From contig NW_026515669.1 in assembly GCF_025526975.1 (NCBI RefSeq), positions 1,612,001 through 1,676,000 on the forward strand: a DNA stretch of 64,000 nt, read 5' to 3'. How positions within the stretch are numbered: position 1 is the first letter of the stretch; the number at the start of each line of letters is the position of its first letter. This DNA comes from Fimicolochytrium jonesii (lineage: Eukaryota). Below the pieces are notes generated by a model. It searched no databases. It saw nothing but the letters and a program-made list of their open reading frames with translations, and had not been told where the DNA came from. Positions 1 to 64,000 of this stretch are shown here, one piece after another. A program made the translations under genes and the position numbers.

Positions 1-20
1 ACGTCCTTTCCATCGTCGGA

Positions 21-3000
21 ATGGACGCCGAGTGCTTACTAGGTCGTCCATTTCTGGAGATGGTAATGGGCATCACCCATTGGAAGAATTCCATTTACCA
101 TTTCAAGATTCACGGCTCCTGGATCCTCGTCCAAGGTAGCACTGGAGAGACGCGCGAAGTCCGTACCCTCACGGCGGCCGAGGAACGTGAATGGGATCAG
201 CACGGTCGTACACCCCTTCTCGATATCACTCCTCCGGCGCCACGCACCCGTTCCCAAACCAGGCAAGCCAACATCTCCTCATTGATCGCTGACGGCTTCA
301 AGGTGGAGATCGATCACACGGGCGATCAGACGCTCGCTGACATTCGTAGTGGCGCTCTCTTCGGCATACTACAAACTGAGCCCTGTCCACCCCTACCCGG
401 CGACTACTATTCCCCGGATTCCGATCAGATGGATTTCCGCATCAACCTGCTACGCACCTTCGCGAATGCCCCGGTCCCCAACCAGATCACCGTCCCGGCT
501 TTCCGACAACTTAAACAGGCTTTGCAACTCGAGCCCAAACTGCCCGAATTCACTCTCCCCGCGACACATGAGTTCCGCTTCCTCACGTGGAATGTTAATT
601 CTTTGCGCAACCTCGTCCGCAAGGGGGTCGACCTGGGCTCCCTCTTCAACCGCCTGAACCTCGATATCGTTTGTTTCCAAGAAATCAAGTGTTCGCGTTC
701 TTCATTACCGCTGTCGCTCACGGACATTCCGGGTTACCGCTCCTTTTGGTCGCTCAGTGAGACCAAACAAGGTGTCAAAGGCGTTGGGACGTACGTCCGC
801 GCTGAGTTAGCCGCTACGCTACGCAAGGTCACAACCGACGCTGATCTACCGATCGACCCGGACGCCGATTGTGAGGGCCGTGTTCTCGCCCTCGACTTCG
901 ACCAATGCACCGTGATCAACGTCTATTATCCGAACGGCGGGATGGGCGACGCTGATCAACAGGCTCATGCGATTACTTCCAAGATCGCCCTCCATCAGAC
1001 TCTGCTTCAGATCGCCACCGCGGCCCGGACGAGCGGACGACACGTCATATTCGCCGGCGATTTCAACGTTGCGCATACCGATTCGGATGTTCACCCCAAC
1101 CTGAAACACCAGATGCACACCGGTGTGACCCCAGCGGAGCGACAACTGCTCACGCATTTGACCGATCACAATTTCGTCGACACTTACACTACCTGCCACC
1201 CTGACGCGCCGGCCGGTGATGGCTACACCACATGGTGGTTCTCCAAGCACGCGCGCGAACGGAACATTGGGCTTCGACTCGATTATGTCTTCCTCGGTCT
1301 GCCGGATGCGGATTATACTCCTCGTATCACTTGCAATGTCCTGCACGAACTCCACGGCTCCGATCACGTTCCGCTGTTATTCACCCTACGCACCATAGTC
1401 AAAGAAACGATCCCCGAGTATCACGCCAAGATGTCGTCGTTAGTCAACGCTTCCCCGGAGTACGTTTCGCCCCTAGCCCCCCGCGACTCACCTACGCTCG
1501 TCCGCCAAGTCGCCGGCATCACTATCGAGTCGATCACTGCGCGATCCATACGCCCGACACCCATGCGCCCACTCAAGGTCGGCACCCGCACCTTCCAGGT
1601 TGCCGAAGATTTACCACCCGCGGTCGTTACCGAGTTAGAACAACTTCTTCACGAATACCACGACGAGTTCTGCAATAAAGACGAAGTGCCCCGCACCTTC
1701 AAGAACGTGCCTGAAATGAATCCGGTCTTGAAGCCCGACCATACCGGTCAACGCAAACTCCCTTTCCCGAAAACGCGCGCGCACAGCCCCAAGGATACCA
1801 AGGTGTTAAACGAATGGTGCGACCGGATGCTCCGGTGGGACAAGATCGAGCCGGTTACCGATCCCCCAGTGGTCGCTGCGCTGCCCATCGTCGTCTACAA
1901 GAATGGTGTAGCGCGGGTATGTGCGCACTTCAAGGTCAACAGCGAGATCCAAGCTTTCCGGTACCCCATCATTCCCGCTCACCTTACCTTGCAACGTGTC
2001 GCCGCGGCCGACCGCATCACGGCCTTCGACTTCCGCCTCGGCTATCATCAGTCCCCACTCCATGTCGCCGCTCGTTACCTCACCACCATCTTACTTCCGC
2101 GCGGGATTTATCAGTACAAAGTCGGACCCATGGGCTTCATCGACACGGGCGAATGGTTCTCCTTCCAAATCGACACCATGATCGGCGAAGTCAAGTTACT
2201 CAAGGACCACACCCACCTCTTTCGCGACGACGCTTACCTGTGCGAAGACAATTTAACAGACCACTCCAGACCCACACACATTGACCGCCTCCGCGCATTC
2301 TTGGAAACCGCCCGCACTCACAACGCTTCAATCTCCGAGCACAAATGTCTCTTCGCCGCTGGCCGGGTCCCCGCGCTGGGCAAACTCGTCGGCAATCGAC
2401 AAATCGCGACCACCGCCAGTAAACTTGACGTCGTCGCCCAGTGGCCTACCCCACGCCATCAAGAAGACCTCCGTTCCTTCCGCGGTTTCATCGGCTTCAT
2501 CTCGGACGGGCTTCCTGACTACGGTCTCTTGATGGCACCTTTGAATACGCTCCTCCGCAAAGAATTCGCCGATAAACGCAAGTTCCGCGCCGAATGGCTC
2601 CGCTCCCAAGAGTACTGTCGTGCCTTTTTAGATGTCAAGCAGCTCGCATCCGACAGCTTCGTTCTTCACGCATACGACCCTAATCGGCCGTTGATCATCG
2701 CCGCCGACGGGTCCGGTACCGGCGCCGGGGTTGTGGTCGCTCATTGTCTCGATCCCGCCGATGACTACCGGGTTACGGCCGACACTCGCTACGTTCCATG
2801 TGAATTCTTCTCCCGCACATGGACCGGAGCCGAGCTTCACTACGAACAACCCGAACGAGAATTGGCTGCCATCATTTTCGGGTTGCTGAAAGCGGAAGTC
2901 CACCTCACCTTCGAATTCTACATTATCACGGATCATCAAGCTTGGGTCAAGTGTCAGAACGCGCATACCAAGAATCGACGCATCCTCAAATGGTTCAACT

Positions 3001-4751
3001 ACATCAACGCACTCCCTACCGCTGACGGTTGGCCGAAATATATCTTCCGCCGCACGGCCGCCCACATCGACGCCGACGCTCTCTCCCGTCGACCCGCAGC
3101 CCCGAGCGAACTTCTCACTTCCACGATCGACGATGAGCTGGATCTGACGCATCCGTGCCCGCTGAACGACATTCACATCAGCGCCAACATCAACCTCCTC
3201 ACGCTCGGTTGGGAACCGTACGACTCCATTCACGCTTACCTCCGGGGAGATCACGCATTCCTTGGTACCGACCCGGCACACGCTACGCGCCTCCGCTCAT
3301 TGGCTCACCGCTTCTTCATCTACGACGGTCGCCTCTATCGCCGCAGCCTTCCTCGCATGCCACCCCGACTGGTCCCCCGTTTAGAGGATGTCGCAGCCAT
3401 CAAGCGTACCTTCCATGGCGACCATCCGGGCTCCTTCGGCCATCTCGGCGTCTTGACAGCGTATCAGATGATTGCCTTACGCTACTTCTGGTTCAACTTG
3501 TACAGCGACATTGAAGAGTGGGTGCGCGCCTGTCCAGTATGTCAGCTCCGTCAATTACGCCGCCCCAAGCAATACCAGCTGTTTCGCATCATTCCCCCGG
3601 CGCTCCTCTTCACGTTGTTAGGTCTCGACTGCGTCACCTACCCGAACGCCCAGATCGGTCGGTCTTCCCAAGTCTACGTCGGCTGCGTCTGCGTCATTGA
3701 TTACCCGTCCGGCTACGGTTGGGCCTACCCGCTCAAGGCGTTCGACGGCCTCAACATCGTTCTCGCGCTCCGCGATTGGTGCGCTCGGTATGGTGTCCCA
3801 GTTCACATCGTGGTTGACAACGCGCAGTATTTTATTGAAGGCGCATTCGCGGCATGGGCGTCCAGGAAATCGATCGAGCTCGTTCAAACGTCGACAATGC
3901 ACCCCATGGGGAATGGTCGGGCTGAGAAGTTTGTCCAGGACATCACTCGTGTTCTGTCTCACATCGTATTGCAACGGAACTTAGAAGCCAAGGTCGACCC
4001 CCCGGACCTGACGATTTGGCCCGACTGCCTCGATTCGGCGATGTACACTTACCTGAATCACGTCGCCCGGACCACAGCCGTTTCCCCCTACAACGTTGTA
4101 TTCGGCCAGCATTGCCACGTTCCCGGACATGCGACCTCCGGCCTGCTCGACCCGGAAGCGCTCGACACCTTGCTCACTGACGAATACCGCGCCGACCGCG
4201 ACGTCCTCCGCGCATGGGCTCTTCAGACCGCTAACCGCAACCGCATCCACGAAACCGAGGCCATCAACGCTACCCGCAAACCCCCGAGAACATATGCGGT
4301 CGGTGATTGGGTGTACGTTCATCGCAACGAGCTGGACACGACCTACGTCTCGACCCGCAAGCTCGTCAACCGTTGGACCGGTCCATATCAGATTTCCAAG
4401 GCTTACCCCGGTGGCGCCTATCTGCTCCTAGATGAACACGGGACCCCTGCTTTCAACTCGCGCCCTGTCAACCATCTCCGCTTAGTTCCCGCTCGAGTAC
4501 GCCCTGCGTGGTCCGGCCCCGCGTTTACCGCCGACCTCCCACTCCCGCTCCATGACGACCAATTGGATCCCCCTCCCAACGCTACGACTAAAGAGATCAA
4601 CAATGACTCTCTCTCCGTCCCTGAACCCATCCCGGACGACCTCCAAGTTTCCCTCGCCGTCCTTTCCGCGGCGCTTCCCTCAGACGACATCTCCTCAAAT
4701 CCTTGCGAACGCCCCGTCGATCCCGCCCATCCTGTTCGCCGCAGGTGTTGA
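21..4751 (+). CDS. pol: Ty3/gypsy pol polyprotein (5'-partial): protease C-term, ExoIII/APE endonuclease, RT, RNase H, zinc finger, integrase
   Basis: Single 1576-aa ORF, open to the window start. LLGRPFL protease tail; APE motifs TWNVN, CFQEIK, NVYYPN, GDFN, RLDY, SDH (about 570-1390); RT FDFRLGYHQ, PMG, FRDD; RNase H AADGSGTG, ERELAAI, TDH; H..H..CPVC; integrase GLD, VDNA, GRAEK. Confidence 0.92.
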   Translation: MDAECLLGRPFLEMVMGITHWKNSIYHFKIHGSWILVQGSTGETREVRTLTAAEEREWDQHGRTPLLDITPPAPRTRSQTRQANISSLIADGFKVEIDHTGDQTLADIRSGALFGILQTEPCPPLPGDYYSPDSDQMDFRINLLRTFANAPVPNQITVPAFRQLKQALQLEPKLPEFTLPATHEFRFLTWNVNSLRNLVRKGVDLGSLFNRLNLDIVCFQEIKCSRSSLPLSLTDIPGYRSFWSLSETKQGVKGVGTYVRAELAATLRKVTTDADLPIDPDADCEGRVLALDFDQCTVINVYYPNGGMGDADQQAHAITSKIALHQTLLQIATAARTSGRHVIFAGDFNVAHTDSDVHPNLKHQMHTGVTPAERQLLTHLTDHNFVDTYTTCHPDAPAGDGYTTWWFSKHARERNIGLRLDYVFLGLPDADYTPRITCNVLHELHGSDHVPLLFTLRTIVKETIPEYHAKMSSLVNASPEYVSPLAPRDSPTLVRQVAGITIESITARSIRPTPMRPLKVGTRTFQVAEDLPPAVVTELEQLLHEYHDEFCNKDEVPRTFKNVPEMNPVLKPDHTGQRKLPFPKTRAHSPKDTKVLNEWCDRMLRWDKIEPVTDPPVVAALPIVVYKNGVARVCAHFKVNSEIQAFRYPIIPAHLTLQRVAAADRITAFDFRLGYHQSPLHVAARYLTTILLPRGIYQYKVGPMGFIDTGEWFSFQIDTMIGEVKLLKDHTHLFRDDAYLCEDNLTDHSRPTHIDRLRAFLETARTHNASISEHKCLFAAGRVPALGKLVGNRQIATTASKLDVVAQWPTPRHQEDLRSFRGFIGFISDGLPDYGLLMAPLNTLLRKEFADKRKFRAEWLRSQEYCRAFLDVKQLASDSFVLHAYDPNRPLIIAADGSGTGAGVVVAHCLDPADDYRVTADTRYVPCEFFSRTWTGAELHYEQPERELAAIIFGLLKAEVHLTFEFYIITDHQAWVKCQNAHTKNRRILKWFNYINALPTADGWPKYIFRRTAAHIDADALSRRPAAPSELLTSTIDDELDLTHPCPLNDIHISANINLLTLGWEPYDSIHAYLRGDHAFLGTDPAHATRLRSLAHRFFIYDGRLYRRSLPRMPPRLVPRLEDVAAIKRTFHGDHPGSFGHLGVLTAYQMIALRYFWFNLYSDIEEWVRACPVCQLRQLRRPKQYQLFRIIPPALLFTLLGLDCVTYPNAQIGRSSQVYVGCVCVIDYPSGYGWAYPLKAFDGLNIVLALRDWCARYGVPVHIVVDNAQYFIEGAFAAWASRKSIELVQTSTMHPMGNGRAEKFVQDITRVLSHIVLQRNLEAKVDPPDLTIWPDCLDSAMYTYLNHVARTTAVSPYNVVFGQHCHVPGHATSGLLDPEALDTLLTDEYRADRDVLRAWALQTANRNRIHETEAINATRKPPRTYAVGDWVYVHRNELDTTYVSTRKLVNRWTGPYQISKAYPGGAYLLLDEHGTPAFNSRPVNHLRLVPARVRPAWSGPAFTADLPLPLHDDQLDPPPNATTKEINNDSLSVPEPIPDDLQVSLAVLSAALPSDDISSNPCERPVDPAHPVRRRC

Positions 4752-5017
4752 CTCTTCCTCTTTCGACTTCCCGCCTTTCTCCCGTTCCGCTTTTTTCTCG
4801 TTTCGGTTTTTTCGCTTTCGCTTCATCAACTCGAACGATCGCTCGCCTCCGTCACCACGCGCCCGCTAATGCCCCCGGGACGGTCCGTCTATACCGCGTC
4901 AGTGCCTCTGCGTCGATTAACGTCCTTTTCTTCTTCTTTTCGGTTTCGGATCACTTGTGTTGCGTCTTGTTTCGGTTTCTCGTGACTCGCTTGGCACTGT
5001 GGAGGCAGGGGGAGGAA

Positions 5018-5694
5018 TGTGGTGCGGTGAGGAAACAGGTCATATTGCCGCAACCCTAACTCCCTGCGGTAACCCTACCCCACTAGCTAGTTTATATCCC
5101 CAGTCACATGACTTGTTGTCGTATTTTTCTACTTGTACATATCCGCGCGCGACTGCGCCGGCTTTCTCTTTTCTTCTTTACCCATAATACATCTATATAT
5201 CCCTGCCTACCTCAACGCGTCCATACCATGCGCTTACCTCATGACAGCATCCCAACAGTCAGTCAATGTCAATTCCCTGTCAAAACCTGACATCTGCCAA
5301 ACCTCGCAGCCGCACGCAGCCGCGCTACCCCACACACCCACTGCCTTCATTTCTCCACGCAGCCGCACGTAGCCCCACCTCCCAACACTCGGCGCTTACA
5401 AACCCTTCTTCATACTTCCCCACGTACCCGCCCACAGCCTCAGCGTAGCCACCCCATCCCCAGTCTTCTGTTTCTATGCTTCCCCCACCCTTGGCGCTTC
5501 TCTTGGCTTCCCTCTCATTCCGCACCCTTCTGCTTCCCCACGCTTCCCCAGCCTTCCCAGAAAAGCATAAATAGCCGCCTCCCCTGAGCTCCCCACTTCC
5601 TGATCCCCCAGCAGATCAACACCAGTTCTTCCTAGTCTTGTTCTAGTTCTTGTTTCGGTCTGAATACCATTACCTGTCAACAACCTGCACCACA
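5018..5694 (+). repeat. 3' LTR of the APE-bearing gypsy element
   Basis: Purine tract GGAGGCAGGGGGAGGAA directly before TGTGGTGC; ends GCACCACA (8-bp inverted termini); internal ATAAATA box. Confidence 0.8.
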
Positions 5695-5727
5695 AGTCGC
5701 CTCTATTTCCGTCGGCTCCGCCCATTC

Positions 5728-6500
5728 TTAACACAGAGCCCATAACTCGTCAAGGACAGTCCGCTCAAGTCGTGTGAGGCGGGCAAACTCCTCTTCGGTT
5801 GGAAACTCTTCAAATGTCGCATACTTTGTAAACTGACGGACACGCTGATAATAGCGTCGCTGCTGCGCTCGGTTGACTCCGGCACGGAGATGCAGTACCA
5901 CTTGCTTCAAACCAAGCCTTTTATTGACGTAGCGCAGAAACATTTGCATGAAATGCTCTTGTACGTTGACTTTGAGGTTTGTGAGGATGCTTGTAGCCGT
6001 GTACGCTGCGATCTGTTGGCAATTTCGCATGCGGATGGGGACGAATCCCTGAACATTACAGTAGTCTTGAACCCATGGACGCAACTCTTGCGCGATGAGC
6101 GGATTGCCATTGTAGCCTGGATTGTTGAGCAGCTCAAACATCACACTGATGTGCTTGTCGGTGATGTCCGGGAAATCGTGTAGAGGATGATCAGCTGTGG
6201 TGGGCAGACGTAGTAGTCAGGACATTGTTTTATGGGAAATTTACAGTATAGTGTACCTCAAAAACTCACCAAGGTAGTACTTGATAAAGAAGGTGGTGTG
6301 GCGCGCAAGGACATGAACATCGGCGATGAACGTTGTCAGGCGCTCCCTTTGGACTTGATTGTGATTTTGGATTTGGTGAAGGGAAACCTTCGTGCTGGCG
6401 TGTGTCTGCGGGCGGGGTCGTTGAGCTGGTGGTGGTGGCGGGGGTGGTGGTGGCGGGGGTTCATACACCAGGGGTCCACCCGGTGTGCTGGGAAAAAGGA
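5728..6500 (-). pseudogene. Fanzor1 (eukaryotic TnpB homologue) N-terminal part, intron-containing, 3'-truncated; start uncertain
   Basis: Joining ORFs 6241-6771 and 5728-6144 across a GTGAGT...CTGAC...CAG intron (6195-6269) gives TKVSL..HVLARHTTFFIKYYL..TNLKVNVQEHFMQMFLRYVN..LERTVLDELW, closely resembling the SpuFz1 N-terminal region as recalled. No RuvC domain in the window. Confidence 0.8.
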
Positions 6501-7024
6501 AAGGGATGGGAGCGGGGAGGTTCAACGGACGCTGCAGACCCCTTTCCACAGGTGAAAGCCCTCGCTGCTGGTGCTGCCCGTCGTCATCGCCGGAACTCTC
6601 GCCAACCATGTCTGCAATTGCTTGGGGCAAGTGGCGATGGACAGAAGGTGGGAAATCGAATCGCGGGGGTTGCAATGGTGTGGCTGGCAGACGTATGGGC
6701 AACCGCGGGGGTAACCGGTGCAACGATCCTCCTCTTCCGCCGTGGTGTGGTAGCTCCGGTAAAGATGCCACAACACAGGTGCCCCTGGAGCGCCTGGTGT
6801 GATGGCATGATGGCTGTGCTGTGCCGAGACAGGTGTTGCAGGTGATTGCCGTGATAGCTGTGTGTCAAGAACTCGCGTCAGTGCCGTAGGCTGAGAGCGG
6901 GGAGGATTTACAGCCTGGCGCAGTTGTGGCGCAGTCGTGGCTTGTCCACACTGCTGCTGATCGCCGCATCTTCAAGACCACACTCTCCTCCTCTCACACG
7001 AAACGTCAAGCGCTCGCAGCTCAC

Positions 7025-7342
7025 GCAACTCATGCAGAGCACACTCTGAGCATGGAAGCGTCAAGCGCTCGCAGCGGACGACAGCCCCCTGGCCAACGCC
7101 CACCTCCTTCCAGCTCAAGCCCGGCAACTCACGCAGAGCACGCTCTGAGCATGCTCAGCGCCGACGAGGTGAGTGGCTGCTGTGCAGCCGTGGGCGGACC
7201 GCCTGGGCTCGCGGTCCATGTTGAGCACGACCGCCGCTTGCGGGAGGTCGACCTGCATGGGCTGTGCTGTCTGGGCGTGTTTGTCTGGGCGTGTTTGCTA
7301 TACGCTGACCTTGCGGTCCATGTTGAGCACGACCGCCGCTTG
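7025..7342. repeat. Two pairs of 30-bp direct repeats
   Basis: GCAACTCAYGCAGAGCACRCTCTGAGCATG at 7025 and 7124; GCGGTCCATGTTGAGCACGACCGCCGCTTG at 7211 and 7313. Confidence 0.75.
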
Positions 7343-7350
7343 AGGTCGCC

Positions 7351-8868
7351 TTGCCTGGGATGCGCTGCCGTGCCGCGGCAGTGGTCGCGATCGGGCTAGG
7401 TCTGCTAACACCTTCCCTCCCCCCCTTCCCCTCTACCGCGCCACAGGCCACGCCCCCCGTCGCACCCACCGCGGTCGAGGCTCTTCTGATGGGCATGGGC
7501 GAGAGCCGCGCCACAGGTATCTTCGGCGACACGGTGGCCTTTTTGTATCCCCTGCTGGTAGACGCCGGCCTTGCCGCCGGGGACGCCAGCCTAGAAGACA
7601 AGGCCAAGGCGATTGGCCTTTTTTCAAAGAAGATCAAGCAAGACAACCCCACCCTTTGGGGTTGGTGGATCAATAGGCCAACGCGGTCCCGTCACCAGAA
7701 GAAGCGCGCCAAGCACCACATTGGGCTCCAGTCCGGCATCATCGCCGCGATCAGCGATGGCAGTCTTACCACGGCCGACTTCTTGGTGGACCCCCAGCCC
7801 TCCGCTAGCCGCCCGGCTGTTCACATCGTGGTGCCAATGCCCGCCTCGTGCGATGGCTGGGAGGGCAAGATGGTCTTTGCGGGGTTTGGGGAGAGGCCGG
7901 CGAAGGCGAGGGGCCTGGATGAGCTTGAGCAAATTGAACCACGGGCGGGGGCCGACATCTACATCCGCGACGAGCACGGCGCCCTTGTGGCCACAATCTC
8001 GTACAATACCGCGGGGCGTCGCAAACACGACCTGCGGCTGGGGCTCATGATCGAGTCCTGTGGATCCCGGCCGGCTGTGGTTCGATGGAAGGCCTCAAGG
8101 GGCACAATGCATACCCCGGGGCTTTGTCGTGGCAACAAGAACTCGGGATATGCCAGGGGGACATCGCACTATTCAATGAAAGGAGGGGCAGACATGTCCG
8201 CAAAGAAGTTTCTCGTCGCCACGGAAAAGGCCTTCACCAAGCGACTGCTGCTGGAGCTCGCCAAACGCAACCCCACCGCGGTGGCCTACCTGATGATGGC
8301 CATGCCAGAGGTGTACGGGCCAAATTCCGATGAGTTCCCCCCGCTGTTCGCCTCCACCAACCATCAAGTGGTCGTTCACTCCGACCCGTCGGACGACGGC
8401 GTAGCCGGTGAGCTGAACCCACACACAGGCCGCGCCATATGGAAGCTGACCCCCAAGGAGGAGCTTCCGGAGGAGCTTCAGGCCCCCAAGCTCTGCACGC
8501 AATGGGTGGCAGGCTACGCCGCCGCTCCGCCAACCGTCGTCGGCGAGTGGATATTTGCGCTGCCAGAGCAAGGCCTCTACTTGGTGCTGCAGCCCGACTG
8601 CATGTGGACGTGGATGTCTGACAAGCTCCACAGAACGGCGGTGCTTGACACGTCCGGCGCCAGTCGCCACACGGCTGTTGTGACGCTGCCCCTGGCGACG
8701 GCCGCGGCCATCCGGAAATACGGCCTCCCTGATGAAGATGAGGACAATCCGTACCCACACCACCACCACAAAACGACCGCGAACCCTGCACCAACATCGT
8801 CGTGCGCCTCGAACAGGGCAAAACAATACGGCTCCTCAACTTCCACGCAAAGCAAAGTGGTTGAATGA
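7351..8868 (+). CDS. Putative 2OG-Fe(II) dioxygenase, divergent TET/JBP-like (start uncertain, possibly ATG near 7489)
   Basis: NHQVVVHSD (HxD) ... GEWIFALPEQGLYLVL ... WMSDKLHRT (distal H) ... RHTAVVT; a double-stranded beta-helix pattern. Confidence 0.5.
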   Translation: MPGMRCRAAAVVAIGLGLLTPSLPPFPSTAPQATPPVAPTAVEALLMGMGESRATGIFGDTVAFLYPLLVDAGLAAGDASLEDKAKAIGLFSKKIKQDNPTLWGWWINRPTRSRHQKKRAKHHIGLQSGIIAAISDGSLTTADFLVDPQPSASRPAVHIVVPMPASCDGWEGKMVFAGFGERPAKARGLDELEQIEPRAGADIYIRDEHGALVATISYNTAGRRKHDLRLGLMIESCGSRPAVVRWKASRGTMHTPGLCRGNKNSGYARGTSHYSMKGGADMSAKKFLVATEKAFTKRLLLELAKRNPTAVAYLMMAMPEVYGPNSDEFPPLFASTNHQVVVHSDPSDDGVAGELNPHTGRAIWKLTPKEELPEELQAPKLCTQWVAGYAAAPPTVVGEWIFALPEQGLYLVLQPDCMWTWMSDKLHRTAVLDTSGASRHTAVVTLPLATAAAIRKYGLPDEDEDNPYPHHHHKTTANPAPTSSCASNRAKQYGSSTSTQSKVVE

Positions 8869-9914
8869 AACTATTAGCATATCCGAAGATCAGGTTCGTC
8901 CCTCCCCGTCTCCTCCCCATCCCCCTTCTTCCACTCACCCCTATCTATTTTCCAGGGGCAATAGCTCTTTGCCCTCCTCCCCCGCCGGGTCGCCATCTCG
9001 CGCTCTCGGGGTCACCACACCAACAACAAGCGCCGTTCGGGCCGGCGTGCCCATCGGCGTCAAAGCCGCCAGCTGCTCGGGGAATGTGCTTTGGCATCTT
9101 CGTGTGTATCGATGCTACAAAACGTCAAGGATGCGACAGGACCCGTTTTGAGGAGATTGCGCTCCACCTTGACCACCAGCGTCAGTTAGCTTACCCCGTG
9201 ACGATAAACGGTGCACAGACGTCTGGTACCATGATCGGTGTTGGCTGGCGTGCAGGTACAGATCGTGGAAAAAGCATGGGGATCTACCAACCGCGAAAAA
9301 AGGATTCCGTCAGCAAGGAGAAGTGGGTCGCGTTACAAGCTGAGTTACCGAAGATCGAGGCACATTACGTATACTTTCTCAATAAGCTTTCGCCTTACCT
9401 CTTGTCTCGCATCAAAAAGCGGGCAAAGGAACTACGCGTGCCAAGCTTTTCACAAGCGGAATTCGGCAACCTCGTTGCAGACGACTCTCTCGCCAGCAAT
9501 ATCACCGCCACATGGGATGATTTTGCCAATAAATTCCACCGCGATAACCACACATCAAAATTCACATACGGAATCTGGCTCCCAGTATCGGACAAGACAG
9601 GCAAGCTGAAGAGCAAGGCGGATGGATTCGCCTGTCATGGTGGAGTCTTTGTGAATGCGGACTACCGTGTGTATGTGGATTTTGATGCGTGCGACGGCGT
9701 AGTCGAGATCGTTTGGCGAGGGCCTGAGGATGCACACGCAACCACATCATCCGTCAGAGGCCAAGACTCGAATCGCCTTGGGACCTCCGTTCAAATCAAT
9801 GAGAAGCTGGCAAAACGAGTCAAGCGGTTGTTGCAGCTACGGGAGGAGGAGGGTATCAATGCCGCGGCGGGACGCATCCGTGGGGTTGCGGAGACTTTAG
9901 AGCGATCGGGCTGA
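8865..9914 (+). CDS. Fungal TET/JBP-type 2OG-Fe(II) oxygenase (5' end probably spliced)
   Basis: GTMIGVGWR, SNITATWDDFANKFHRD (HxD), YGIW, GGVF..DYRVYVDFDACDGVVEIVW, HATT, RLGTSVQI. Confidence 0.8.
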   Translation: MKLLAYPKIRFVPPRLLPIPLLPLTPIYFPGAIALCPPPPPGRHLALSGSPHQQQAPFGPACPSASKPPAARGMCFGIFVCIDATKRQGCDRTRFEEIALHLDHQRQLAYPVTINGAQTSGTMIGVGWRAGTDRGKSMGIYQPRKKDSVSKEKWVALQAELPKIEAHYVYFLNKLSPYLLSRIKKRAKELRVPSFSQAEFGNLVADDSLASNITATWDDFANKFHRDNHTSKFTYGIWLPVSDKTGKLKSKADGFACHGGVFVNADYRVYVDFDACDGVVEIVWRGPEDAHATTSSVRGQDSNRLGTSVQINEKLAKRVKRLLQLREEEGINAAAGRIRGVAETLERSG

Positions 9915-10897
9915 CTCATTCTGATTTGTATCTAATACCATAAACTCTACATATATACAGTATGTGTGTTTTTTTCGTACGCCGGTAGTAGTGTTTTTAC
10001 ACCTACAAGTCGTACATTTTACAGCAAAGAGAATAGATGGGGCACGGTGCCCAGGCACTTCCCGGTTTGACGTGCGGGGGACGAATTTCTCCCCAAAACC
10101 CATTGAGGGCTGACTAGTACAGCGTGGGGCGAAAATTGGTCCCCCGACGGCGTCGCGGAGAATAGATGTCAAGTTGCCAGTCACCAGTATCCCTCATATC
10201 GCCGCCATCTTTGGGTCGGATCGCGCACGGGGCTCTCGTAGCCCCTCATATTATCTCCCATATCATCAAATGCATCTCATTTACTATTTCGCCGAAGTCG
10301 GGTCTCGCCGTGCGCGATCCGGCGTCGTTGGGTCCAAAGATGTGCTGGATCATATGTATTTATTATCATTTATAATATACGTGTACGCGGTTTCGCCCGC
10401 GAAGGTCGCTCGCTAGCTCTCCCCCAAAAGGGGGGGAGCTCAGTGGAGCGATCAAACTCAGGCCTGCAATTGCTCCGCGTCTCTTATATAATTGACAGGC
10501 GAGCGGTGCATAATCAGCTCCGACCCATCTTTTCCCTTCATAATGGTTTGCTACATGCTAGATAGGTATGAGTTGCATGCAGAGCCTCCAAATATGCAGA
10601 CATTGTAATTCTGAGGTGACAGGTCACCTCAGATATATTGAAGATTGCCAAAAAGAACAAGAAAGGATGAAGCAGGTGGTGAGACCCCAGCAGACCGCAA
10701 AGCCTGATGTATCTTTTTCCTTGCGCCTGCGACGGTTATCAAATATCGATGCTTTCATGCGCGCCGATATCCAAAGACCGTATCCGCACTCAGCTGCCGA
10801 GCATCTGCCTCCCGGAAAACAATGTCGTTTACATCAACCTCCAGCTTTTCCTTCATCCGAGATATGTGAACCTTTGCGGACTGCTTATGCTCACGTA

Positions 10898-13272
10898 TCA
10901 GCTTTCGCTTCTCCTAATAACGGATAGAGGAGCATAATCAGTTACGCAGGTACAGCAGCGGCGCGGTAAAGAGGATGTATCCACCTCGGCATGAGCCTTC
11001 AAAATAAGATCCTCCTCTTTCTCAGTTTCCTTCAATCGCTCGGTCAAGATCTCCAGCTGATCCCGGTAGAACTTTTCTTTTGCTTGCTGCTTCTTCTTGA
11101 TCTCTGAGATGAGGGCTGATTCGGACTCCTTTTGCAGTTTACGACCCTCTATAATGGCTTCCCGCTGCTTTCGCTGATAGTCTTCGTACAGGAACTTCAC
11201 CAGCTGAAAGAAATGACGAACGAGGAGGGATTGGTGTGTGTTCCTATAGGCTTCCTCCATCTGAAGAAAGACGTTGTCGGATTTACCTGCTCATCCTTGT
11301 TCCGCAACTTGATATTGTACCGTTCAACGAGTTCTTCCGCTTCCCGCTTTTGCTTTTCCATCGCCGCCAAGCGTCGTCGTCGTTCTTGTTGTGCGGCTCT
11401 CCCCGATTGCAGGGTCGCATTCTCCTTATGTTGTTGCCGCTGAACTCACTGTAAGTACCGGGATGATCACCACATCTGTGGCCAAGAGCCCTCGCATACC
11501 CGTAAAAAGTCCGATGCAGTCGATTCCGCCAAGTGTTTCAAAGGCCGAAGCTCATCGATGGCCTGTCCTACGGCCGCTTGCTAGAAGGATACAGTCAGCA
11601 CCTTGCCACAACCTGTCTCGGCCCAGAAGACGAGCCAGTTCCCAACATACCTTCTTGACCTTCCTCTTCCATAGCCGGTCATCAAGCGCCTTCTCCCACG
11701 TTCCAAGCACATTATTCCGAGTTCGCTCCGAAATTGTGGTTGATGATGCAGCCGCTGGCAAAGTTTCCTCCACTTCGCGCTCGAACTGCTCGAGGTGTGC
11801 TTCTGCTGGCACAAATTCCTCTTTCGCATGATTCGAGCTTCGGCGGGGCGAGCTTCCATGAAAAGAGCTCATGTCCCCAGAGTCGTCGTGCCGATTCCGC
11901 ATTTTGGTTTTCACAGTAGGTTTTGGCGGTTCTCGTGATGTTTGGCCTTTTGTTTTCAGGGTCGGCTTTGGAGCGCGTACGTGTGATGCTGCCCGCAGCA
12001 TATTCAGTCTTCGCCTTTTCAAAGCCCTGGTATACGGTGTGTCTGTCGCCAGAAGTTTCAGCAGCGACTGTCCTTTCTGATAATAAGATTTTAGAGCTAA
12101 GACGAACTCATCCGCAGGAATCTCGACGCACAACGCACCGTTGGTGTAGCTTTGCGTCTGGTTCCGACAGGCTGCTCTCGATGTGATACTGAGGATTTCT
12201 CGCGTCGCAATGATGTGCCTAAGCTGGTGTTTGCATTTCGTGTGCGACCAGATGTACTCGTAGCCTCATTGCCTTGACTCTGAAGGTATTCCGAAATGTC
12301 GTCCGTCACTGTCGTCGCAATGTCTGTCGCGGAGCCTGCTCGCCGCCTTCGCTTTTTGGGTGGACTGTGAGATATCCCCGGGGGTGGTGGCGCGAGATCC
12401 TCGTCCGAGTCGAACTGACTCTCAGGTGCAACCTCCGAGATCCCCGATATGTCTAACTCATGCTCCAGAGTTTCCGCATAATGCCCCGAACTATTGGATG
12501 GTATCCCCGCCGGCTGATCATTTTCGTCATCGTCGTGGTCAAGATCATCAGTCTCAGGATCCGATCCCGGCGCGTCGTCAGTTTCATAGTCTTCCTCCGA
12601 CTCGAACGCCCCTTCAGAGTTCCCGGCCGCTTCCCTACTGAGGCCAGACCTATCTGCCGCTCGCTCGTTGAGGTTCTCGCTTCCACGCTCAACCACTCTG
12701 CCCAGCTCTCTGAAAATCTGTATCAAGTTGGCCACCGTAGCTGTGTCTCCTCTCACAACTTTGCTTGGTATGATGTGACTCAAGTCGGTCCGAAGAACAG
12801 TTTTGGACAGCTCGCCAATGACAAGTCGAACGTTGTGCAGACGGCCCTGTTCTGTTGACGCCGGTGGCCCGCGCAATAGTCCCGGTATGCGGACTTGGAA
12901 GAGACCTATTTGGAAGGACCGGTTTATCAGAAGGAGCCAGTCAATGGGCTCTGGAACTCGAAGGCCACACCTTCGTAAAGAGCAACCCATATAGCCGGAA
13001 CACACTCTTTCAAGGTCGCTACTGTGATGGGCACCCCGATTTGTGCCAAAAGCTTGCTGACTATGCCTGGTAGATCTGCAAAGGCGAGCGAAGTTAGCCA
13101 CAGGTAGTGCGATAGATAGCGGAGAGAACAACTCACCTTCTTCTGCCTGGCGATTTTCCGAGCTACCCTGCGTTGCTCTCACATTACGCCGCATTCTGCC
13201 CGTTCGACCCTGTCGGTCTTTGTTCTTTCGCACCAGAGTGCCTCCATGCGTTTTGAGGACCGTCTCGCACAC
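10898..13272 (-). CDS. Host multi-exon gene, CEP95-like centrosomal coiled-coil protein (DUF5745-like N-terminus); boundaries approximate
   Basis: Introns 13076-13136 (GTGAGT..GCTAAC..CAG) and 12906-12970 join LLAQIGVP..ECVPAIWVALYEG to HNVRLVIGELS..DLSHI..VVRGD..VANLIQIF; C-terminal coiled coil KFYRDQLEILTERL. Confidence 0.6.
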
Positions 13273-14089
13273 GACGCGACGTGAGTGAGCAAACGCTTTC
13301 AGCGGAGTTTAACGCTGAGTTCAACGGGTCGATAACTCCGAGGAACGCAAACTTCAATATTCAACGAGTCCTTTGTGTAAGGATAGTGCATGTAACGGGA
13401 AGCATCGTCTGCAGGAGGTTTTCCGCTCTCTCCCGCAAGTTCAAAGCTTTCGGCCACTCAGTGCGAGAGACCCCGACAGCTACTTATGAAGGCATCGGTA
13501 CTCGTGTTTGAAACAAAGATGGCTTCATGATGGCCAAAGCCGGCGTGGCCCGTGTACGCTTGCAATCTGATTATGGGAAGGAAGAAGTATCGGGCCCTCC
13601 TTCATCGGCCTCCATACAATCGCCCTACGTACAGTACGACCCCTAATCGCTACATATACAGGGCAGACTACATATACACATACAGTACATACATATATAC
13701 GCCGGCATCCCACAACACGTTCATATACACTGAGGGTATATGAACGTTTGATGACGCGTGTGACGGCGTCACATCTAGCTGTCACACTTAAGAGGTGTGA
13801 CATGGCGTCACATACCATCGAACGGCGAGGAACCACGTGCAGACGCGTCTTTGTCATATTAAATGGAATAAAACCCCAATAAGCGAAGATAACGCGCTGT
13901 CGCTTTTCGCTGTCAGTCCGCCGCTCCATCAGCCGCTTATCAGCCGCTCTCCATATCACGCCCCACCCACCCCCCGCTTTCCCCCAACACTTGCTTGCAT
14001 ATACTGTTGTTTTTCGCACCCCCATACCTTCTGTCCTTGGGAAATGCTTCAAACTGCGCCATTCATCCGTAGCGATCTTGCGAGCATGT

Positions 14090-14860
14090 CAAAACGGACA
14101 GAAGGGTCGTAGCGGTCTTGGGGCAGCACGTTTCGGCAGCAAGCACGTCAGAACATCAAAACGGACAGAAGGGAGGGTAGTAGTAAAGGGTAGTAGTATC
14201 TTTGCCTTGCCATCCTTTCGCACCCCACACCTTCTGTCCGGGGGAAAGGCTAGAATATGCACCATTCGTCAGTGGCAGTTTCGGCAGCACGTGAAAACGG
14301 ACAGAAGGGTCCGTCATATTACAGGAGTTCTGGAGAGGATTAGTCTCCCGTTTGTCAGAGAGGCACATAGCAAGGGCCGGAAAAGAAAAGGGTGAATGAA
14401 AGGTGAAAGGAGTGAAAGGTGCAGTGGAGAGAAAAGAAAAGGGTGAAAGGTGAAAAGAGTGAGAGGTGCGATGCGGTGGAGAGATAAATGAATTCCCCAT
14501 GTGAAAAGTGTAAGAGTGAAAGAAAGGTGTGGTGGAGAGATAAACCAATTTCCCCATGTGAAAGGTGCGGGTGCGGGGCTGAAATGAAATGGAATGAAAT
14601 GGAATGAAATGAAATATGTCCGGGTGAAAGGTGAAAAGAGTGTCCGGGTGACAGGTGAAAAGAGTGAAAGGTGCGGCGGAAATGTCACGCCTCACCCCCA
14701 AACCTTTCACATGGTGGAGAGATAAACGAATTCCACATGTGAAAGGTGTGGGGGTGAGGCGTGACATGTCCGGGTGAAAAAGTGAAAAGAGTCAAAGGTG
14801 CGGTGCGGTGGAGAGATAAACGAATTCCCCATGTGAAAGGTGTGGGGATGAGGCGTATGG
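14090..14860. repeat. Array of short dispersed and tandem repeats
   Basis: AAACGGACAGAAGGG x3, GTGGAGAGATAAA..AATT.C.CATGTGAAA x4, many GTGAAA(A)GG units and GAAAT/GGAAT repeats. Confidence 0.7.
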
Positions 14861-14982
14861 GGGATGGAGAATTGCAACTGGCCAGCGGGGGGGAGGGAGG
14901 GGGGGACATGATGCAGGCTGGCATATGATTGGAGGGGTACTCAAGCGTTCCTCTTCTGCCAACCACAACAACAACGCCTTCC

Positions 14983-14983
<1 letters not shown>

Positions 14984-15022
<39 letters not shown>

Positions 15023-15024
15023 CG
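14984..15024. repeat. (AAC)n microsatellite
   Basis: Direct reading of the AAC run. Confidence 0.9.
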
Positions 15025-15158
15025 ACAATAACTTCTTTTTAAAAACCCCTCTAAGGTTGGTACCTGCCTGTTTGGCCGCCCTCTTGATTAGCGGAGGTGT
15101 AGAGGTGAACTTACCGAAAACCTGCACTGCTTGATAGATACAACCTTCTCGTGTGAGT

Positions 15159-15388
15159 ATGTCATCCCTCGAAGAGAAGAAGGCCGCGCTCAAGGCCAAG
15201 AAGAAGGCGCTTGAGGGGGAGGAAGCAGAAATCCGACGGTTGGAGGAGGAGGCTGCAGCCGCAAGCAGCTCGAAGGGAAAGGGGCGAGCGCGGGAGGAGG
15301 AGGAGGAGAAGGAGGAGAAGGGGGCGAAGAAACCCCGTTTCGGCGAGGCTCAAGCCAAGCTTGGCAAGAAGCTGATGGACGACGCCGA
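15159..15388 (+). pseudogene. Charged low-complexity ORF start interrupted by a gypsy gag fragment
   Basis: MSSLEEKKAALKAKKK...; the sequence switches to antisense gag at about 15389. Confidence 0.3.
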
Positions 15389-15688
15389 TCGAGCAAACAT
15401 CAACCGGATGTTGTTCAACCACCCACGGAATTTGCTGCGGGTACCATCAAACTCCTCAGGCGAGCTGATTCTTGGCTCCAGAGCTCCGGGAGCAGGGTTG
15501 GTGACTTGAGGACGGGTGTACGCATCGGCTTGGACCTGGGCAGCAATGTTCTGGGCAGCTTGTGCGTCGGCTTGGGCTTGCGGTAGGTTGGCCTGCAAGT
15601 TGGCGTTTTGGCTTTGCAAGGCGGCAATGGCTTGGCACATATCGTTCCATTGCTCGGCGGTGAAAGGTACGGATTCGGATTGGGACAT
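15389..15688 (-). pseudogene. gag: Truncated gag of chromovirus family B
   Basis: MSQSESV...PEEFDGTRSKFRGWLNNIRLMFA; nearly identical to the gag starting at 28984. Confidence 0.85.
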
Positions 15689-15756
15689 GGCGAAAAGGTG
15701 TGGCAGATGCAGGGCTGGACGGGTTCTGAACTTCGCAGTGTTGGAGCAGATCAAAC

Positions 15757-16295
15757 TGTTATGATCTCGACGACGGGGGCGGAAGCGAAGTAGAGAAGAC
15801 AGGGTGAGTGTGATAGGCGACCAGAGGTTGTATTGGCGAAACAAGAAACAAGGACTAGAACAGGAGATGAGAAGAACTGGTGTTGATCTGCTGGGGAGGA
15901 AGGGAATGGACGAAGAGAGGCCGGCTATTTATAGATAGGCAACCCAGCAGATCAGAGAACAACAACAACAAGAGGGGACTGGGGGGGCGCCAGCTATGCT
16001 CCTAGAGCGTGCGTGGCGAGCGTAGAGAGCATTGCTACAGCTGCTGGCAATGGGGAAGTAGTGGGGGGTGTGGAGAAGCTGAGGGGGGATTGGCGAAATG
16101 AGAGGAGAGAGAAGGAGTGGCCATGTTGCAAGAGGATTGGCAAAATGAGAGGAGAGAGGGGGAGTGGCATTGACATTGTCATTGACACTGACATTGACAC
16201 TGACATTGACATTGACATTGGCGTTTGACATTTGGCGGTTGACATTGGTGGCTGTCAGTAGGTAAGCTTATGGTATGGGCGCGTCGTCCATAACA
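15757..16295 (-). repeat. LTR, family B (shared LTR in a tandem arrangement)
   Basis: TGTTATG...CATAACA termini; PPT/integrase on one side and leader/gag on the other; matches the LTRs at 20376, 29053 and 59565. Confidence 0.93.
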
Positions 16296-19200
16296 TCACC
16301 CCTCTCTTTAGCGGCGGCGGCGGCGGCGTCGAGTTTGGTGTGGCCGCAGAGGAGGTGCTACGGGGACAGAGGAAGGCTTGTTGGGGTACGCGCTGTGGAA
16401 GTCCTGGAGGAGTGCGTCGGTATGGGTGAGGTGTTCCACGGGCTCCCAGGTGTTCTCGGAGTCAGGCCAGCCCTGCCATTTGACCAAGTACTGAAGGCGA
16501 CGACAATGGATGCGAGAGTCAAGGATGGCTTCGACAACCCACTCTTCTTGACCCTCAACGGCCTCTGGGGACGCGGGTTCGGGTTTGTGTCGTTTGGGGA
16601 TGGTGAAGCGGGGTTCGAGGAGCGAGACATGGAAGACATTGTGGATTTTGTACGGAGGCAGGGGCTTGAGCCGGTAGGCGACTGCATTGATCTTTTCAAC
16701 GATGGGAAATGGCCCAATCTCGCGATGGTTGAGCTTCGGAGAGGGCCGGGTCGTCTGGAGGTTTTTTCGGAGGAGCCAGACGTGGTCGCCAGGCTTGAAG
16801 TTCCGGTCCAGGAATTCGTTTAGCGTCGGCGTAGCGCTTCATTTGATCTTGGGCTTCCTTGAGCTCGAGGGCGAGCTGTTCATGGACTTCCCTGATTTGT
16901 TTAGCGCGGGCTTCAGCGGCGGGGTTGACGGATTCGGAGGTAGCAGAGGCCGCGAAACTGAAGCGGGGGTGGAGACCCTTGTTGGCGTAGAAGGGGGTGG
17001 TCTGGGAGGCGGACTGGTGGGTGTTGTTGTAGGCGAACTCGGCGGACGACAGAAGCTGCTTTCCAGTTGTCCTGTTGGTGGTTGCAAAAGCATCGGAGAT
17101 ACTGCTCCAGGATCTGGTTGGTGCGTTCCGTCTGGCCATCGCTCTGGGGGTGGAAGGCCGAGGAGAGGTTGGCTTTTGCCCCAAGGAGTTCGAGAAGTCG
17201 ACGCCAGAACCGGGACTTAAGCTGGGGTCCTCGGTCAGAGATGACGTCGTCGGGGAGGCCGTGGAGACGGATGATGTTGTGGAAGACTAGGTCGGCGGTG
17301 GATTCGGCGGATTCTGACTTCGCTGCAGGCGATGAAGTGGGCCATCTTGGTGAGGCGACAGTTGACGTTCAGGATGGAGTCGTACCCGTCCACGGGAGGC
17401 AGGCCGGTAATAAAGTCCAGGGACCAAGATCCCCAAGGGCGGGTAGGGATACTGTTGGGCTGGAGTAGGCCATATGGTTTGTGTCGACTGGATTTCGCTT
17501 GGCTACAGGTATCGCAGGACTTGACGTAGGCCTTGACGAAGCGCCACTGGCTGGGCCACCAGTAGTTGCGGGAGGCGAGTTCGAGCGTCTTGGACATCCC
17601 AAAGTGGCCGACTAGGGGTGTATCGTGCATGTCGTGGCAGACTTCAGCTCGGAGCTCGTTGGTGGGGACATAGACCAGGTTATCGTGCAGCAGGATCCCA
17701 TCTTCATCTGAGAACCGCTTGATACGATCTTGGGTTTCCTCGGTTCGTTGGGCGAGGGGTATCTTGAGCTTTTCGCGAATGGTCTTAGCGAGGGGATCAG
17801 AGGCCTGGGCGGCCTTAATCTTGTCAAGCAGCGTGGTATCCATGGGTGTGAGGTAGGCCGCGGCGAGTCGAAGGCGTTCGGGAGTCAAAATTGTGGTTGC
17901 CTGGGAGCGGAACGCTTCTTCCCCCTCTTTTAGCTCATGTTCGGAGCGTCGGGAGAGGGCATCGGCTTGGTGCTGCTGGGAACCGGGGCGATAGGTAATG
18001 ACAAAGTCAAAATCCGAGAAGAATATCGACCAGCGGGCTTGGCGGCGGTTCAGGGTGCGGGTGGTCATGAAGTACTGAAGGTTTTTATGGTCGGAGTAAA
18101 CGGTGATCTTGTGACGGGCGCCAATGAGATGGTGTCGCCACTGGGCAAAGGAGTCTTGGATGGCCAGAAGTTCCTTGTCGTAGATCTCGTAGTTGATCTC
18201 TTCGGCCGTGAATTTGCGAGAGTGGAAGGCCACGGGGTGGAGCTGATTGTCCTGGTCAGGTTGGAGGAGAACTGCGCCAAGAGCGAAGTCGGAGGCGTCA
18301 GTTTCGACGACGAAGGGCTTCTCTGGGTCAGGGTGAGCAAGGATGGGGGCGGTGGTGAATGCTTTCTTCAGGTTCTCGAAGGCGGTGTTTGCGGCGGGTG
18401 TCCAGGCGTACGGGATGTCTTTCCGGGTCAGGGCTGTGAGCGGGGTAGCGATCTTGGAATAACCTTGGATGAATCGGCGATAGAAGTTGGCAAAGCCGAG
18501 GAACCGCTGGACGCCTTTGACAGTCTTGGGAGGTTCCCAATCCGTGATGGCAGCGATCTTCTTGGGGTCCATCTGGATGCCTTTCTCGGAGATGATGAAG
18601 CCTAGGAACTCAACGGATTCGCGGTTGAATTCGCACTTCTCTGGTTTGGCGTACAACCCATGCTGTCGGAGGCGGGACAAGGACTTGGCGGACATGTTTG
18701 GGGTGATCTTCGGGGTTCTTGGAGAATATCAGGATATCGTCGAAGGTAGACGACAACAAACACATCGAGAATGTCGCGGAAGATGTCGTTCATCAGGTAC
18801 TGGAAGACGCCAGGAGCATTGCTGAGTCCAAAGGGCATGACATTGTATTCGAATAGGCCGTAGCGGCAGCGGAAGGCGGTCTTCCATTCATCGCCCGGGC
18901 GCATGCGTAAGAGGTTATAAGCGCCGCGGAGGTCGATCTTGGTGAGACGGCGGGCAGCCGCGCAAACGATCCATGATACCGTTGATCAGGGGCAGGGGGT
19001 AGCGATTCTTCACCGTGATGCTGTTCAGGCCTCGATAATCCACGCAGAGGCGGAGAGAACCGTCCTTTTTCTTCACGAATAAGACTGGCGCACCGGCAGG
19101 GGACTTTGAGGGTTTGATGAATCCTTTGGCGAGGTTTTCTTCGAGGTATTCGCAGAGTGCCTTCATTTCTGGTTCGCTGAGGCTGTAGATCGGGCCGAAA

Positions 19201-20375
19201 GGTGGCTGCTTGCCTTCTTCCAGATCGATTGGACAGTCGTAGGGCCGGTGCTCGGGGAGAGTGTCAGCATTTCTCTTTTCGAAAACGTCGGCGAAGTCTT
19301 GATATTCGGGGGGCAGGAAGTCTTTGATGTCTTTCTTGGGTGTCGGGGGGTTACTGGGGCTAGGCGAGGCCGGGAGATCGTGTTTGGCAGGGTTGGCGTA
19401 GGCAACAAAGACCTGGTCATGCCTTGCTGCAACCTGGAAGGCTGGGGCGGAGATGAACGAGACTCGGAGCGGCATGGGAGCCGGTTCTGGGGTGCTGGAG
19501 CGAGATACCTTGGGTACTGGAATCGACCATGTTTCGTCGACGGGGACTTCATCCTGGGGGATGCGGATCAACGGCTCGGGGGTTCTGGCGGGTGCTGGGC
19601 TAGGGGGTGCTGGAGAGTTGTCCCAATTTGCGAATTCATGGTACTGACAGTCGCAACGGAAACCGACCGAAAAGTTCTTGAAGTCAAGGTTAATGTCGTG
19701 GAGGCAGAGCCACGGGAGACCAAGGAGGATTGGAGCATGGGGTGATTTGGTGACATGGAAGACGAGTTCTTCGAAGTGGTCGTCGACCCACATGCCTACT
19801 GGTTGGGTGTGATGGGTGATTGGCCCAGCAGAGCTGGGTTGACCGTCAACGAGTTTGATCGTCAGCGGACGCTGATGCTGGACTAGGGGGATGCGGTGCT
19901 TGCGGGCAAAGTCCGCGTCGATGAAGCAGGACAGGGCCCCGTTGTCGATCATGGCTGAGGTAGGTATCGGGGCACGGCTGGATGATACCATGATGCTAAC
20001 GGGGTAGTTGAAGGGTTCGGCAGGACCCAGCGCAAGCATGGCGCGTGGGTTAATTTCGGAGTTTTCGACATGGGCGGCGGCTAGGAGGGTTGTGTTGGCT
20101 ATAACGGAGTCGGGAACCAGGGGGGTGGCCTCTCCCGTTGCAGGAGCTGCGAGGTTAGGAGGCCCGGGGCGGTGTGTGTTGTCCAGTAGCTGGGGTTTTA
20201 CTGCGGCTGGACTTTGGGAAAACCCTGTTCGGTGGAGTGTTCTTTGATGTCGACGTTGGCGGCACGGGTGGTGGTCTTGTTCTTGACGGGGCAGGCCCTT
20301 GCAATGTGCCCCCTTCACCGCAGTAAAGGCAGAGGTTGTTGGAAATGCAGCGTTGGCGTTCCTGGGGGCTCAGAG
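16296..20375 (-). pseudogene. pol: Degenerate Ty3/gypsy chromovirus internal region (gag zinc knuckle, PR, RT, RH, IN, chromodomain), frameshifted
   Basis: ORFs 18915-20318, 18602-18904 and 17235-18695 carry [29 protein letters not shown]; integrase and chromodomain are split by frameshifts. Confidence 0.92.
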
Positions 20376-20916
20376 TGTAACAATCTCGACGACTGAGGCG
20401 GAAGCGAAGTAGAGAACACAAGGCGCGAGAGCAATGGGCGACAAGAGATTGTATTGGCAAAACAAGAGACAAGGACTAGAACAAGAGATGAGAAGAACTG
20501 GTGTTGATCTGCTGGGGAGGAAGGGAATGGACGAAGAGAGGCCGGCTATTTATAGATAGGCAACCCAGCAGGCCAGAGAACAACAACAACAAGAGGGGAC
20601 TGAAGGGGGCGCCAGCTATGCTCCTAGAGCGTGCGTGGCGAGCGTAGAGAGCATTGCTACGGCTGCTGGCTATGGAGAAGTAGTGGGGGATGTGGAGAAG
20701 CCGAGGGAAGATTGGTGAAGTGAGAGGAGAGAGGAGGAGTGGCCATATTGCGGGAGGATTGGCGAAATGAGAGGAGAGAGGGGGAGTGGCATTGACATTG
20801 ACATTGACACTGACATTGACACTGACATTGACATTGACATTGGCGTTTGACATTGGCGGTTGACATTGGCGGCTGTCAGTAGGTAAGCTTATGGTATGGG
20901 CGCGTCGTCCATAACA
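20376..20916 (-). repeat. LTR, family B (3' LTR; variant sequence)
   Basis: TG..CA termini, PPT at 20917 onward, abuts the gag zinc knuckle of the next copy. Confidence 0.9.
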
Positions 20917-23900
20917 TCACCCCTCTCTTTAGCGGCGGCGGCGGCGGCGTCGAGTTTGGTGTGGTCGCGGAGGAGGGGCACTGGGGACAGAGGAATGCTT
21001 GTTGGGGTACGCGCTGTGGAAGTCCTTGAGGAGTGCGTCGGTATGGGTGAGGTGTTCCACGGGCTCCCAGGTGTTCTCGGAGTCAGGCCAGCCCTGCCAT
21101 TTGACCAAGTACTGAAGGCGACGACAATGGATGCGAGAGTCAAGGATGGCTTTGACAACCCACTCTTCTTGACCCTCAACGGTCTCTGGGGTCGCGGGTT
21201 CGGGTTCGTGTTGTTCGGGGATGGTGAAGCGGGGTTCGAGGAGCGAGACATGGAAGACATTGTGGATTTTGTACGTAGGCAGGGGCTTGAGCCGGTAGGT
21301 GACTGCATTGATCTTTTCAACGATGGGAAATGGCCCAATCTCGCGATGGTTGAGCTTCTGAGAGGGCCGGGTTGTCTGGAGGTTTTTGCGGAGGAGTCAG
21401 ACTTGTACGCCAGGCTTGAAGTCCGGTCCAGGAGTTTGCTTAGCGTTGGCGTAGCGCTTCATTCGATCATGCGCTTCCTTGAGCTCAAGGACGAGCTGTT
21501 CATGGACTTCCCTGATTTGTTTAGCGCGGGCTTCAGCGGCGGGGTTGACGGATTCGGAGGTAGCAGAGGCAGCGAAACTGAAGCGGGGGTGGAGACCCTT
21601 GTTGGCGTAGAAGGGGGTGGTCTGGGAGGCGGACTGGTGGGTGTTGTTGTAGGCGAACTCGGCGGACGACAGAAGCTGCTTCCAGTTGTCCTGTTGGTGG
21701 TTGCAAAAGCATCGGAGATACTGCTCCAGGATCTGGTTGGTGCGTTCCGTCTGGCCATCGCTCTGGGGGTGGAAGGCCGAGGAGAGGTTGGCTTTTGCCC
21801 CAAGGAGTTCGAGAAGTCGACGCCAGAACCGGGACTTAAACTGGGGTCCTCGGTCAGAGATGACGTCGTCGGGGAGGCCGTGGAGACGGATGATGTTGTG
21901 GAAGACTAGGTCGGCGGTGGATTCGGCGGATTCTGACTCGCTGCAGATGATGAAGTGGGCCATCTTGGTGAGGCGACAGTTGACGTTCAGGATGGAGTCA
22001 TACCCATCAACGGGAGGCAGACCGGTGATAAAGTCCAGGGACCAAGATCCCCAAGGGCGGGTAGGGATCCTGTTGGGCTGGAGTAGGCCGTAAGGTTTAT
22101 GTCGACTGGATTTCGCTTGGCTACAGATATCGCAGGACTTGATGTAGGCCTTGACGAAGCGCCACTGGCTGGGCCACCAGTAGTTGCGGGAGGCAAGTTC
22201 AAGCGTCTTGGACATCCCAAAGTGGCCGGCTAGGGGTGTATCGTGCATGTCGTGGCAGACTTCAGCTCGGAGCTCGTTGGTGGGGACATAAACCAGGTTA
22301 TCGTGCAGCAGGATCCCATCTTCATCTGAGAACCGCTTGATACGATCTTGGGTTTCCTCGGTTCGTTGGGCGAGGGGTATCTTGAGCTTTTCGCGAATGG
22401 TCTTAGCGAGGGGATCAGAGGCCTGGGCGGCCTTAATCTTGTCAAGCAGCGTGGTATCCATGGGTGTGAGGTAGGCTGCGGCGAGTCGGAGGCGTTCCGG
22501 AGTCAAAATTGTGGTTGCCTGGGAGCGGAACGCTTCTTCCCCCTCTTTTAGCTCATGTTCGGAGCGTCGGGAGAGGGCATCGGCTTGGCGCTGCTGGGAA
22601 CCGGGGCGATAGGTAATGACAAAGTCAAAATCCGAGAAGAATATTGACCAGCGGGCTTGGCGGCGGTTCAGGGTGCGGGTGGTCATGAAGTACTGAAGGT
22701 GTTTATGGTCGGAGTAAACGGTGATCTTGTGACGGGCGCCAATGAGATGGTGTTGCCACTGGGCAAAGGAGTCTTGGATGGCCAGAAGCTCCTTGTCGTA
22801 GATCTCGTAGTTGATCCCCTCGGCCGTGAATTTGCGAGAGTGGAAGGCCACAGGGTGGAGCTGATTGTGCTGGTCAGGTTGGAGGAGAACTGCGCCGAGA
22901 GCGAAGTCGGAGGCGTCAGTTTCGACGACGAAGGGCTTCTCTGGGTCTGGGTGAGCAAGGATGGGGGCGGTGGTGAATGATTTCTTCAGGTTCTCGAAGG
23001 CGGTGTTTGCGGCGGGTGTCCAGGCGTACGGGATGTCTTTCCGGGACAGGGCTGTAAGCGGGGTAGCGATTTGGAATAACCTTGGATGAATTGGCGATAG
23101 AAGTTGGCAAAGCCGAGGAAGCGCTGGACACCTTTGACATTCCTGGGAGGTTCCCAATCCTGATGGCAGCGATCTTCTTGGGGTCCATCTGGATGCCTTT
23201 CTCGGAGATGATGAAGCCTAGGAACTCGACAGATTCACGGTTGAATTCGCACTTCTCGGGTTTGGCGTACAACCCATGCTGGCGGAGGCGGGAGAAGACT
23301 TTGCGGACGTGCTTGGGGTGATCTTCGGGGTTCTTGGAAAATATCAGGATATCATCAAAGTAGACGACAACAAACACATTGAGAACGTTGCGGAAGATGT
23401 CGTTCATCAGGTACTGGAAAACGCCAGGAGCATTGCTGAGTCCAAAGGGCATGACATTGTATTCGAATAGGCCGTAGCGGCAGCGGAGGGCGGTCTTCCA
23501 TTCATCGCCCGGGCATACATGCGTAAGAGGTTGTAAGCGCCGCGGAGGTCGATCTTGGTGAGACGGCGAGCACCGCGCAAACGGTCCATGATACCGTTGA
23601 TCAGGGGCAGGGGGTAGCGATTCTTCACCGTGATGCTGTTCAGGCCTCGATAATCGATGCAGAGGCGGAGAGAACCGTCCTTTTTCTTCACGAATAAGAC
23701 TGGCGCACCGGCAGGGGACTTTGAGGGTTTGATGAATCCTTTGGCGAGGTTTTCTTCGAGGTATTCGCAGAGTGCTCTCATTTCTGGTTCGCTGAGGCTG
23801 TAGACCGGGCCAAAAGGTGGCTGTTTGCCTTCCTCCAGATCGATAGGACAGTTGTAGGGCCGGTGCTCGGGGACAGTGTCAGCATTTTTCTTTTCAAAAA

Positions 23901-25231
23901 CGTCGGCGAAATCTTGATATTTGGGGGGGAGGAAGTCTTTGATGTTTTTCTCGGGTGTTGGGGGGTTACTGGGGCTAGGCGAGGCCGGGAGCTCGGGTTT
24001 TGCAGGGTTGGCGTAGGCAACAAAGACCTGGTCATGCCTTGCTGCGACCCGGAAGGCTGGGGCGGAGATGAACAAGACTCGAAGCGGCGTGGGAGCCGGT
24101 TCTGGGGTGCTGGAGCGACATACCTTGGGTACTGGAATCGACCATGTTTCGTCGACGGGGACTTCATCCTGGGGGATGCGGATCAAGGGCTCGGGGGTTC
24201 TGGCAGGTGCTGGGCTTGGGAGTGTCGGGGAGTGGTCCCAATTTGCGAATTCATGGTACTGACAGTCGCAACGGAAACCGACCGAAAGGTTCTTGAAGTC
24301 AAGGTTAATGTCATGGAGGCGGAGCCAGGGAAGACCAAGGAGGATTGGCGCGTGGGGTGATTTGGTGACATGGAAGACGAGTTCTTCGAAGTGGTTGTCG
24401 ACCCACATGCCTACTGGTTGGGTGTGATGGGTGATTGGCCCAGCAGAGCTGGGTTGACCGTCAACGAGTTTGATCGTCAGCGGACGCTGATGCTGGACTA
24501 GGGGGATGCGGTGCTTGCGGGCAAAGTCCGCGTCGATGAAGCAGGACAGGGCCCCGTTGTCGATGATGGCTGAGGTAGGTATCGGGGCGCGGCTGGATGA
24601 TACCATGATGGTAACGGGGTAGTTGAAGGGTTCGACGGGACCCAGCGCAAGCAGGGTGCGTGGGTTAACTTCGGAGTTTTCAACATGGGCGGCGGCTGGG
24701 AGGGTTGTGTTGGCTGTAACGGAGTCGGGAACCGGGGGGGTAGCCTCTTCCGTTGCACGAGCTGCGAGGTTAGGAGGCCCAGAGGAGTGTGTGTTGTCCA
24801 GTCGCTGGGGCTTTACTGCGGCTGGACCTTGGGAAAACCCTGTTCCGTGGAGGTTTCTTTGATGTCGACGTTGGCGGCACGGGTGGTGGTCTTGTTCTTG
24901 ACGGGGCAGACTTTTGCAATGTGCCCCGCGCCACCGCAGTAAAGGCAGAGGTTGTTGGAAATGCGGCGTTGGCGTTCCTGAGGGCTCAGAGGGCCGCAGG
25001 GACGAGCGGCGTCAATCTGCAAGGGTTCGCTGTGGTCGACGGTGGTGGTAGTGGTAAACGAGGTATGGGGAACTGGGAAGGTCTGGCGGGTTCTGTTTCG
25101 TTCCAGGCGGCGCTCAAACAGTCGGTTATCGCACTGGATAGCCTGCTCCATCACCATATCAATGGTGGCAGCAGGAGGCATTGTGAGCATCAGATCCTTG
25201 ACGTCCTCTTTGAGGCCACGGCGGAAGGTAG

Positions 25232-28200
25232 TGTCGGGGATATCTCACAGTGCCAAGCGATTCAACAAGGCTTGGCGACGGAACAAGTTTGAAAAAGACA
25301 CGGTCTGTCGCCTCGCTCTTAACGGAATACCGGACGCTCCTCAAGAGCTTAAAGAAAATCCAGGACATCTCAAGGATATCCTAAATAAATACGTCAATAC
25401 GCTCTTCAAGGAACCGGAAGGTCTACCTCCTGATCGCGGAGAAGATAATTTCAAGATCGAACTTACTGAAGGTGCTGAACCCGTTTGGCAACCTCTTCGG
25501 CACATGAACAAAGAAGAACTCGCTGAACTTAAGAAACAAATCACCTCGATGCTTGAGAAAGGATGGATACAACACTCCTCAAGTCCCTGGGGAGCTAGTG
25601 TCGTCTTTGCGAAAAAGAAAGATGGCGGATTGAGCATCTGTTGGGACTACCAAGGTCTCAACGCCGTCACCAAGAAAGATCGCACTCCTTTACCCAATAT
25701 TCGTGAGATGAGGGATCGGATTCAAGGTTGTAAATGGTTTACGCTTATCGATATTCGAGAAGCATACCATCGTCTTCTTATACAAAAACAAGATCGAGAA
25801 AAAACGGCAATACGAACTCGCTTTGGACATTTCCAGTATTTGGTCATGCCGTTCGCGCTTACCAACGCACCTGCTGCATTTCAACGTCTTATGAATAAGA
25901 TCTTCCATAAAGATTACGACAAATTCCTCGCTACCTACCTAGACAACATTTTCATTTTCTCGAAGACCTTAGCCAAACATCGGGAACACGTCGATTGCAT
26001 CCTGAAGAAACTTGAAGAACACGCCCTTTTCATCAAGCCTTCAAAGTGCGTATGGGCTAAAGAAGAACTCGATTGGTGTGGACATATTGTCGGAAGACAT
26101 GATGTTCGCATCGCGCCTTCGAAAATCCAAGCTATCAAAGATTGGGCTACTCCAAAGTCAACAAAAGGAGTTCAAAGCTTTCTCGGGTTCACGAACTACT
26201 TCCTCGATTTCGTACAAGGTTATTTGGACATCGCTCTGCCCCTATCAAGTATTCAATCTTCAAAAGTCAAATTTCGATGGGGTCCTGAGCAACCAGAGGC
26301 ATTTCAAAAGTTGAAAGAAGCGTTGATCAATGCGCCTACGCTAGCAACTATCGATGAAACCAAGCCGATTTACGTCTTTACCGACTCATCAGGCTACGCT
26401 ATCGCTGGCTGGATTGGACAACCTTCTGGTGATGAAACAATCCCTACGAATCTGCCTCCTCTCGTCGGACAATGGAAGAAGTTACCTCGGCTCCGGCCTG
26501 TGGTCTTCTTTTCTAGAAAGCTGAAGGACGCAGAAACTTGATATCCTACGCACGAACAGGAGCTTTTAGCTCTTGTCAAGATGTTGGTCGCCAATCGACC
26601 ATATCTCATCAGTCGTTACTTCCGATGTTTTAGCGATCACAAGGGACTCGAATCCATCCAAATGCAACCCCATTTGAGCAGAAGACAAGCCCATTGGGTG
26701 GAGAAGCTACAAGAGTATGATTTCGACATCCCGCATTTACCTGGACGATGGAATCATATCGCCGTCATGCTCTCCCGCAACCCAATCTATGCGCCTCGAT
26801 GTGTAGATTGTCAACGACACCTCGACATGCATACGCAGATCAGCAACATGCTTGTCAATGAACCTTCCTCCAATGCTACGACAGACAATCCACAAGAATC
26901 ACCTACCTGCTCAGAAGAAGAATGGAGAAAAGCGCTACGCAAAGATCCATATTGGGATTATCTCGATGAAATTTCTCGAAAGCCCCAACACGAGAAAACT
27001 TCAAAGAACTCCGTTATACCTTTGAAAATGGATTAGTACGACATGAAGGACGTCTATACGTTCCTGAAGATATTCGCCCGAAGATTTTACGGAAATTCCA
27101 TGACAAACTCGCCACCGGAGGACATCTTGGTGTTAAGAAGACTCTCGCGAGAATTCTTACGGACTATTACTGGCCTACCGTACGCTCCGACGGTATATTC
27201 AAGGTGTAGATTGAAACGAAATCAAATTCTTCAAGAAAGGGCAGCAAGACATCGCCCGTATCATACGCGAAAACCTTCAGAGATCGCAATATCAATTCGC
27301 ACGTCAACACGACAAAGGCCGAACGCCAATCGCATACAAAATTGGCGACTTCGTTGACCTAAATCGACAAGGAATCAACCTAGAAGTAGACGCTTGAAGA
27401 GGACTTCGATACTCAGCTACGTGGATCGGACCATTCAAAATCATCGCACTAGGAGCACATCCTGATACCTACGAACTCTATCTATCACCATCGAAGATTA
27501 GCGGCATCTGGCCCGTCTTTCACGTCGTTATTTTACGATCACATTGCGAAGAGCAATATCCGCAATGTGCAGTTCCACAACCTCCTCCACCAATCGAAGA
27601 ACGCGGACAACCTGAATGGGTTGTAGAAGATATCATCGACGAGCGACGCGCCGTACGAAATCTTCTAGTCAAATGGCTCGGTTATCCTGACCCTACTTGG
27701 GAACCCAAATCCGCACTTCGCTACACGCCTGCCACAAACGATGGCGAAAAGCTCACCCACAATCTTTGTGGATACGGAGACGAACAGCATAAAGCATCTC
27801 ATATCACATCACACGCGCGACGCCGCAAGAACCGCTCACTATCAATCACACCGCTGACAATAGCGACGTAAACAACATACATTACGCGGGGCGACGCAAG
27901 AACCGACCTTACACACACATATCACACACGACGTCGGCTTAGGGACGCCTTTGCCTCAAACACACACATCACACAGTGCGTTAACACTATCAATTGAACA
28001 AGTGCGTCAACACTTTAAAATGAACATGAACTTTCCCTTTCTTCACATATCCCTTGTAGTTCACCTCTTATTTATTCGGCGCCCTCCTCAGGATCTGAGG
28101 GAGGTGTCGGGGATATCTCATCTTCACTTGTATTTCATATTATATCTCTTTACTTCTACTTGATCCGAGACCCGGGCTGGCCACCCGAGCTCTCGGTGAT

Positions 28201-28379
28201 ACATTACATAAGGCGCCAAGCCTCACTGAAGCCACGCAAGCCCCACTGGCAGCCCAAATATAAAGCTGTCAGTCAAGCGCCCGCTGGGAAGAGCTTCTTA
28301 CTTTTTTCTTCACTACAATACACTGCTCTCATCCCTCTCAGAAGGGCCCAATATCGTCTACGTTTCCTCTGACATTACA
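25232..28379 (+). mobile_element. Internally deleted Ty3/gypsy element (family E) nested in gag
   Basis: TSD GGTAG at 25227-25231 and 28380-28384; RT/RH (WDYQGLN, YLDN, FTDSSG) at about 25250-27036; chromodomain remnant near 27610; only 16 bp of the 5' LTR remain. Confidence 0.88.
28105..28379 (+). repeat. 3' LTR of family E
   Basis: PPT GAGGGAGG followed by TGTCGGGGATATCTCA, identical to 25232-25247. Confidence 0.8.
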
Positions 28380-29052
28380 GGTAGCAATCAGGGCCTGGTC
28401 ATTCCAGGAGACATCGCATTGCAGCTGGCGGAACTCGGCGACGTACTCGGTAGCTGCACGGGTTTGGCGAAGGTTCTGGAGCTTGTTTTCAGAGGTGCGG
28501 ACCCTGTCGCTGTCTCCGAAGACCGATTGCATCTGACTGATAAAACTATCAAAGTCCTGAAGGCTGTGATCTTGGCGTTCGACTAGGGGCGCCATCCAGG
28601 CTTGCGCAGTGCCGGTGAGGTAGGTGCCAATCGTTTGGATCTTGATGATGTTGCTGGGGTAGCGGTCGGGCTGGAGAGCAAACATCAACCGGATGTTGTT
28701 CAACCACCCACGGAATTTGTTTTTTTTTTGCTGCGGGTACCATCAAACTTCTCAGGCGCGCTGATTCTTGGCTCCAGAGCTCCGGGAGCAGGGTTGGTGA
28801 CTTGAGGACGGGTGTACGCATCGGCTTGGACCTGGGCAGCAATGTTCTGGGCAGCTTGTGCGTCGGCTTGGGCTTGCGCTAGGTTGGCCTGCAAGTTGGC
28901 GTTTTGGCTTTGCCAGGCGGCGATGGCTTGGCACATATCGTTCCATTGCTCGGCGGTGAAAGGTACGGATTCGGATTGGGACATGGCGAAAAGGTGTGGC
29001 AGATGCAGGGCAGGACGGGTTCTGAACTTCGCAGCGTTGGAGCAGATCAAAC

Positions 29053-29577
29053 TGTTACGATCTCGACGACTGAGGCGGAAGCGAAGTAGAGAAGACAGGG
29101 CGAGTGTGATAGGCGACCAGAGGTTGTATTGGCGAAACAAGAAACAAGGACTAGAACAGGAGATGAGAAGAACTGGTGTTGATCTGCTGGGGAGGAAGGG
29201 AATGGACGAAGAGAGGCCGGCTATTTATAGATAGGCAACCCAGCAGATCAGAGAACAACAACAACAAGAGGGGACTGGGGGGGCGCCAGCTATGCTCCTA
29301 GAGCGTGCGTGGCGAGCGTAGAGAGCATTGCTACAGCTGCTGGCAATGGGGAAGTAGTGGGGGGTGTGGAGAAGCCGAGGGGGGATTGGCGAAATGAGAG
29401 GAGAGAGGAGGAGTGGCGATATTGCGGGAGGATTGGCAAAATGAGAGGAGAGAGGGGGAGTGGCATTGACATTGACATTGACACTGACATTGACACTGAC
29501 ATTGACATTGACATTGGCGTTTGACATTGGCGGCTGTCAGTAGGTAAGCTTATGGTATGGGCGCGTCGTCCATAACA
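29053..29577 (-). repeat. LTR, family B (5' LTR)
   Basis: TG..CA termini; followed on the minus strand by the GTTTGATCTGCT leader and gag. Confidence 0.92.
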
Positions 29578-29635
29578 GAATCGTCCCGATCGCTCGGAAC
29601 GCCCCGGAGAGGTGGTACAGTCACAGAAAGAAGAG
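29578..29635 (-). repeat. Fragment of the TRIM LTR
   Basis: Reverse complement matches about 60397-60455. Confidence 0.8.
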
Positions 29636-29666
29636 CCGCCCAGGTTCAAGCCGCCCATTCATAACA

Positions 29667-30521
29667 GCCGCCCAGGTTCAAGCCGATACGTACACCCGTC
29701 CCCAAGTCGCCATCCCTGCTCTGGAGCCAAGAATCAGCTCGCCCAAGAAGTTTGATGGTACCCGCAGCAAATTCCGTGGGTGGTTGAACAACATCCGGTT
29801 GATGTTTGCTCTCCAGCCCGACCGCTACCCCAGCGACATCATCAAGATCCAAACTATTGGCACCTACCTCACCGGCACTGCGCAAGCCTGGATGGCGCCC
29901 CTAGTCGAACGCCAAGATCACAGCCTTCAGGACTTTGATAGTTTTATCAGTCAGATGCAATCGGTCTTCGGAGACAGCGACAGGGTCCGCACCTCTGAAA
30001 ACAAGCTCCAGAACCTTCGCCAAACCCGTGCAGCAACCAAGTACGTTGCTGAGTTCCGCCAGCTACAATGCGATGTCTCCTGGAACGACCAGGCCCTGAT
30101 TGCTACCTTCCGCCGTGGCCTCAAAGAAGACGTCAAAGACCTGATGCTCACAATGCCCCCTGCGGCCACCATTGATGTGGTGATGGAGCAGGCTATCCAG
30201 TGCGATAACCGGCTGTTTGAGCGCCGCCTGGAGCGAAACAGAAGCCGCCAGACCTTCCCGGTTCCCCATACCTCGTTTACTACTACCACCACTGTCGACC
30301 ACAGCGAGCCTATGCAGATTGACGCCGCTCGTCCCTGCGGCCCTCTGAGCCCTCAGGAACGCCAACGCCGCATTTCCAACAACCTCTGCCTTTACTGCGG
30401 TGGCGCGGGGCACATTGCAAAAGTCTGCCCCGTCAAGAACAAGACCACCACCCGTGCCGCCAACGTCGACATCAAAGAACCCTCCACCGAACAGGGTTTT
30501 CCCAAAGTCCAGCCGCAGTAA
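29667..30521 (+). CDS. gag: gag of family B (5'-truncated), with CCHC zinc knuckle
   Basis: [37 protein letters not shown]. Confidence 0.88.
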   Translation, partial: AAQVQADTYTRPQVAIPALEPRISSPKKFDGTRSKFRGWLNNIRLMFALQPDRYPSDIIKIQTIGTYLTGTAQAWMAPLVERQDHSLQDFDSFISQMQSVFGDSDRVRTSENKLQNLRQTRAATKYVAEFRQLQCDVSWNDQALIATFRRGLKEDVKDLMLTMPPAATIDVVMEQAIQCDNRLFERRLERNRSRQTFPVPHTSFTTTTTVDHSEPMQIDAARPCGPLSPQERQRRISNNLCLYCGGAGHIAKVCPVKNKTTTRAANVDIKEPSTEQGFPKVQPQ

Positions 30522-31748
30522 AGCCCCAGCGACTGGACAACACACACCGCCCCGGGCCTCCTAACCTTGCAGCTCCTGCAACGGGAGAGGCCACCCCCCT
30601 GGTTCCCGACTCCGTTATAGCCGACACAACCCTCCTAGCCGCTGCCCATGTCGAAAACTCCGAAATTAACCCCCGCGCCATGCTTGCGCTGGGTCCTGTC
30701 AAACCCTTTAACTACCCCGTTACCATCATGGTATCATCCAGCCGCGCCCCGATACCTACCTCAGCCATGATCGACAACGGTGCCCTGTCCTGCTTCATCG
30801 ACAGAGACTTTGCCCGCAAACACCGCATCGCCCTAGTCCCGCATCAGCGTCCACTGACAATCAAACTCGTTGACGGTCAACCCAGCTCTGCTGGGCCAAT
30901 CACCCATCACACCCAACCAGTAGGCATGTGGGTCGACGACCACTTCAAAGAAATCGTCTTCCATGTCACCAAATCACCCCATGCTCCAATCCTCCTTGGT
31001 CTCCCCTGGCTCCGCCTCCACGACATTAACCTTGACTTCAAGAGCCTTTCGGTCGGTTTCCGTTGCGACTGTCAGTACCATGAATTCGCGAATTGGGACA
31101 ACTCTTCAGCACCCCCGAGCCCAGCACCCGCCAGAACCCCCGAGCCCTTGATCCGCATCCCCCAGGATGAAGTCCCCGTCGACAAAACATGGTCGATTCC
31201 AGTACCCAAGGTATCTGGCTCCAGCACCCCAGAACCGGCTCCCACGCCGCTCCGAGTCTCGTTCATCTCTGCCCCAGCCTTCCGGGTCGCAGCAAGGCAT
31301 GACCAGGTCTTTGTTGCCTACGCCAACCCTGCGAAACCCGATCTTCCGGCCTCGCCTAGCCCCAGTAACCCCCCGACACCCGAGAAAGACATCAAAGACT
31401 TCCTGCCCCCCGAGTATCAAGACTTCGCCGACGTTTTCGAAAAGAGAAATGCTGACACTCTCCCCAAGCACCGGCCCTACGACTGTCCAATCGATCTGGA
31501 AGAAGGCAAGCAGCCACCTTTCGGCCCGATCTACAGCCTCAGCGAACCAGAAATGAAGGCACTCTGCGAATACCTCGAAGAAAACCTCGCCAAAGCATTC
31601 ATCAAACCCACAAAGTCCCCTGCCGGTGTGCCAGTCTAATTCGTGAAGAAAAAGGACGGTTCTCTCCGCCTCCGCGGCGATTATCAAGGCCTGAACAGCA
31701 TCACGGTGAAGAATTGCTACCCCCTGCCCCTGATCAACGGCATCATGG
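30494..31748 (+). pseudogene. pol: pol of family B, 5' half (PR, RT start), interrupted by the endogenous virus
   Basis: ORF 30680-31639 with MIDNGA; premature [13 protein letters not shown] breaks at 31748 and resumes at 56893. Confidence 0.9.
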
Positions 31749-31792
31749 TGTCACAGTCCACCCATCTTATATAAGATGGGTGGACTGTGACA
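31749..31792. repeat. Perfect 44-bp terminal palindrome
   Basis: TGTCACAGTCCACCCATCTTAT|ATAAGATGGGTGGACTGTGACA. Confidence 0.97.
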
Positions 31793-31874
31793 GGTACCAT
31801 AGTCAGTATTGAGACTGGACTGACTATAAGTTCACTTTGATAGGAACCATAGTCCGTTACGGGTCTTGTTACCC

Positions 31875-32000
31875 TAATTGAAGACCGCATTAATTGAAGA
31901 CCACACTAATTGAAGACCGCATTAATTGAAGACCACACTAATTGAAGACCGCACTAATTGAAGAGCGCACTAATTGAAGACCGCATTAATTGAAGACCGC
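31875..32000. repeat. 16-bp tandem repeat TAATTGAAGACCRCAY x8 (x6 at 56673-56766)
   Basis: Direct count in both TIRs; the last unit is partial. Confidence 0.92.
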
Positions 32001-32700
32001 TCCACGCGTCTCCTGTGACTGCAAAAAGTTCAAGACCAATTTCCGACGCGGGTTTAACGCGTCTCCGATGCACAAGTCATTAAACTCTGCAAGTCAATCA
32101 CGTGACCGCCCATGTGACACTGCACGTGACATAATAGGCTCAACGAGTCACTTTCAGTCGCGCCTGTCGAACACACCGTCACTCCTTACGTCAGCCCTTT
32201 TCCACACAAGTCCGCCGTTGCCCATCCCTACGCAAGTGGATCCAACAAAGAACCAAGTGAGGTCCACCCAAATATCCTCTCACCTCTCCATACATCGAGT
32301 CAATAACGTCGCAAGTCGTAACTAACCCCTCCACAAGTTATCGAATAGGTGGAAAAGTGACTTTTCAAACCAATGATGAACAACCGGAAAAACTAACGCA
32401 TGTACCTCATCCCCATCACATCATCTTTACCCAGATTCATTCATTCTCTCATAGGGTTTCAAAAGTCACTTTTCCACTTACTCCATAAATTATCGTAACA
32501 AATAAGAAAAACCTTTATCAATCCCCTCCACTCATCGAAACAAGTGACTTTCCAAATCACAAAAGTCACTTGATACCCCCCAAAACTCACTTGACACAAC
32601 TCTTATCGATATCCTCAATGTTTATATAAACACCGATTCCGCCCCTTGTGCATCCCCCGTACATTCGCTACTTCTCTCATCAACACTTCATTCTCCTAAC

Positions 32701-33120
32701 ATGGCTCGTATCACCAAGTCCAAGGTCGCTAAACGTCCCACGTTCAAGTCAAAGAAGCCCGCTGAGCTTGTTCAGTACCACCTCAACAGCATTTCGCACC
32801 TTATTGTCAAACGCTATTACAACGACAAGACGGGAGTGTTTTATCTCGGCCCTGATAGGAACAAATTCAATTACGTGTCCCAGAAGACCAAGTATCACGT
32901 TGACGGCTTGCGTAAACTCATTAACTGCTGTGTCTTTGAAGCGAATCGACCCGAAGAGGAAACTTGTACTTGCAGGAATACGCGCAAGTGTCTTCTTGAA
33001 GCACTTGGTGACCTCGTTGAATTTGCGCAAAAGGCCACCGATGATGAACTTCAAGTGAAACTGCAGAACTGTCGCCAAATTGCCATGTCATGCATGGTTA
33101 CCAATAGACAAGTCGTTTGA
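32701..33120 (+). CDS. Viral hypothetical protein
   Basis: 139-aa ATG ORF downstream of a TATA-like motif, followed by an AT-rich AATAAA region. Confidence 0.6.
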   Translation: MARITKSKVAKRPTFKSKKPAELVQYHLNSISHLIVKRYYNDKTGVFYLGPDRNKFNYVSQKTKYHVDGLRKLINCCVFEANRPEEETCTCRNTRKCLLEALGDLVEFAQKATDDELQVKLQNCRQIAMSCMVTNRQVV

Positions 33121-33223
33121 ACAAATATGCTTTGTAATACATTCGTTTTAAATCCAATAAATATTTTTCGTTTAAAGAGGAAGACATATACACTATCATT
33201 CGCAATACATTCGCAATATCATC

Positions 33224-33481
33224 TCATTCATCGTTTAAGATTTGTCGCGCCTTCGTCAGTGTCTCATAGATGTCTAGTAGGAGTTGCTCAATGATTTGCA
33301 GCTCTTTCTGCAAGTTATCATTCCATGAGAAGTTGGACTTCAGCCGTTGCAGCTCTTTCCACATGGCGTAGAATGCGTCTTCAAGTTGCTGTAGTTCTTT
33401 CATTCGACTTATAAGAAGCAAAGAACTAAAGTAATCTAAATGGTGAAAATTAGGACACTTGAGGGTATTACCATTATCCAA
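33224..33481 (-). CDS. Small coiled-coil viral protein (may start at MKELQQ)
   Basis: Leucine heptad pattern. Confidence 0.45.
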   Translation of the reverse strand: MDNGNTLKCPNFHHLDYFSSLLLISRMKELQQLEDAFYAMWKELQRLKSNFSWNDNLQKELQIIEQLLLDIYETLTKARQILNDE

Positions 33482-33769
33482 TTGCCATGTTCAGACAGAC
33501 GAGCCCTGTGTCGGTTGCTGGAAAGCGTCCGTGGCAAATCAAACCAGATGGTCTATGTGAAGCGTGACGAGACGAACAGTGAACTTTTCCGAACGATATA
33601 TGAAATTTGTACAAATAGAAAGCCAAAATTCAAAAAAGCGTTTCTCTTTGGGAATGGTTACCTCGGCCTCTGTTGGAGTAAAGACAGAGGCAGTCGCATT
33701 ATCGTGGGCAGTGATATAAACCGGCAACACAGCATCCTTGAAGTGATTTTTGGAGAACCGCCGACCTAG
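33440..33769 (+). CDS. Viral hypothetical protein
   Basis: 109-aa ORF abutting the stop of the fibre gene. Confidence 0.4.
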   Translation: MVKIRTLEGITIIQLPCSDRRALCRLLESVRGKSNQMVYVKRDETNSELFRTIYEICTNRKPKFKKAFLFGNGYLGLCWSKDRGSRIIVGSDINRQHSILEVIFGEPPT

Positions 33770-36700
33770 TAGCACTGTGTCCAAAAATTGAGGTATGAAT
33801 TAGACAACGTTATAGATGTTGGTATGACAATTCGTGCGCTCAATTGAGTATTCGTCGAAGAGAACAGCAACGGCACTTGGAAACTGAACGGGTACCTAGT
33901 ATTATACGTATTTATATCACAGTAGTATGACACTCCTCTACTAGCCACTACAGTAGAAGATTGGTCCAATATCTGAACGGTAATCGTAACGCGTGAATTA
34001 TTCGAATTCATATATCCCATAAAGGAAACATGGGCTACCACTCCGGACATCCCGACTTTCCAATTTATGGGAGAAAAACCTCCTGTATACCCATTTCCAT
34101 TTGTTAACAACGCATCTACAACACCGTCTTTGATGCAAACTGCAGATTGAATGATTTGTGAAGCATAGATGTTCGTACTACAAGTCAAATCATTCTTTAC
34201 CAAAGCTGTTGTATTACATGTCATGGAATTTACCGTTGCTGAACCACTTGATGAAACGGTTCCCGTAGTCAACGCACCGGAAACATCTATAGTGTTTGCA
34301 GAAGCGGTGACAAGGGTTGCTTTTGGAACAGCCTGATTGAACTGAATCTGGCGGATTGCACATCCTCCACTTGTGGTTTGATTGGCATATGCCCATGCGA
34401 TGCCCCATACTACATAAGGCGTGGTGTTTGCAAAACTAAATGAGTTTCCATCAGTGGTCCAAGTAGAACCAGGTATATTCAACGTTGCAATGGTTACCAT
34501 AGCGGACTCGGTAGTTCCGGCAATCACGGAGAACGTAGTAGGCATCGCCACGGCGTCCATCAGGTAGGCGGTGAGTTTGATTGAACTCATAGCAATGGCC
34601 GACGGGAGTCTCAATAAAGAGTAATGAAGACTTTGTGTTGTTCCATCGAGTCCTAGGTTTGCTGTCGAAGTGCTCGCGGTTGCCCACCGCAGTCTGGAAG
34701 CAATACTTGCATTACTATAACAATCGAAAACATGTCCCGTATATCCATCTACACCGTTTCCGTTTGCATACGTGTATTCGGAAGAACCAATAACTGAATA
34801 CCCGGACCATGATTGACCTGTTGCTGGCGTCTGTGGATATGGAACGAGAGTTGTGACAGAATTTAAGGCAGAAGTTTTCAAGTCCCCGGTCACATTAAGA
34901 TTCGACCCCACATATAGAGATTTCGCTACAGATGCGCCTCCATTCACTACAAGAGCGCCCGATGTATTAGAAGTTGCATCAGAAGTGTTCAAGACCGATA
35001 CAGTACCACTGTTGTTCAGATTTCCCCCAACATATACGTTTTTCGCCACAGAGGCGCCTCCAGACACTTGAAGAGCGCCTGATCCAACTCCTGTGCAATC
35101 GGTTGTGGTAAAGACAGATGCAATACCAGTATTTGTAAAAACTTTGAACCAAGTGGTATTTTCGGCCGAATTCCACACAGAAAAATCTCCTACCACCCGT
35201 AAATCGTCCCATACCCGTACATAAGGGTTAGAACTTTGATTCGGGTCTATGGAGAGAGGACCTGCTGAACCAGATGCAGAAATTATTGCTTGATTTCCGG
35301 TGAAATTCATGTTTCCTGAAACTGACAAACTGCCGATAGAACCGGTGGGAATAACAACCTTCCCCGTTCCATCCACTGTAAGACCTTGTGGTGCATTCCA
35401 TAATCCCAAACCCAACGTGTTTGTCGCAAGACCTGCTCCAGCATAATTGAAGTACAATCTGGCCATATTATTTGTTGCTGCTCCTACTCCAATTTGAAGT
35501 GTTGAGAAACTCCCCGCTGCCAAATTAGGTGTTCCGAGATGCGAAGATACAATAGGGCCACTCGAAGAAATAGTGGAGTATATGGTACCGTTGACGTTCA
35601 AATCTTTACCAATATTGACATTCCCTGCAATACCCGCTCCACCTCTCACCTGAAATGCACCTGAAGTGGTCGAAGTAGAATCTATGGTGGAAAGAATTTG
35701 TACACTGGGGAGGTTAGAGTTGATTATGAAATTGGCATTAGACCCGGAATAGAGAAAAAAGTTCCCAGCATTTGGAGCGGTCGTATTGACTCCTGCGTAA
35801 CCGAATGCTCCCACCGTTGTTCCTGTGTTGTTAACAAAACCGATCGAAGAAAACCCAGATGCTGAAAGACTCTGAAGTTTCAAAACATCTGTTGATGTCG
35901 AGTTTACTTGCAGTGTATGACTCCCAGTGGCCGATGAACCAGCAAATAGAGATTTTCCCACACCTAGACCTCCAGCAACTGTTAGAGCGCCAGTTGTTGT
36001 AGAAGAGGAGTCCGTTGTTGTATTGATTAGAACATTTCCATTTGTCAATATATCAAGGTTTGATACGCCGGGTCCGTTAGCGAATCGAAGGTTTGTCGGT
36101 GAATTATTGTACTGTGCCCGAATTACCATATCGCCAATAGCCGAATTTGAGGAAAAGTACCCTGCTGCTGAAACGTTGCCCGTTATGCTGCTTCCAAATG
36201 TGGGTGTGGACACCGAACCGTTGTACCAAAAGATACTTTGATTTGACCCGACAAAACTCGCATCACTTCCTACCGTCAATTTCTTGGCGATACCAACACC
36301 TCCGGCGACCTGTAAAGCCCCTGTTGTTATACCATTCGAATCAGTTGTCGAATTGATATTTAATGCGTTTGTTGCCACATTCACCGTTAACGCAAGATTT
36401 GCGGCAGTATTGTTGTATAAGCCGAAATTATTAGTTCCAAGGCCACTAGTTTGGCCTATATGCCACAAAGTCCAACCTCCACCGTTTGAGTTTATAAGAC
36501 CTACAGAAGGTCCATTTCCGGCTGTAGATTCTTTTATGATTCCATATCCACCGACGTATAATGATTTAGCGATACCAACGCCGCCTGCAACTTGGAGAGA
36601 ACCAGCATTTATAGCGTTGGAGTCAAGAGTAGAAGTAACTACAGTCGATGCAGCGTTATTTATATTCAAAGTCTGTCCTGTTGTGGTATTCAGGTTCGCT

Positions 36701-39700
36701 GTTGTTCCTCCTAGGAATACGGTGCCGCCAACCACCACACTTTTCCCCACACCAACTCCTCCAACAACTTGGAGCGCACCTGATGTGGTCGAGGTAGAAT
36801 CAGTCGTTCCGGCAATTTGAACATTGGATAAGTTCGCATTTCCACCAACATTCAGAGATGATAGAGTTCCAACGATTGTAATTTGAGGCTGAGCAGGATT
36901 TACGCTAAAGGCGTTTCCAGTTCGTGTCAATCCTGTTCCAGCACTAAGAAGCGTATCAACATAAATCTTATTTGTAAGATGATTTGCTAAGGTCGGTGCT
37001 GTTGAGACGACAGCGTTTCCTGACACCGTGACATCTCCAGCAATATTTGCTGTTCCACCGACGCTCAATGATGATAGGGTCCCAAGAGATGTTATACCTG
37101 TTTGACTAGCATTAACGCTGAAAACGTTTCCTGTTTTTGTCAATCCCGTTCCAGCAGTTGAGACTAAACCATCTACATAGGATTTCAAGGCGACAGTTCC
37201 GTCAATGTTGGCATATGGAAGGACAGTTGTTCCAACATCGTTTGCTAAATCTATAGAATTCTTCAATGCAATCGAGCCTAAACCCAAAGCCGTCCTAGAT
37301 GCTGATGGAGGCGTACTGATATAATTCGTTCCATCTCCTACAAGGAAATTGTTGAGAGTGGCGGTGCTCGAAGAAATAGCAGTCAATTTTCCATTTAGCG
37401 GTTGCGCTCCCGTTTGCGTTGTAGAAATCAATCCATCCACATATGATTTTGTCACAGCATGCGAAGCCGTGGTTGGAGTAGGTACGGTTATTGACCCTGT
37501 AAATGTGCTAGAACCAGAAACGGTGAGACCCGTCAAAGTCCCAACACTTGTAATTTGTGTTTGGACAGGATTGACACTTAAAGTCTGACCAGTTTTAGTC
37601 AAACCGGTTCCAGCAAGCACAATGTTCGGGTCAATACTTCCAACAGGAAGAATACCGGTGACATCTGCGCTTGCAAGATTGATAACGGATTTAGCAGCCA
37701 AACTGCCAAGCGAAGGCTTGTTTGTCAGTAAAGCCGAAGTGTAATCTATACTACTCAGTGCTGCAAGTGAACCAAGCGAAGGCTTGTTTGTAAGTAAAGC
37801 CGAAGTGTAATCGATACTGCTAAGTGCTGCAAGTGAGCCAAGAGTTGGCTTTCCAGTAATGTACGTCGAAGCATAGTCGATGCTATTCAGCGCAGCGAGA
37901 CTGCCAAGGACAGGTTTATTCACCAACGCCGAACTTGTGTAATCTAATGTATCAAGCAAACTTAAATTCTTCAAGGACAAGTTCGCACGAACATCTGCAG
38001 GACTATATTGAATGAAGTTGCCGCCGCTTGCGATAAGCATGTACGTGTTTGTCGGTGCTATATTTGCGAAGTTTGTCAGACGAGCATTAAGGGGTTGATA
38101 CGTCGTGGCTGCATTTGCTACGGTGAGGTAGTTGTTCAAAGTAGGACTGCTGATGCTTCCCGCTGTTAAAGTATTTGTAACATTCAATGTACCAAGCGTT
38201 CCTACTGTTGTTATGGCTCCCGAGTTGAAGCTAATCGAATTACTCGTGTCTCTAGAGAAGACAGGTCCGATAAAGGTCAGCTTCTTCTCGTAGACAGAGA
38301 GGTCTGGAGTGCCGGTTAACCTTGTGTATGGAATGGTATCTGTCTTTGCAACTTTGCTGTCGATAGAGGTTTGCAGTAAGGCATTAGTGTCTCCTATAAC
38401 ATTCATGTATGCCGGTTGTATAATCTCGCTATCGTATTGCCGCAAAAGAGACAGCGATATCGCAGTCTGAGGAACCTCATTTTTGATTCCTTTGAACGAA
38501 CAGGGTGGAATGTCATCAAGCAGCAAACGTGTTACATCACACGATGTGTCATCAGTCTTGGGGAAAGTCGCTATAATCACTTGACTTCCGTTTGGGTCTG
38601 GCAATGGGTTGCCGTTGGAGTCTACTACATTGTTGCCATTCGCATCTTTCTGGTTTTTTCTCTCTCGCCCTGACACAGCGATGAATCCCCCTAAGATGCC
38701 GGCTGCTGCTGCCGGTCCTCCGAGCAGTCCTCCTACGGCACCGATAGCAGATGTGGCGAATGGAGCGCCTGCAGCGGGTCCGATGAGCCCCACCGCTCCT
38801 CCTAAGATTGAGGAAAGCGGTCCGGTCACAGATACAGCAGGGTTTGTCCCAGATGCAGTGAGGGGGTCACTCTCCCCAGATGGGTTCGAGTCCTCATTTT
38901 TCTCTTCAGGGTCATCGCTCTCTTTACGGTTTTTGTAGGGCTGTATGGAGCTGATATTGAACCCGGTTTCTTCCGAACCGACAACAAGAATGCCCGACCC
39001 GCCCGTAATCACTAACGGCTGTTTAGCGATGTTGAACTCCTTATCCCCTCCCGTCACAATGATAGGCAAAGCCGCAGTGATAACAGTCGGGGTTTCGGGT
39101 TCAGGCTGATAAGTGCAACTAATGGTAGACCCAGATATAGAGATGTTGTTCCCCGCCGTATAAGCTCCGGCGATGTTGTTTCCAGTTACGGAGACACCGT
39201 TGCTGCCCGTATAAGCCCCTTTAACAGAGTTGCCCGTGACCGTTACAGTTGAATCACCAGCCTGCAAATCTAGCTGCAAGTCGTTCTCTACTCGCTTCAC
39301 GCCGTTCGATGCGGTCAGCTGCTCCCCGAATGTATTGTTACCATCGAATGTAATGGCCCCGCTTACAGATGGAGCGAGTTTGACCTGGTTTTGATTTTCA
39401 ATCTTCAAACCGCCGTTGACTGGTTGAAACGTCAAACCTATCGCCAATTTGTCGTTCACTACTCGTATCCCTTTGTTATCCACAATTGCGGAAGGGTTGA
39501 CTCCAAGATTTTGTGAAGAGTCAATTGCTAAGCTCGCATCCGTTCTCACATCGATAGTACGTCTTCCGTTACTCACGCTAGAGATGTCTATACCTGAACC
39601 TGCTTGATAAAGCTGCTCCACATACGCAGTCGACGGTACTTGATTGTTATCAGGGTCGAAGTCAGTGTTCACATACATATGAGGGGCATGCAATTCATTC

Positions 39701-40767
39701 AGAGTCTCATTGTAATAAAATGAAGAATCTCCATTGAATCCGCTCAAAGCAGAGTAGTAAGGAATCTGCCCCATACCTTTGGAACGTATAGCAAGCTTGT
39801 TGCCAGACTGTTGGAAATCGTCTGAAGTTTTCAAGCGAATGACGGTCGTATCAATATCAGTGTCATCTCCTAGAAAATCTGCAATGCTATCGAAGCCTTC
39901 TTGGAGCACATCTTCGAGCAAGATACTTGAACCTTTATCATTGGAAATGGCTCCACGTCCCACGATTACAGTGTCAACATCAGTCTGTAAGGCCCCGCTA
40001 TCATCGAGTTTCAATCCCTTTCCGGTATCGAGGAGAATGTGACCGGTTGTATCGTCTTTCCTCAGAGGTCTGTCCACAACAAGTTTTTGATCGATCAAAC
40101 TCTCTACATTTTCGCTGGCCACCGAGAGTCCTTCGCTAGTAACTGTCAAAGTACTGTCATGCTGCAGCCCTAAGCCACCCACGTCACGCGTAACTGGAAA
40201 TTCAACATCTTCCCTTACCACACTCAGCTTATCACTCTTCACTGTAAGTGACGAGTCCGTGAGAAGTTTCAACCCATTAGAATCCCTTGCAAGAGGACTA
40301 TTGATATCCTCTTTTTCAGGGAAGACGACGCTAAGCAAACCATCATCGGTCTGTTTAAGGGAATCATCGTGGAAAAGCGTGATACCATCTTGTGACACGC
40401 CCAAAGGCAAATCCGTGATAACAGCCGCTGTCCTTGAAGCGGCATCATATGTCAGTGGGAACTCATAGTTGTTTTCCTTTGTTGCAAGCTTCCCGTTCTT
40501 CACTTTCAAGTCCGTTTCATCTATCTTCAAGTCAATCGTTGCGATTCCTTTGTCGGTCTTTACCTCAAGCGGCTCTGTTGCTTTCACATCATTAACAAGG
40601 AAATCTCCATTTTCATTCGCAACTCGATTGAACCTTGCTGAATCGAATCCGCTTATCGCAACACTGTCTCCATTCGCTCGAAGGCTGTTTGTCACGAGAG
40701 GGGAGACTAAGTTAGTTCTCTCTAAAGTCCTAATACCCGAACTAGTTCGGCTATTGAGATTACTCAT
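33766..40767 (-). CDS. Giant fibre/tail-fibre-like virion protein
   Basis: 2333 aa, G/S/T/N-rich; shaft-like PL..D..L.V repeats; xKSYVD motifs; AGTGLT(K/R)TG x3; TxD..S..GALQVxGG x7; 22-aa tandem repeats. Confidence 0.8.
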   Translation of the reverse strand: MSNLNSRTSSGIRTLERTNLVSPLVTNSLRANGDSVAISGFDSARFNRVANENGDFLVNDVKATEPLEVKTDKGIATIDLKIDETDLKVKNGKLATKENNYEFPLTYDAASRTAAVITDLPLGVSQDGITLFHDDSLKQTDDGLLSVVFPEKEDINSPLARDSNGLKLLTDSSLTVKSDKLSVVREDVEFPVTRDVGGLGLQHDSTLTVTSEGLSVASENVESLIDQKLVVDRPLRKDDTTGHILLDTGKGLKLDDSGALQTDVDTVIVGRGAISNDKGSSILLEDVLQEGFDSIADFLGDDTDIDTTVIRLKTSDDFQQSGNKLAIRSKGMGQIPYYSALSGFNGDSSFYYNETLNELHAPHMYVNTDFDPDNNQVPSTAYVEQLYQAGSGIDISSVSNGRRTIDVRTDASLAIDSSQNLGVNPSAIVDNKGIRVVNDKLAIGLTFQPVNGGLKIENQNQVKLAPSVSGAITFDGNNTFGEQLTASNGVKRVENDLQLDLQAGDSTVTVTGNSVKGAYTGSNGVSVTGNNIAGAYTAGNNISISGSTISCTYQPEPETPTVITAALPIIVTGGDKEFNIAKQPLVITGGSGILVVGSEETGFNISSIQPYKNRKESDDPEEKNEDSNPSGESDPLTASGTNPAVSVTGPLSSILGGAVGLIGPAAGAPFATSAIGAVGGLLGGPAAAAGILGGFIAVSGRERKNQKDANGNNVVDSNGNPLPDPNGSQVIIATFPKTDDTSCDVTRLLLDDIPPCSFKGIKNEVPQTAISLSLLRQYDSEIIQPAYMNVIGDTNALLQTSIDSKVAKTDTIPYTRLTGTPDLSVYEKKLTFIGPVFSRDTSNSISFNSGAITTVGTLGTLNVTNTLTAGSISSPTLNNYLTVANAATTYQPLNARLTNFANIAPTNTYMLIASGGNFIQYSPADVRANLSLKNLSLLDTLDYTSSALVNKPVLGSLAALNSIDYASTYITGKPTLGSLAALSSIDYTSALLTNKPSLGSLAALSSIDYTSALLTNKPSLGSLAAKSVINLASADVTGILPVGSIDPNIVLAGTGLTKTGQTLSVNPVQTQITSVGTLTGLTVSGSSTFTGSITVPTPTTASHAVTKSYVDGLISTTQTGAQPLNGKLTAISSSTATLNNFLVGDGTNYISTPPSASRTALGLGSIALKNSIDLANDVGTTVLPYANIDGTVALKSYVDGLVSTAGTGLTKTGNVFSVNASQTGITSLGTLSSLSVGGTANIAGDVTVSGNAVVSTAPTLANHLTNKIYVDTLLSAGTGLTRTGNAFSVNPAQPQITIVGTLSSLNVGGNANLSNVQIAGTTDSTSTTSGALQVVGGVGVGKSVVVGGTVFLGGTTANLNTTTGQTLNINNAASTVVTSTLDSNAINAGSLQVAGGVGIAKSLYVGGYGIIKESTAGNGPSVGLINSNGGGWTLWHIGQTSGLGTNNFGLYNNTAANLALTVNVATNALNINSTTDSNGITTGALQVAGGVGIAKKLTVGSDASFVGSNQSIFWYNGSVSTPTFGSSITGNVSAAGYFSSNSAIGDMVIRAQYNNSPTNLRFANGPGVSNLDILTNGNVLINTTTDSSSTTTGALTVAGGLGVGKSLFAGSSATGSHTLQVNSTSTDVLKLQSLSASGFSSIGFVNNTGTTVGAFGYAGVNTTAPNAGNFFLYSGSNANFIINSNLPSVQILSTIDSTSTTSGAFQVRGGAGIAGNVNIGKDLNVNGTIYSTISSSGPIVSSHLGTPNLAAGSFSTLQIGVGAATNNMARLYFNYAGAGLATNTLGLGLWNAPQGLTVDGTGKVVIPTGSIGSLSVSGNMNFTGNQAIISASGSAGPLSIDPNQSSNPYVRVWDDLRVVGDFSVWNSAENTTWFKVFTNTGIASVFTTTDCTGVGSGALQVSGGASVAKNVYVGGNLNNSGTVSVLNTSDATSNTSGALVVNGGASVAKSLYVGSNLNVTGDLKTSALNSVTTLVPYPQTPATGQSWSGYSVIGSSEYTYANGNGVDGYTGHVFDCYSNASIASRLRWATASTSTANLGLDGTTQSLHYSLLRLPSAIAMSSIKLTAYLMDAVAMPTTFSVIAGTTESAMVTIATLNIPGSTWTTDGNSFSFANTTPYVVWGIAWAYANQTTSGGCAIRQIQFNQAVPKATLVTASANTIDVSGALTTGTVSSSGSATVNSMTCNTTALVKNDLTCSTNIYASQIIQSAVCIKDGVVDALLTNGNGYTGGFSPINWKVGMSGVVAHVSFMGYMNSNNSRVTITVQILDQSSTVVASRGVSYYCDINTYNTRYPFSFQVPLLFSSTNTQLSARIVIPTSITLSNSYLNFWTQCY

Positions 40768-40794
40768 TTTACTAGATTAGAAAGAAAATTTAAC

Positions 40795-41127
40795 TCAAGC
40801 GAGCGGCAGCTGCTGTAAGTGTCCTAAGAACTTGTCACCACCTTTGTGGTATTCCTCGACCTTCTGTAGTCCCAAGTCAGCGAACTGCTGTCCTTTCCTC
40901 GCGGCTTCCTTCACCTTATCATGGAAGATGTCATTCCCTTGAATCCCTTTGTTAACATGGGAAGCGATTGCGTATCCTTTGCGAGTGGCGCCGACGGCCT
41001 TGTCTAAGAAGTTTCTAGCCTTGCCCAAGTTCTGTGGCAGTTCATTGAAGAACGTGCGAGCTTTTCCTTTTGCCTTTTGGAAGAAGCCCATCGTATGTGA
41101 ATGAATTCTTTTTCTTGTATTAATCAC
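40795..41127 (-). CDS. Small basic/amphipathic protein (likely start MGFFQKAK at 41091)
   Basis: Amphipathic helix pattern; lies in the structural cluster. Confidence 0.55.
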   Translation of the reverse strand: MINTRKRIHSHTMGFFQKAKGKARTFFNELPQNLGKARNFLDKAVGATRKGYAIASHVNKGIQGNDIFHDKVKEAARKGQQFADLGLQKVEEYHKGGDKFLGHLQQLPLA

Positions 41128-41141
41128 AAGAAGATAAATTC

Positions 41142-42620
41142 ATGCCTCTCATATTCGATGATAGGCAAGCGGCCCTGCCCACCACAACGTTCCCAAGCCC
41201 GCCGGTGTTGAATATCCATACGAAACAGTTTGGATACATTCAAGGGCGCCCAAACGAAACCTTTGATCGAGCTTTCCACACCCGTTTCTTCGTGCCTGGA
41301 AAAGGAAACGTAAAAGATGTCTTCACCACCAGACAAACATTGGACCAGCCCTTCACACTTCGAGCAGCAGAATATGAGAGCCAAGTCGCAAAGGACGCTG
41401 TAACGGCGCTTCATGCCATCGACAAAGTGCGCGCAAAACAGGCTTACTTCGACGAACTAGACAAGGACAACATTTTTCCACGCCGTGGTCGTTCCGTGCA
41501 ACTTACACAGACGGTTGCCTCCAAAGACAATGGTAACGGGTCTACTACAATCTTCCATCAGCCGTCGTACATTCGAGCACAACAGAACCAGTTCATAGGA
41601 GATGATGTGAAGAACGTGAAAATCGAGGGTAATGACCACTTGCCCGATAAGGCAAACATGGAAGAAAAGTACACAATCTTAGGTGATAACAAGGTCGTCA
41701 CAAAGATGAACGACCGTGAGACTATGACTGATGAAGTCGGGAGGATTGGAGCGGCCTCTCGATTCGCTATGAGTAACGGCTCCACTCAAACGGATATTCC
41801 TTTCCACCGAGTCCGTGACATGAGAACCGTCACGACTCAGAGCAACATTCCCGATTTGGACTCTGATACTTTGGATTTGATTTTTGCACATGGTGGAAAG
41901 TTCACCCATTTCATCGATGGAGTTAAACATGCGAATGAAACTCTTCAAACTCAATTAAGGAGTCAAGAGGAGCAGCTTGGACGCATGTCGGCTGCTACCA
42001 TGACACAATTTAGACGTATGTTGGAAAGCGTTGGTTTCCAGAACGTACCTGCGACGATGTCCCCCGATGATATGGAGCGACTTCTCAACCAGGTACAGAG
42101 CTTGACGCCCATCGCGCTCACCGAGGCAGCAGCCATGAGAACTTTGATCGAGACTTTGCGAGAGCAGCGCTTCAAGGAACAGAAGGACATAGGGACCCAA
42201 TATTCACCTACTGGGGTTCCAAACGCTGCAAAGCGTAGACCTGAACCCATCATTACTCGAAACCTGTCTCCACAGATGTCTTATAACAGCGCAGGCAGTG
42301 TGAATGAATCTGATATCTTTTCCGCTCGAAGCAAGTCAACCTTGCCGAAGGGTAAAACACCGAGTCCTATGGACCTTGGTACGCCACCACTTGAGCAGTT
42401 CTTCACTGAAGATTTCGGCATTAAACAAGAGTCGAGCGCTGGGTCTTCACCAACTCCTACTCAGAGAGATATTTTCACGGATGACCCCGCTGTTAGGGCT
42501 CCAGAGAATACACCTGCAGCCCCCGTCCGCAAGAAGAAGAAGCCGCGTGTTGGAAAACGCGAGATGCAAGGCTTGAATCCGGAGAATATCAAAAGCGGGC
42601 CAAGGAGCCGAGGTGGTTAA
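41142..42620 (+). CDS. Viral hypothetical protein with basic C-terminus
   Basis: 492-aa ORF with an RKKKKPR NLS-like tail. Confidence 0.7.
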   Translation: MPLIFDDRQAALPTTTFPSPPVLNIHTKQFGYIQGRPNETFDRAFHTRFFVPGKGNVKDVFTTRQTLDQPFTLRAAEYESQVAKDAVTALHAIDKVRAKQAYFDELDKDNIFPRRGRSVQLTQTVASKDNGNGSTTIFHQPSYIRAQQNQFIGDDVKNVKIEGNDHLPDKANMEEKYTILGDNKVVTKMNDRETMTDEVGRIGAASRFAMSNGSTQTDIPFHRVRDMRTVTTQSNIPDLDSDTLDLIFAHGGKFTHFIDGVKHANETLQTQLRSQEEQLGRMSAATMTQFRRMLESVGFQNVPATMSPDDMERLLNQVQSLTPIALTEAAAMRTLIETLREQRFKEQKDIGTQYSPTGVPNAAKRRPEPIITRNLSPQMSYNSAGSVNESDIFSARSKSTLPKGKTPSPMDLGTPPLEQFFTEDFGIKQESSAGSSPTPTQRDIFTDDPAVRAPENTPAAPVRKKKKPRVGKREMQGLNPENIKSGPRSRGG

Positions 42621-42815
42621 ACCCTCGTATTACATTCGATTCGATTGGGGTGCCCGTTATTTCGGGTTTTGATTGTGATAATGTAAAACTAGGAATCTGT
42701 ATATAGAGACTCCTAGTTTTGCATTATTGATATTTTTCCCGAATTTTTAGGTTGCGGCGATGTGATGAAGGTGAAGAACTGCCCGTCACTTTTCCTTACA
42801 ACCACAACTAACATT

Positions 42816-42962
42816 CTAAATCTTCTTCCCAGCCCGTCGCGCCAGAATGAAAGGCAATAGCGCTGGAGGGATAACGCCCTTACGAGGCTTTCCAGTTCGA
42901 GTCTTTGCCGCTCCCTTTGTCAATGCAACAGGTTTGAGGATTCTTTTACGATGCTTGTGCAT
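42816..42962 (-). CDS. 48-aa basic peptide, candidate core protein
   Basis: Hand translation: MHKHRKRILKPVALTKGAAKTRTGKPRKGVIPPALLPFILARRAGKKI; directly downstream of MCP. Confidence 0.45.
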   Translation of the reverse strand: MHKHRKRILKPVALTKGAAKTRTGKPRKGVIPPALLPFILARRAGKKI

Positions 42963-42994
42963 ACTTGGTTCTAATCATTACATTCGAAAATAAC

Positions 42995-44218
42995 TTACAC
43001 CACATCGACAGTCGCTCCAATCAAGATGGTGCGCTGGGAGTAAACCGTCGTAATCAATGAGACGTTAGTGCTAGGAGCTGGCAAAGCGTGGTGAGTAATC
43101 AAATTGATGTTGCCGTTGCTTCCAACCAAGTTCAAGGCCGATTGAGCATCTTCATCAGCACTCTGCCACGAGTAGCGAATCATAAAGTTCTTGTCATAGA
43201 AGTTGTCTAGATCCAAATCCTCACTCGCGTAAGAAGAGTTGTCGTTCATAGACAAGTTCGCAATCATTACCGCATCTTCTACTTGGAAGTCCTCCGTGAG
43301 TGGCAAACGGTAAGATCCAATTTGGTACCTCCATGACTTGAGGTTTGCAGTATCATAGATGAGACTCTTGTCCCCGCTTGTGGTAGCGTAGTCGCTGTCA
43401 TCGCGGAACCGATGAGTCAAACCGACAACGCGTGCATTGGTCAAGGGGAGAATGAAATTATTCTGTGAAGCTCCGCTGCAGACGTTAGACAATTGGGTAA
43501 CACCAACAGTGTCAATTTCCAAATACTTGCCCGCTTGGATGCCTTGCCAGAGAGTTGATAAATACAGTGCGCTAGGCGTTACCATCTGAGCCACATAGCG
43601 CAAGTTCGAGACAACAAAGTACGCACCACTGGGAAGATTAGTGAAAGCCGCTTGTGGGTTGTTGAGCGTTAGGGTTAGTTCAACGGATTGATTGGGCAAA
43701 ACGCAAATTGGAATCGGCTGACCGTTCAATGGTCTCATCGAGCCGGCAAGCAAATGATGCTTGAAATTGAACGTTCCGGTGGAATTCTTGAAGGCATCTT
43801 TGTTGCCTGCGCCTTCGTTGTATTTGAGATACTTTCGTTTCTCGACTTCAACAGTTTGGTAAGAGTCTGCAACGAACTGCGGCATGTCCTCAATTTCATC
43901 TACCACTTTCCCGCCCATCTTAACATTCAATGTGCGGAAACAAGCCATGGCGCCGATTTGTGAAATCTCCGCAGTTGTAAAAGGCGAACCATCGGCGTTG
44001 CGGACTTCAATCTTTCCAGACAGGTAGGAGCGCTGAGGACGCAGGAAAGACGAGTTGCTATCAACAGTAATCTTGATGGCATTGCCGGGAGAGCGAGAGT
44101 CAAAATACTCCTTGATACTTCGGTAAATCGCGATGTTCTCTGACAGGGCGTCGCTATGCATTGAAAACTGGCGACTCGCATAGATCCAGTTCGAAGGCAC
44201 AACAGGATTCGTAGACAT
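42995..44218 (-). CDS. Major capsid protein (double jelly-roll, PLV type)
   Basis: 407 aa, beta-rich; SPGNAIKI..FLRPQRSYLSG..FRTLNVKMGGKVVDEI pattern typical of PLV MCPs; clustered with penton and ATPase. Confidence 0.82.
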   Translation of the reverse strand: MSTNPVVPSNWIYASRQFSMHSDALSENIAIYRSIKEYFDSRSPGNAIKITVDSNSSFLRPQRSYLSGKIEVRNADGSPFTTAEISQIGAMACFRTLNVKMGGKVVDEIEDMPQFVADSYQTVEVEKRKYLKYNEGAGNKDAFKNSTGTFNFKHHLLAGSMRPLNGQPIPICVLPNQSVELTLTLNNPQAAFTNLPSGAYFVVSNLRYVAQMVTPSALYLSTLWQGIQAGKYLEIDTVGVTQLSNVCSGASQNNFILPLTNARVVGLTHRFRDDSDYATTSGDKSLIYDTANLKSWRYQIGSYRLPLTEDFQVEDAVMIANLSMNDNSSYASEDLDLDNFYDKNFMIRYSWQSADEDAQSALNLVGSNGNINLITHHALPAPSTNVSLITTVYSQRTILIGATVDVV

Positions 44219-44258
44219 AATGAATAGACGAACGGTTTACATTAAGAAAAGAAAAAAT

Positions 44259-44741
44259 TTAACGACGACCACCAAAGATTCCCATGTAATCGTCCTCTTC
44301 CTCTTGCGGAATGTTTACATGCACATTAGCGAATGTATCATCTTCTGATTCTGGCTCAGGGGTCGGTGGTCGCTTTACCAAAGGCCGCTGAGGCTTTGCT
44401 GTCATCCTGTTCAAGCGCTTCTCTTCTTTCGCCTTTTGCTTTTCCTTCTCATACTTCTCAATGATTTGAGCTGCAAGCTGTTTTTGCTTCTCCTTTTCCA
44501 ACTTGGCCTTTTCCTTTTCTTGCTCTTTATCGGTCTTCTCCTTCAAAGCTTTCATTGCCTTCAAGTTCTCCGTGCGCTTCTGCTGTGCGGCCCTCATCGC
44601 TTCGATTTGTTTAGGCGTTCGAGGCTTCTTTGTCTTTACTTTTGATACGATGACCTCTTCGATAGGGTCGGTAGGAGTTTCCTCCTGAGACGGCACTTGT
44701 TCAGCGGGTACATCAATAGCAGTCTGTCCATTCTCCGACAT
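44259..44741 (-). CDS. Lys/Glu-rich coiled-coil protein
   Basis: KPRTPKQIEAMRAAQQKR motif; lies between MCP and penton. Confidence 0.65.
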   Translation of the reverse strand: MSENGQTAIDVPAEQVPSQEETPTDPIEEVIVSKVKTKKPRTPKQIEAMRAAQQKRTENLKAMKALKEKTDKEQEKEKAKLEKEKQKQLAAQIIEKYEKEKQKAKEEKRLNRMTAKPQRPLVKRPPTPEPESEDDTFANVHVNIPQEEEDDYMGIFGGRR

Positions 44742-44788
44742 CTTGTTCTGATTTCTACTGTACAGTAGAGAAAAAGAAATATCAGACC

Positions 44789-45538
44789 TTAAACGACCAA
44801 ATCCATCGGGTCATCATAGATACCGAGTACTATTACAACCGGCGCACTTGGCTTGATGACCTGGAGGGAACCCGAGTCAACAATCTGGAAATCCACTTGA
44901 TTCAAGGTGGTGTCTTCCGAGCGGTGGAAATTGTCGCTCGGGTTGATCCAACTGAGGACATCATTGAATGAATCGGGCGAGATTGCAGCGAGAACGTTCA
45001 GGTCGGAGTTAATCCCAGACGCGTAAACGATGGCACCGTTAGTTTGCAGAGTCCGTGACGTAATGAGAATGGGTTGGGACGCGCTGAGATTCAACGGGTT
45101 AGGAAATGTGATGCTGTTCGCGTATCCCGTTTCATTCGCCTTATCAATGCCCAGTTGAAGGAAAGCGGTGGAGCCCCGACTCCCTCCTACGATTTTGAAA
45201 GTCTTGCCTCCACTTGAAGAGACCCGCAAACGCCGAGTCGTCTGGTCGTAATCAACCGTATAATTCTGAGTACCGGCTGCTGTAAGAGCGCCTGCGAGAG
45301 CGCTGATGATACTTGTCGAGTCATAGGTTCCCGAAGGCAATGTTGCTTTCTTCAGGTTAGAGTCACCGTTCTCTGCAAACATCACCACATTGTTTGTGGA
45401 GCTTGTGGCATCCCAATTCTGAAGAAGCGAAACCGAAACGATACGCCATGCGTAACAGGGTATGGTCTTTTGAAGGCGGAAGGTCGGCTCGTTTAGAGAC
45501 GGAAGCGTTCCGGTATTTAGAATCAGCTCACGATACAT
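44789..45538 (-). CDS. Minor capsid protein (penton, single jelly-roll)
   Basis: 249 aa; TLPSGTYD..I..AL..AL motif, YDQTTRRL, C-terminal VDFQIVD..VVIVL. Confidence 0.78.
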   Translation of the reverse strand: MYRELILNTGTLPSLNEPTFRLQKTIPCYAWRIVSVSLLQNWDATSSTNNVVMFAENGDSNLKKATLPSGTYDSTSIISALAGALTAAGTQNYTVDYDQTTRRLRVSSSGGKTFKIVGGSRGSTAFLQLGIDKANETGYANSITFPNPLNLSASQPILITSRTLQTNGAIVYASGINSDLNVLAAISPDSFNDVLSWINPSDNFHRSEDTTLNQVDFQIVDSGSLQVIKPSAPVVIVLGIYDDPMDLVV

Positions 45539-45583
45539 GGAGAAGTTTCTCTTTGTCTAATAACAAGAGATTATTTTGTATAC

Positions 45584-46321
45584 ATGGAAGTGAAGAGGAC
45601 AAAGATTCCAAAGGAGTTTGAAATTTCCATCAAAGACAAGACGCCCGAGGGGTACCCCAGGAAATTCTTTACATTGACACTTGTTGGCTCTTCGAGAGCG
45701 GGCAAGACCACCTGCATCATAAATTTGATTGAGAATATCGCACGGTGTTACTCGAATGTAATCATATTCTCTCCAAGTGCTGACGCTCCGGAGTGGACAG
45801 CCTTGAGGAAGTTCGATAACGTCTTTATGTCTAATCTGGTGTCTAATAACATTCTACACAAGCTCTTTGAAAAGCAGAAGAAGCTTTATCAACAGGACAA
45901 GACAAAGAATCACATGTGTTTAATACTGGATGATTTCGGTTTGCTTGCCAAGGAAAAGGGCCTCGATATAGGCAAAGAACCAAGAGAAGCGGAAATCGTA
46001 TCGAGCGGTTGCAGGCAGATGCTTGATTTATTGTATAGCCGAGCTCGACATAACGGCATGTCGGTTCTCGCCAGCTTTCATGACTGTAAGCAGATGAGCC
46101 CTTTACAAAGAGTGAACTCCACTCACTGGATTTTGTATCGCCTCAATGAAGCGCAATACAGTAAGATAGCCCCTGAGATTCGGTGTCACCTAAGTGAGAA
46201 AGAATTTATAGGCAAGGCGGAAGAGTATACTAAGCAGCCTTTCCACGCTTTGTATGTCGATCTAAAAGCCCCGAAGAACGAAGATGTATTCAAAGAGCTC
46301 AAACCGGCGGCAGAGGTCTAG
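45584..46321 (+). CDS. A32/FtsK-HerA family DNA packaging ATPase
   Basis: Walker A GSSRAGKT, Walker B LILDD, RARH arginine motif. Confidence 0.9.
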   Translation: MEVKRTKIPKEFEISIKDKTPEGYPRKFFTLTLVGSSRAGKTTCIINLIENIARCYSNVIIFSPSADAPEWTALRKFDNVFMSNLVSNNILHKLFEKQKKLYQQDKTKNHMCLILDDFGLLAKEKGLDIGKEPREAEIVSSGCRQMLDLLYSRARHNGMSVLASFHDCKQMSPLQRVNSTHWILYRLNEAQYSKIAPEIRCHLSEKEFIGKAEEYTKQPFHALYVDLKAPKNEDVFKELKPAAEV

Positions 46322-46479
46322 TCATCGAACCGCACTATAACGTATCCTTCCTTTTCGCTGTATTCAAAGTCGAACGGCTCGGGTTTCGGGGCCTTCTTCT
46401 TTTTCTTCTTCTTCTTTTTCACCGGTTGAGTCTGGGTCTGTGCGTCTTTTTGATCGATCAAAAGTTCCTCTGGAAGCAT
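46318..46479 (-). CDS. 53-aa poly-lysine peptide
   Basis: Hand translation: MLPEELLIDQ..PVKKKKKKKKKAPKPEPFDFEYSEKEGYVIVRFDD; abuts the ATPase stop. Confidence 0.45.
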   Translation of the reverse strand: MLPEELLIDQKDAQTQTQPVKKKKKKKKKAPKPEPFDFEYSEKEGYVIVRFDD

Positions 46480-46570
46480 ACTACTCTAAGAGCAAGAGAA
46501 TGTAAATAGCCCCACTTAAAGGAAATCAACGCGTTTCAGTCAGATTAATTTCTACGATACATTCAAAGAT

Positions 46571-46888
46571 ATGTGGGGGAATTGGGAAGGGAATACATTT
46601 CAGGATATTGACGTCTACATCAAGAACAAAGAAAACTTTGATTCCTTACTCAAAAGCTTGTCTGAGAACAAGCTCTGGGCAGACCTACCTCCAGAAAAGC
46701 GAGACGAAGCCATGACAAAATTGAAACACGATGTTGTCTATCAAACACTTCAAACAGCTATTACCGAAATCGAAGGTGAGCCAGCAAAGGTAAAGTGGGA
46801 GGCAGTAAAGAGGCAAGTCAGGAAGAAACCCGCTGCAAAAAAGACCACGCCGAAAAAGGTAGAAGAGTCAAGTGCTGATGAAGAGTAA
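46571..46888 (+). CDS. Viral hypothetical protein
   Basis: 105-aa ATG ORF with a basic/acidic tail. Confidence 0.55.
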   Translation: MWGNWEGNTFQDIDVYIKNKENFDSLLKSLSENKLWADLPPEKRDEAMTKLKHDVVYQTLQTAITEIEGEPAKVKWEAVKRQVRKKPAAKKTTPKKVEESSADEE

Positions 46889-47095
46889 TCGACCCGTTAT
46901 TTTTGAGTGTTTTTGCAAGCGATTTTGTACTGTTGTTCGCAACCCGTTCCCTCGAAGGAACACAAACCAACAGCCCAGTGGTGCTACCTCCTGACTAATG
47001 AACGGTGCCAGTGACTCCATAGTCGCTGGCAATTTTCAAAGTGTTTTTGATCGATCAAAAAGTCTCCCGAAAAATATTCCCTCCACAATGTAACT

Positions 47096-48385
47096 ATGGC
47101 TCCTCCTTTAACTAGAGCACAGGAAGAGAAGCTAAAGACTCTTTTTTATTCGGAAAAAAACTTTTTCGGTAGAGACCGACTCTATTTTCTTTTGCAGCAA
47201 GACCCGCGAAATGATATATCACGACGACAGGTGATGAACTGGCTTGCTAAACAACCCATAGCACAAAAGTTTCGAAGACCTGTGAGAGCCACAGGTGTGC
47301 GAGCAATCGTATCAACGGCTCTCGGTTCATTTCAATGTGATACGATGGACATGTCTGCAGACAGCTACAGAGGATTCGGTGCAATCTTCTCCATGATTGA
47401 CACGTTTTCCAGACGTTTGTATGCACGAGCAATCACAGGAAAGACTGCCGCAGAATGTACGCGCGCCTTGAAGGAAATTTTAGATGAGAACCCACACATG
47501 GCGTTCCACCGCGTAGTCTCAGATAACGGTGGAGAATTTCAGAATGTATTCGATGAGTACCTGCAGGAACTTGAGGTACCGCATAACGTCACGCGTCCCC
47601 ATCAGCCTTGGTCAAATGGAATAATCGAGCGGAGTAATGCCTCGTTAAGAAAACAACTGTCGATTTATATGGAAACCACAGGCAACAAAGATTGGCCGGC
47701 TGCTTTGCCTGATTTAGTTAAACGGTTGAACTCGACCTTTAATGCAACAACGAAACATTCGCCCAATGAGTTAGAAGAGACGTCTCCGGACAGCGAAGAA
47801 CACACTAAGGCTGGATCAAACATAATGAAGCGAGCTGGAAAATCTGTTAATGTCCGTGGTGCAACGACTCTACAAGTTGGGGATACGGTTAGGAAAGTGT
47901 TTCAATATTCGGGCACAAATATTCAAAAACCATCAAGGACGGGATACTTTGCGCCAGAAAAGTTCGAGATTGTAGCAGTTGTCCCATCCCCTTATGCAAA
48001 CCAGCTTCCATCATACAAGCTGAAGAACAGCGCGGGTGTTGTGGAAAAGGGTTTGTTCGCTCGAAGTCAACTCTTGTTGGTGCCCAGTGAAGGTATCCGG
48101 ATCGACCCGCCTCGACCTGTTGAGAATGTAGGCGAGCCACCCGTGGAGGAACCGGTAGAGGAACCGGTTGCGCCAAGACGTTCGGGAAGACTTAACCCCG
48201 AGAGGGAGTATGAAGTCGAATACATTCGAGACAAGAGAACGCGCAGAGTAGGTAGACGAACATTCATTGAATATCTAGTAAAATACAAAGACTATCCTAT
48301 CGAACAAAGTACATGGGAAAAGGTCTCTAATATCAATGCGCCTAATCTTATTCGGGAGTTTGAGAGTCAGAGGAATCGACGCTAA
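47096..48385 (+). CDS. Retroviral-type (rve) DDE integrase with C-terminal chromodomain
   Basis: FQCDTMD, SDNGGEF, NGIIERSN; EYEVEYI..EYLVKYKDY..STWE. Confidence 0.92.
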   Translation: MAPPLTRAQEEKLKTLFYSEKNFFGRDRLYFLLQQDPRNDISRRQVMNWLAKQPIAQKFRRPVRATGVRAIVSTALGSFQCDTMDMSADSYRGFGAIFSMIDTFSRRLYARAITGKTAAECTRALKEILDENPHMAFHRVVSDNGGEFQNVFDEYLQELEVPHNVTRPHQPWSNGIIERSNASLRKQLSIYMETTGNKDWPAALPDLVKRLNSTFNATTKHSPNELEETSPDSEEHTKAGSNIMKRAGKSVNVRGATTLQVGDTVRKVFQYSGTNIQKPSRTGYFAPEKFEIVAVVPSPYANQLPSYKLKNSAGVVEKGLFARSQLLLVPSEGIRIDPPRPVENVGEPPVEEPVEEPVAPRRSGRLNPEREYEVEYIRDKRTRRVGRRTFIEYLVKYKDYPIEQSTWEKVSNINAPNLIREFESQRNRR

Positions 48386-49457
48386 GTTTACGCTTTTTGT
48401 TACTGTTGTAACGATTATACAAGGAACTCTCTTCCTCGTTGTGATGATTGTTAAGAGCTAACAGCCTGCTAATAGGGTCTTGCAGCCCGTTCCTACGCAG
48501 GTGAGTAATCTGCGTTTTCCTGCAACTTCGAACACCGTGCTTCTGTCCACACGCAGCTTCAAATGACTTTTGTATATGGGTATTGAAATTGTTTGGTGTG
48601 AATGGATTTCCCTTTGAATCGATAAACACATGAGCGCCTTCCGGGCGAAACCGCTTGATGAATCGAATGAGAACGTCAGAGACAAACGCAGGGTCGATGA
48701 CATCCTGAAACGACTCCGGTGCGTCTACAAAATGTTGCAGAAATGACTGAACCTCGTCCTGTCTGTGTTTCTTGTTTACAGATTGTCTGTCAAACTTCCT
48801 ATCATTCCATAGAATGGTAGGCCTTCCGGTAGCAGCAAAGATAAAGATGTTATCCTTTTTCCAATCGATTCCTTCGCGGTCGAATATCTTGAGATTTCCA
48901 AAGTTGCCTCGGACGTTGTAGAAACAAGCGACAAACAATCCGATGATGCCGTCTTGCAAAAGTTCAATCTGATGCTTGCTGGGGTGAGGAAGGTCGAATA
49001 TGTAGAACAGGCTATCGCAGTATTTGCGCATCTCGTCAACAACTCCCTTCCAATTAGGAATCAATTCATCGTCGGATAATGTCTCTCCATTAGAACGGGC
49101 TGTGTTGTAAGGCTGTTTCAATCGACGTTGCTCATCAGCGAGTTTCTTCCTGACCTCCTCCCATTGGTCGAATGAAATACCGAGGGGTTCGTGACCGCAA
49201 TTTCTGAAGATACGATGAACTTTCCCAATGAAATCCGCCATACTAGAGTCAGCAATTTTCCCGTCCTTTAAACGTGCAGATTGCTTTGACTGAGTGATGA
49301 TAGCTTTAATGTCGTGCAGGTTGGATAGGGATTCCAAGGAATCGAAGATGCCGCGCTTCTGGAATTCGGTCACATCTTTCAAATCGCCTGTATAAGATTT
49401 GGTATCCTTCGTAAGGAACTCGCCGAGGTTGGCCGTTTTCAGATAGAATTCAGCCAT
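48348..49457 (-). CDS. Tyrosine recombinase-family protein (possible telomere resolvase)
   Basis: VRGNFGNL (R), NDRKF (K), VFIDSKGNP, GVRSCRK (R), NHHN..SLYNRY (H..Y) in YR order. Confidence 0.65.
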   Translation of the reverse strand: MAEFYLKTANLGEFLTKDTKSYTGDLKDVTEFQKRGIFDSLESLSNLHDIKAIITQSKQSARLKDGKIADSSMADFIGKVHRIFRNCGHEPLGISFDQWEEVRKKLADEQRRLKQPYNTARSNGETLSDDELIPNWKGVVDEMRKYCDSLFYIFDLPHPSKHQIELLQDGIIGLFVACFYNVRGNFGNLKIFDREGIDWKKDNIFIFAATGRPTILWNDRKFDRQSVNKKHRQDEVQSFLQHFVDAPESFQDVIDPAFVSDVLIRFIKRFRPEGAHVFIDSKGNPFTPNNFNTHIQKSFEAACGQKHGVRSCRKTQITHLRRNGLQDPISRLLALNNHHNEEESSLYNRYNSNKKRKLSVDSSDSQTPE

Positions 49458-49553
49458 CTTTGTTACTGATTATAGAAAATAAACAATGACAGAACCCATA
49501 GTTAGGGCGTTTATATAAACATTCGCGTGCATCGGCTATCGATAAGAATTGCA

Positions 49554-52500
49554 TCATATGTGTTTCAAGATATGACAGATGGTCTCCACTGACATCGCGT
49601 TGTCTAAGAGACTTAACCTTGCGGCACTAGAGATTCCGTGCGTGTAATTATCAGGAAACCCCATTGCACGCTCTTTGTCTATGCACGTCAGTCGCTTATC
49701 GTTCGGTGCTTGCCGTTTATGAAACGGCGCAGGCTGAATTCGGAAATTCGCCCAATACCATCTCTTCCTAGACAAACCGTTGAAATCCGCATCGTCCAAC
49801 ATTATCGGCTTCACTCCTAAAGCCTCGCTTATCGTTGCGGTCGGCTCCGTGTTTGCAAACAAAAAGTAGCGAGGGTGACATGCCCTCAAAATCTTATCGA
49901 ATCCATTCACATTTCCCGCGCCGATGAGAAATTCGAATACAGGCAGAACATTGCATTCGAGTTTCTCAATATCTCCATAGTTCGTTTGCCGAATGTGGTG
50001 TATCTCGTAAATCTTTACAGCTCGCGGGTTTAACTCTGAATAACCGACGCAGTGGGCGTTCTCAAACACCCGATTCATAGCAAGGTCTGCTCCCCCGATT
50101 CCGGCAGAAGCGGAAAAGTAGCGCAAGGGTGACTTCTTCTCCACGTCGAGCAACGACGGCGTGCAAGCGAAGCTGTTCACTCCGGGAATGAATCCATGCG
50201 TTTGGAAAGCCGCGACGAACTTCTTCGCAAGCGGAAATCCAGACTCGCTGTCAAGATACGCGACTGTTAATTTCCCCTTCCGCAGGTGACACAGCATCGC
50301 GACGGAGTACAGCTCATCGGTGCATTCTGACACGATTCCGACAGCGCGTATCACTTCACCGCTTTCCAAATCGTTTTTCGCTTTGTCTAAGAAATCTTCT
50401 CCTTCGATACAAGTCACTTCATTCTCTGCGGCAAAGTCCGTTATCGCTTTGTGTATGCGGTCTTGCTTCTTAACCGGAGACTTCTTCGGAGGAGGAGGTG
50501 TATCTTCGTCCTCTTCTTCTTCTTCGCCTGACTCGACATAGCTTTGCCTTGCGCGCTTTCGCAAATTGTGCGTATGTTCGCGCACGTCTTTGGGAAGAAT
50601 CGTGTTCCCTTCAAAGACATCGCAGAACGCTTTTTGTATATGCAGATTCGCCTCTCGTGCAACGTATATAATAACCCTCGGATTAGGGTCATCACTTATC
50701 GCTTTCTTGTGCGGATTACGCTCTAACGCCGCTCTCGACAGGTGATTGTTTGATCGATGGAATTGCGCATATTGGTCGCATCGCCGTATGAGCGGGAAGC
50801 TCCAGTTTCGCCTGCCATCCATAGGCAATAAGAATATCGCATGGTCACATTCGCCTTTATCAATCATCTCCATCACCCGTGCGATGAACTTTGGTGTAGG
50901 GTTCTCCGACTTCTTCATGTGCTTTGACTGTTCGTCAGACAAAGCCCTAGCTGGCGGATTGCAGAGAATCACACTCGGTCGCCCTGTCCATTCGCTTGGT
51001 TCCCGTTCAGCCTCATCATCGTCTGCGGGAATGCACCAGCGTTCTAATCCAAAGGCGTCCACAAACGAACCGTCGGGCTGTACCCCGTAGTAGTATTTGC
51101 AATTGATTGTCGCGCAAGGATTACTGCAAACGTCGAGGTCTATCGAGTCATGAAAGCACTTGACAAATTGGTCTATCTTGTCACAGATTTCCGGAGCTGC
51201 GTTGTACTCGTTCTCCCCTAGCTTTGTCCTAGACCGTTTGCAGTGAATCCATTTCGACCTTTCTACCGAGCTCTCTTCTTCCTCTGACTCGGATTTTTCG
51301 GACTCTGCCTCCTCCGACATAACCTTTTTGCGGACGTCTTTTGTCAGATACGTCTTTGGTAGCGTGCCGAAAATCTCGCAGAAGGAACGCTCAATATCCA
51401 TGTGCTTTTCTCTTGACAGATAAATCAAGCAGCGTGGGTTCGGGTCATCGACGACAGGTTTCGCTTGCGGTGAGCGTTCTAAGGCCGCCTTCGAGAGATG
51501 ATTGTTGAAGCGGTTAAAAATTAAAAGTTGGTCACATCTTTCAACGAGAGGCGGGCACCATGACCTTCGCAAATCCATCGGCACAAGGAGAAGCAGATGG
51601 TCACATTCTTCGTCATCCAGCATCTGCACAAGCCTATCAAGAAACTTCGGAGTTGGGAACTCATTTTCCATACGGCTAGCCTGCTCTTCATTGAGCGGCC
51701 TCGCAGGCGGGTTACACACGATAACGCTTGCTTTGCCTGTCCATTCCCGGGGGTGCAATGCCGCTTCGTCTTCGTCGGCTGGGATACACCAACGAGGCAA
51801 ATCGAATGCATCGATGAACGTCCCGTGGGGTTGAACACCAAAGTAATGCTTACAAACGAGCTCCGAACTGGGATTCGAGCATACATCCAAGTCGATGCTA
51901 TCGTGGAATGTTTTCACAAAGTCGTCTAACAACTTGCAAATGATTGGTGGCGTATTGTATTCGTTTTCACCTAACCGCCTTCGTGCGGAAAGTGAATGCC
52001 TCCACTTCCCGATATCGGTGACCGGTTTGCCTGACGCCAGTCTCGCTTGATCGATCAACTCTTCTTCGTCTTCGTCCATGGGAAACTCATCCTCATCAAC
52101 TTCAGGCAAAGACGCTCCTGTAGGCGAGGCTTCCGAAGTCAAATCAATGGCATTTGAGTCGACCTCGGGTTCCTTGAAAGGTGCACTGAGCCTGCATGCC
52201 ACTACATTCTGTCGTCCTTCGTAGAATTCCACATTTCTGTCCCAAATCGTCTTCAGAGGCAAACGCAATTTCTTATGCAGCTTCAGCAAAGCGAGACAGA
52301 GTGCGGCATTGCAAGGCAGCTCATCGGTTGGGACGCCTTCTTTCTTCAACCGCAAGAGAACGTCTCCGCAGTTTGAGATATTGTAGAACGTCCTGCGCGT
52401 CACGTTGTGAAACTTCTTGACATATTCCTCGAGCGCTGGCGCCTCGTTCTTGTAGAGCCGGTGCTCCACAATGGTATTAACGGCGATACATGTCGTAAGG

Positions 52501-52580
52501 AAATCCTCACTCTCTTCGGGGTTGATGTGCAGGTATCGCTGGTTGATTTTGCTCTCCTGTATCTGTAGCGGTGAATCCAT
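49554..52580 (-). CDS. Multidomain DNA methyltransferase-like protein: two phage-Dam-like domains plus a degenerate C5-cytosine MTase
   Basis: Duplicated NEYN.P..IDLDVCSNP..CNPPAR; C-terminal SAGIGG, SELN, YGDI, RKRWYW, ERAMGFPDNYT. Confidence 0.78.
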   Translation of the reverse strand: MDSPLQIQESKINQRYLHINPEESEDFLTTCIAVNTIVEHRLYKNEAPALEEYVKKFHNVTRRTFYNISNCGDVLLRLKKEGVPTDELPCNAALCLALLKLHKKLRLPLKTIWDRNVEFYEGRQNVVACRLSAPFKEPEVDSNAIDLTSEASPTGASLPEVDEDEFPMDEDEEELIDQARLASGKPVTDIGKWRHSLSARRRLGENEYNTPPIICKLLDDFVKTFHDSIDLDVCSNPSSELVCKHYFGVQPHGTFIDAFDLPRWCIPADEDEAALHPREWTGKASVIVCNPPARPLNEEQASRMENEFPTPKFLDRLVQMLDDEECDHLLLLVPMDLRRSWCPPLVERCDQLLIFNRFNNHLSKAALERSPQAKPVVDDPNPRCLIYLSREKHMDIERSFCEIFGTLPKTYLTKDVRKKVMSEEAESEKSESEEEESSVERSKWIHCKRSRTKLGENEYNAAPEICDKIDQFVKCFHDSIDLDVCSNPCATINCKYYYGVQPDGSFVDAFGLERWCIPADDDEAEREPSEWTGRPSVILCNPPARALSDEQSKHMKKSENPTPKFIARVMEMIDKGECDHAIFLLPMDGRRNWSFPLIRRCDQYAQFHRSNNHLSRAALERNPHKKAISDDPNPRVIIYVAREANLHIQKAFCDVFEGNTILPKDVREHTHNLRKRARQSYVESGEEEEEDEDTPPPPKKSPVKKQDRIHKAITDFAAENEVTCIEGEDFLDKAKNDLESGEVIRAVGIVSECTDELYSVAMLCHLRKGKLTVAYLDSESGFPLAKKFVAAFQTHGFIPGVNSFACTPSLLDVEKKSPLRYFSASAGIGGADLAMNRVFENAHCVGYSELNPRAVKIYEIHHIRQTNYGDIEKLECNVLPVFEFLIGAGNVNGFDKILRACHPRYFLFANTEPTATISEALGVKPIMLDDADFNGLSRKRWYWANFRIQPAPFHKRQAPNDKRLTCIDKERAMGFPDNYTHGISSAARLSLLDNAMSVETICHILKHI

Positions 52581-52868
52581 TTCGGTGTGCGGCAGCGCGC
52601 TGTGTGTTGTGCTGCAACGGACAGCGAATGTTTATACGGATGGCGGAGTTGTGACGTAAGCGCGACTGACGGGATTTTGAGAAATGTTTCTCAAAGTGCC
52701 GTCAACATCTCGCAATTAAAGACGTAGCTTGTTAGTAAAACAAAAGATGCAACCCAGATTCAGCCCTTATGAACGTCCCCCGCGTACTTGCAAGGATTGT
52801 CCCGCTATTATCGAATGGATCAGGCGAAGAGTCAGGTGTCTCTCTTGTCATCTGAAGTGGAAAGCTGC

Positions 52869-53144
52869 TCAGCCGGCGTTCGACTTGAAGCTTGATGAAG
52901 ATTGAGGCCGTCTTTTCCACTGTTTGTCTGCGATTGCGCAAGCCATTGCGTAAGCCTGCTTACTTGATGTCACAGTCATCTCCACTCCGCCTTTGCCACG
53001 GTAGGTGAGGGTTCGTTGATCGAACTTGCCCAAAACCTCGTCCATTACCTCCTTTTTAAAGACCTCCTGCTCAACCTCTTCCCCGCTGATACCATGTGAC
53101 TTATAGAACTCTTCCATTCGTTTTCTATAAGTCAAACATTCCAA
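52869..53144 (-). CDS. Viral hypothetical protein
   Basis: 91-aa ORF directly after the HTH ORF. Confidence 0.5.
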   Translation of the reverse strand: MECLTYRKRMEEFYKSHGISGEEVEQEVFKKEVMDEVLGKFDQRTLTYRGKGGVEMTVTSSKQAYAMACAIADKQWKRRPQSSSSFKSNAG

Positions 53145-53150
53145 TTTTGT

Positions 53151-53375
53151 CTACTGAGACGCGATGGTTTGCCCAGCTGGCACTTTATAGATTCGTATGG
53201 GCAAGACCCCCCGTTCCTTCCTTCCATTCGGCGATTTGCTGATAGAAGTGGCAGTAGCGCGGTCAATTCCCATCTTCATCGCCAACTCCCTGATGCTTTT
53301 CCCGACAAACTTGTGTTCTGTGCCATATCTTTCGTGTATTCCGATGTATTCCATTTGACAACGTATGTTTAACAC
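53151..53375 (-). CDS. Small HTH-like DNA-binding protein
   Basis: SIRELAMKMGIDRATA helix-turn-helix pattern. Confidence 0.5.
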   Translation of the reverse strand: MLNIRCQMEYIGIHERYGTEHKFVGKSIRELAMKMGIDRATATSISKSPNGRKERGVLPIRIYKVPAGQTIASQ

Positions 53376-53490
53376 TATACAAACATATGTTTAAACGCCG
53401 CCAAAACGCACACATCATAATGAGGCAAGATGGATGCGTTTAGAATGTGATTTAAACATCTGTTGCTGAAGAGTAGACAACGATAACAAC

Positions 53491-56022
53491 GTGAGTATGA
53501 CCGACATTGATGATAAGTTTGACCTTGAGCCTTACAAGAAGCTAAACGACAAAACGGTTTTGTGGAAGGTCGAATTCATGAACGAGAATAGACTCAAAGT
53601 TCTGCTTCAATCTCCATTCTTAGACGCGAAGCTCAAGAAAGGCTTGCAATCGATGGTCAAATACAACCGCGTTGGTTTGAACCTTTACCGAACGGAGTAC
53701 GCTTATTCTTCCCACTCGGTCGACGACAGTGGGCGTCTCTATGCTCGAAGCAGGTCGCTTCAAAACTTGCCGGCAAATGTTAAAAAAAATCCACCTTTCC
53801 GCCAGTACCTTGCAAGTGGAGAATACCATGACATCGATCAAGCAAACTCCATGCCTACCATTTGGGCGCATCTCTGTGCTTCACATTCGATTGTTTGTCC
53901 CAATCTAGATACTTACATCAATCAGCGTCCGACGATTCTCCAAGAAAGAGGCATCGACAAGCAGGTGGTTATGGAGTACCTTACCTACGAACCTCGAATG
54001 ATAGCAGACCCCTTCTTCCGACAGATTCACGATACACTTTACCGAACCTTGGTGCCGCTTCTAAAGGAGAAGTACAACCACATCTGGGAGAAAGTCATGA
54101 AATCTCGCGAGGATAAAGTTAAACGCAATCGAGGCGGTAGTTTCCTCTGTCAAGTCGCCCACACTATTGAAACTAAAATCAGCCTCGCTGTTGACAAATT
54201 CTTCACGAATCGAGGTTGGTCTGTCGATGTGCATGTTTTTGACGGAGTGATGATTCGTAAACGACCTGATACGAGCATGACCCCCGAACTGCTAGAGGAA
54301 TGTAACAAATACGTCTCCGACCAAACCGGAATCGCTGGTGTGAAGCTCGTTGAAAAAAGCCTCGATTTCGAAGCTCATCCTCAATTGCCGTTGCTCGCAA
54401 TCCCCCAAGAAGATGTAAATCCCGTTAAACCAGCAGATGGCAATGCAGTAGATTTTCGTGACCTTAAGTGCATCAAGGGTTGGGAGAACTTCGACTTCAG
54501 GCGTATTTTTAGCCCGACTCACAAGAATAGCGCGGAGTGGTACGTAGAACAACGCCACGCGTCAATCATGAAACATTCGAGCGGGCTGTTGTTTATACTC
54601 GGCAAAGACAATATTTGGAGGAAATTTGACAGCGTGAAAGCGAGTGACCTCAATTTGCAAATCGCTGATAACTTGATTAGCAGCTTCGAGAAATTGATTG
54701 ACGATGCTACCAACGAACTTCAACATGGTAATGTCGACATATTGAAGGCCAAGCTCAAAACGTTTCGTCCCGAAGTCGAAGGCACCGCATATTCTGGAAG
54801 TGTCGCGTATAATGTCGAGCGACTTTGCAAAACCGACGACAAATGCATTGACCTGTTCCTCTCCAAACCTTACTTGCTGCCGTTCAACGATGGGGTGTAC
54901 GACTTGGTCAAGGGAGAATTCCGACCTATTGAACCCACAGATTACATTCTCTTCACTTGCGGATATAACTTCCCAAAAACGTCAAACAAAGAAATCCGAA
55001 AGAAGATTACCGACTTCTACACCTCCATCTTCCAGACTGAGGAGCTCACCGAATATCGACTCGCTACAGTGGCGCGTTGCCTCTACGGAGAAATCGTCGA
55101 AGAAATCTTTGTGATTCAGAAAGGCAAGGGACGAAACGGGAAAGGAGCTGAAACAACCCTTATTCAAAATGTTTTTGGTAACTTGTTCTACTGCCTCGAT
55201 AAGCGCAACTTCACTCGTGACCAGCAGGACGTGGACCGACCGAATTCACAAGTGTACAATCTCTTCGGTAAACGATATCTGACAACCAGTGAGACCAATA
55301 AGAACGACCGCTTCCTCTCTGAGGTATTCAAAGGATTCTCGGGAAACGATTATATCAGTGTGCGCACGCTTAACGGCAAACCTATCACTTTCCGCGTCAC
55401 AGGTTTGCTGAATGTTCAAACCAACGAGGACCCTGTTTTTGATAAAGTAGACGTGGCGTTGGGAAAGCGCACCCGTATGCAGGAGTACCCCTTCACCTTC
55501 ACAAACATTGAGCTAATGGAGACAGACGATACCGAACTTGATGCCATGGAAATTGATGAAGACGAGAGCGAATATAAGGCAATCGAGAAACAGGGTGACG
55601 AGAACTTGAAACGCGACTTCAAGTCTGAGGCGTACCGCGATGAAGGAATGCTTCTGCTGATTTCGTTGTTTAGAGAGATGTTCATTCAAAGCGATGGGTC
55701 CCTCAGCATGAAGATTGACGTCCCCGATGAGGTGCTCGCATTTACAAAGCAGAATCTTGCTACAAGCCTTGCTGCTGCAAAATGGCTCAAGTTCCATTAC
55801 AAGATTACCGGCGATTCTACAGATGTTGTGAGGAAGAAAGAACTGTATTGCGAATACGCACAATCCGTGTTTGACGTGAAGAAGAGGATTGGCAAAACGC
55901 AATTCTACAAGGAATTAGAAGGGATTCAAATCAAAACCGGCATCCGTAATGGTTATCAGGTGTATGTAGGCTTGAAGAGAACGGCAAGGTCGAATGAAGG
56001 TGACGAGTTCTTTGATGTTTAA
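53491..56022 (+). CDS. TVpol (PolA-derived primase-polymerase) fused to a D5-like SF3 helicase
   Basis: SGRLYA..SLQNLP, DIDQANS, VFDGVM; LLPFNDGVYDL (D5_N), GKGRNGKG Walker A, TSE, QTN. Confidence 0.85.
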   Translation: MSMTDIDDKFDLEPYKKLNDKTVLWKVEFMNENRLKVLLQSPFLDAKLKKGLQSMVKYNRVGLNLYRTEYAYSSHSVDDSGRLYARSRSLQNLPANVKKNPPFRQYLASGEYHDIDQANSMPTIWAHLCASHSIVCPNLDTYINQRPTILQERGIDKQVVMEYLTYEPRMIADPFFRQIHDTLYRTLVPLLKEKYNHIWEKVMKSREDKVKRNRGGSFLCQVAHTIETKISLAVDKFFTNRGWSVDVHVFDGVMIRKRPDTSMTPELLEECNKYVSDQTGIAGVKLVEKSLDFEAHPQLPLLAIPQEDVNPVKPADGNAVDFRDLKCIKGWENFDFRRIFSPTHKNSAEWYVEQRHASIMKHSSGLLFILGKDNIWRKFDSVKASDLNLQIADNLISSFEKLIDDATNELQHGNVDILKAKLKTFRPEVEGTAYSGSVAYNVERLCKTDDKCIDLFLSKPYLLPFNDGVYDLVKGEFRPIEPTDYILFTCGYNFPKTSNKEIRKKITDFYTSIFQTEELTEYRLATVARCLYGEIVEEIFVIQKGKGRNGKGAETTLIQNVFGNLFYCLDKRNFTRDQQDVDRPNSQVYNLFGKRYLTTSETNKNDRFLSEVFKGFSGNDYISVRTLNGKPITFRVTGLLNVQTNEDPVFDKVDVALGKRTRMQEYPFTFTNIELMETDDTELDAMEIDEDESEYKAIEKQGDENLKRDFKSEAYRDEGMLLLISLFREMFIQSDGSLSMKIDVPDEVLAFTKQNLATSLAAAKWLKFHYKITGDSTDVVRKKELYCEYAQSVFDVKKRIGKTQFYKELEGIQIKTGIRNGYQVYVGLKRTARSNEGDEFFDV

Positions 56023-56059
56023 GAAGCAACAGTATTTAATTGAGCATAACTGAGCATAT

Positions 56060-56892
56060 GATATCGATAAGAGTTGTGTCAAGTGAGTTTTGGGGGGTAT
56101 CAAGTGACTTTTGTGATTTGGAAAGTCACTTGTTTCGATGAGTGGAGGGGATTGATAAAGGTTTTTCTTATTTGTTACGATAATTTATGGAGTAAGTGGA
56201 AAAGTGACTTTTGAAACCCTATGAGAGAATGAATGAATCTGGGTAAAGATGATGTGATGGGGATGAGGTACATGCGTTAGTTTTTCCGGTTGTTCATCAT
56301 TGGTTTGAAAAGTCACTTTTCCACCTATTCGATAACTTGTGGAGGGGTTAGTTACGACTTGCGACGTTATTGACTCGATGTATGGAGAGGTGAGAGGATA
56401 TTTGGGTGGACCTCACTTGGTTCTTTGTTGGATCCACTTGCGTAGGGATGGGCAACGGCGGACTTGTGTGGAAAAGGGCTGACGTAAGGAGTGACGGTGT
56501 GTTCGACAGGCGCGACTGAAAGTGACTCGTTGAGCCTATTATGTCACGTGCAGTGTCACATGGGCGGTCACGTGATTGACTTGCAGAGTTTAATGACTTG
56601 TGCATCGGAGACGCGTTAAACCCGCGTCGGAAATTGGTCTTGAACTTTTTGCAGTCACAGGAGACGCGTGGAGCGGTCTTCAATTAATGCGGTCTTCAAT
56701 TAGTGCGCTCTTCAATTAGTGCGGTCTTCAATTAGTGTGGTCTTCAATTAATGCGGTCTTCAATTAGGGTAACAAGACCCGTAACGGACTATGGTTCCTA
56801 TCAAAGTGAACTTATAGTCAGTCCAGTCTCAATACTGACTATGGTACCTGTCACAGTCCACCCATCTTATATAAGATGGGTGGACTGTGACA
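56060..56892 (-). repeat. Right terminal inverted repeat (833 bp) ending in the same 44-bp palindrome (56849-56892)
   Basis: Reverse complement of the left TIR. Confidence 0.95.
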
Positions 56893-59552
56893 CATGGATC
56901 GTTTGCGCGGCGCCCGCCGTCTCACCAAGATCGACCTCCGCGGCGCTTATACCCTCTTACGCATGCGCCCGGGCGATGAATGGAAGACCGCCTTCCGCTG
57001 CCGCTATGGCCTATTCGAATACAATGTCATGCCCTTTGGACTCAGCAATGCTCCTGGCGTCTTCCAGTACCTGATGAACGACATGTTCCGCGACAGTCTC
57101 GATGTGTTTGTTGTCGTCTACCTCGACGATATCCTGATATTCTCCAAGAACCCCGAAGATCACCCCAAACATGTCCGCCAAGTCTTGTCCCGCCTCCGAC
57201 AGCATGGGCTGTACGCCAAACCAGAGAAGTGCGAATTCAACCGCGAATCCGTTGAGTTCCTAGGCTTCCCCATCTCCGAGAAAGGCATCCAGATGGACCC
57301 CAAGAAGATCGCTGCCATCCCGGATTGGGAACCTCCCAAGACTGTCAAAGGCGTCCAACGGTTCCTTGGCTTTGCCAACTTCTATCGCCGATTCATCCAA
57401 GGTTATTCCAAGATCGCTCCCGCTCACAGCCCTGACCCGGAAAGACATCCCGTACGCCTGGACACCCGCCGCAAACACCGCCTTCGAGAACCTGAAGAAA
57501 GCATTCACCACCGCCCCCATCCTTGCTCACCCTGACCCACAGAAGCCCTTCGTCGTCGAAACTGACGCCTCCGACTTCGCTCTTGGCGCAGTTCTCCTCC
57601 AACCTGACCAGGACAATCAGCTCCACCCCGTGGCCTTCCACTCTCGCAAATTCACGGCCGAAGAGATCAACTACAAGATCTACGACAAGGAACTTCTGGC
57701 CATCCAAGACTCCTTTGCCCAGTGGCGACACCATCTCATTGGCGCCCGTCACAAGATCACCGTTTACTCCGACCATAAACACCTTCAGTACTTCATGACC
57801 ACCCGCACCCTGAACCGCCGCCAAGCCCGCTGGTCAATATTCTTCTCGGATTTTGACTTTGTCATTACCTATCGCCCCGGTTCCCAGCAGCGCCAAGCCG
57901 ATGCCCTCTCCCGACGCTCCGAACATGAGCTAAAAGAGGGGGAAGAAGCGTTCCGCTCCCAGGCAACCACAATTTTGACTCCGGAACGCCTCCGACTCGC
58001 CGCAGCCTACCTCACACCCATGGATACCACGCTGCTTGACAAGATTAAGGCCGCCCAGGCCTCTGATCCCCTCGCTAAGACCATTCGCGAAAAGCTCAAG
58101 ATACCCCTCGCCCAACGAACCGAGGAAACCCAAGATCGTATCAAGCGGTTCTCAGATGAAGATGGGGTCCTGCTGCACAATAACCTTGTCTATGTCCCCC
58201 CAAATGAGCTCCGAGCTGAAGTCTGCCACGACATGCACGATACACCCCTAACTGGCCACTTCGGGATGTCCAAGACGCTTGAACTCGCCTCCCGCAACTA
58301 CTGGTGGCCCAGCCTGTGGCGCTTCGTCAAGGCCTACGTCAAGTCCTGCGATACCTGTAGCCAAGCGAAATCCAGTCGACACAAACCATATGGCCTACTC
58401 CAGCCCAACAGTATCCCTACCCGCCCTTGGGGATCTTGGTCCCTGGACTTTATCACCGGTCTGCCTCCCGTGGACGGGTACGACTCCATCCTGAACGTCA
58501 ACTGTCGCCTCACCAAGATGGCCCACTTCATTGCCTGCAGCGAGTCAGAATCCGCCGAATCCACCGCCGACCTAGTCTTCCACAACATCATCCGTCTCCA
58601 CGGCCTCCCCGACGACGTCATCTCTGACCAAGGACCCCAGCTTAAGTCCCGGTTCTGGCGTCGACTTCTCGAACTCCTTGGGGCAAAAGCCAACCTCTCT
58701 TCGGCCTTCCACCCCCAGAGCGATGGCCAGACGGAACGCACCAACCAGATCCTGGAGCAGTATCTCCAATGCTTTTGCAACCACCAACAGGACAACTGGA
58801 AGCAGCTTCTGTCGTCCGCCGAGTTCGCCTACAACAACACCCACCAGTCCGCCTCCCAGACCACCCCCTTCTACGCCAACAAGGGTCTCCACCCCCGCTT
58901 CAGTTTCGCGGCCTCTGCTACCTCCAAATCCGTCAACCCCGCCGCTGAAGCCCGCGCTAAACAAATCAGGGAAGTCCATGAACAGCTCGCCCTCGAGCTC
59001 AAGGAAGCCCAAGATCAAATGAAGCGCTACGCCGACGCTAAACGAATTCCTGGACCAAACTTCAAGCCTGGTGACCACGTCTGGCTCCTCCGAAAAAACC
59101 TCCAGACGACCCGGCCCTCTCAGAAGCTCAACCATCGCGAGATTGGGCCATTTCCCATCGTTGAAAAGATCAATGCAGTCACCTACCGGCTCAAGCCCCT
59201 GCCTACGTACAAAATCCACAATGTCTTCCATGTCTCGCTCCTCGAACCCCGCTTCACCATCCCCGAACAACACGAACCCGAACCCGCGACCCCAGAGACC
59301 GTTGAGGGTCAAGAAGAGTGGGTTGTCAAAGCCATCCTTGACTCTCGCATCCATTGTCGTCGCCTTCAGTACTTGGTCAAATGGCAGGGCTGGCCTGACT
59401 CCGAGAACACCTGGGAGCCTGTGGAACACCTCACCCATACCGACGCACTTCTCCAGGACTTCCACAGCGCGTACTCCAACAAGCCTTCCTCTGTCCCCGT
59501 AGCACCTCCTCTGCAACCACACCAAACTCGACGCCGCTGCCGCCGCCGCTAA
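56893..59552 (+). pseudogene. pol: pol of family B, 3' half (RT, RH, IN, chromodomain); one frameshift near 57420
   Basis: YLDD, ETDASD, WSLDFI, DGQTERTNQ, EWVVKAILD..YLVKWQG..NTWEP. Confidence 0.92.
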
Positions 59553-59564
59553 AGAGAGGGGTGA

Positions 59565-60103
59565 TGTTATGGACGACGCGCCCATACCATAAGCTTACCT
59601 ACTGACAGCCGCCAATGTCAACCGCCAAATGTCAAACGCCAATGTCAATGTCAATGTCAGTGTCAATGTCAGTGTCAATGACAATGTCAATGCCACTCCC
59701 CCTCTCTCCTCTCATTTCGCCAATGCTCTTGCAATATCGCCACTCCTCCTCTCTCCTCTCATTTCGCCAATCCCTCCTCGGCTTCTCCACACCCCCCACT
59801 ACTTCCCCATAGCCAGCAGCTGTAGCAATGCTCTCTACGCTCGCCACGCACGCTCTAGGAGCATAGCTGGCGCCCCCCCAGTCCCCTCTTGTTGTTGTTG
59901 TTCTCTGATCTGCTGGGTTGCCTATCTATAAATAGCCGGCCTCTCTTCGTCCATTCCCTTCCTCCCCAGCAGATCAACACCGGTTCTTCTCATCTCCTGT
60001 TCTAGTCCTTGTTTCTTGTTTCGCCAACACAATCTCTGGTCGCCTATCACACTCGCCCTGTCTTCTCTACTTTGCTTCCGCCCCCGTCGTCAAGATCATA
60101 ACA
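59565..60103 (+). repeat. 3' LTR, family B
   Basis: PPT AAAGAGAGGGG; TGTTATG..CATAACA termini; TATAAATA at about 59927. Confidence 0.93.
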
Positions 60104-60463
60104 GATTCCCTTCACATGGTAGCACCACAAGTCCTTCTTGGGACCATACATATACTGCAATACCAACGACCCAGTCCTAGGTACCCCACAGCAGACCAGA
60201 GACCCGGGCTGGTACTCCAACTAAAATAAGACCGATCCACTGGTCCATAATACCGATACACTGGTACGTATATCCGAGAGGCTGGTACAGTCAAGAGGAG
60301 GTGTAACGGGAACACACACATTTTGGCTTAGTGGTTAAGACACCTGGCTCTCACCCAAGTGGCGTGGGTTCGATTCCTACCTTCCCCAAACATTTCTCTC
60401 TTCTTTCTGTGACTGTACCACCTCTCCCGGGCGTTCCGAGCTATCGGGACGATTCCCTTAACA
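60104..60463 (+). mobile_element. TRIM (miniature non-autonomous LTR element) with a tRNA-derived LTR
   Basis: LTR remnant ending 60116, PBS-like TGGTAGCA, 185-bp internal region, PPT AAGAGGAGG, 162-bp LTR at 60302-60463. Confidence 0.75.
60324..60381 (+). other. tRNA-Glu(CTC)-derived sequence with Pol III A and B boxes inside the TRIM LTR
   Basis: TGGCTTAGTGG (A box), CCTGG-CTCTCAC-CCAAG anticodon arm, GGTTCGATTCC (B box); no clear acceptor stem. Confidence 0.72.
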
Positions 60464-62465
60464 GATGGCTCGCCCAGCCGGCTGATCCATCAGAGCATTA
60501 CCCATCACCGTTGCCTACCTCAGTGAAGGGATTTAAAAATCTGCCACGGTTAAAGCCAATAGCTTTCTTTGGGCGGAAGATGCAGCCCGCTGAGACACGT
60601 TATCCCGTGCACGAACAAGAGCTATTAGCTCTGGTCGGCATTTGCAAGGCTTATAGGCATTACTTGCAAGATCGGACTAATGCCCGCCCGTTTCGCGCGT
60701 TCACCGATCACGCCAGTCTGGTATGGCTTCAGGCTCAGCCGTTCCTGAGCCATCGCCAAGCATGTTGGGTTGAATTCCTGCAGCAATTCAAATTTGACAA
60801 TGAATATCAACCTGGTCGTTGGAACACTGTGGCGGATGTGTTGAGCCGTAATCCGTATTACGCCCCACGCTGCGCCGAGTGTAGTAAGCAAGTTGAAATC
60901 GCTGCGGCCATGGGTATGTCCATCGATTATATTCCTTTGGGGAATGTTACGCTGGATGATTGGATACAAACCTTGGAGGCTGATGAATTCTTCGCTTTGC
61001 GCAAAGAGGCTTTCTCACAGCCAAAGGAACGACAGTCTACATTCGATTGCCGTTTTTCGATCGATGACTATGGTCGTTTACTGTACCACGATAAGTTCTA
61101 TGTGCCAGCTGCTTTACGAGGGACTGTATTGCAGGCGTACCATGACTCGTTGCTCTCTGCCTGCATACAGGGGTACAAGGTACATTGGGCAAACTCCTAC
61201 GTGAGTTTTACTGGCCCGATATGGGCGCAGATGTGAGAGGGTACATCAAGACTTGTGGGTCTTGCCAAAGGTTTAAGTCGCCGAACAATAAGCGTGTTGG
61301 CTTACTTCGTTCGCTCCCAGTTCCCGACCGACGTTGGCACATGATGGGTATGGATCCTGTCTCGATGCCAATAACACGGTCGTGGGGGGGGAAGGTGCAT
61401 AGTGATGCGTTTTATGACAGTATTATTGTCTTCATCGACTATCTGTCAGGACGCGCATACTTTGTACCTGCGGCATCCACAATAATTGCCAAACAGTTGG
61501 CGCATCTTTACTTCCGAGAGGTATGGCGCCATACGGGTACTGCAACTGTGATCGTCGGAGACCAAGATCCACGCTACCTGGCAGACTTTTGGAATGTGTT
61601 TCAATCATTGTTGGGCTCTAAACAGAGTTTGAGCACGGCACAACACCAACAGACGGACGGAAAAGTCGAACGGTGTATCTCTATCTTGAAGAAGATGATT
61701 AAACCGTACCTTAATGTACCGGGAGACGATTGGGTTGACAAACTGCCGTTGTTGGAGTTTGCCTACAACCGTACGCAGAACAGCACCAGATACTGCCCTT
61801 TCCAGGTTGATTTGGGTAGAATTCTGCAGGCGCCAATGCATTGGCAAGTTGACGCAAAAGTGTTGCAACGTATGGACAATATGTCGATCCCACTCTTGCA
61901 TAAGTCACGACGTGAGCTCATCAAACAGATGGAGAAGCGTGCCGAGGCATACCGATCCATTGAACTCATAGTGCAGCAGAAACTGCCGGAAGCCCAGGAC
62001 AAACAAGCGAAGTATCACGATCGTGGACGTCGTGTACAGAGCTTTTGTCCAGGAGATAAAGTCCTGTTGAACAGCGACGGGATAACGATCCCTGCGTTCA
62101 ATAAGAAGCCGCTCAAGTTTAGACAGAGCTGGCTAGGACCCTTCATCGTGAAGAAGGAAGGACCACACCCGGAAACGTACAAGTTAGAGCTGCCAGCTTT
62201 AATGGGCGCTTTATACCCGGTCTTCTATACAGATATCTTGAAGCCTTGGCATGAGCCGACTTCAGGTCTGCTGCGCATCGACGATGTAGAGGACTCTAAC
62301 CCAGAGCCTGTCCAAGTCGAAGGCGAGGAAGAATACTATGTCGATAAGATTATCGGACGTAGGTTGGTCCATGGAAAACCCGAGTATCTCGTTCAGTGGG
62401 TTGGTTACCCACCTGAGCAGACGACATGGGAAACGCATGAGCGAGTAAGAGGTGCGCTGCGTTAG
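60464..62465 (+). pseudogene. pol: Ty3/gypsy chromovirus pol fragment (family D: RH, IN, chromodomain), frameshifted
   Basis: HEQELLAL, FTDH, DGKVER, EYYVDKII..EYLVQWVGY; RNase H resembles that of family E. Confidence 0.88.
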
Positions 62466-63046
62466 ACGACTCCATCTTGGTCCATGGTGAAGTAGAATCC
62501 GTTACAGATAAGCGAAAGCGGAAGCGCTCTAAGGGAACTGAGGCTCTGCGACACAAGAGTGCACGGTTGGCTGAGGGCCATGAATGATCTGTAGCCGGAG
62601 ACTCAGTGGTGTGTATGCCCGGAGGTACACATAGGCGTTGACTCTGAACGACAGAGCTTCGTTGGCTCGATGGTTGCGTACATCCATTGCCCGACAACTT
62701 GTATTAGGCAACGTGCGATACAAAGCACACCCGTTGCATTCACAGCTGGGGTACCCGCTGCCGGTAGCAGGTAGCGTGGATGGCGTATACCATTGAATTA
62801 GAATGGTTTGCAAGCGTCGCTACCCACAACGGTCTTATGGAAAGCTTTCCTGAATGACACACTATTCTGACGTCCAGTTGGCAAACCATGGCTTTCAGCG
62901 AAAAAGCCATGGCTTTTTTGCATGGTTATTTGGACCGACGACGACAAGCACCATTAAGGATTGCGCTGGGTGCGATCCCGGACACTTTCATATTCTACTC
63001 TGCTGGAGATTGCTGGGCAGGTTCGCATCGTAGAATTTGGGGGGGG

Positions 63047-63303
63047 TGTAATGTGTGTTGGGTTGTCCGGTCTTATTGGAGAACGACGCGTCAGTGAAAG
63101 CCCTTACGCCCTAAGCACTCGGGCTTACGCCCTTCACGCTCAGGCTTACGCCCTTCACGCACAACAGTGTTCTCCAGTGGACCCCGACCACATGAGTACT
63201 ATAACAGTGCTCGTCGCGAGTTCCTATTCACAACAAGTAGTTCTTTTACTACATACCGAATAGCAGCGCCGGCGAACACCCAGTCCGTCTACAATACCTT
63301 ACA
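63047..63303 (+). repeat. Probable 3' LTR of family D
   Basis: G8 tract then TGTAA...TTACA; no second copy in the window. Confidence 0.5.
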
Positions 63304-63407
63304 GCAAAGTAGTTATTGTACACGAACATCAGTTATACAACCCGTGTGGAAGGTAGTCCACATCACATCTGCGGTACCCTGTCCGCGCATATACTCTCGC
63401 AAACGCT

Positions 63408-64000
63408 TCACACAGTATCCTTATCACCGCTCACTGGCAAGTGATTCTGTTTGCATTGCTCCCTGAGTGCTGCCAGCGTGGACGCGTAAAGCCCAGTCTT
63501 TGGCTGTTTCCTCCCTTTGTTGCTGTTGCTGCGTTTGCCTTTCATGACATAAAAGTCATACCAACGCTCCTTCCTTGTTGTATCCGGCGCCAACTCTCCT
63601 TCTACCATGAAATCCCAGAAATAATAAAGGCTCAGAGCACCGAAGGCACAAAGTTGAACGTCACTATGGCGCATGAGCGCTTTGTACTCTGCTCGACCGA
63701 CTCGATGCTCTTTGCCTTGCCACTGCGTGAGACTCAATAAATAGCAATCCGTGGGCCCCTCGCCTTCCATTTCCCGCAACCATGTATCGGCAAGTTGGAT
63801 GAATCGCACGCTCTGCCCGCGCCCGAAGGTTGAATGCTGCATATAAAAGCAAGCCCGGTTTCACAAGCCGACGCCAACATGATGGTCTTTCATCCACCAG
63901 TCAGATAATTTCCGTTGATGCTCGCTTGTGTATTTGTTGAGCAGCGTGCCTTTCCCGCGGTCTTCGTATGTCGCTTGCCGGACGTTGTGTCGATCCTGTG
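63408..64000 (-). pseudogene. CryptonF/Ndc10-domain tyrosine recombinase fragment
   Basis: In-frame YEDRGKGTLL ... GRGQSVR ... QGKEHRVGRAEY..MRH.DVQLCAFGALSLY; TGA at 63861-63863. Confidence 0.8.

Follow-up and report, generated by a model that had tools for sequence, protein, structure and literature searches.

A cellular-type Xth nuclease domain between protease and reverse transcriptase in a family of Ty3/gypsy-type retroelements

The window, the whole 64,000-nucleotide stretch of Fimicolochytrium jonesii DNA that was analyzed (contig NW_026515669.1, positions 1,612,001 to 1,676,000), opens within the pol reading frame of an LTR-type retroelement that carries an Xth/ExoIII-family nuclease domain. 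The element comprises the following parts, given in window coordinates.

3..4751, forward strand: pol reading frame (end of protease, APE domain, reverse transcriptase, RNase H, integrase), 1582 aa, stop-free, its 5' end left open by the window edge
3..135, forward strand: aspartic protease, C-terminal end only, with an LLGRPF motif at 36 (aa 12); the active site is encoded farther upstream, outside the window
570..1391, forward strand: Xth/ExoIII-family nuclease domain, pol aa 190-463
1773..2492 (limits approximate), forward strand: reverse transcriptase (Pfam RVT_1), FRDD catalytic motif at 2220
2616..3090, forward strand: RNase H, acidic catalytic residues present
3411..4500, forward strand: integrase with an HHCC finger, D-D-E core motifs at 3624, 3813 and 3915, and a GPY motif at 4380
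5001..5017, forward strand: polypurine tract, with a GAGGA/TGTGG-type junction also seen in relatives
5018..5694, forward strand: inferred 3' LTR, 677 bp, 8-bp inverted termini; a second copy is absent from the window

Along the window pol, Pfam places Exo_endo_phos at residues 194-455, RVT_1 at 659-789, RNase H at 872-1001, and the integrase zinc finger at 1137-1184. This order and the positions of the motifs EGRV (window 873), NVYYPNG (918), GDFNVAH (1056), YTTWW (1224), RLDY (1275), and GSDH (1356) agree with an earlier, sequence-only reading of the locus, which had placed a set of APE motifs in frame between protease and reverse transcriptase. The same reading had described an intact pol of 1576 residues; the frame is stop-free as claimed, but its 5' end is open, the count of 1576 starts at an internal methionine, and the protease is partial. 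Over 424 shared residues, P0122, a protein from an NCBI assembly, shows 2 differences from the window pol, and it has 337 extra N-terminal residues, among them the protease active site (residues 266-356 match Pfam gag-asp_proteas under the curated cutoff). Because this near-identical protein extends further N-terminally, the full-length pol of the window element would comprise ~1,920 residues. The earlier description of a pol that ends in a polypurine tract and LTR stands for the purine tract and the 677-bp LTR with its 8-bp inverted ends, but not for the intactness of the element as a whole: neither gag nor the 5' LTR nor the target-site duplication falls within the window, and the window copy is therefore not demonstrably an intact element. 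The LTR is putatively identified from its ends and from relatives, whose LTRs measure about 560-715 bp, rather than from a second copy; its terminal 8-mer occurs a single time in the 2 kb downstream.

The element has the hallmarks of Ty3/gypsy (Metaviridae) retrotransposons: the pol order is PR-RT-RH-IN, and the polypurine tract is followed by an LTR with TG...CA ends. The best PDB matches of its RT-RH region are Ty3 RT/Gag-Pol (E 1e-26). Pfam finds no chromodomain in the integrase, and no tRNA genes were found in the window. The codon make-up of the nuclease domain equals that of the rest of pol (GC3 0.67 versus 0.62-0.73). Two LTR segments (5215-5283 and 5567-5656) are 73-76% identical to the LTR of an unrelated gypsy family that lies at 15.7-29.6 kb and 59.6-60.1 kb of the window, and segments common to two unrelated families suggest LTR exchange.

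APE domains serve to tell non-LTR from LTR elements; the domain in this pol is of the cellular type. It scores 178.5 bits against TIGR00633 (xth; cutoff 99), and 11 of 11 aligned family members match the same model at E<=0.001. At E<=0.001 the window domain has 57 PDB matches, every one of them an ExoIII/APE1/APE2/Crc-type protein; with this single domain as the query, LINE endonucleases are missing from the PDB matches even at E<=10. The top matches are Mth212 and Mm3148, with a modest lead for Mth212, and ordinary bacterial Xth proteins score equally well (144 versus 138 bits). A profile built from 11 family members gives 217 bits to Mth212, about 159 to APE1, 154 and 132 to APE2, and 50 to LINE-1. 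The predicted structure, an alignment-based fold, adopts the ExoIII four-layer architecture (pLDDT 87.7) and compares with Mth212, APE1, and ExoA at a TM of about 0.8. The catalytic residues are all kept: N197, E227, Y308, N311, D353, N355, D427, D454, and H455 in pol numbering, matched residue by residue to their presumed APE1 counterparts. With its catalytic set complete, the domain is predicted to be an active nuclease.

The AP-site pocket is where the domain departs from most cellular homologues. In the window element, the pocket is opened by T410, W411, and L424. The first position, presumably equivalent to APE1 F266 and ExoIII W212, aligns with the Mth212 W205S site; it is occupied by T, A, or C in 12/12 family members covering that position and by an aromatic residue in 130 of 131 cellular homologues. 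The residue that follows is W in all 12, and the position of W280 holds L, M, or F in the same 12, where 121 of 131 cellular rows have W. The APE1-type aromatic pocket (F266 plus W280) is absent from every one of these members, and the APE2/Apn2 pattern, in which the second aromatic alone of the pair is retained, is present. APE2/Apn2 enzymes also carry a C-terminal PIP box and GRF zinc finger; the likeness to APE2 is one of pocket type and does not extend to this tail, which is absent from the window domain, the linker to the reverse transcriptase following directly. In APE1, the F266A substitution raises exonuclease rates about 20-50-fold, and APE2 is without this pocket (PMC5785985, in excerpt). 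ExoIII with the second aromatic alone shows stronger exonuclease activity, still cuts AP sites, and thereby mirrors APE2 (PMC8887469, in excerpt). An Asn occupies the D70 position, a state that favors 3'-end cleaning (PMC2665217, in excerpt) but adds little here because it is common in Xth. Taken with these mutants, the opened pocket points to a 3'-5' exonuclease or 3'-end cleaner, and the pocket residues, perhaps also the APE tree (below), lean toward an APE2-like, exonuclease-biased enzyme over an APE1-like AP endonuclease.

An alternative is that the enzyme repairs uracil or abasic sites in the cDNA, nicking at AP sites, or at uracil directly as Mth212 does, with resynthesis by the reverse transcriptase; this would be the equivalent of the job done by dUTPase, which rotifer and basidiomycete elements carry in the same slot of pol, after the protease and ahead of the reverse transcriptase (PMC5408684, PMC6431247, both in excerpt). 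The rank of Mth212 and Mm3148 among the PDB matches favors this alternative, as does the AP incision retained by the single-aromatic form of ExoIII (PMC8887469), because of which the pocket is also compatible with an AP endonuclease. However, the pocket is shifted from the AP-specialist state in all 12 members, the lead of Mth212 over ordinary Xth is slight, and a glycosylase or ligase domain occurs in no pol scanned, so that nicks in the cDNA would depend on the host. We regard uracil or abasic-site repair as unlikely; of the two roles suggested by the sequence-only reading, abasic/uracil processing and 3'-end processing, the latter is the better supported because the pocket leans APE2-like.

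The domain recurs in related elements. In a search with the APE-RT-RH region over 1.84 billion representatives, 13 of the 150 matches listed combine an APE domain and a gypsy reverse transcriptase in one chain, and five of these (P0123-P0126 and P0134) have the domain order of the window pol. Of 136 stretches from a metagenome scan, 11 were confirmed: ten are copies of five distinct elements (P0124 and P0125 included), and one is an ordinary xth gene. Altogether, 13 distinct domain-bearing members, among them P0259, P0281, P0002, and P0212, were drawn from NCBI, ENA, JGI, and Logan; their domains are 22-78% identical, and every full-length member has the nuclease domain in pol. The closest named relatives, P0002 (54%) and P0212 (42%, with similarity that takes in the PR-APE linker), are gene models of two Spizellomycetales chytrids, an illustration of how gene callers file fragments of the domain as host repair genes. 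A gag frame with a CCHC knuckle lies upstream of pol in 5/5 relatives scanned (L031, L032, L035, L036, L038), and gag and pol overlap in the -1 frame at a common GGATTTT in the four checked. Three distinct relatives show the succession of polypurine tract, LTR, and primer site; the primer site, TGGTGGAGAATCGG, presumably corresponds to the 3' end of tRNA-Ala, which it resembles. The relatives' contigs are 10-15 kb long; three of them are self-closing, the pattern that collapsed LTR repeats would give. In two relatives, pol is followed by a third frame, 600-680 aa long and with no Pfam match (L036, 12154-14184; L038, 6006-7859). Scans of viral contigs confirmed 0 of 185 stretches (30 pattern matches, none with a pol match), the ESM Atlas gave no usable match, and a word-index search of the APE region against proteins of 870-2769 aa gave no match, a weak blank given that such proteins exist.

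A Dam-like N6-adenine methyltransferase, a domain familiar from DIRS elements and not known to be typical of gypsy, lies in frame between APE and reverse transcriptase in five distinct relatives that form a subclade (P0124, P0125, L031, L035, L037), and it is also conserved in the relatives that carry it. This neighbor bears on a second alternative, in which the nuclease acts after integration or on host chromatin, either with the preintegration complex at gapped junctions or with the methyltransferase in preparing a new copy for expression. Host repair enzymes are available in the nucleus and not in the particle, which speaks against the need for such a nuclear function, as does the lack of a methyltransferase in the post-APE slot of the window element, P0123, P0126, P0134, and P0281. 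In its favor, APE2-type enzymes resect single-strand breaks (PMC6122073, in excerpt). A post-integration role seems quite unlikely to us.

The inheritance of the domain was followed in two trees. The APE tree holds 79 of 165 APE domains, near-duplicates and most bacterial rows having been left out and eukaryotic APE1 being absent; in it, the 13 family rows form a single clade (96/96). The clade is placed in an open fork with eukaryote-type rows, labeled as such by their tails (three are named); the tree's two fungal Apn2-like rows are not its sister group. The RT-RH tree is a quick, unrooted tree of 55 rows with no non-gypsy outgroup; here too the family is one clade (99), beside six sister elements, and the branching matches that of the APE tree for the eight shared rows. 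Together with the six sisters, the family forms a long-branch clade apart from other gypsy rows, which may be a Ylt1-like lineage or an undescribed one; the Ylt1-like fungal lineage uses a tRNA-Ala primer. Four sister elements pass from protease to reverse transcriptase in 413-444 aa without an APE domain, a distance for which the window pol needs 728 aa. Because the family is one clade, its RT tree matches, and sisters are APE-less, a single gain followed by vertical inheritance appears the simplest reading, although the tree is unrooted and loss in the sisters would also fit. The motif [FY]RDD in the reverse transcriptase is found in 12/12 family rows and 0/43 others; the RDD change and the APE gain fall on one branch as a single event, and the link between them may therefore be chance. 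In three pairs compared, pS is saturated (0.81-0.84), for which reason no dN/dS ratio is given for the APE domain, and its pN of 0.13-0.32 is comparable to that of RNase H and integrase. Judged by these substitution patterns, the nuclease domain is kept under purifying selection.

These results also bear on three further readings of the domain: a target-site nickase of LINE type, a nested fusion that arose by chance, and a misassembly. Animal Kuafuorterviruses do show sporadic Exo_endo_phos matches, mostly beside LINE-type domains (PMC11673190, in excerpt). In the present family, however, the LINE-1 endonuclease reaches only 50 bits against 217 for Mth212 and 159 for APE1, and a grouping of family and LINE is rejected (p-AU 0.024, with a single LINE row in the test); the 13 distinct members come from four separate sources, and the domain, uniform in GC3 with its surroundings, sits among a canonical integrase, polypurine tract, LTR, and primer site. 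Profile scores and AU test rule out a LINE origin, and the recurrence of the PR-APE-RT order in a 13-member family rules out chance fusion; taken together, a nickase, fusion, or artifact is highly improbable. The claim of the sequence-only reading that the domain is Xth/APE1-like rather than LINE-like, and a captured repair-type domain, has thus held up: of the profile search and phylogeny for which it had called, the former places the domain with Xth, APE1, and APE2 and the latter sets it apart from the LINE row, further copies with the PR-APE-RT order occur in divergent elements of independent assemblies, and neither a LINE grouping nor a single-copy fusion, which it had named as outcomes contrary to its claim, was found. 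A captured and conserved domain in a Ty3/gypsy-type pol is, in our judgment, all but certain.

Capture of Xth domains is not confined to this family. Eight unrelated giant gypsy pols (P0185, P0198, P0208, P0225, P0230, P0235, P0194, P0236) carry Xth-like domains, six before the protease and two after RNase H, and their reverse transcriptases are placed elsewhere than the family in the RT tree. One origin of the domains of seven of these pols with that of the family was rejected (p-AU 0.0235); these separately gained rows have long branches and are known from proteins without DNA context. Separate origins imply that gypsy elements took up Xth domains more than once, at least twice in addition to the present family, and their repeated capture, at three positions in pol, suggests that reverse transcription generally requires processing of ends or damage, a task that most elements leave to the host. 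The giant pols contain further cargo: SET (P0225), PhoH (P0208), and an N6/N4 methylase (P0236). In P0285-P0291, apparently prokaryotic proteins, Xth is fused to family A polymerase or to ligase domains.

Several known systems resemble the family in part. The dUTPase-bearing LTR elements (rotifer Juno, Vesta, and TelKA, basidiomycete elements, and planarian Burro) likewise carry a maintenance enzyme in frame between protease and reverse transcriptase throughout a lineage (PMC5408684, PMC6431247); their cargo acts on the nucleotide pool, whereas that of the window family is a nuclease acting on DNA. Rotifer Juno and Vesta also encode a predicted 3'-5' exonuclease, of the DEDDy type, that differs in fold and resides in a separate ORF3 instead of a pol domain; in the excerpts of PMC5408684, these ORF3s show no clear departure from neutrality, in contrast to the purifying selection seen here. 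KnitGypsy-Dnmt3 and the aRNH-bearing Tat/Chronos elements are similar in that a host enzyme was captured into gypsy pol and conserved (PMC5890265, PMC5348765, in excerpt), the cargo being a methyltransferase or an RNase H. The cellular enzymes APE2/Apn2, ExoIII (Xth), Mth212, and APE1 share the fold, the full catalytic set, and the above-cutoff TIGR00633 match, and differ in that the family domain is embedded in a retroelement polyprotein and has a family-specific NS(I/L/V)R motif. The LINE APE endonuclease belongs to the same superfamily and also lies N-terminal to a reverse transcriptase in one chain; its score is far lower, and in the family RNase H and a DDE integrase come after the reverse transcriptase, which is of the gypsy type. 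The closest arrangement is found in Kuafuorterviruses, in which one of 21 occurrences in the supplement has the order protease, Exo_endo_phos, reverse transcriptase, RNase H (PMC11673190); these are animal elements with mostly Exo_endo_phos_2 beside a second reverse transcriptase or other LINE domains, matches that the excerpted text does not analyze and that we read as nested LINE pieces. No LTR lineage with an Xth-type domain is described in the open full-text literature searched, a scope that does not take in Repbase, GyDB, subscription journals, and most supplements, and term look-ups in the text available from PMC3248453, PMC5718144, PMC10799480, PMC13524379, and PMC6317226 found none.

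Based on the analysis above, the nuclease may be packaged with the reverse transcriptase to trim mismatched or blocked 3' ends of cDNA, a proposal to which we give an even chance. Following general retroelement biology, pol would be produced through a -1 frameshift, enter the particle, and be processed by the protease, which would place the nuclease beside the reverse transcriptase and the cDNA. Inside the particle, the enzyme could clear the growing strand of nucleotides that are mismatched, extra, or blocked, after which the reverse transcriptase could resume. By analogy with the APE1 and ExoIII mutants, its 3'-5' exonuclease and 3'-phosphodiesterase activities would be strong, with AP incision retained but secondary, and candidate steps served are mismatch removal, clean-up at strand transfers, or integration-gap repair. 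Fusion of Xth to family A polymerase elsewhere (P0285-P0289) provides a supporting analogue. Several points count against 3'-end trimming: the best structural and profile matches are to Mth212, a uridine endonuclease, and not to APE2; an unrestrained 3'-5' exonuclease could also harm cDNA ends; and larger elements such as Ogre and Burro exist with no such domain reported for them. A more demanding version is true proofreading, in which a captured 3'-5' exonuclease co-adapted with the RDD-type reverse transcriptase would remove misincorporated bases during reverse transcription and so support genomes of 10-15 kb, much as nidovirus ExoN supports large genomes; this we hold only tentatively, as somewhat unlikely.

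ExoIII has an RNase H side activity, and the domain might instead serve as a second RNase H, comparable to the extra aRNH of Tat and oomycete elements. Across the family, the acidic residues of the native RNase H are intact, which argues against this possibility, and we consider it very unlikely, even though gypsy elements have repeatedly gained extra RNase H domains (PMC5348765).

The presence of a cellular-type APE domain, fixed and under selection, in the pol of an LTR element qualifies the use of APE domains as a marker of element class. To our knowledge, reverse transcriptases lack proofreading. The natural pairing of reverse transcriptase and putative exonuclease offers a direct test of cDNA editing by a retroelement and a candidate part for higher-fidelity reverse transcriptase tools; if 3'-end editing proves true, it would amount to a proofreading-like step for a retroelement that is undescribed in the literature searched.

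Further mobile and accessory genes lie downstream in the window. Positions 7327-9914 hold two adjacent frames, the first without a Pfam match and the second a Tet-like 2OG-Fe(II) oxygenase (PF20515). A chromovirus-type gypsy copy is interrupted at 31748-56893 by a Polinton-like insertion of 25 kb, which has long inverted ends (arms of 711 and 221 bp); the genes of the insertion encode a D5 primase-helicase, an A32-like ATPase, an rve-chromodomain integrase, a C5 methylase-like match, and a fiber-like protein of 2336 aa.

Follow-up and report, generated by a model that had tools for sequence, protein, structure and literature searches.

The integrated element and its insertion site

Within a 64-kb window of the Fimicolochytrium jonesii genome (64,000 nucleotides of contig NW_026515669.1; all positions are counted from the first nucleotide of the window), we find a 25,144-bp element at positions 31749-56892 that has a GC content of 46%, compared with 55% in its flanks. 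The target of the insertion is a decayed Ty3/gypsy retrotransposon. The ends and their surroundings are as follows:

29802..31748, + strand: Ty3/gypsy chromovirus copy, left flank (gag-protease-RT start), with an in-frame stop ahead of the insertion site
31744..31748, + strand: left TSD, CATGG; a single CATGG is present at homologous empty sites
31749..32613, + strand: left TIR, 865 bp
31749..31792, no strand: left terminal palindrome, 44 bp, TG...CA ends; predicted hairpin with a stem of ~20 bp; folded region z -5.6
31874..32000, + strand: 16-bp tandem array of the left TIR with 7.9 copies, against 5.9 in the right one
56060..56892, - strand: right TIR, 833 bp
56849..56892, no strand: right terminal palindrome, 44 bp, perfect
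56893..56897, + strand: right TSD, CATGG
56893..59552, + strand: right flank, continuing that Ty3/gypsy copy with its RT and integrase-chromodomain portion, in several frames

An exact 5-bp CATGG duplication lies on both sides of the element, whose termini are TGT...ACA (TG...CA type). In two uninterrupted copies of the retrotransposon within the window, the homologous site (18971-18975 and 23586-23590) has just one CATGG, indicating that the element is a true insertion. The two TIRs show 0 mismatches over 833 aligned columns, although one element copy was seen and this identity could in part be assembly consensus. Their sole difference is two units of the 16-bp tandem repeat (8 core matches on the left and 6 on the right), an array that is a candidate origin or set of protein-binding iterons. 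Since the TIRs are identical and the ORFs unbroken, while the surrounding retrotransposon copy is itself broken, the insertion is likely recent. The original prediction had described the TSD and TIRs and the uninterrupted ORFs and had read the virus as recent, and these observations support it on each.

Gene content of the element

Of the sequence between the TIRs, 91% is taken up by the 16 annotated ORFs, and 2,077 bp lie outside them. Among these ORFs are:

32701..33120, + strand: Cys-rich ORF, 139 aa, with a TATA-like box upstream
33440..33769, + strand: 109-aa ORF
33766..40767, - strand: predicted fibre/adhesin, 2333 aa, with an adenovirus-fibre-like N-terminal segment and a long repeat-rich shaft
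40795..41091, - strand: basic ORF, 98 aa, possible virion protein
41142..42620, + strand: 492-aa ORF, no cysteine
42995..44218, - strand: MCP, double jelly-roll, 407 aa (AlphaFold model and fold matches)
44259..44741, - strand: charged ORF, 160 aa
44789..45538, - strand: probable minor capsid protein (penton), 249 aa (Atlas look-alikes and by-eye likeness)
45584..46321, + strand: A32-like packaging ATPase (Pfam Pox_A32, E 1.3e-6, above the cut-off; Walker A 35-42, Walker B 113-117)
46571..46888, + strand: 105-aa ORF
47096..48385, + strand: rve integrase with C-terminal chromodomain (Pfam rve and chromo; D82, D143, E178, D-35-E spacing)
48348..49457, - strand: tyrosine recombinase, 369 aa, Xer/Cre-like fold (R183, K221, R313, H339, Y347)
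49554..52580, - strand: methyltransferase-like protein, 1008 aa (Pfam DNA_methylase; two tandem N-type MTase-like repeats and a C5-MTase-like domain)
52869..53117, - strand: 82-aa ORF
53497..56022, + strand: 841-aa fusion of a probable TV-Pol (PolA-like) domain with a D5/SF3 helicase (Pfam D5_N; TV-Pol motifs)

The original prediction had staked its reading on the MCP modelling as a double jelly-roll. The AlphaFold model of the MCP (pLDDT 76.5, pTM 0.76) matches the double jelly-roll capsids of PBCV-1, iridovirus and virophage, with PBCV-1-type capsids ranked best (E 1e-15, TMq 0.63), above those of mavirus and Sputnik (E 2e-11 to 2e-10, TMq 0.49-0.59). A full morphogenesis module had also been claimed. 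The MCP fold and the Pfam match of the A32 ATPase support it, and the case is weaker for the penton, which is assigned from look-alikes. The Atlas look-alikes of the 249-aa ORF are unnamed viral proteins of ~250 aa (score 0.98), and by eye the ORF resembles the possible-mCP rows in the supplement of PMC7805220; it has no Pfam or PDB sequence match. It is a probable penton on this look-alike evidence. When the whole fibre protein was searched there was no match; its N-terminal piece matches Pfam Av_adeno_fibre (E 1.1e-6, above the cut-off) and has no match among PDB sequences. Together, the MCP, probable penton, A32 ATPase and fibre would, with good probability, build a protease-free icosahedral particle.

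In agreement with what was first noticed, neither pPolB nor a protease has a family match among the 15 element ORFs scanned with Pfam, and all three ORFs longer than 500 aa are otherwise assigned. The ORFs of 492, 160, 105 and 98 aa are free of cysteine, and those of 139 and 109 aa contain it; the 492-aa ORF is therefore not a cysteine protease. With respect to the features of a classical Maverick/Polinton, the element has an rve integrase with a TSD and lacks a protein-primed family B polymerase. Its size and TIRs fit the range given for Polinton-like viruses (PLVs), 15-30 kb and often with TIRs, and we regard it as almost certainly a complete, intact endogenous PLV.

The claim of a TVpol-SF3 helicase stands in its helicase half, which is recognized by Pfam as D5, and is weaker in its TV-Pol half, where motifs are present and the profile is not significant. 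Using the four elements in the family description of Iyer et al. (PMC2579912), inspection locates R80 (beta-hairpin Arg), the palm Asp positions D112/D114 and D249, and R151xxxK155 (fingers); the Arg of RxxxK is not kept in the two closest relatives. HHalign against seven PolA domains places the domain in the right register (GRL...LQN...D; 32% over 50 columns) with a score of 18.5, which 4 of 40 column-shuffled controls surpassed, and alignment to T7 gp5 alone was uninformative. Atlas structural neighbours of residues 1-300 include the N-terminal domains of Preplasmiviricota helicase fusions (TM 0.72-0.84), and the nearest Pfam-bearing Atlas cluster is DNA_pol_A at 0.81 (44% of members), under the Atlas bar of 0.9. 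The domain has no match in PDB sequences, NCBIfam or Pfam, and phage records gave one match at E 0.5. We consider it a probable TV-Pol.

Two recombinase types had been recognized from the sequence, and both are confirmed, the rve integrase by Pfam and an intact DDE triad and the tyrosine recombinase by its fold and catalytic pentad. Because a 5-bp TSD and TG...CA ends match the established behaviour of DDE integrases, it is very probable that the element's own rve integrase made the insertion. The recombinase has both the CB and the CAT fold. Its nearest folds are XerH, XerA and Cre (Xer/Cre Z 15.0, 13.2), with XerH the best (Z 15.0, rmsd 4.2, 287 aligned). In ungapped rows of the family, the pentad is kept at R183 in 27/28, K221 in 26/26, R313 in 25/25, H339 in 24/24 and Y347 in 23/23, and the His-II position is not conserved.

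Terminal palindromes and proposed replication of the ends

Each end of the element is a perfect 44-bp palindrome with 22-bp arms. The second-longest palindrome in the window is 18 bp, and the longest across 30 shuffles is 20 bp. The palindrome has 0 exact matches in metagenome contigs and 0 in viral contigs. These palindromes, which were absent from the original prediction, are the most mechanistically informative feature of the element.

The palindromes are likely hairpin primers that act in place of protein priming. The fuller scheme, in which the PolA-like/SF3 fusion would serve as primase-polymerase and helicase while the 3' palindrome snaps back and primes strand-displacement synthesis, we hold tentatively, at slightly less than even confidence. 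TV-Pol is itself a predicted primase and may thus make a hairpin primer superfluous. Priming by the primase alone does not explain the palindromes either way. The tyrosine recombinase would either resolve the end junctions produced by replication or provide a second mode of integration or excision.

The palindromes could instead be symmetric sites for the tyrosine recombinase. Since a perfect palindrome is a direct repeat of itself, the recombinase could join both ends and excise a circle, which the TV-Pol primase-helicase would copy, leaving one 44-bp palindrome between TSDs. The intact catalytic residues and the proximity of the fold to XerH, XerA and Cre are consistent with this, and circular intermediates are described as usual recombinase products (PMC4642659; 10.64898/2026.10.13.758929). 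However, the 22-bp arms stop exactly at the integrase-type CA adjoining the TSD, and the Halocafeteria PLVs are described as lacking the rve and recombinase pair, yet PLV subtype 4 is palindromic (10.64898/2026.07.28.741278). There is also no solo palindrome within the 64-kb window, which is a small sample. We judge this alternative rather unlikely.

A different arrangement would place covalently closed hairpin telomeres at the ends, with the recombinase acting as resolvase on replicated junctions, a nick at CA on the stem leading to integration, and host gap repair completing the palindrome. By sequence logic, this route yields exactly a TSD, a perfect 44-bp palindrome and a TIR. We know of no rve integrase that uses a closed-hairpin substrate. 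Telomere resolvases do appear among the recombinase fold matches, but TelA (Z 7.9, rmsd 8.0, 269 aligned) and TelK (Z 7.2) reach about half the Z of Xer/Cre; the recombinase is thus nearer Xer/Cre, which weakens a telomere-resolution role and its identification as a protelomerase. For entomopoxvirus-associated elements, a recombinase acting on hairpin ends for dimer resolution is a published suggestion (PMC11296320). Closed hairpins seem quite improbable to us, as does the composite picture of an inducible small dsDNA fungal virus, possibly a Mycodnaviridae parasite, with Xer-resolved hairpin ends and an integrase acting on the hairpin stem. In the literature examined, no PLV has been shown to use such a scheme of hairpin-stem integration and Xer resolution.

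Relatives and proposed life cycle

A word-seeded search with the MCP gave 14 matches, and the named ones all come from chytrid genomes (9/9), as do the named ones (4/4) among seven recombinase relatives looked up, one of which is S. punctatus SPPG_07594. The chytrid-like host foreseen from the sequence thereby gains indirect support. An MCP tree of 15 rows, all of them retained and with no outgroup, shows only that the query lies among relatives from chytrids and unnamed environmental sources; no clade containing it is strongly supported. Viral contigs contained no confirmed related locus for the MCP, ATPase or integrase.

Like our element, the PLV of the 'S. punctatus group' in Spizellomyces punctatus is integrated in a chytrid genome and has TIRs and an MCP/mCP/ATPase module (Bellas and Sommaruga 2021, PMC7805220). 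Unlike ours, which has 833-865-bp TIRs and no pPolB, it is of pPolB type, listed there as 'TIR 154 bp (pPolB)', and 52% of its group has a chitinase match (PMC7805220), whereas our element has none. Because no S. punctatus protein is among the 14 MCP matches of the word-seeded search, including its MCP (SPPG_00925, cluster PC_0050), the present element probably belongs to a separate capsid lineage. ATPases from regions of many chytrid genomes that are presumed to be viral occupy two positions among Aquintoviruses (10.64898/2026.06.19.733378). Our element may be one of these A32 lineages, for which the text devoted to them gives no genome anatomy.

Several better-described systems share parts of this organization. 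In Cafeteria burkhardae, the mid-GC EMALE virophages (Hackl et al. 2021, PMC8547959) have no pPolB, a long primase/helicase ORF, an rve integrase together with a tyrosine recombinase, TIRs and a short TSD, but they are mavirus-like, have a protease and inhabit a stramenopile; our element has no recognized protease, a capsid model with better scores to PBCV-1-type than to mavirus/Sputnik capsids, and a fungal host. In Halocafeteria seosinensis, virophages and PLV subtype 4 have palindromic ends, 52 nt long in subtype 5, adjoining TSDs. These palindromes preferentially accompany non-pPolB replicases and certain rve integrases, and hairpin priming was proposed; there, however, the host is a protist and rve and recombinase are reported together only in virophages, not PLVs (10.64898/2026.07.28.741278). 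PgVV/YSL-type PLVs (Yutin et al. 2015, PMC4642659) share a protease-free minimal morphogenesis module, TVpol-S3H, a tyrosine recombinase and methyltransferases, but nearly all are described as lacking an rve integrase, and their hosts are algal or unknown. The novelty implied by the original prediction was thus overstated, as fungal PLVs, pPolB-less PolA-SF3 PLVs and rve and recombinase pairs are already published. Each component has precedent, and the surprise is therefore moderate. No intact fungal PLV with this combination is described in the literature searched, where chytrid PLVs and palindromic ends appear in separate papers and no palindrome-ended fungal PLV with rve and recombinase was found; preprint supplements may list the element.

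Fungi were long believed to be without double-stranded DNA viruses. The chytrid PLVs so far are mostly single genes and one pPolB-type element, published in 2021, and fungi were left out of the largest survey of integrated PLVs (PMC10120064). Our element would be a good candidate for induction of a small dsDNA virus from a fungus. Because this copy is intact, has exact ends and lies on a long contig of a public assembly, three questions can be tested directly: is a small dsDNA mycovirus inducible, do giant viruses of fungi have virophage-like parasites, and how are ends replicated in linear pPolB-less PLVs? For the last of these, the palindrome model is so far a proposal.

As a single account, an intact PLV that inserts by its own rve integrase and primes from palindrome hairpins is, in our estimation, a little better than an even proposition. 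A dead-end insertion, with an intact look that comes only from youth or silencing and no particles in this host, we think fairly unlikely. No activity of the element was directly observed, its C5-methyltransferase-like domain lacks the catalytic Pro-Cys, and several chytrid relatives of the MCP carry annotations as truncated or fused products (224-313 or 631 aa), all as a dead end would have it. Against this, the core ORFs are unbroken, the TIRs identical, and catalytic residues kept in the integrase, recombinase, ATPase and helicase.

For an intact PLV, reactivation requires host or helper transcription, because no RNA polymerase is encoded. We favor a helper trigger, at even confidence, which by analogy with EMALEs and Tetraselmis PLVs would be a Mycodnaviridae-like giant virus of fungi. 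Zoosporic fungi harbor persisting giant viruses (PMC13533422), and induction of integrated PLVs by a giant virus has been shown in Tetraselmis (10.1101/2025.10.09.676808). TATA-like boxes precede the recombinase, the methyltransferase and two small ORFs; they fit host Pol II transcription, and hence an autonomous nuclear cycle no less than one triggered by a helper. The two N-type MTase-like repeats of the 1008-aa protein are identical at 132 of 225 positions.

Insertion site and age of the element

The endogenous Polinton-like virus (PLV) at 31749-56892 spans 25,144 bp, begins with TGT, ends with ACA, and is bordered directly on both sides by CATGG, a 5-bp TSD. Integrases of the rve type leave TG...CA ends and a TSD of 5 bp. 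Its flanks are the two halves of one interrupted chromovirus of the Ty3/gypsy type, in which Pfam recognises gag, protease, RT, integrase and chromo. The duplication is proved by two further copies of this host retrotransposon in the window: they agree with the 150-bp flanks at 93-98%, and each has a single CATGG at the junction. GC content is 46% within the element versus 55% outside it. The left and right TIRs show no mismatches across 833 aligned columns, which by the rule of three puts their divergence below ~0.4%; the left TIR has two additional 16-bp units. Decay of the interrupted copy is visible in an in-frame stop just 5' of the insertion and in a reading split among several frames, and the virus therefore probably postdates it. 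The original prediction of a complete PLV was borne out: the element exists, is intact and had been identified correctly. A letter-for-letter public annotation was found for three of ten window proteins looked up, and the capsid protein as read here has no such match.

At 15391-25231 and 28379-29577 (-) the same chromovirus is present in further decayed copies, tandem and nested, which are 91-98% alike and spaced by ~4.62 kb; the region is a retrotransposon cluster.

Capsid and recombination genes

The main features of the element are as follows.

31749..32613, left TIR
32701..33120 (+), 139-aa ORF
33766..40767 (-), 2333-aa ORF, predicted fibre
42995..44218 (-), 407-aa capsid protein (MCP)
44789..45538 (-), 249-aa penton candidate
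45584..46321 (+), 245-aa ATPase
46571..46888 (+), 105-aa ORF
47096..48385 (+), 429-aa rve integrase
48348..49457 (-), 369-aa tyrosine recombinase
49554..52580 (-), 1008-aa methyltransferase-like protein
52869..53117 (-), 82-aa ORF
53497..56022 (+), 841-aa helicase with likely TV-Pol domain
56060..56892, right TIR

The MCP has 14 relatives at 48-81% identity, and all nine that could be named are from chytrids (Geranomyces, Gaertneriomyces, Powellomyces and Phlyctochytrium arcticum). KAJ3131156 and KAI9008010 are among the chytrid relatives. The first three genera belong to Spizellomycetales. P. arcticum is placed in Chytridiales by NCBI. A structure model built from 13 sequences (the query and 12 of the 14 relatives; pLDDT 76.5) contains two beta-barrels and matches the capsid proteins of PBCV-1, iridovirus, EhV, mavirus, Sputnik and PRD1 (best E 1.1e-15, TMq 0.63). 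The original prediction had been staked on a double jelly-roll MCP, and the two barrels together with these matches indicate that fold. Of the full morphogenesis module that it had claimed, the MCP fold and the ATPase (Pox_A32 in Pfam) hold. The penton is probably encoded by the 249-aa ORF, judging from Atlas look-alikes and a by-eye likeness to published possible-mCP rows. Scanned as a piece, the N-terminal segment of the 2333-aa ORF is adenovirus-fibre-like above the Pfam cut-off, and we read the ORF as a predicted fibre. Its gene contains a 66-bp tandem repeat (37706-37885; ~2.7 copies, 22-aa units). A strongly basic 48-aa peptide 3' of the MCP (42816-42962, -), outside the main ORF set, is a possible core protein.

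Two recombinase types had also been claimed, and both are present. One is the 429-aa rve integrase, which carries a chromodomain and a D-D-35-E triad. The other, the 369-aa ORF, lacks a significant match in Pfam, and its model (28 sequences, pLDDT 88) has a tyrosine recombinase fold, best matching XerH (Z 15.0, rmsd 4.2, 287 aligned) and also XerA, Tn1549 Int and Cre (13.2); the telomere resolvases TelA (7.9) and TelK (7.2) score far below. R183, K221, R313, H339 and Y347 are conserved. This ORF has 29 relatives; seven were looked up and four could be named, all of them chytrid, S. punctatus SPPG_07594 among them.

Palindromic ends, replication and expression

The first 44 and the last 44 bases of the element each form one perfect palindrome. 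The longest other palindrome anywhere in the window is 18 bp, and the longest in 30 mononucleotide shuffles is 20 bp. Folded as single-stranded DNA, the terminal palindrome gives a 20-bp stem (z -5.6, 282-nt region), inward of which lie a second short stem-loop and then a 16-bp tandem array. The available text of 10.64898/2026.07.28.741278 describes terminal palindromes adjoining TSDs in rve-bearing elements without pPolB, together with a hairpin priming model.

The 841-aa ORF contains a D5/SF3 helicase, as predicted. Its first 300 residues carry the TV-Pol elements R80, D112/D114, R151xxxK155 and D249 (motifs per the accessible part of PMC2579912), and their structural neighbours in Atlas include N-terminal domains of Preplasmiviricota helicase fusions; DNA_pol_A is a sub-threshold Atlas lead. 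A TV-Pol profile aligned in the correct register but scored a non-significant 18.5, with 4 of 40 shuffles scoring higher, so the TV-Pol half of the predicted fusion is likely, not proven. As had been noted, neither pPolB nor a protease is recognised: no element ORF remains that could encode pPolB, and none of the 15 scanned matched a protease family in Pfam. The element has no RNA polymerase gene. The 1008-aa methyltransferase-like protein contains two tandem repeats (132/225 identical), and its C5-type domain lacks the catalytic Pro-Cys.

The mechanism that we infer, in every step, begins with the rve integrase, which likely inserted a linear genome whose palindromic ends were open. On release, the 3' ends could fold back at the palindromes and serve as primers for the PolA-like domain while the SF3 helicase displaces the other strand; such hairpin priming would stand in for the terminal protein used by pPolB elements. 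The tyrosine recombinase might resolve replicated junctions, excise the provirus via both palindromes (direct and inverted repeats at once), or, as has been suggested for EMALEs, integrate the viral genome into that of a helper giant virus.

Of 15 ORFs, 4 (the 139-aa ORF, recombinase, methyltransferase and 82-aa ORF) are preceded by a TATA-like box at a distance of 56-78 nt. No capsid-module gene has such a box, and five of these genes carry a T-rich motif 20-38 nt ahead of them. This split, in motifs chosen post hoc, suggests two expression classes. ATGTTTA, also picked post hoc and a candidate early promoter, has six occurrences within the 2,077 bp of intergenic element sequence, three in the 21,369 bp of coding sequence and none in the host flanks; its sites at 32618, 49522, 52628 and 53365-53459 precede the 139-aa ORF and the genes for the recombinase, methyltransferase and TV-Pol-helicase. 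Perfect palindromes of 16-18 bp (T-run, GATC core, A-run), each a possible operator or terminator, precede the 105-aa ORF (46448-46463) and the integrase (47044-47061). Three further small ORFs lie outside the main set.

33224-33403 (-), 59-aa coiled-coil ORF
46318-46479 (-), 53-aa Lys-rich peptide
53151-53354 (-), 67-aa HTH-like ORF (MarR E 0.004, under cut-off)

Relation to known elements and neighbouring features

An integrated PLV of S. punctatus, together with a group of 27 members, is described in PMC7805220, whose supplement gives it as 'TIR 154 bp (pPolB)'. The element described here differs in lacking pPolB and in its longer TIRs (833 and 865 bp), and its capsid lineage is probably distinct from the S. 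punctatus group described there. According to the accessible text of a 2026 preprint, chytrid ATPases from numerous genomes occupy two positions in the PLV tree and switching between pPolB and TV-Pol is frequent. Mid-GC EMALEs, as described in the part of PMC8547959 available, lack pPolB, have a long primase/helicase and already combine rve with a recombinase; the integration and replication module here resembles theirs. In the consulted sections of a separate preprint, DDE integrases correlate with PolB and recombinases with PolA/AEP, which makes rve with PolA-SF3 the less usual pairing. The survey of integrated PLVs in PMC10120064 excluded fungi, PMC13533422 documents the presence of giant viruses in fungi that form zoospores, and the available text of PMC11071308 yielded nothing bearing on the element. 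Each component has precedent, and the element is a fungal PLV combining an EMALE-like integration and replication module with palindromic ends. Both hairpin priming and the idea of a small dsDNA virus in fungi could readily be tested on it.

Three features lie elsewhere in the window.

21-4751 (+), 1576-aa ORF
7360-9914 (+), two overlapping ORFs of 502 and 349 aa, high-GC
14397-14870, clustered degenerate purine-rich repeats of 44-93 bp

By eye, the 1576-aa ORF has an exonuclease III/AP-endonuclease-like domain joined to RT, RNase H and integrase, and appears to be an LTR-type pol whose endonuclease domain is unusual. The 349-aa ORF shows H-x-D and H-x-T spacing, a pattern that by eye hints at a TET/JBP-like dioxygenase of the 2OG-Fe(II) type.

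What the first reader, a model, noticed from the sequence alone, without database searches (positions are those of the whole stretch)
31749..31792. Perfect 44-bp palindromes at both tips suggest a hairpin-telomere virus integrated by hairpin opening
Seen: both ends are the same perfect palindrome, from TG to CA and directly against the 5-bp TSD. Inference: a linear genome closed at TTAT|ATAA and nicked after CA, 22 nt from the tip, would leave exactly this scar after integrase joining and fill-in. Cutting a replicated head-to-head junction would do the same. Established: protelomerases (N15 TelN, Borrelia ResT) turn such palindromes into hairpin ends, whereas classical Polintons are protein-primed with 6-bp TSDs. 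This is the best candidate for an undescribed system here.
Basis: partly seen in the sequence, partly recalled or inferred. Interest (0 to 1): 0.93.

Follow-up and report, generated by a model that had tools for sequence, protein, structure and literature searches.

The report
Fungal virus with palindromic hairpin ends
A complete 25-kb Polinton-like DNA virus lies inserted in a jumping gene of what is likely a soil chytrid fungus, and both of its tips are the same perfect 44-base palindrome, which likely folds into a hairpin used to copy and insert the genome; this kind of end was reported in 2026 for related viruses of a protist, and its mechanism is still untested.

Summary
Observation confirmed. 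A 25,144-bp element (31749-56892) carries the same perfect 44-bp TG..CA palindrome at both tips, against a 5-bp CATGG duplication; two sister Ty3 copies hold the empty site. It is an apparently intact Polinton-like virus: double-jelly-roll capsid, A32 ATPase, RVE integrase with complete DD35E, D5-type primase-helicase, no pPolB. Its named capsid relatives are all chytrid. It also encodes a Pfam-invisible tyrosine recombinase with intact R-K-R-H-Y, which folds like XerH/Cre (Z 14.8/12.9) rather than protelomerase TelA/TelK (Z 7.8/6.9).

The end type is not undescribed: a 2026 preprint reports TSD-adjacent terminal palindromes in Halocafeteria virophages and PLVs, linked to non-pPolB replicons and RVE integrases, with a hairpin-priming model. 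This scan also noted 44-bp palindromic PLV ends in chytrid DNA twice before (unchecked).

Best reading: a linear genome with hairpin-forming ends, integrated by RVE at the outer CA. What remains new is the fungal host, the RVE plus YR pair in one PLV, and a testable integrate/excise cycle. No free-form reads or related DNA loci were available.

The parts
31744..31748 (+). left target-site duplication CATGG
   Evidence: a single copy in two sister Ty3 empty sites
31749..31792 (.). left terminal perfect 44-bp palindrome, TG..CA, centre 31770/31771
31749..32613 (+). left terminal inverted repeat (865 bp)
31874..32000 (+). 16-bp tandem array in left TIR (7.9 copies; 5.9 on the right); candidate origin iterons (inference)
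33766..40767 (-). 2333-aa repeat-rich ORF, candidate fibre/spike protein (inference from size and composition)
   Evidence: no Pfam hit
42995..44218 (-). double-jelly-roll major capsid protein (407 aa)
   Evidence: AF2 model; Foldseek E 2e-15 to iridovirus and 8.5e-15 to PBCV-1 capsids; 14 homologs, the 9 named ones from chytrids
44789..45538 (-). likely minor capsid (penton) protein, 249 aa (inferred from position and size only; not folded)
   Evidence: no Pfam hit
45584..46321 (+). A32-like packaging ATPase
   Evidence: Pfam Pox_A32 E 1.3e-6
47096..48385 (+). RVE (retroviral-type) integrase with C-terminal chromodomain; D82, D143, E178 intact
48348..49457 (-). tyrosine recombinase (369 aa) with R183, K221, R313, H339, Y347; Xer/Cre-like fold; overlaps the integrase 3' end by 38 bp
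49554..52580 (-). multi-domain DNA methyltransferase (1008 aa)
53497..56022 (+). D5/SF3 primase-helicase (841 aa); N-terminal part read as PolA-like TVpol from recalled motifs only, not confirmed by any library
   Evidence: searches gave no informative hit for the N-terminus
56060..56892 (-). right terminal inverted repeat (833 bp)
56849..56892 (.). right terminal perfect 44-bp palindrome, identical to the left
56893..56897 (+). right target-site duplication CATGG
30103..31748 (+). host Ty3/gypsy retrotransposon, part upstream of the insertion (protease, start of RT)
56893..60107 (+). host Ty3/gypsy retrotransposon, part downstream of the insertion (rest of RT, integrase-chromodomain)

Best explanation
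The two 44-bp palindromes are the tips of an integrated 25-kb Polinton-like virus with no detectable protein-primed polymerase; its free genome is likely linear with ends that fold into 22-bp hairpins to prime end copying, and its RVE integrase likely inserted it by joining the CA-3' at the outer edge of each palindrome to target strands cut 5 bp apart. Shown: palindromes, TSD, TIRs, gene set, intact catalytic residues. Inferred: (1) the hairpins replace a terminal protein in end replication, with the primase-helicase working near the 16-bp arrays; (2) the integrase sees each 22-bp stem as the donor end, either by nicking a closed hairpin at CA|GG (then host fill-in unfolds it into the full palindrome) or by taking an already opened blunt end; these two routes are about equally likely and leave the same scar; (3) the tyrosine recombinase is not the enzyme that made this insertion, and probably acts at the palindromes during excision or resolution of head-to-head junctions.
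For: Palindromes exactly at both tips, abutting a verified TSD. Near-identical TIRs and intact ORFs point to a recent insertion, so the ends should reflect the donor. No pPolB among 16 ORFs scanned, a D5-type primase-helicase instead. TG..CA ends plus a 5-bp TSD fit an RVE enzyme (established retroviral/Ty3 biochemistry, recalled), and DD35E is intact. [quoted passage not shown] A 22-bp stem is about the length of donor DNA that a retroviral intasome holds (recalled, not checked).
Against: No free form was observed: only an integrated copy is in hand. The scar is identical for three donor forms. Circular-mapping PLVs are common in viromes (PMC7805220 passages), and YR-encoding PLVs have been proposed to circularise (PMC4642659 passages). 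A spacer-free palindrome with 6-8 bp symmetric core also fits a recombinase or resolvase site, which rolling-hairpin priming does not require. Nicking of a hairpin donor with the whole genome attached to the non-transferred strand is not something I found shown for an RVE integrase.
Confidence: 0.5

Rival explanations
1. The palindrome is the Cre/Xer-like site of the viral tyrosine recombinase. A perfect palindrome is at once a direct and an inverted repeat, so recombination between the two tips would excise a circle with one palindrome at the TIR-TIR junction and leave a solo 44-bp palindrome between the TSDs. RVE would re-integrate the circle by nicking both strands after CA (44-nt stagger, cruciform arms), and fill-in would duplicate the palindrome.
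For: The YR folds like XerH (Z 14.8), Cre (12.9) and lambda Int (12.5) over both domains, with catalytic residues intact. 44 bp accommodates two binding arms plus a 6-8 bp core. The scar is reproduced in silico. Circular PLVs are reported (PMC7805220). A link between inverted repeats, YR and primase-helicase has been proposed for entomopoxvirus-associated PLVs (PMC11296320 passages).
Against: Halocafeteria PLV subtype 4 has palindromes and an RVE sequence, while the preprint says no Halocafeteria PLV encodes both RVE and Yrec. A divergent YR could have been missed there, since ours scores only E 0.13 in Pfam. No solo palindrome lies in this window, but only 64 kb could be searched. A circle with 865-bp perfect arms would be unstable (general knowledge).
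Confidence: 0.2
2. The tyrosine recombinase works as a non-orthologous telomere resolvase, as in N15/Borrelia. It cuts the palindrome centre with a short stagger and reseals hairpins, resolving replicated dimers and excising the provirus directly as a closed-ended linear genome.
For: A spacer-free palindrome is what protelomerases require, and they cut 6 bp apart (PMC3558466 passages); the core here is TATATA. The HxxR histidine position (310) is mostly S/Q (13 and 9 of 40), and none of the 8 residue types listed there is H. A single mutation shifts TelA towards Cre-like recombination, and combined mutations convert it fully, so the two activities are close (PMC12270096 abstract). The Atlas lists a ResT-TelK_cat cluster at 0.94. 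A brown-algal giant virus has a telRL-like site with fold-back reads (PMC13236599 passages).
Against: 0 of 40 family members match a telomere-resolvase Pfam, against 7 of 40 for Phage_integrase. TelA Z 7.8 (rmsd 7.3) and TelK Z 6.9 (rmsd 7.1) lie well below XerH Z 14.8 (rmsd 4.2). Foldseek TMq is 0.35-0.37 to TelA against 0.44-0.53 to Cre. The Atlas ranks Phage_integrase (0.96, 162 shared features) above ResT-TelK (0.94, 138). Excision this way leaves a hairpin-capped host break.
Confidence: 0.15
3. The palindromes are by-products of repair or fold-back at single-strand breaks during integration, not functional viral ends (the preprint's own alternative).
For: Named as an alternative in 10.64898/2026.07.28.741278.
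Against: Both ends carry exactly the same 44 bp, end in TG..CA and abut a clean TSD; independent accidents would not match. The feature recurs in whole subtypes in Halocafeteria.
Confidence: 0.07
4. The virus was inserted in trans by the host Ty3 integrase, which also works on TG..CA ends, rather than by its own RVE.
For: The element sits in a Ty3 array. Candidate Ty3 LTR ends in the window begin TGTTAC or TGTAAC, one base from the viral TGTCAC (LTR boundaries not verified).
Against: The virus has its own intact RVE, only 23.6% identical to the Ty3 integrase. This would not explain the palindrome.
Confidence: 0.05
5. Assembly or long-read fold-back artefact.
For: Fold-back chimeras create palindromes. 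No reads could be laid on the junction.
Against: Short identical palindromes at both ends, nested in a clean TSD whose empty site is verified in two sister copies.
Confidence: 0.02

Closest known systems
Palindrome-tipped endogenous virophages (subtypes 1, 2, 5, 6) and PLV subtype 4 of Halocafeteria seosinensis (bioRxiv 10.64898/2026.07.28.741278)
   Same: Terminal palindromes in the TIRs next to the TSD (52 nt in virophage subtype 5), non-pPolB replication genes, RVE integrase, proposed hairpin priming
   Different: Likely fungal (chytrid) host; 44 nt; a PLV that carries both RVE and YR, which the preprint reports only for virophages. In the sections I read, the preprint does not propose hairpin nicking at integration or YR action at the palindromes; it suggests the YR integrates into a giant virus
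Polinton-like viruses of chytrid fungi (Spizellomyces punctatus PLV, PMC7805220; chytrid PLV ATPases, bioRxiv 10.64898/2026.06.19.733378)
   Same: MCP-mCP-A32 module integrated in a chytrid genome; PMC7805220 reports 5-7 bp TSDs for three fungal/oomycete-set elements
   Different: 'hairpin' occurs 0 times in both main texts; the ends were not described in the passages seen. Relationship to the S. punctatus element not tested
Protelomerase systems: phage N15 TelN / phiKO2 TelK, Agrobacterium TelA, Borrelia ResT, phaeovirus EVEc telRL site
   Same: Perfect palindrome convertible into hairpin ends; tyrosine chemistry available
   Different: The enzyme here is Xer/Cre-like, not ResT/TelK family. 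The palindromes lie at the integration ends; in EVEc the telRL-like site is internal and a YR handles att-site excision
Classical Polintons/Mavericks
   Same: TIRs, RVE integrase, DJR capsid, A32 ATPase
   Different: No pPolB and no detected protease; 5-bp TSD with TG..CA ends instead of the 6-bp TSD recalled for Polintons
OLV11-like tyrosine recombinases of PLVs/virophages (PMC4642659)
   Same: YR in a PLV; structural neighbours include Aureococcus anophagefferens virus and Qinghai Lake virophage proteins
   Different: Here an RVE with matching TG..CA and TSD accounts for integration, so the YR is free for another role. Exact OLV11 orthology not tested

Membership tests
Polinton-like virus | Double-jelly-roll major capsid protein | tested here: met
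Polinton-like virus | A32-like packaging ATPase | tested here: met
   Pfam Pox_A32 above cutoff
Polinton-like virus | Single-jelly-roll minor capsid protein | not tested
Polinton-like virus | TIR-bounded genome of PLV size (10-45 kb used as a criterion in PMC7805220) | tested here: met
   25,144 bp, TIRs 865/833 bp
Classical Polinton/Maverick | Protein-primed PolB | tested here: not met
   no PolB hit among 16 element ORFs in Pfam or PHROGs; a D5-type primase-helicase is present instead
Classical Polinton/Maverick | RVE integrase | tested here: met
Halocafeteria-type palindrome-tipped PLV/virophage | Terminal palindrome within TIR adjacent to TSD | tested here: met
Halocafeteria-type palindrome-tipped PLV/virophage | Non-pPolB replication gene plus RVE integrase | tested here: met
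Halocafeteria-type palindrome-tipped PLV/virophage | RVE belongs to the same integrase clade as the palindrome-associated ones | not testable with these tools
   the preprint's sequences, figures and supplements were not available
Tyrosine recombinase (Xer/Cre/lambda Int) | CB + catalytic domain fold with R-K-(H)-R-H/W-Y | tested here: met
   R183 39/40, K221 37/40, R313 37/40, H339 36/40, Y347 35/40; VIA Z 14.8, rmsd 4.2, 286 aligned to XerH; HxxR His not conserved
Protelomerase (ResT/TelK/TelA/TelN) | Sequence match to the telomere-resolvase family | tested here: not met
   0 of 40 members at E<=0.1 in Pfam; no protelomerase among 20 PDB hits of the A4 profile
Protelomerase (ResT/TelK/TelA/TelN) | Fold closer to TelA/TelK than to recombinases | tested here: not met
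   TelA Z 7.8 (rmsd 7.3, 260 aligned), TelK Z 6.9 (rmsd 7.1, 266) against XerH 14.8 and Cre 12.9
Protelomerase (ResT/TelK/TelA/TelN) | Perfect palindromic substrate | tested here: met
Protelomerase (ResT/TelK/TelA/TelN) | Hairpin-forming activity; covalently closed free genome | not testable with these tools
   needs biochemistry or reads of the free form

The most novel reading that the evidence does not exclude
A two-enzyme integrate/excise cycle for a hairpin-ended eukaryotic virus. The RVE integrase treats each 22-bp hairpin tip as the donor end, nicks at CA|GG and joins it to the host. Fill-in turns each tip into a replicated-telomere-like 44-bp palindrome, and the co-encoded Xer/Cre-like recombinase later acts on exactly those palindromes to release the virus, as a closed-ended linear genome or as a one-junction circle. 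This would explain how RVE-integrated PLVs and virophages get out again, and why some keep both RVE and YR.
Probability: 0.3. Interest if true: 0.85.

Novelty: new variant of a known kind. Interest (0 to 1): 0.52.

Why it matters
The replication strategy of most PLVs is unknown (abstract of 10.64898/2026.07.28.741278), and I found no account of how RVE-integrated viruses without pPolB copy their ends or excise. This element is a complete, apparently intact example with both ends and the target site defined to the base, likely in a soil chytrid, a group with cultured members (recalled). It extends the palindrome-tipped end type from a stramenopile protist to a likely fungal host. It turns the question into simple tests: two small enzymes and a 44-bp substrate. 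If the novel case holds, it would be a retroviral-type integrase acting on hairpin ends, paired with a recombinase that reverses the insertion.

Tried and rejected
No whole genome is held for this window, so other insertions and solo footprints could not be sought beyond the 64 kb. No sequencing run was listed for 40800-50700 ('none was listed', not evidence), so no reads were laid. Exact-match scans found nothing: the 44-mer in metagenome contigs, and the 22-bp half in viral contigs and genome contigs. The search for related loci gave no confirmed locus for MCP, YR (23, 89), integrase (48) or ATPase (49), so the ends of relatives could not be compared. Cluster-member look-up could not be made. 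Single-sequence PDB, PHROGs and phage searches with the YR were uninformative; the profile and fold searches resolved it. The TVpol reading of the primase N-terminus found no support or contradiction. The review PMC11426020 is not held. Complex prediction was not used, because the open question is protein-DNA. Rejected: protelomerase family membership, classical Polinton membership, artefact. Correction: my first empty-site join was off by one base and did not show the in-frame RT; the correct join was made.

Full report
Observation. Positions 31749-31792 read as a perfect 44-bp palindrome with no spacer, centred between 31770 and 31771, and the identical 44-mer lies at 56849-56892. These are the only palindromes in the window with arms above 9 bp; 20 of 20 mononucleotide shuffles gave longest arms of 7-10 bp. 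As single-stranded DNA it folds at -23.5 kcal/mol, z = -11, with 0 of 200 shuffles as stable. Both copies run TG..CA and abut CATGG (31744-31748, 56893-56897). The rebuilt empty site aligns to two other copies of the same Ty3 retrotransposon in the window, each with a single CATGG, so the 5-bp duplication is real. The RT reading frame continues across it...INGIMD on the left (frame 0) and MDRLRGARR on the right. The palindromes cap TIRs of 865 and 833 bp that differ only by two 16-bp tandem units. The element is 25,144 bp with 46% GC, against 54-57% in the flanks.

What the element is. It encodes a 407-aa protein modelled at pLDDT 73.8 that matches double-jelly-roll capsids (iridovirus E 2e-15, PBCV-1 E 8.5e-15). 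It also encodes an A32 ATPase, an RVE integrase with chromodomain, a DNA methyltransferase and a D5-type primase-helicase. No pPolB hit was found among 16 ORFs scanned. The integrase triad D82, D143, E178 is intact. The MCP has 14 relatives at 48-81% identity; all 9 that carry a name come from chytrid genomes (Geranomyces, Gaertneriomyces, Phlyctochytrium arcticum, Powellomyces). The host is therefore likely a chytrid (placement of these genera in Spizellomycetales is recalled). PLVs in chytrid genomes are known: PMC7805220 and bioRxiv 10.64898/2026.06.19.733378 (passages seen).

The candidate end-processing enzyme. The 369-aa ORF 48348-49457 has no Pfam hit at E 0.01 and no PHROGs hit at E 0.1; Phage_integrase appears only at E 0.13. 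The Atlas placed it among Preplasmiviricota clusters, and a profile search found 45 representatives, of which 39 were aligned with the query (A4; 6 short or atypical hits left out). Conservation was R183 39/40, K221 37/40, R313 37/40, H339 36/40 and Y347 35/40; the HxxR histidine position is mostly S or Q. Seven of 40 members match Phage_integrase and 0 of 40 a telomere-resolvase family. The AF2 model (pLDDT 90.2) aligns best to XerH (Z 14.8, rmsd 4.2, 286 residues), Cre (12.9) and lambda Int (12.5), and less well to TelA (7.8, rmsd 7.3) and TelK (6.9). Foldseek against PDB gave no match at E<=0.001, with TMq 0.44-0.53 to Cre and 0.35-0.37 to TelA. Viral neighbours include Tetraselmis virus 1, Aureococcus virus and a Qinghai Lake virophage protein. 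It is thus an intact tyrosine recombinase and not a protelomerase by family. A weaker Atlas hit to a ResT-TelK cluster (0.94) and the ease with which TelA is converted to a Cre-like recombinase (PMC12270096, abstract and passages) keep a resolvase role open.

Mechanism. TG..CA ends with a 5-bp TSD point to the RVE, not the YR, as the enzyme of this insertion (recalled biochemistry). I checked in silico that three donors give the observed sequence: a covalently closed hairpin linear nicked at CA|GG 22 nt from each tip, an open duplex ending in both palindromes, and a monomer circle with one palindrome at the TIR-TIR junction nicked on both strands. This check is true by construction. With no pPolB, a hairpin role in end replication is the simplest reason for the palindromes. 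I put a linear genome with hairpin-forming ends at 0.5, Cre-like excision to a one-palindrome circle at 0.2, and YR as a non-orthologous telomere resolvase at 0.15. Against a required YR role: Halocafeteria PLV subtype 4 has palindromes and an RVE sequence, while the preprint reports RVE plus Yrec only in virophages. A YR as divergent as this one could have been missed there.

[quoted passage not shown] They are 52 nt in subtype 5, are associated with non-pPolB replicons and particular RVE integrases, and come with a hairpin-priming model and an accidental-annealing alternative. A telRL-like site with fold-back reads and a true protelomerase is described for an Ectocarpus giant-virus EVE (PMC13236599, passages). 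PMC11296320 (passages) links PLV inverted repeats, YR and primase-helicase and mentions dimer resolution for poxvirus hairpin ends. PMC4642659 (passages) assumes PLV YRs integrate circular donors. PMC3558466 (passages) gives protelomerase substrate rules. PMC13533422 (passages) shows that zoosporic fungi host giant viruses, possible helpers. Ten literature searches turned up no paper on palindromic PLV ends in fungi, on hairpin nicking by an RVE integrase, or on YR excision at such palindromes; most subscription journals are not in the library. Two earlier notes of this scan describe 44-bp palindromic ends of chytrid PLVs in retrotransposons, one of them in a Copia element. I could not check them, and one may be this same element.

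Limits.

Verdict. The feature is real and striking but no longer undescribed. It is a complete, likely fungal example of the palindrome-tipped, non-pPolB PLV/virophage end type, with an RVE plus YR combination that the preprint did not find in its PLVs. Novelty: new variant of a known kind. Interest 0.52. The boldest reading not excluded is an RVE-in/YR-out cycle through the palindromes (probability 0.3, interest 0.85).

Noticed in passing
window 40086-40099, 46449-46462, 47046-47059: An exact 14-bp palindrome TTTGATCGATCAAA occurs three times inside the virus. There are 6 matches at <=2 mismatches in the window against 0.42 expected. One copy lies 37 bp upstream of the integrase start. Possible promoter/operator or methyltransferase-related site.
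   Followed up: partly
window 32335-32371 / 32455-32491 and mirror in right TIR: A 37-bp internal inverted repeat (86%) and four AAGTGACTTT motifs in the TIR, with none in the 23-kb interior; candidate protein-binding sites.
   Followed up: partly
window 31798-31828: A second small hairpin (9-bp stem, 11-nt loop) just inside the terminal palindrome.
   Followed up: no
window 48348-48385: Integrase and tyrosine recombinase genes are convergent and overlap by 38 bp at their 3' ends.
   Followed up: no
window 49554-52580: 1008-aa methyltransferase with two similar internal modules (each with an NPP motif) followed by a C5-methyltransferase-like domain.
   Followed up: no
window 21-4751: 1576-aa ORF combining an apurinic-type endonuclease domain with RT, RNase H and an integrase zinc-binding domain: an unusual mix of non-LTR and LTR retroelement domains.
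   Followed up: no
window 7360-9914: Tet-like 2OG-Fe(II) oxygenase gene (E 8e-52) beside an unannotated 502-aa ORF, possibly a Tet-carrying transposon.
   Followed up: no
window 15751-24991, 28379-30108: Head-to-tail Ty3 copies with a 4.6-kb period and further nested fragments around the insertion. Candidate LTR ends start TGTTAC or TGTAAC, one base from the viral TGTCAC.
   Followed up: partly
window 13780-13802: A 23-bp imperfect hairpin with the same outer 7 bp as the viral tip, next to a repeat-rich region at 14000-14870; probably unrelated.
   Followed up: partly

What the first reader, a model, noticed from the sequence alone, without database searches (positions are those of the whole stretch)
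47096..49457. Convergent, overlapping DDE integrase and tyrosine recombinase: separate entry and exit enzymes?
Seen: both genes are intact and overlap by 38 nt at their 3' ends. The TG..CA ends and 5-bp TSD fit the rve integrase, leaving the tyrosine recombinase without an integration role. Inference: it resolves the 44-bp palindromes into hairpins for excision and replication.
Basis: partly seen in the sequence, partly recalled or inferred. Interest (0 to 1): 0.8.

Follow-up and report, generated by a model that had tools for sequence, protein, structure and literature searches.

The report
Fungal virus with two DNA-joining enzymes
A 25-kb virus-like element inserted in what is likely a chytrid fungus genome carries a retrovirus-type integrase back to back with a second, Cre-like recombinase that would likely cut the element out again at its mirror-symmetric ends; the enzyme pair and such ends are each already known from viruses of protists, but this division of labour is untested.

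Summary
An rve+chromodomain integrase (47096-48385, +) and a divergent tyrosine recombinase (YR; 48348-49457, -) are both intact and overlap by 38 nt. They lie in a 25,144-bp Polinton-like element (31749-56892) with TG..CA ends, a CATGG duplication, near-identical TIRs and a perfect 44-bp palindrome at each tip. The element has no protein-primed polymerase. The overlap is ordinary. The YR keeps R-K-x-R-H-Y across its family, whose named members are all from chytrid fungi. Its predicted fold is closer to XerH, Tn1549 Int and Cre (Z 11.7-14.2) than to the protelomerases TelA, TelK and ResT (Z 4.8-7.7), so it is not a protelomerase family member. Best model (0.4): the integrase puts the element in; the YR recombines the two palindromes Cre-style to release a circle or resolve dimers, leaving a solo palindrome. 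A second integrase for a giant-virus genome (0.25) is the published rival. The rve+YR pair (Cafeteria, Halocafeteria virophages) and terminal palindromes (Halocafeteria) are in print. Co-occurrence across relatives could not be tested because no related DNA was retrievable.

The parts
47096..48385 (+). rve (DDE) integrase with C-terminal chromodomain, 429 aa; D82, D143, E178
   Evidence: Pfam rve and Chromo; residues; 24% identical to the host gypsy integrase, no RT or LTR beside it
48348..49457 (-). divergent tyrosine recombinase, 369 aa; R183, K221, R313, H338/H339, Y347
   Evidence: family alignment; AF2 model pLDDT 86; fold matches XerH, Int, Cre
48348..48385 (.). 38-nt convergent overlap of the two 3' ends, in the YR's unconserved tail
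31749..31792 (.). left terminal 44-bp perfect palindrome (TG..CA, TATATA centre)
56849..56892 (.). right terminal 44-bp perfect palindrome, identical to the left
31749..32613 (+). left TIR (about 865 bp) with about 8 copies of a 16-bp repeat
56060..56892 (-). right TIR (about 833 bp), identical to the left but for two fewer 16-bp units
31744..31748 (+). left target-site duplication CATGG, inside a Ty3/gypsy pol gene
56893..56897 (+). right target-site duplication CATGG
53497..56022 (+). primase-polymerase/SF3 helicase fusion (841 aa); N-terminal part likely PolA-like TVpol (motifs recalled, no profile hit); the element's only replicase, no pPolB
   Evidence: Pfam D5_N E 6.9e-9
42995..44218 (-). 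likely major capsid protein (407 aa)
   Evidence: Pfam Capsid_N E 0.1, weak; 14 homologues, 9 named, all from chytrids
45584..46321 (+). A32-like packaging ATPase
   Evidence: Pfam Pox_A32 E 1.3e-6
44789..45538 (-). possible minor capsid protein (249 aa); assigned from position and recalled resemblance only
   Evidence: ORF; no Pfam hit
49554..52580 (-). 1008-aa protein with a C5 DNA methylase domain
   Evidence: Pfam DNA_methylase E 1.6e-9

Best explanation
The element is an intact endogenous Polinton-like virus carrying an rve integrase, which likely made this insertion, and a separate tyrosine recombinase that likely recombines the two terminal 44-bp palindromes in Cre/Xer fashion to release the genome, rather than sealing them into hairpins. 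Shown: both genes, the catalytic residues, the Xer/Cre-like predicted fold, the ends, the duplication, and the absence of a protein-primed polymerase. Inferred step 1: the free form holds one palindrome per junction, either as a circle junction or as two hairpins. The integrase would cut after the CA that closes the palindrome on each strand, join those 3' ends to host DNA 5 bp apart, and repair would copy the palindrome in full to both tips, which is the structure seen. Inferred step 2: because a palindrome reads the same both ways, the two tips are also direct repeats. A four-strand YR exchange at their AT-rich centres would excise a circle with one palindrome and leave the chromosome unbroken, with a solo palindrome between the two 5-bp duplications. 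The same reaction would split replication dimers made by the primase-helicase.
For: Ends and duplication fit rve; the cryptophyte survey ties TSDs to rve and not to YR (PMC12220804, passages). Catalytic set conserved: R183 25/26, K221 26/26, R313 25/26, H338 23/26, H339 24/26, Y347 23/26, the misses being mostly truncated rows. Fold: XerH Z 14.2 (rmsd 4.3, 288 aligned), Tn1549 Int 13.3-13.5, Cre 11.7-13.1, lambda Int 11.4-11.8. The palindrome has two inverted arms around an AT-rich centre and occurs only at the two tips. Across small eukaryotic DNA viruses YRs correlate with PolA/AEP replicases and DDE integrases with pPolB, with the functional link called elusive (bioRxiv 10.64898/2026.10.13.758929, passages). 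Terminal palindromes go with non-pPolB replication (bioRxiv 10.64898/2026.07.28.741278). Tyrosine enzymes can recombine fully symmetric telomere junctions (PMC13221069, passages).
Against: Nothing here shows that the YR binds the palindrome; any YR would give the same fold result. Halocafeteria PLV subtype 4 has palindromes and an RVE and, by the text, no YR. A symmetric core gives no direction, so inversion would compete with excision, and a circle with a 1.7-kb inverted repeat across the junction would be unstable (inference). The His of the HxxR motif is absent (R310; S or Q in most relatives).
Confidence: 0.4

Rival explanations
1. The YR is a second integrase for another target, most likely the genome of a helper giant virus, and has nothing to do with leaving the host chromosome; the palindromes prime replication by folding back, with the rve integrase supplying the 3'-OH nick.
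For: This is the published reading of the same gene pair in mid-GC EMALEs (PMC8547959, passages) and Halocafeteria virophages. Giant viruses of zoosporic fungi are described (PMC13533422, passages). Hairpin priming needs a 3'-OH, which a YR (3'-phosphotyrosine) does not give but a DDE integrase does (established knowledge). Palindromes occur without a reported YR.
Against: No internal att-like repeat was seen beside the YR gene; the only short palindromes nearby are 12-18 bp. No helper virus is shown for this element. The published reading is itself a hypothesis.
Confidence: 0.25
2. The YR is a structure-directed genome-processing or passenger gene that travels with the primase-helicase module, like baculovirus VLF-1: it binds cruciforms or branched DNA during maturation without a defined recombination site, or it is a remnant of module replacement.
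For: VLF-1 is a lambda-integrase-family virion protein that binds cruciform DNA (PMC6669607, passages), and nudivirus VLF-1 models are among the BFVD hits (E 2.8e-3 and weaker). A pyrimidine-rich upstream motif is shared by the YR, MCP, fibre and one more gene (4 of 15, background 0.3%; pattern picked after looking). Module turnover with transient double sets is proposed in PMC11296320 (passages).
Against: The full catalytic set is conserved over 20-46% identity, which argues against a relic. The YR lies 4 kb from the replicase and next to the rve gene.
Confidence: 0.2
3. One reading: the YR works like a protelomerase, cutting the palindrome 6 bp apart at its centre and sealing two hairpins, which excises a linear, covalently closed genome and resolves replication dimers.
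For: The substrate looks right: a perfect palindrome with a 6-bp palindromic centre, as protelomerases use (PMC3558466, passages). Two point mutations switch TelA to a Cre-like recombinase, so fold does not fix the product (PMC13221069). Phaeoviruses are proposed to use a telomere resolvase on a palindrome (PMC13236599, passages).
Against: TelA Z 7.5-7.7 (rmsd 7.4-7.6), TelK 6.4-6.5 and ResT catalytic domain 4.8, against 11.4-14.2 for Xer/Int/Cre. 0 of 26 members hit Telomere_res; 5 of 26 hit Phage_integrase weakly. No Tyr at the HxxR position; His-to-Tyr spacing 8-9 against 11 in TelA. Excision this way would leave two hairpin-sealed chromosome ends (inference).
Confidence: 0.15

Closest known systems
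Mid-GC EMALEs (types 5-7) of Cafeteria burkhardae (Hackl et al. 2021, PMC8547959)
   Same: Endogenous, TIR- and TSD-flanked; rve integrase plus YR; no pPolB; long primase/helicase.
   Different: Those are mavirus-like virophages with a protease; this element has no protease hit and a chytrid-type capsid. The paper has 0 occurrences of 'palindrom' or 'hairpin' and reads the YR as a giant-virus integrase.
Halocafeteria seosinensis virophage subtypes 1, 2, 5, 6 and PLV subtype 4 (bioRxiv 10.64898/2026.07.28.741278)
   Same: Terminal palindromes next to TSDs (52 nt in subtype 5), tied to non-pPolB replication; a subset of virophages has RVE plus YR; hairpin-priming model.
   Different: There no PLV has both enzymes, and the text does not link the YR to the palindromes. 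Figures were not visible, so which YR-bearing subtypes have palindromes is unknown to me.
Simple tyrosine recombinases XerH/dif, Cre/loxP, Tn1549 Int
   Same: Two-domain fold over 270-288 residues, Z 11.7-14.2; R-K-R-H-Y set.
   Different: About 10% identity; no His in HxxR; below Pfam threshold; the candidate site has a fully symmetric core, unlike loxP (recalled).
Protelomerases TelA, TelK, ResT (TelN not among the rows)
   Same: Same catalytic fold and chemistry; perfect-palindrome substrate.
   Different: Much poorer fit (Z 4.8-7.7), no Pfam match, different active-site signature.
YR-encoding PLVs (PgVV/Gezel-14T, OLV11-like) and entomopoxvirus-associated PLVs
   Same: TVpol-helicase plus YR plus TIRs; YR action on the inverted repeats and on poxvirus hairpin dimers was suggested (PMC11296320; PMC4642659).
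   Different: Those lack rve. In a cryptophyte survey rve and YR co-occurred only through nested retrotransposons (11 PLVs and 1 virophage of 8300), whereas here the rve gene is free-standing.

Membership tests
Tyrosine recombinase superfamily | Catalytic R-K-(H)-R-H/W-Y set | tested here: met
   R183, K221, R313, H338/H339, Y347 conserved in 23-26 of 26 rows; the first His is replaced
Tyrosine recombinase superfamily | Core-binding plus catalytic domain fold | tested here: met
   XerH Z 14.2, rmsd 4.3, 288 aligned; the 22 chains with Z>=8 of 48,161 are all YR, YR-derived or topoisomerase IB
Tyrosine recombinase superfamily | Pfam Phage_integrase above gathering score | tested here: not met
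   E 0.13, 12.5 bits against 27.1; best in family E 0.016
Tyrosine recombinase superfamily | Site-specific strand exchange | not testable with these tools
   needs purified enzyme
Protelomerase / telomere resolvase | Match to the telomere-resolvase sequence family | tested here: not met
   0 of 26 members at E<=1; no protelomerase among PDB sequence hits
Protelomerase / telomere resolvase | Closest solved folds are telomere resolvases | tested here: not met
   TelA Z 7.5-7.7, TelK 6.4-6.5, ResT 4.8, all below Xer/Int/Cre
Protelomerase / telomere resolvase | TelA/ResT active-site signature (Tyr three residues before the second Arg) | tested here: not met
   R310 here; S 8, Q 8, R 3 of 26, no Tyr; signature from PMC3558466; not known to hold for all protelomerases
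Protelomerase / telomere resolvase | Palindromic target with a 6-bp palindromic centre in the replicon | tested here: met
   44-bp perfect palindrome at both tips
Protelomerase / telomere resolvase | Makes covalently closed hairpins | not testable with these tools
   needs in vitro assay or long reads of the free genome
Polinton-type rve integrase | DD(35)E core, chromodomain, TG..CA ends, short TSD | tested here: met
   one-base boundary ambiguity noted
Polinton-like virus (PLV) | MCP, minor capsid, A32 ATPase, TIRs, 15-40 kb, usually no protease | tested here: inconclusive
   ATPase and TIRs met; MCP weak by Pfam (E 0.1); minor capsid not confirmed; no protease hit among 15 ORFs; no capsid tree built
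Polinton/Maverick in the strict sense | Protein-primed family B polymerase | tested here: not met
   none among the element's ORFs of 80 aa or more

The most novel reading that the evidence does not exclude
A chytrid virus lineage has turned an ordinary Xer/Cre-like recombinase into a hairpin-telomere resolvase independently of the bacterial protelomerases, and couples it to a retroviral-type integrase that opens the same palindrome: one 44-bp site serving as entry, exit and telomere.
Probability: 0.15. Interest if true: 0.8.

Novelty: new variant of a known kind. Interest (0 to 1): 0.42.

Why it matters
How integrated Polintons, PLVs and virophages leave the chromosome, and how those without a protein-primed polymerase copy their ends, is open. 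This element offers a compact test system: a young intact insertion, one 44-bp candidate site, a 369-aa enzyme, and two predictions that separate the models (solo palindromes and circle junctions, or hairpin ends). The YR family is invisible to Pfam, NCBIfam and PHROGs at threshold, so published counts of rve plus YR elements may be too low.

Tried and rejected
No host genome is held, so solo palindromes and other copies could not be sought outside the window; inside it the palindrome arm occurs only at the two tips. No related loci were found: YR in viral contigs and metagenome contigs; MCP in viral, metagenome and genome contigs; rve in viral contigs. An 18-nt palindrome arm gave two IMG/VR matches, L001 and L002, with no palindrome and no blastn similarity to the window; rejected as chance. 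No sequencing run was listed, which is no evidence on expression. The single-sequence fold was unusable (pLDDT 37). TelN and XerC were not among the structure rows; XerD scored Z 10.1. Rejected: that the rve gene is a nested retrotransposon (24% identity to the host gypsy integrase, no RT, no LTR-like repeats). Rejected: that the 38-nt overlap signals functional coupling. The Koonin 2024 review (PMC11426020) is not held. The Halocafeteria figures and bioRxiv supplements could not be seen and may settle YR-palindrome co-occurrence. One ESM Atlas search was answered: unnamed viral clusters at 0.97 and one cluster with Phage_integrase on 16% of members. No complex prediction was run.

Full report
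Observation. They lie in a 25,144-bp element, 31749-56892. Each tip is the same perfect 44-bp palindrome, beginning TG and ending CA; the next longest perfect palindrome in the window is 18 bp. The TIRs (about 865 and 833 bp) are identical apart from two units of a 16-bp repeat, which suggests a young insertion. CATGG flanks both ends, and two uninterrupted copies of the host Ty3/gypsy element in the window match across the insertion point. The boundary is ambiguous by one base (a 3-bp duplication with GT..AC ends also fits), but TG..CA coincides with the palindrome edge.

The overlap is ordinary. It covers the YR's low-confidence tail, which is 22 residues after the catalytic Tyr against 4-10 in the four closest relatives. 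63% of 12-codon windows in the element's six frames are stop-free (coding frames included), and another convergent pair overlaps by 4 nt.

The element. A Pfam scan of 15 ORFs gave rve plus Chromo, a Pox_A32 ATPase, a D5-type primase-helicase, a C5 methylase and a weak capsid hit, and no protein-primed polymerase or protease. The N-terminal part of the replicase has motifs I recall as PolA-like (TVpol); no profile confirmed that. Of 14 capsid homologues, 9 are named and all 9 come from chytrid fungi. It is best called a Polinton-like virus of a probable chytrid host; no capsid tree was built. The rve gene is free-standing, 24% identical to the host gypsy integrase, with no RT or LTR beside it.

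The recombinase. Pfam, NCBIfam and PHROGs do not name it at threshold. A full HMMER search found 29 relatives. I aligned 25 of them with the query, leaving out P0012, P0027, P0028 and P0031 as short or repetitive. R183, K221, R313, H338, H339 and Y347 are kept in 25, 26, 25, 23, 24 and 23 of 26 rows; the position of the HxxR His is variable. I looked up 25 of the 29; 11 carry names, all from chytrids in six genera. The model built on this alignment (pLDDT 86) matches XerH best (Z 14.2, rmsd 4.3, 288 aligned), then XerA 13.7 (rmsd 14.6), Tn1549 Int 13.3-13.5, Cre 11.7-13.1 and lambda Int 11.4-11.8. TelA scores 7.5-7.7 (rmsd 7.4-7.6), TelK 6.4-6.5 and the ResT catalytic domain 4.8. Foldseek gave the same order; the best viral models are uncharacterised giant-virus proteins. 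That settles family, not product: two mutations switch TelA into a Cre-like recombinase (PMC13221069, passages).

Mechanism. The integrase most likely made this insertion (about 0.9; ends, duplication, and the rve-TSD link in PMC12220804, passages). A full palindrome at both tips follows if the free genome has one palindrome per junction, as a circle junction or as two hairpins, and the integrase cuts after the closing CA on each strand; repair then copies it to both sides (inference). The integrated structure cannot tell circle from hairpin. For exit, the two palindromes are also direct repeats, so a Cre/Xer-type exchange between them would release a circle and leave an unbroken chromosome with a solo palindrome between the duplications; the same reaction would split dimers. 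I rank this first (0.4) because it fits the fold and spares the host a break. A hairpin-making YR (0.15) fits the substrate but not the fold or active-site signature. A second integrase for a giant-virus genome (0.25) is the published reading. A VLF-1-like processing or passenger role (0.2) remains. None is shown.

Against a YR-palindrome link. Halocafeteria PLV subtype 4 has palindromes and an RVE, and the text says no PLV there carries both enzymes. The direct co-occurrence test failed for lack of data: nine protein-based collection scans returned no related locus, and no genome or sequencing run was available.

What is in print. The rve plus YR pair without pPolB is described for mid-GC EMALEs (PMC8547959, passages; supplement list only) and for some Halocafeteria virophages; terminal palindromes with a hairpin-priming model are in the same preprint (10.64898/2026.07.28.741278, passages and parts 2-3 of 5, figures not seen). 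YR-PolA/AEP correlation: 10.64898/2026.10.13.758929 (passages). YR action on inverted repeats and poxvirus hairpin dimers is suggested in PMC11296320 (passages). PLVs in chytrids are noted in PMC7805220 (passages and supplement rows) and 10.64898/2026.06.19.733378 (passages). Also read in passages: PMC4642659, PMC3558466, PMC13533422, PMC13236599, PMC6669607, 10.1101/2022.07.28.501842. I found no paper assigning a PLV YR to terminal palindromes: 0 papers held 'Polinton-like', 'tyrosine recombinase' and 'protelomerase' together, and searches gave only the works above or listings I did not open. The library lacks most subscription journals.

Earlier scan notes, unchecked by me, report 48- and 50-bp terminal palindromes and a tail-to-tail integrase plus YR pair in other chytrid-type elements. 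They are leads that the arrangement recurs, not evidence.

Verdict. Real, intact and mechanistically interesting, but a recombination of two published features in a new host group. New here are the PLV (not virophage) context, a chytrid YR family that profile libraries miss, and testable footprints. New variant of a known kind; interest 0.42.

Noticed in passing
window 40087-40098, 46450-46461, 47047-47058, 52047-52058: The 12-bp palindrome TTGATCGATCAA occurs 4 times, all inside the element, against 0.27 expected; two copies are intergenic, upstream of the 105-aa ORF and of the rve gene. Possible regulatory or methylase site.
   Followed up: partly
45 nt upstream of ATGs at 49457, 44218, 44741, 40767 (all - strand): A T-rich TTTCT..TA(A/C)T motif is shared by the YR, MCP, 160-aa ORF and fibre gene (4 of 15; background 0.3%), not by rve; pattern chosen after looking. 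May mean the YR is expressed with the capsid genes.
   Followed up: partly
window 32619-32632 and 49509-49522: TGTTTATATAAAC preceded by CTTATCGATA lies upstream of both the first ORF and the YR; possible shared promoter.
   Followed up: no
window 49554-52580 (-): The 1008-aa methylase ORF has, before its C5 domain, two internal repeats with motifs that I recall as N6-adenine methylase-like; no profile hit for them.
   Followed up: no
window 33766-40767 (-): 2333-aa low-complexity ORF with 66-bp tandem repeats, likely a fibre or attachment protein; no Pfam hit.
   Followed up: no
window 31874-32000 and 56673-56767: 16-bp tandem repeats in the TIRs, 7.9 against 5.9 copies; candidate origin iterons and the only difference between the TIRs.
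   Followed up: partly
window 15400-31750 and 56890-60100: The element sits in a cluster of several near-identical Ty3/gypsy copies with chromodomain integrases, some in tandem at about 4.6-kb spacing.
   Followed up: no
window 63408-63842 (-): ORF fragment that I recall as resembling Crypton/NDC10-type YR proteins of the host; not tested.
   Followed up: no
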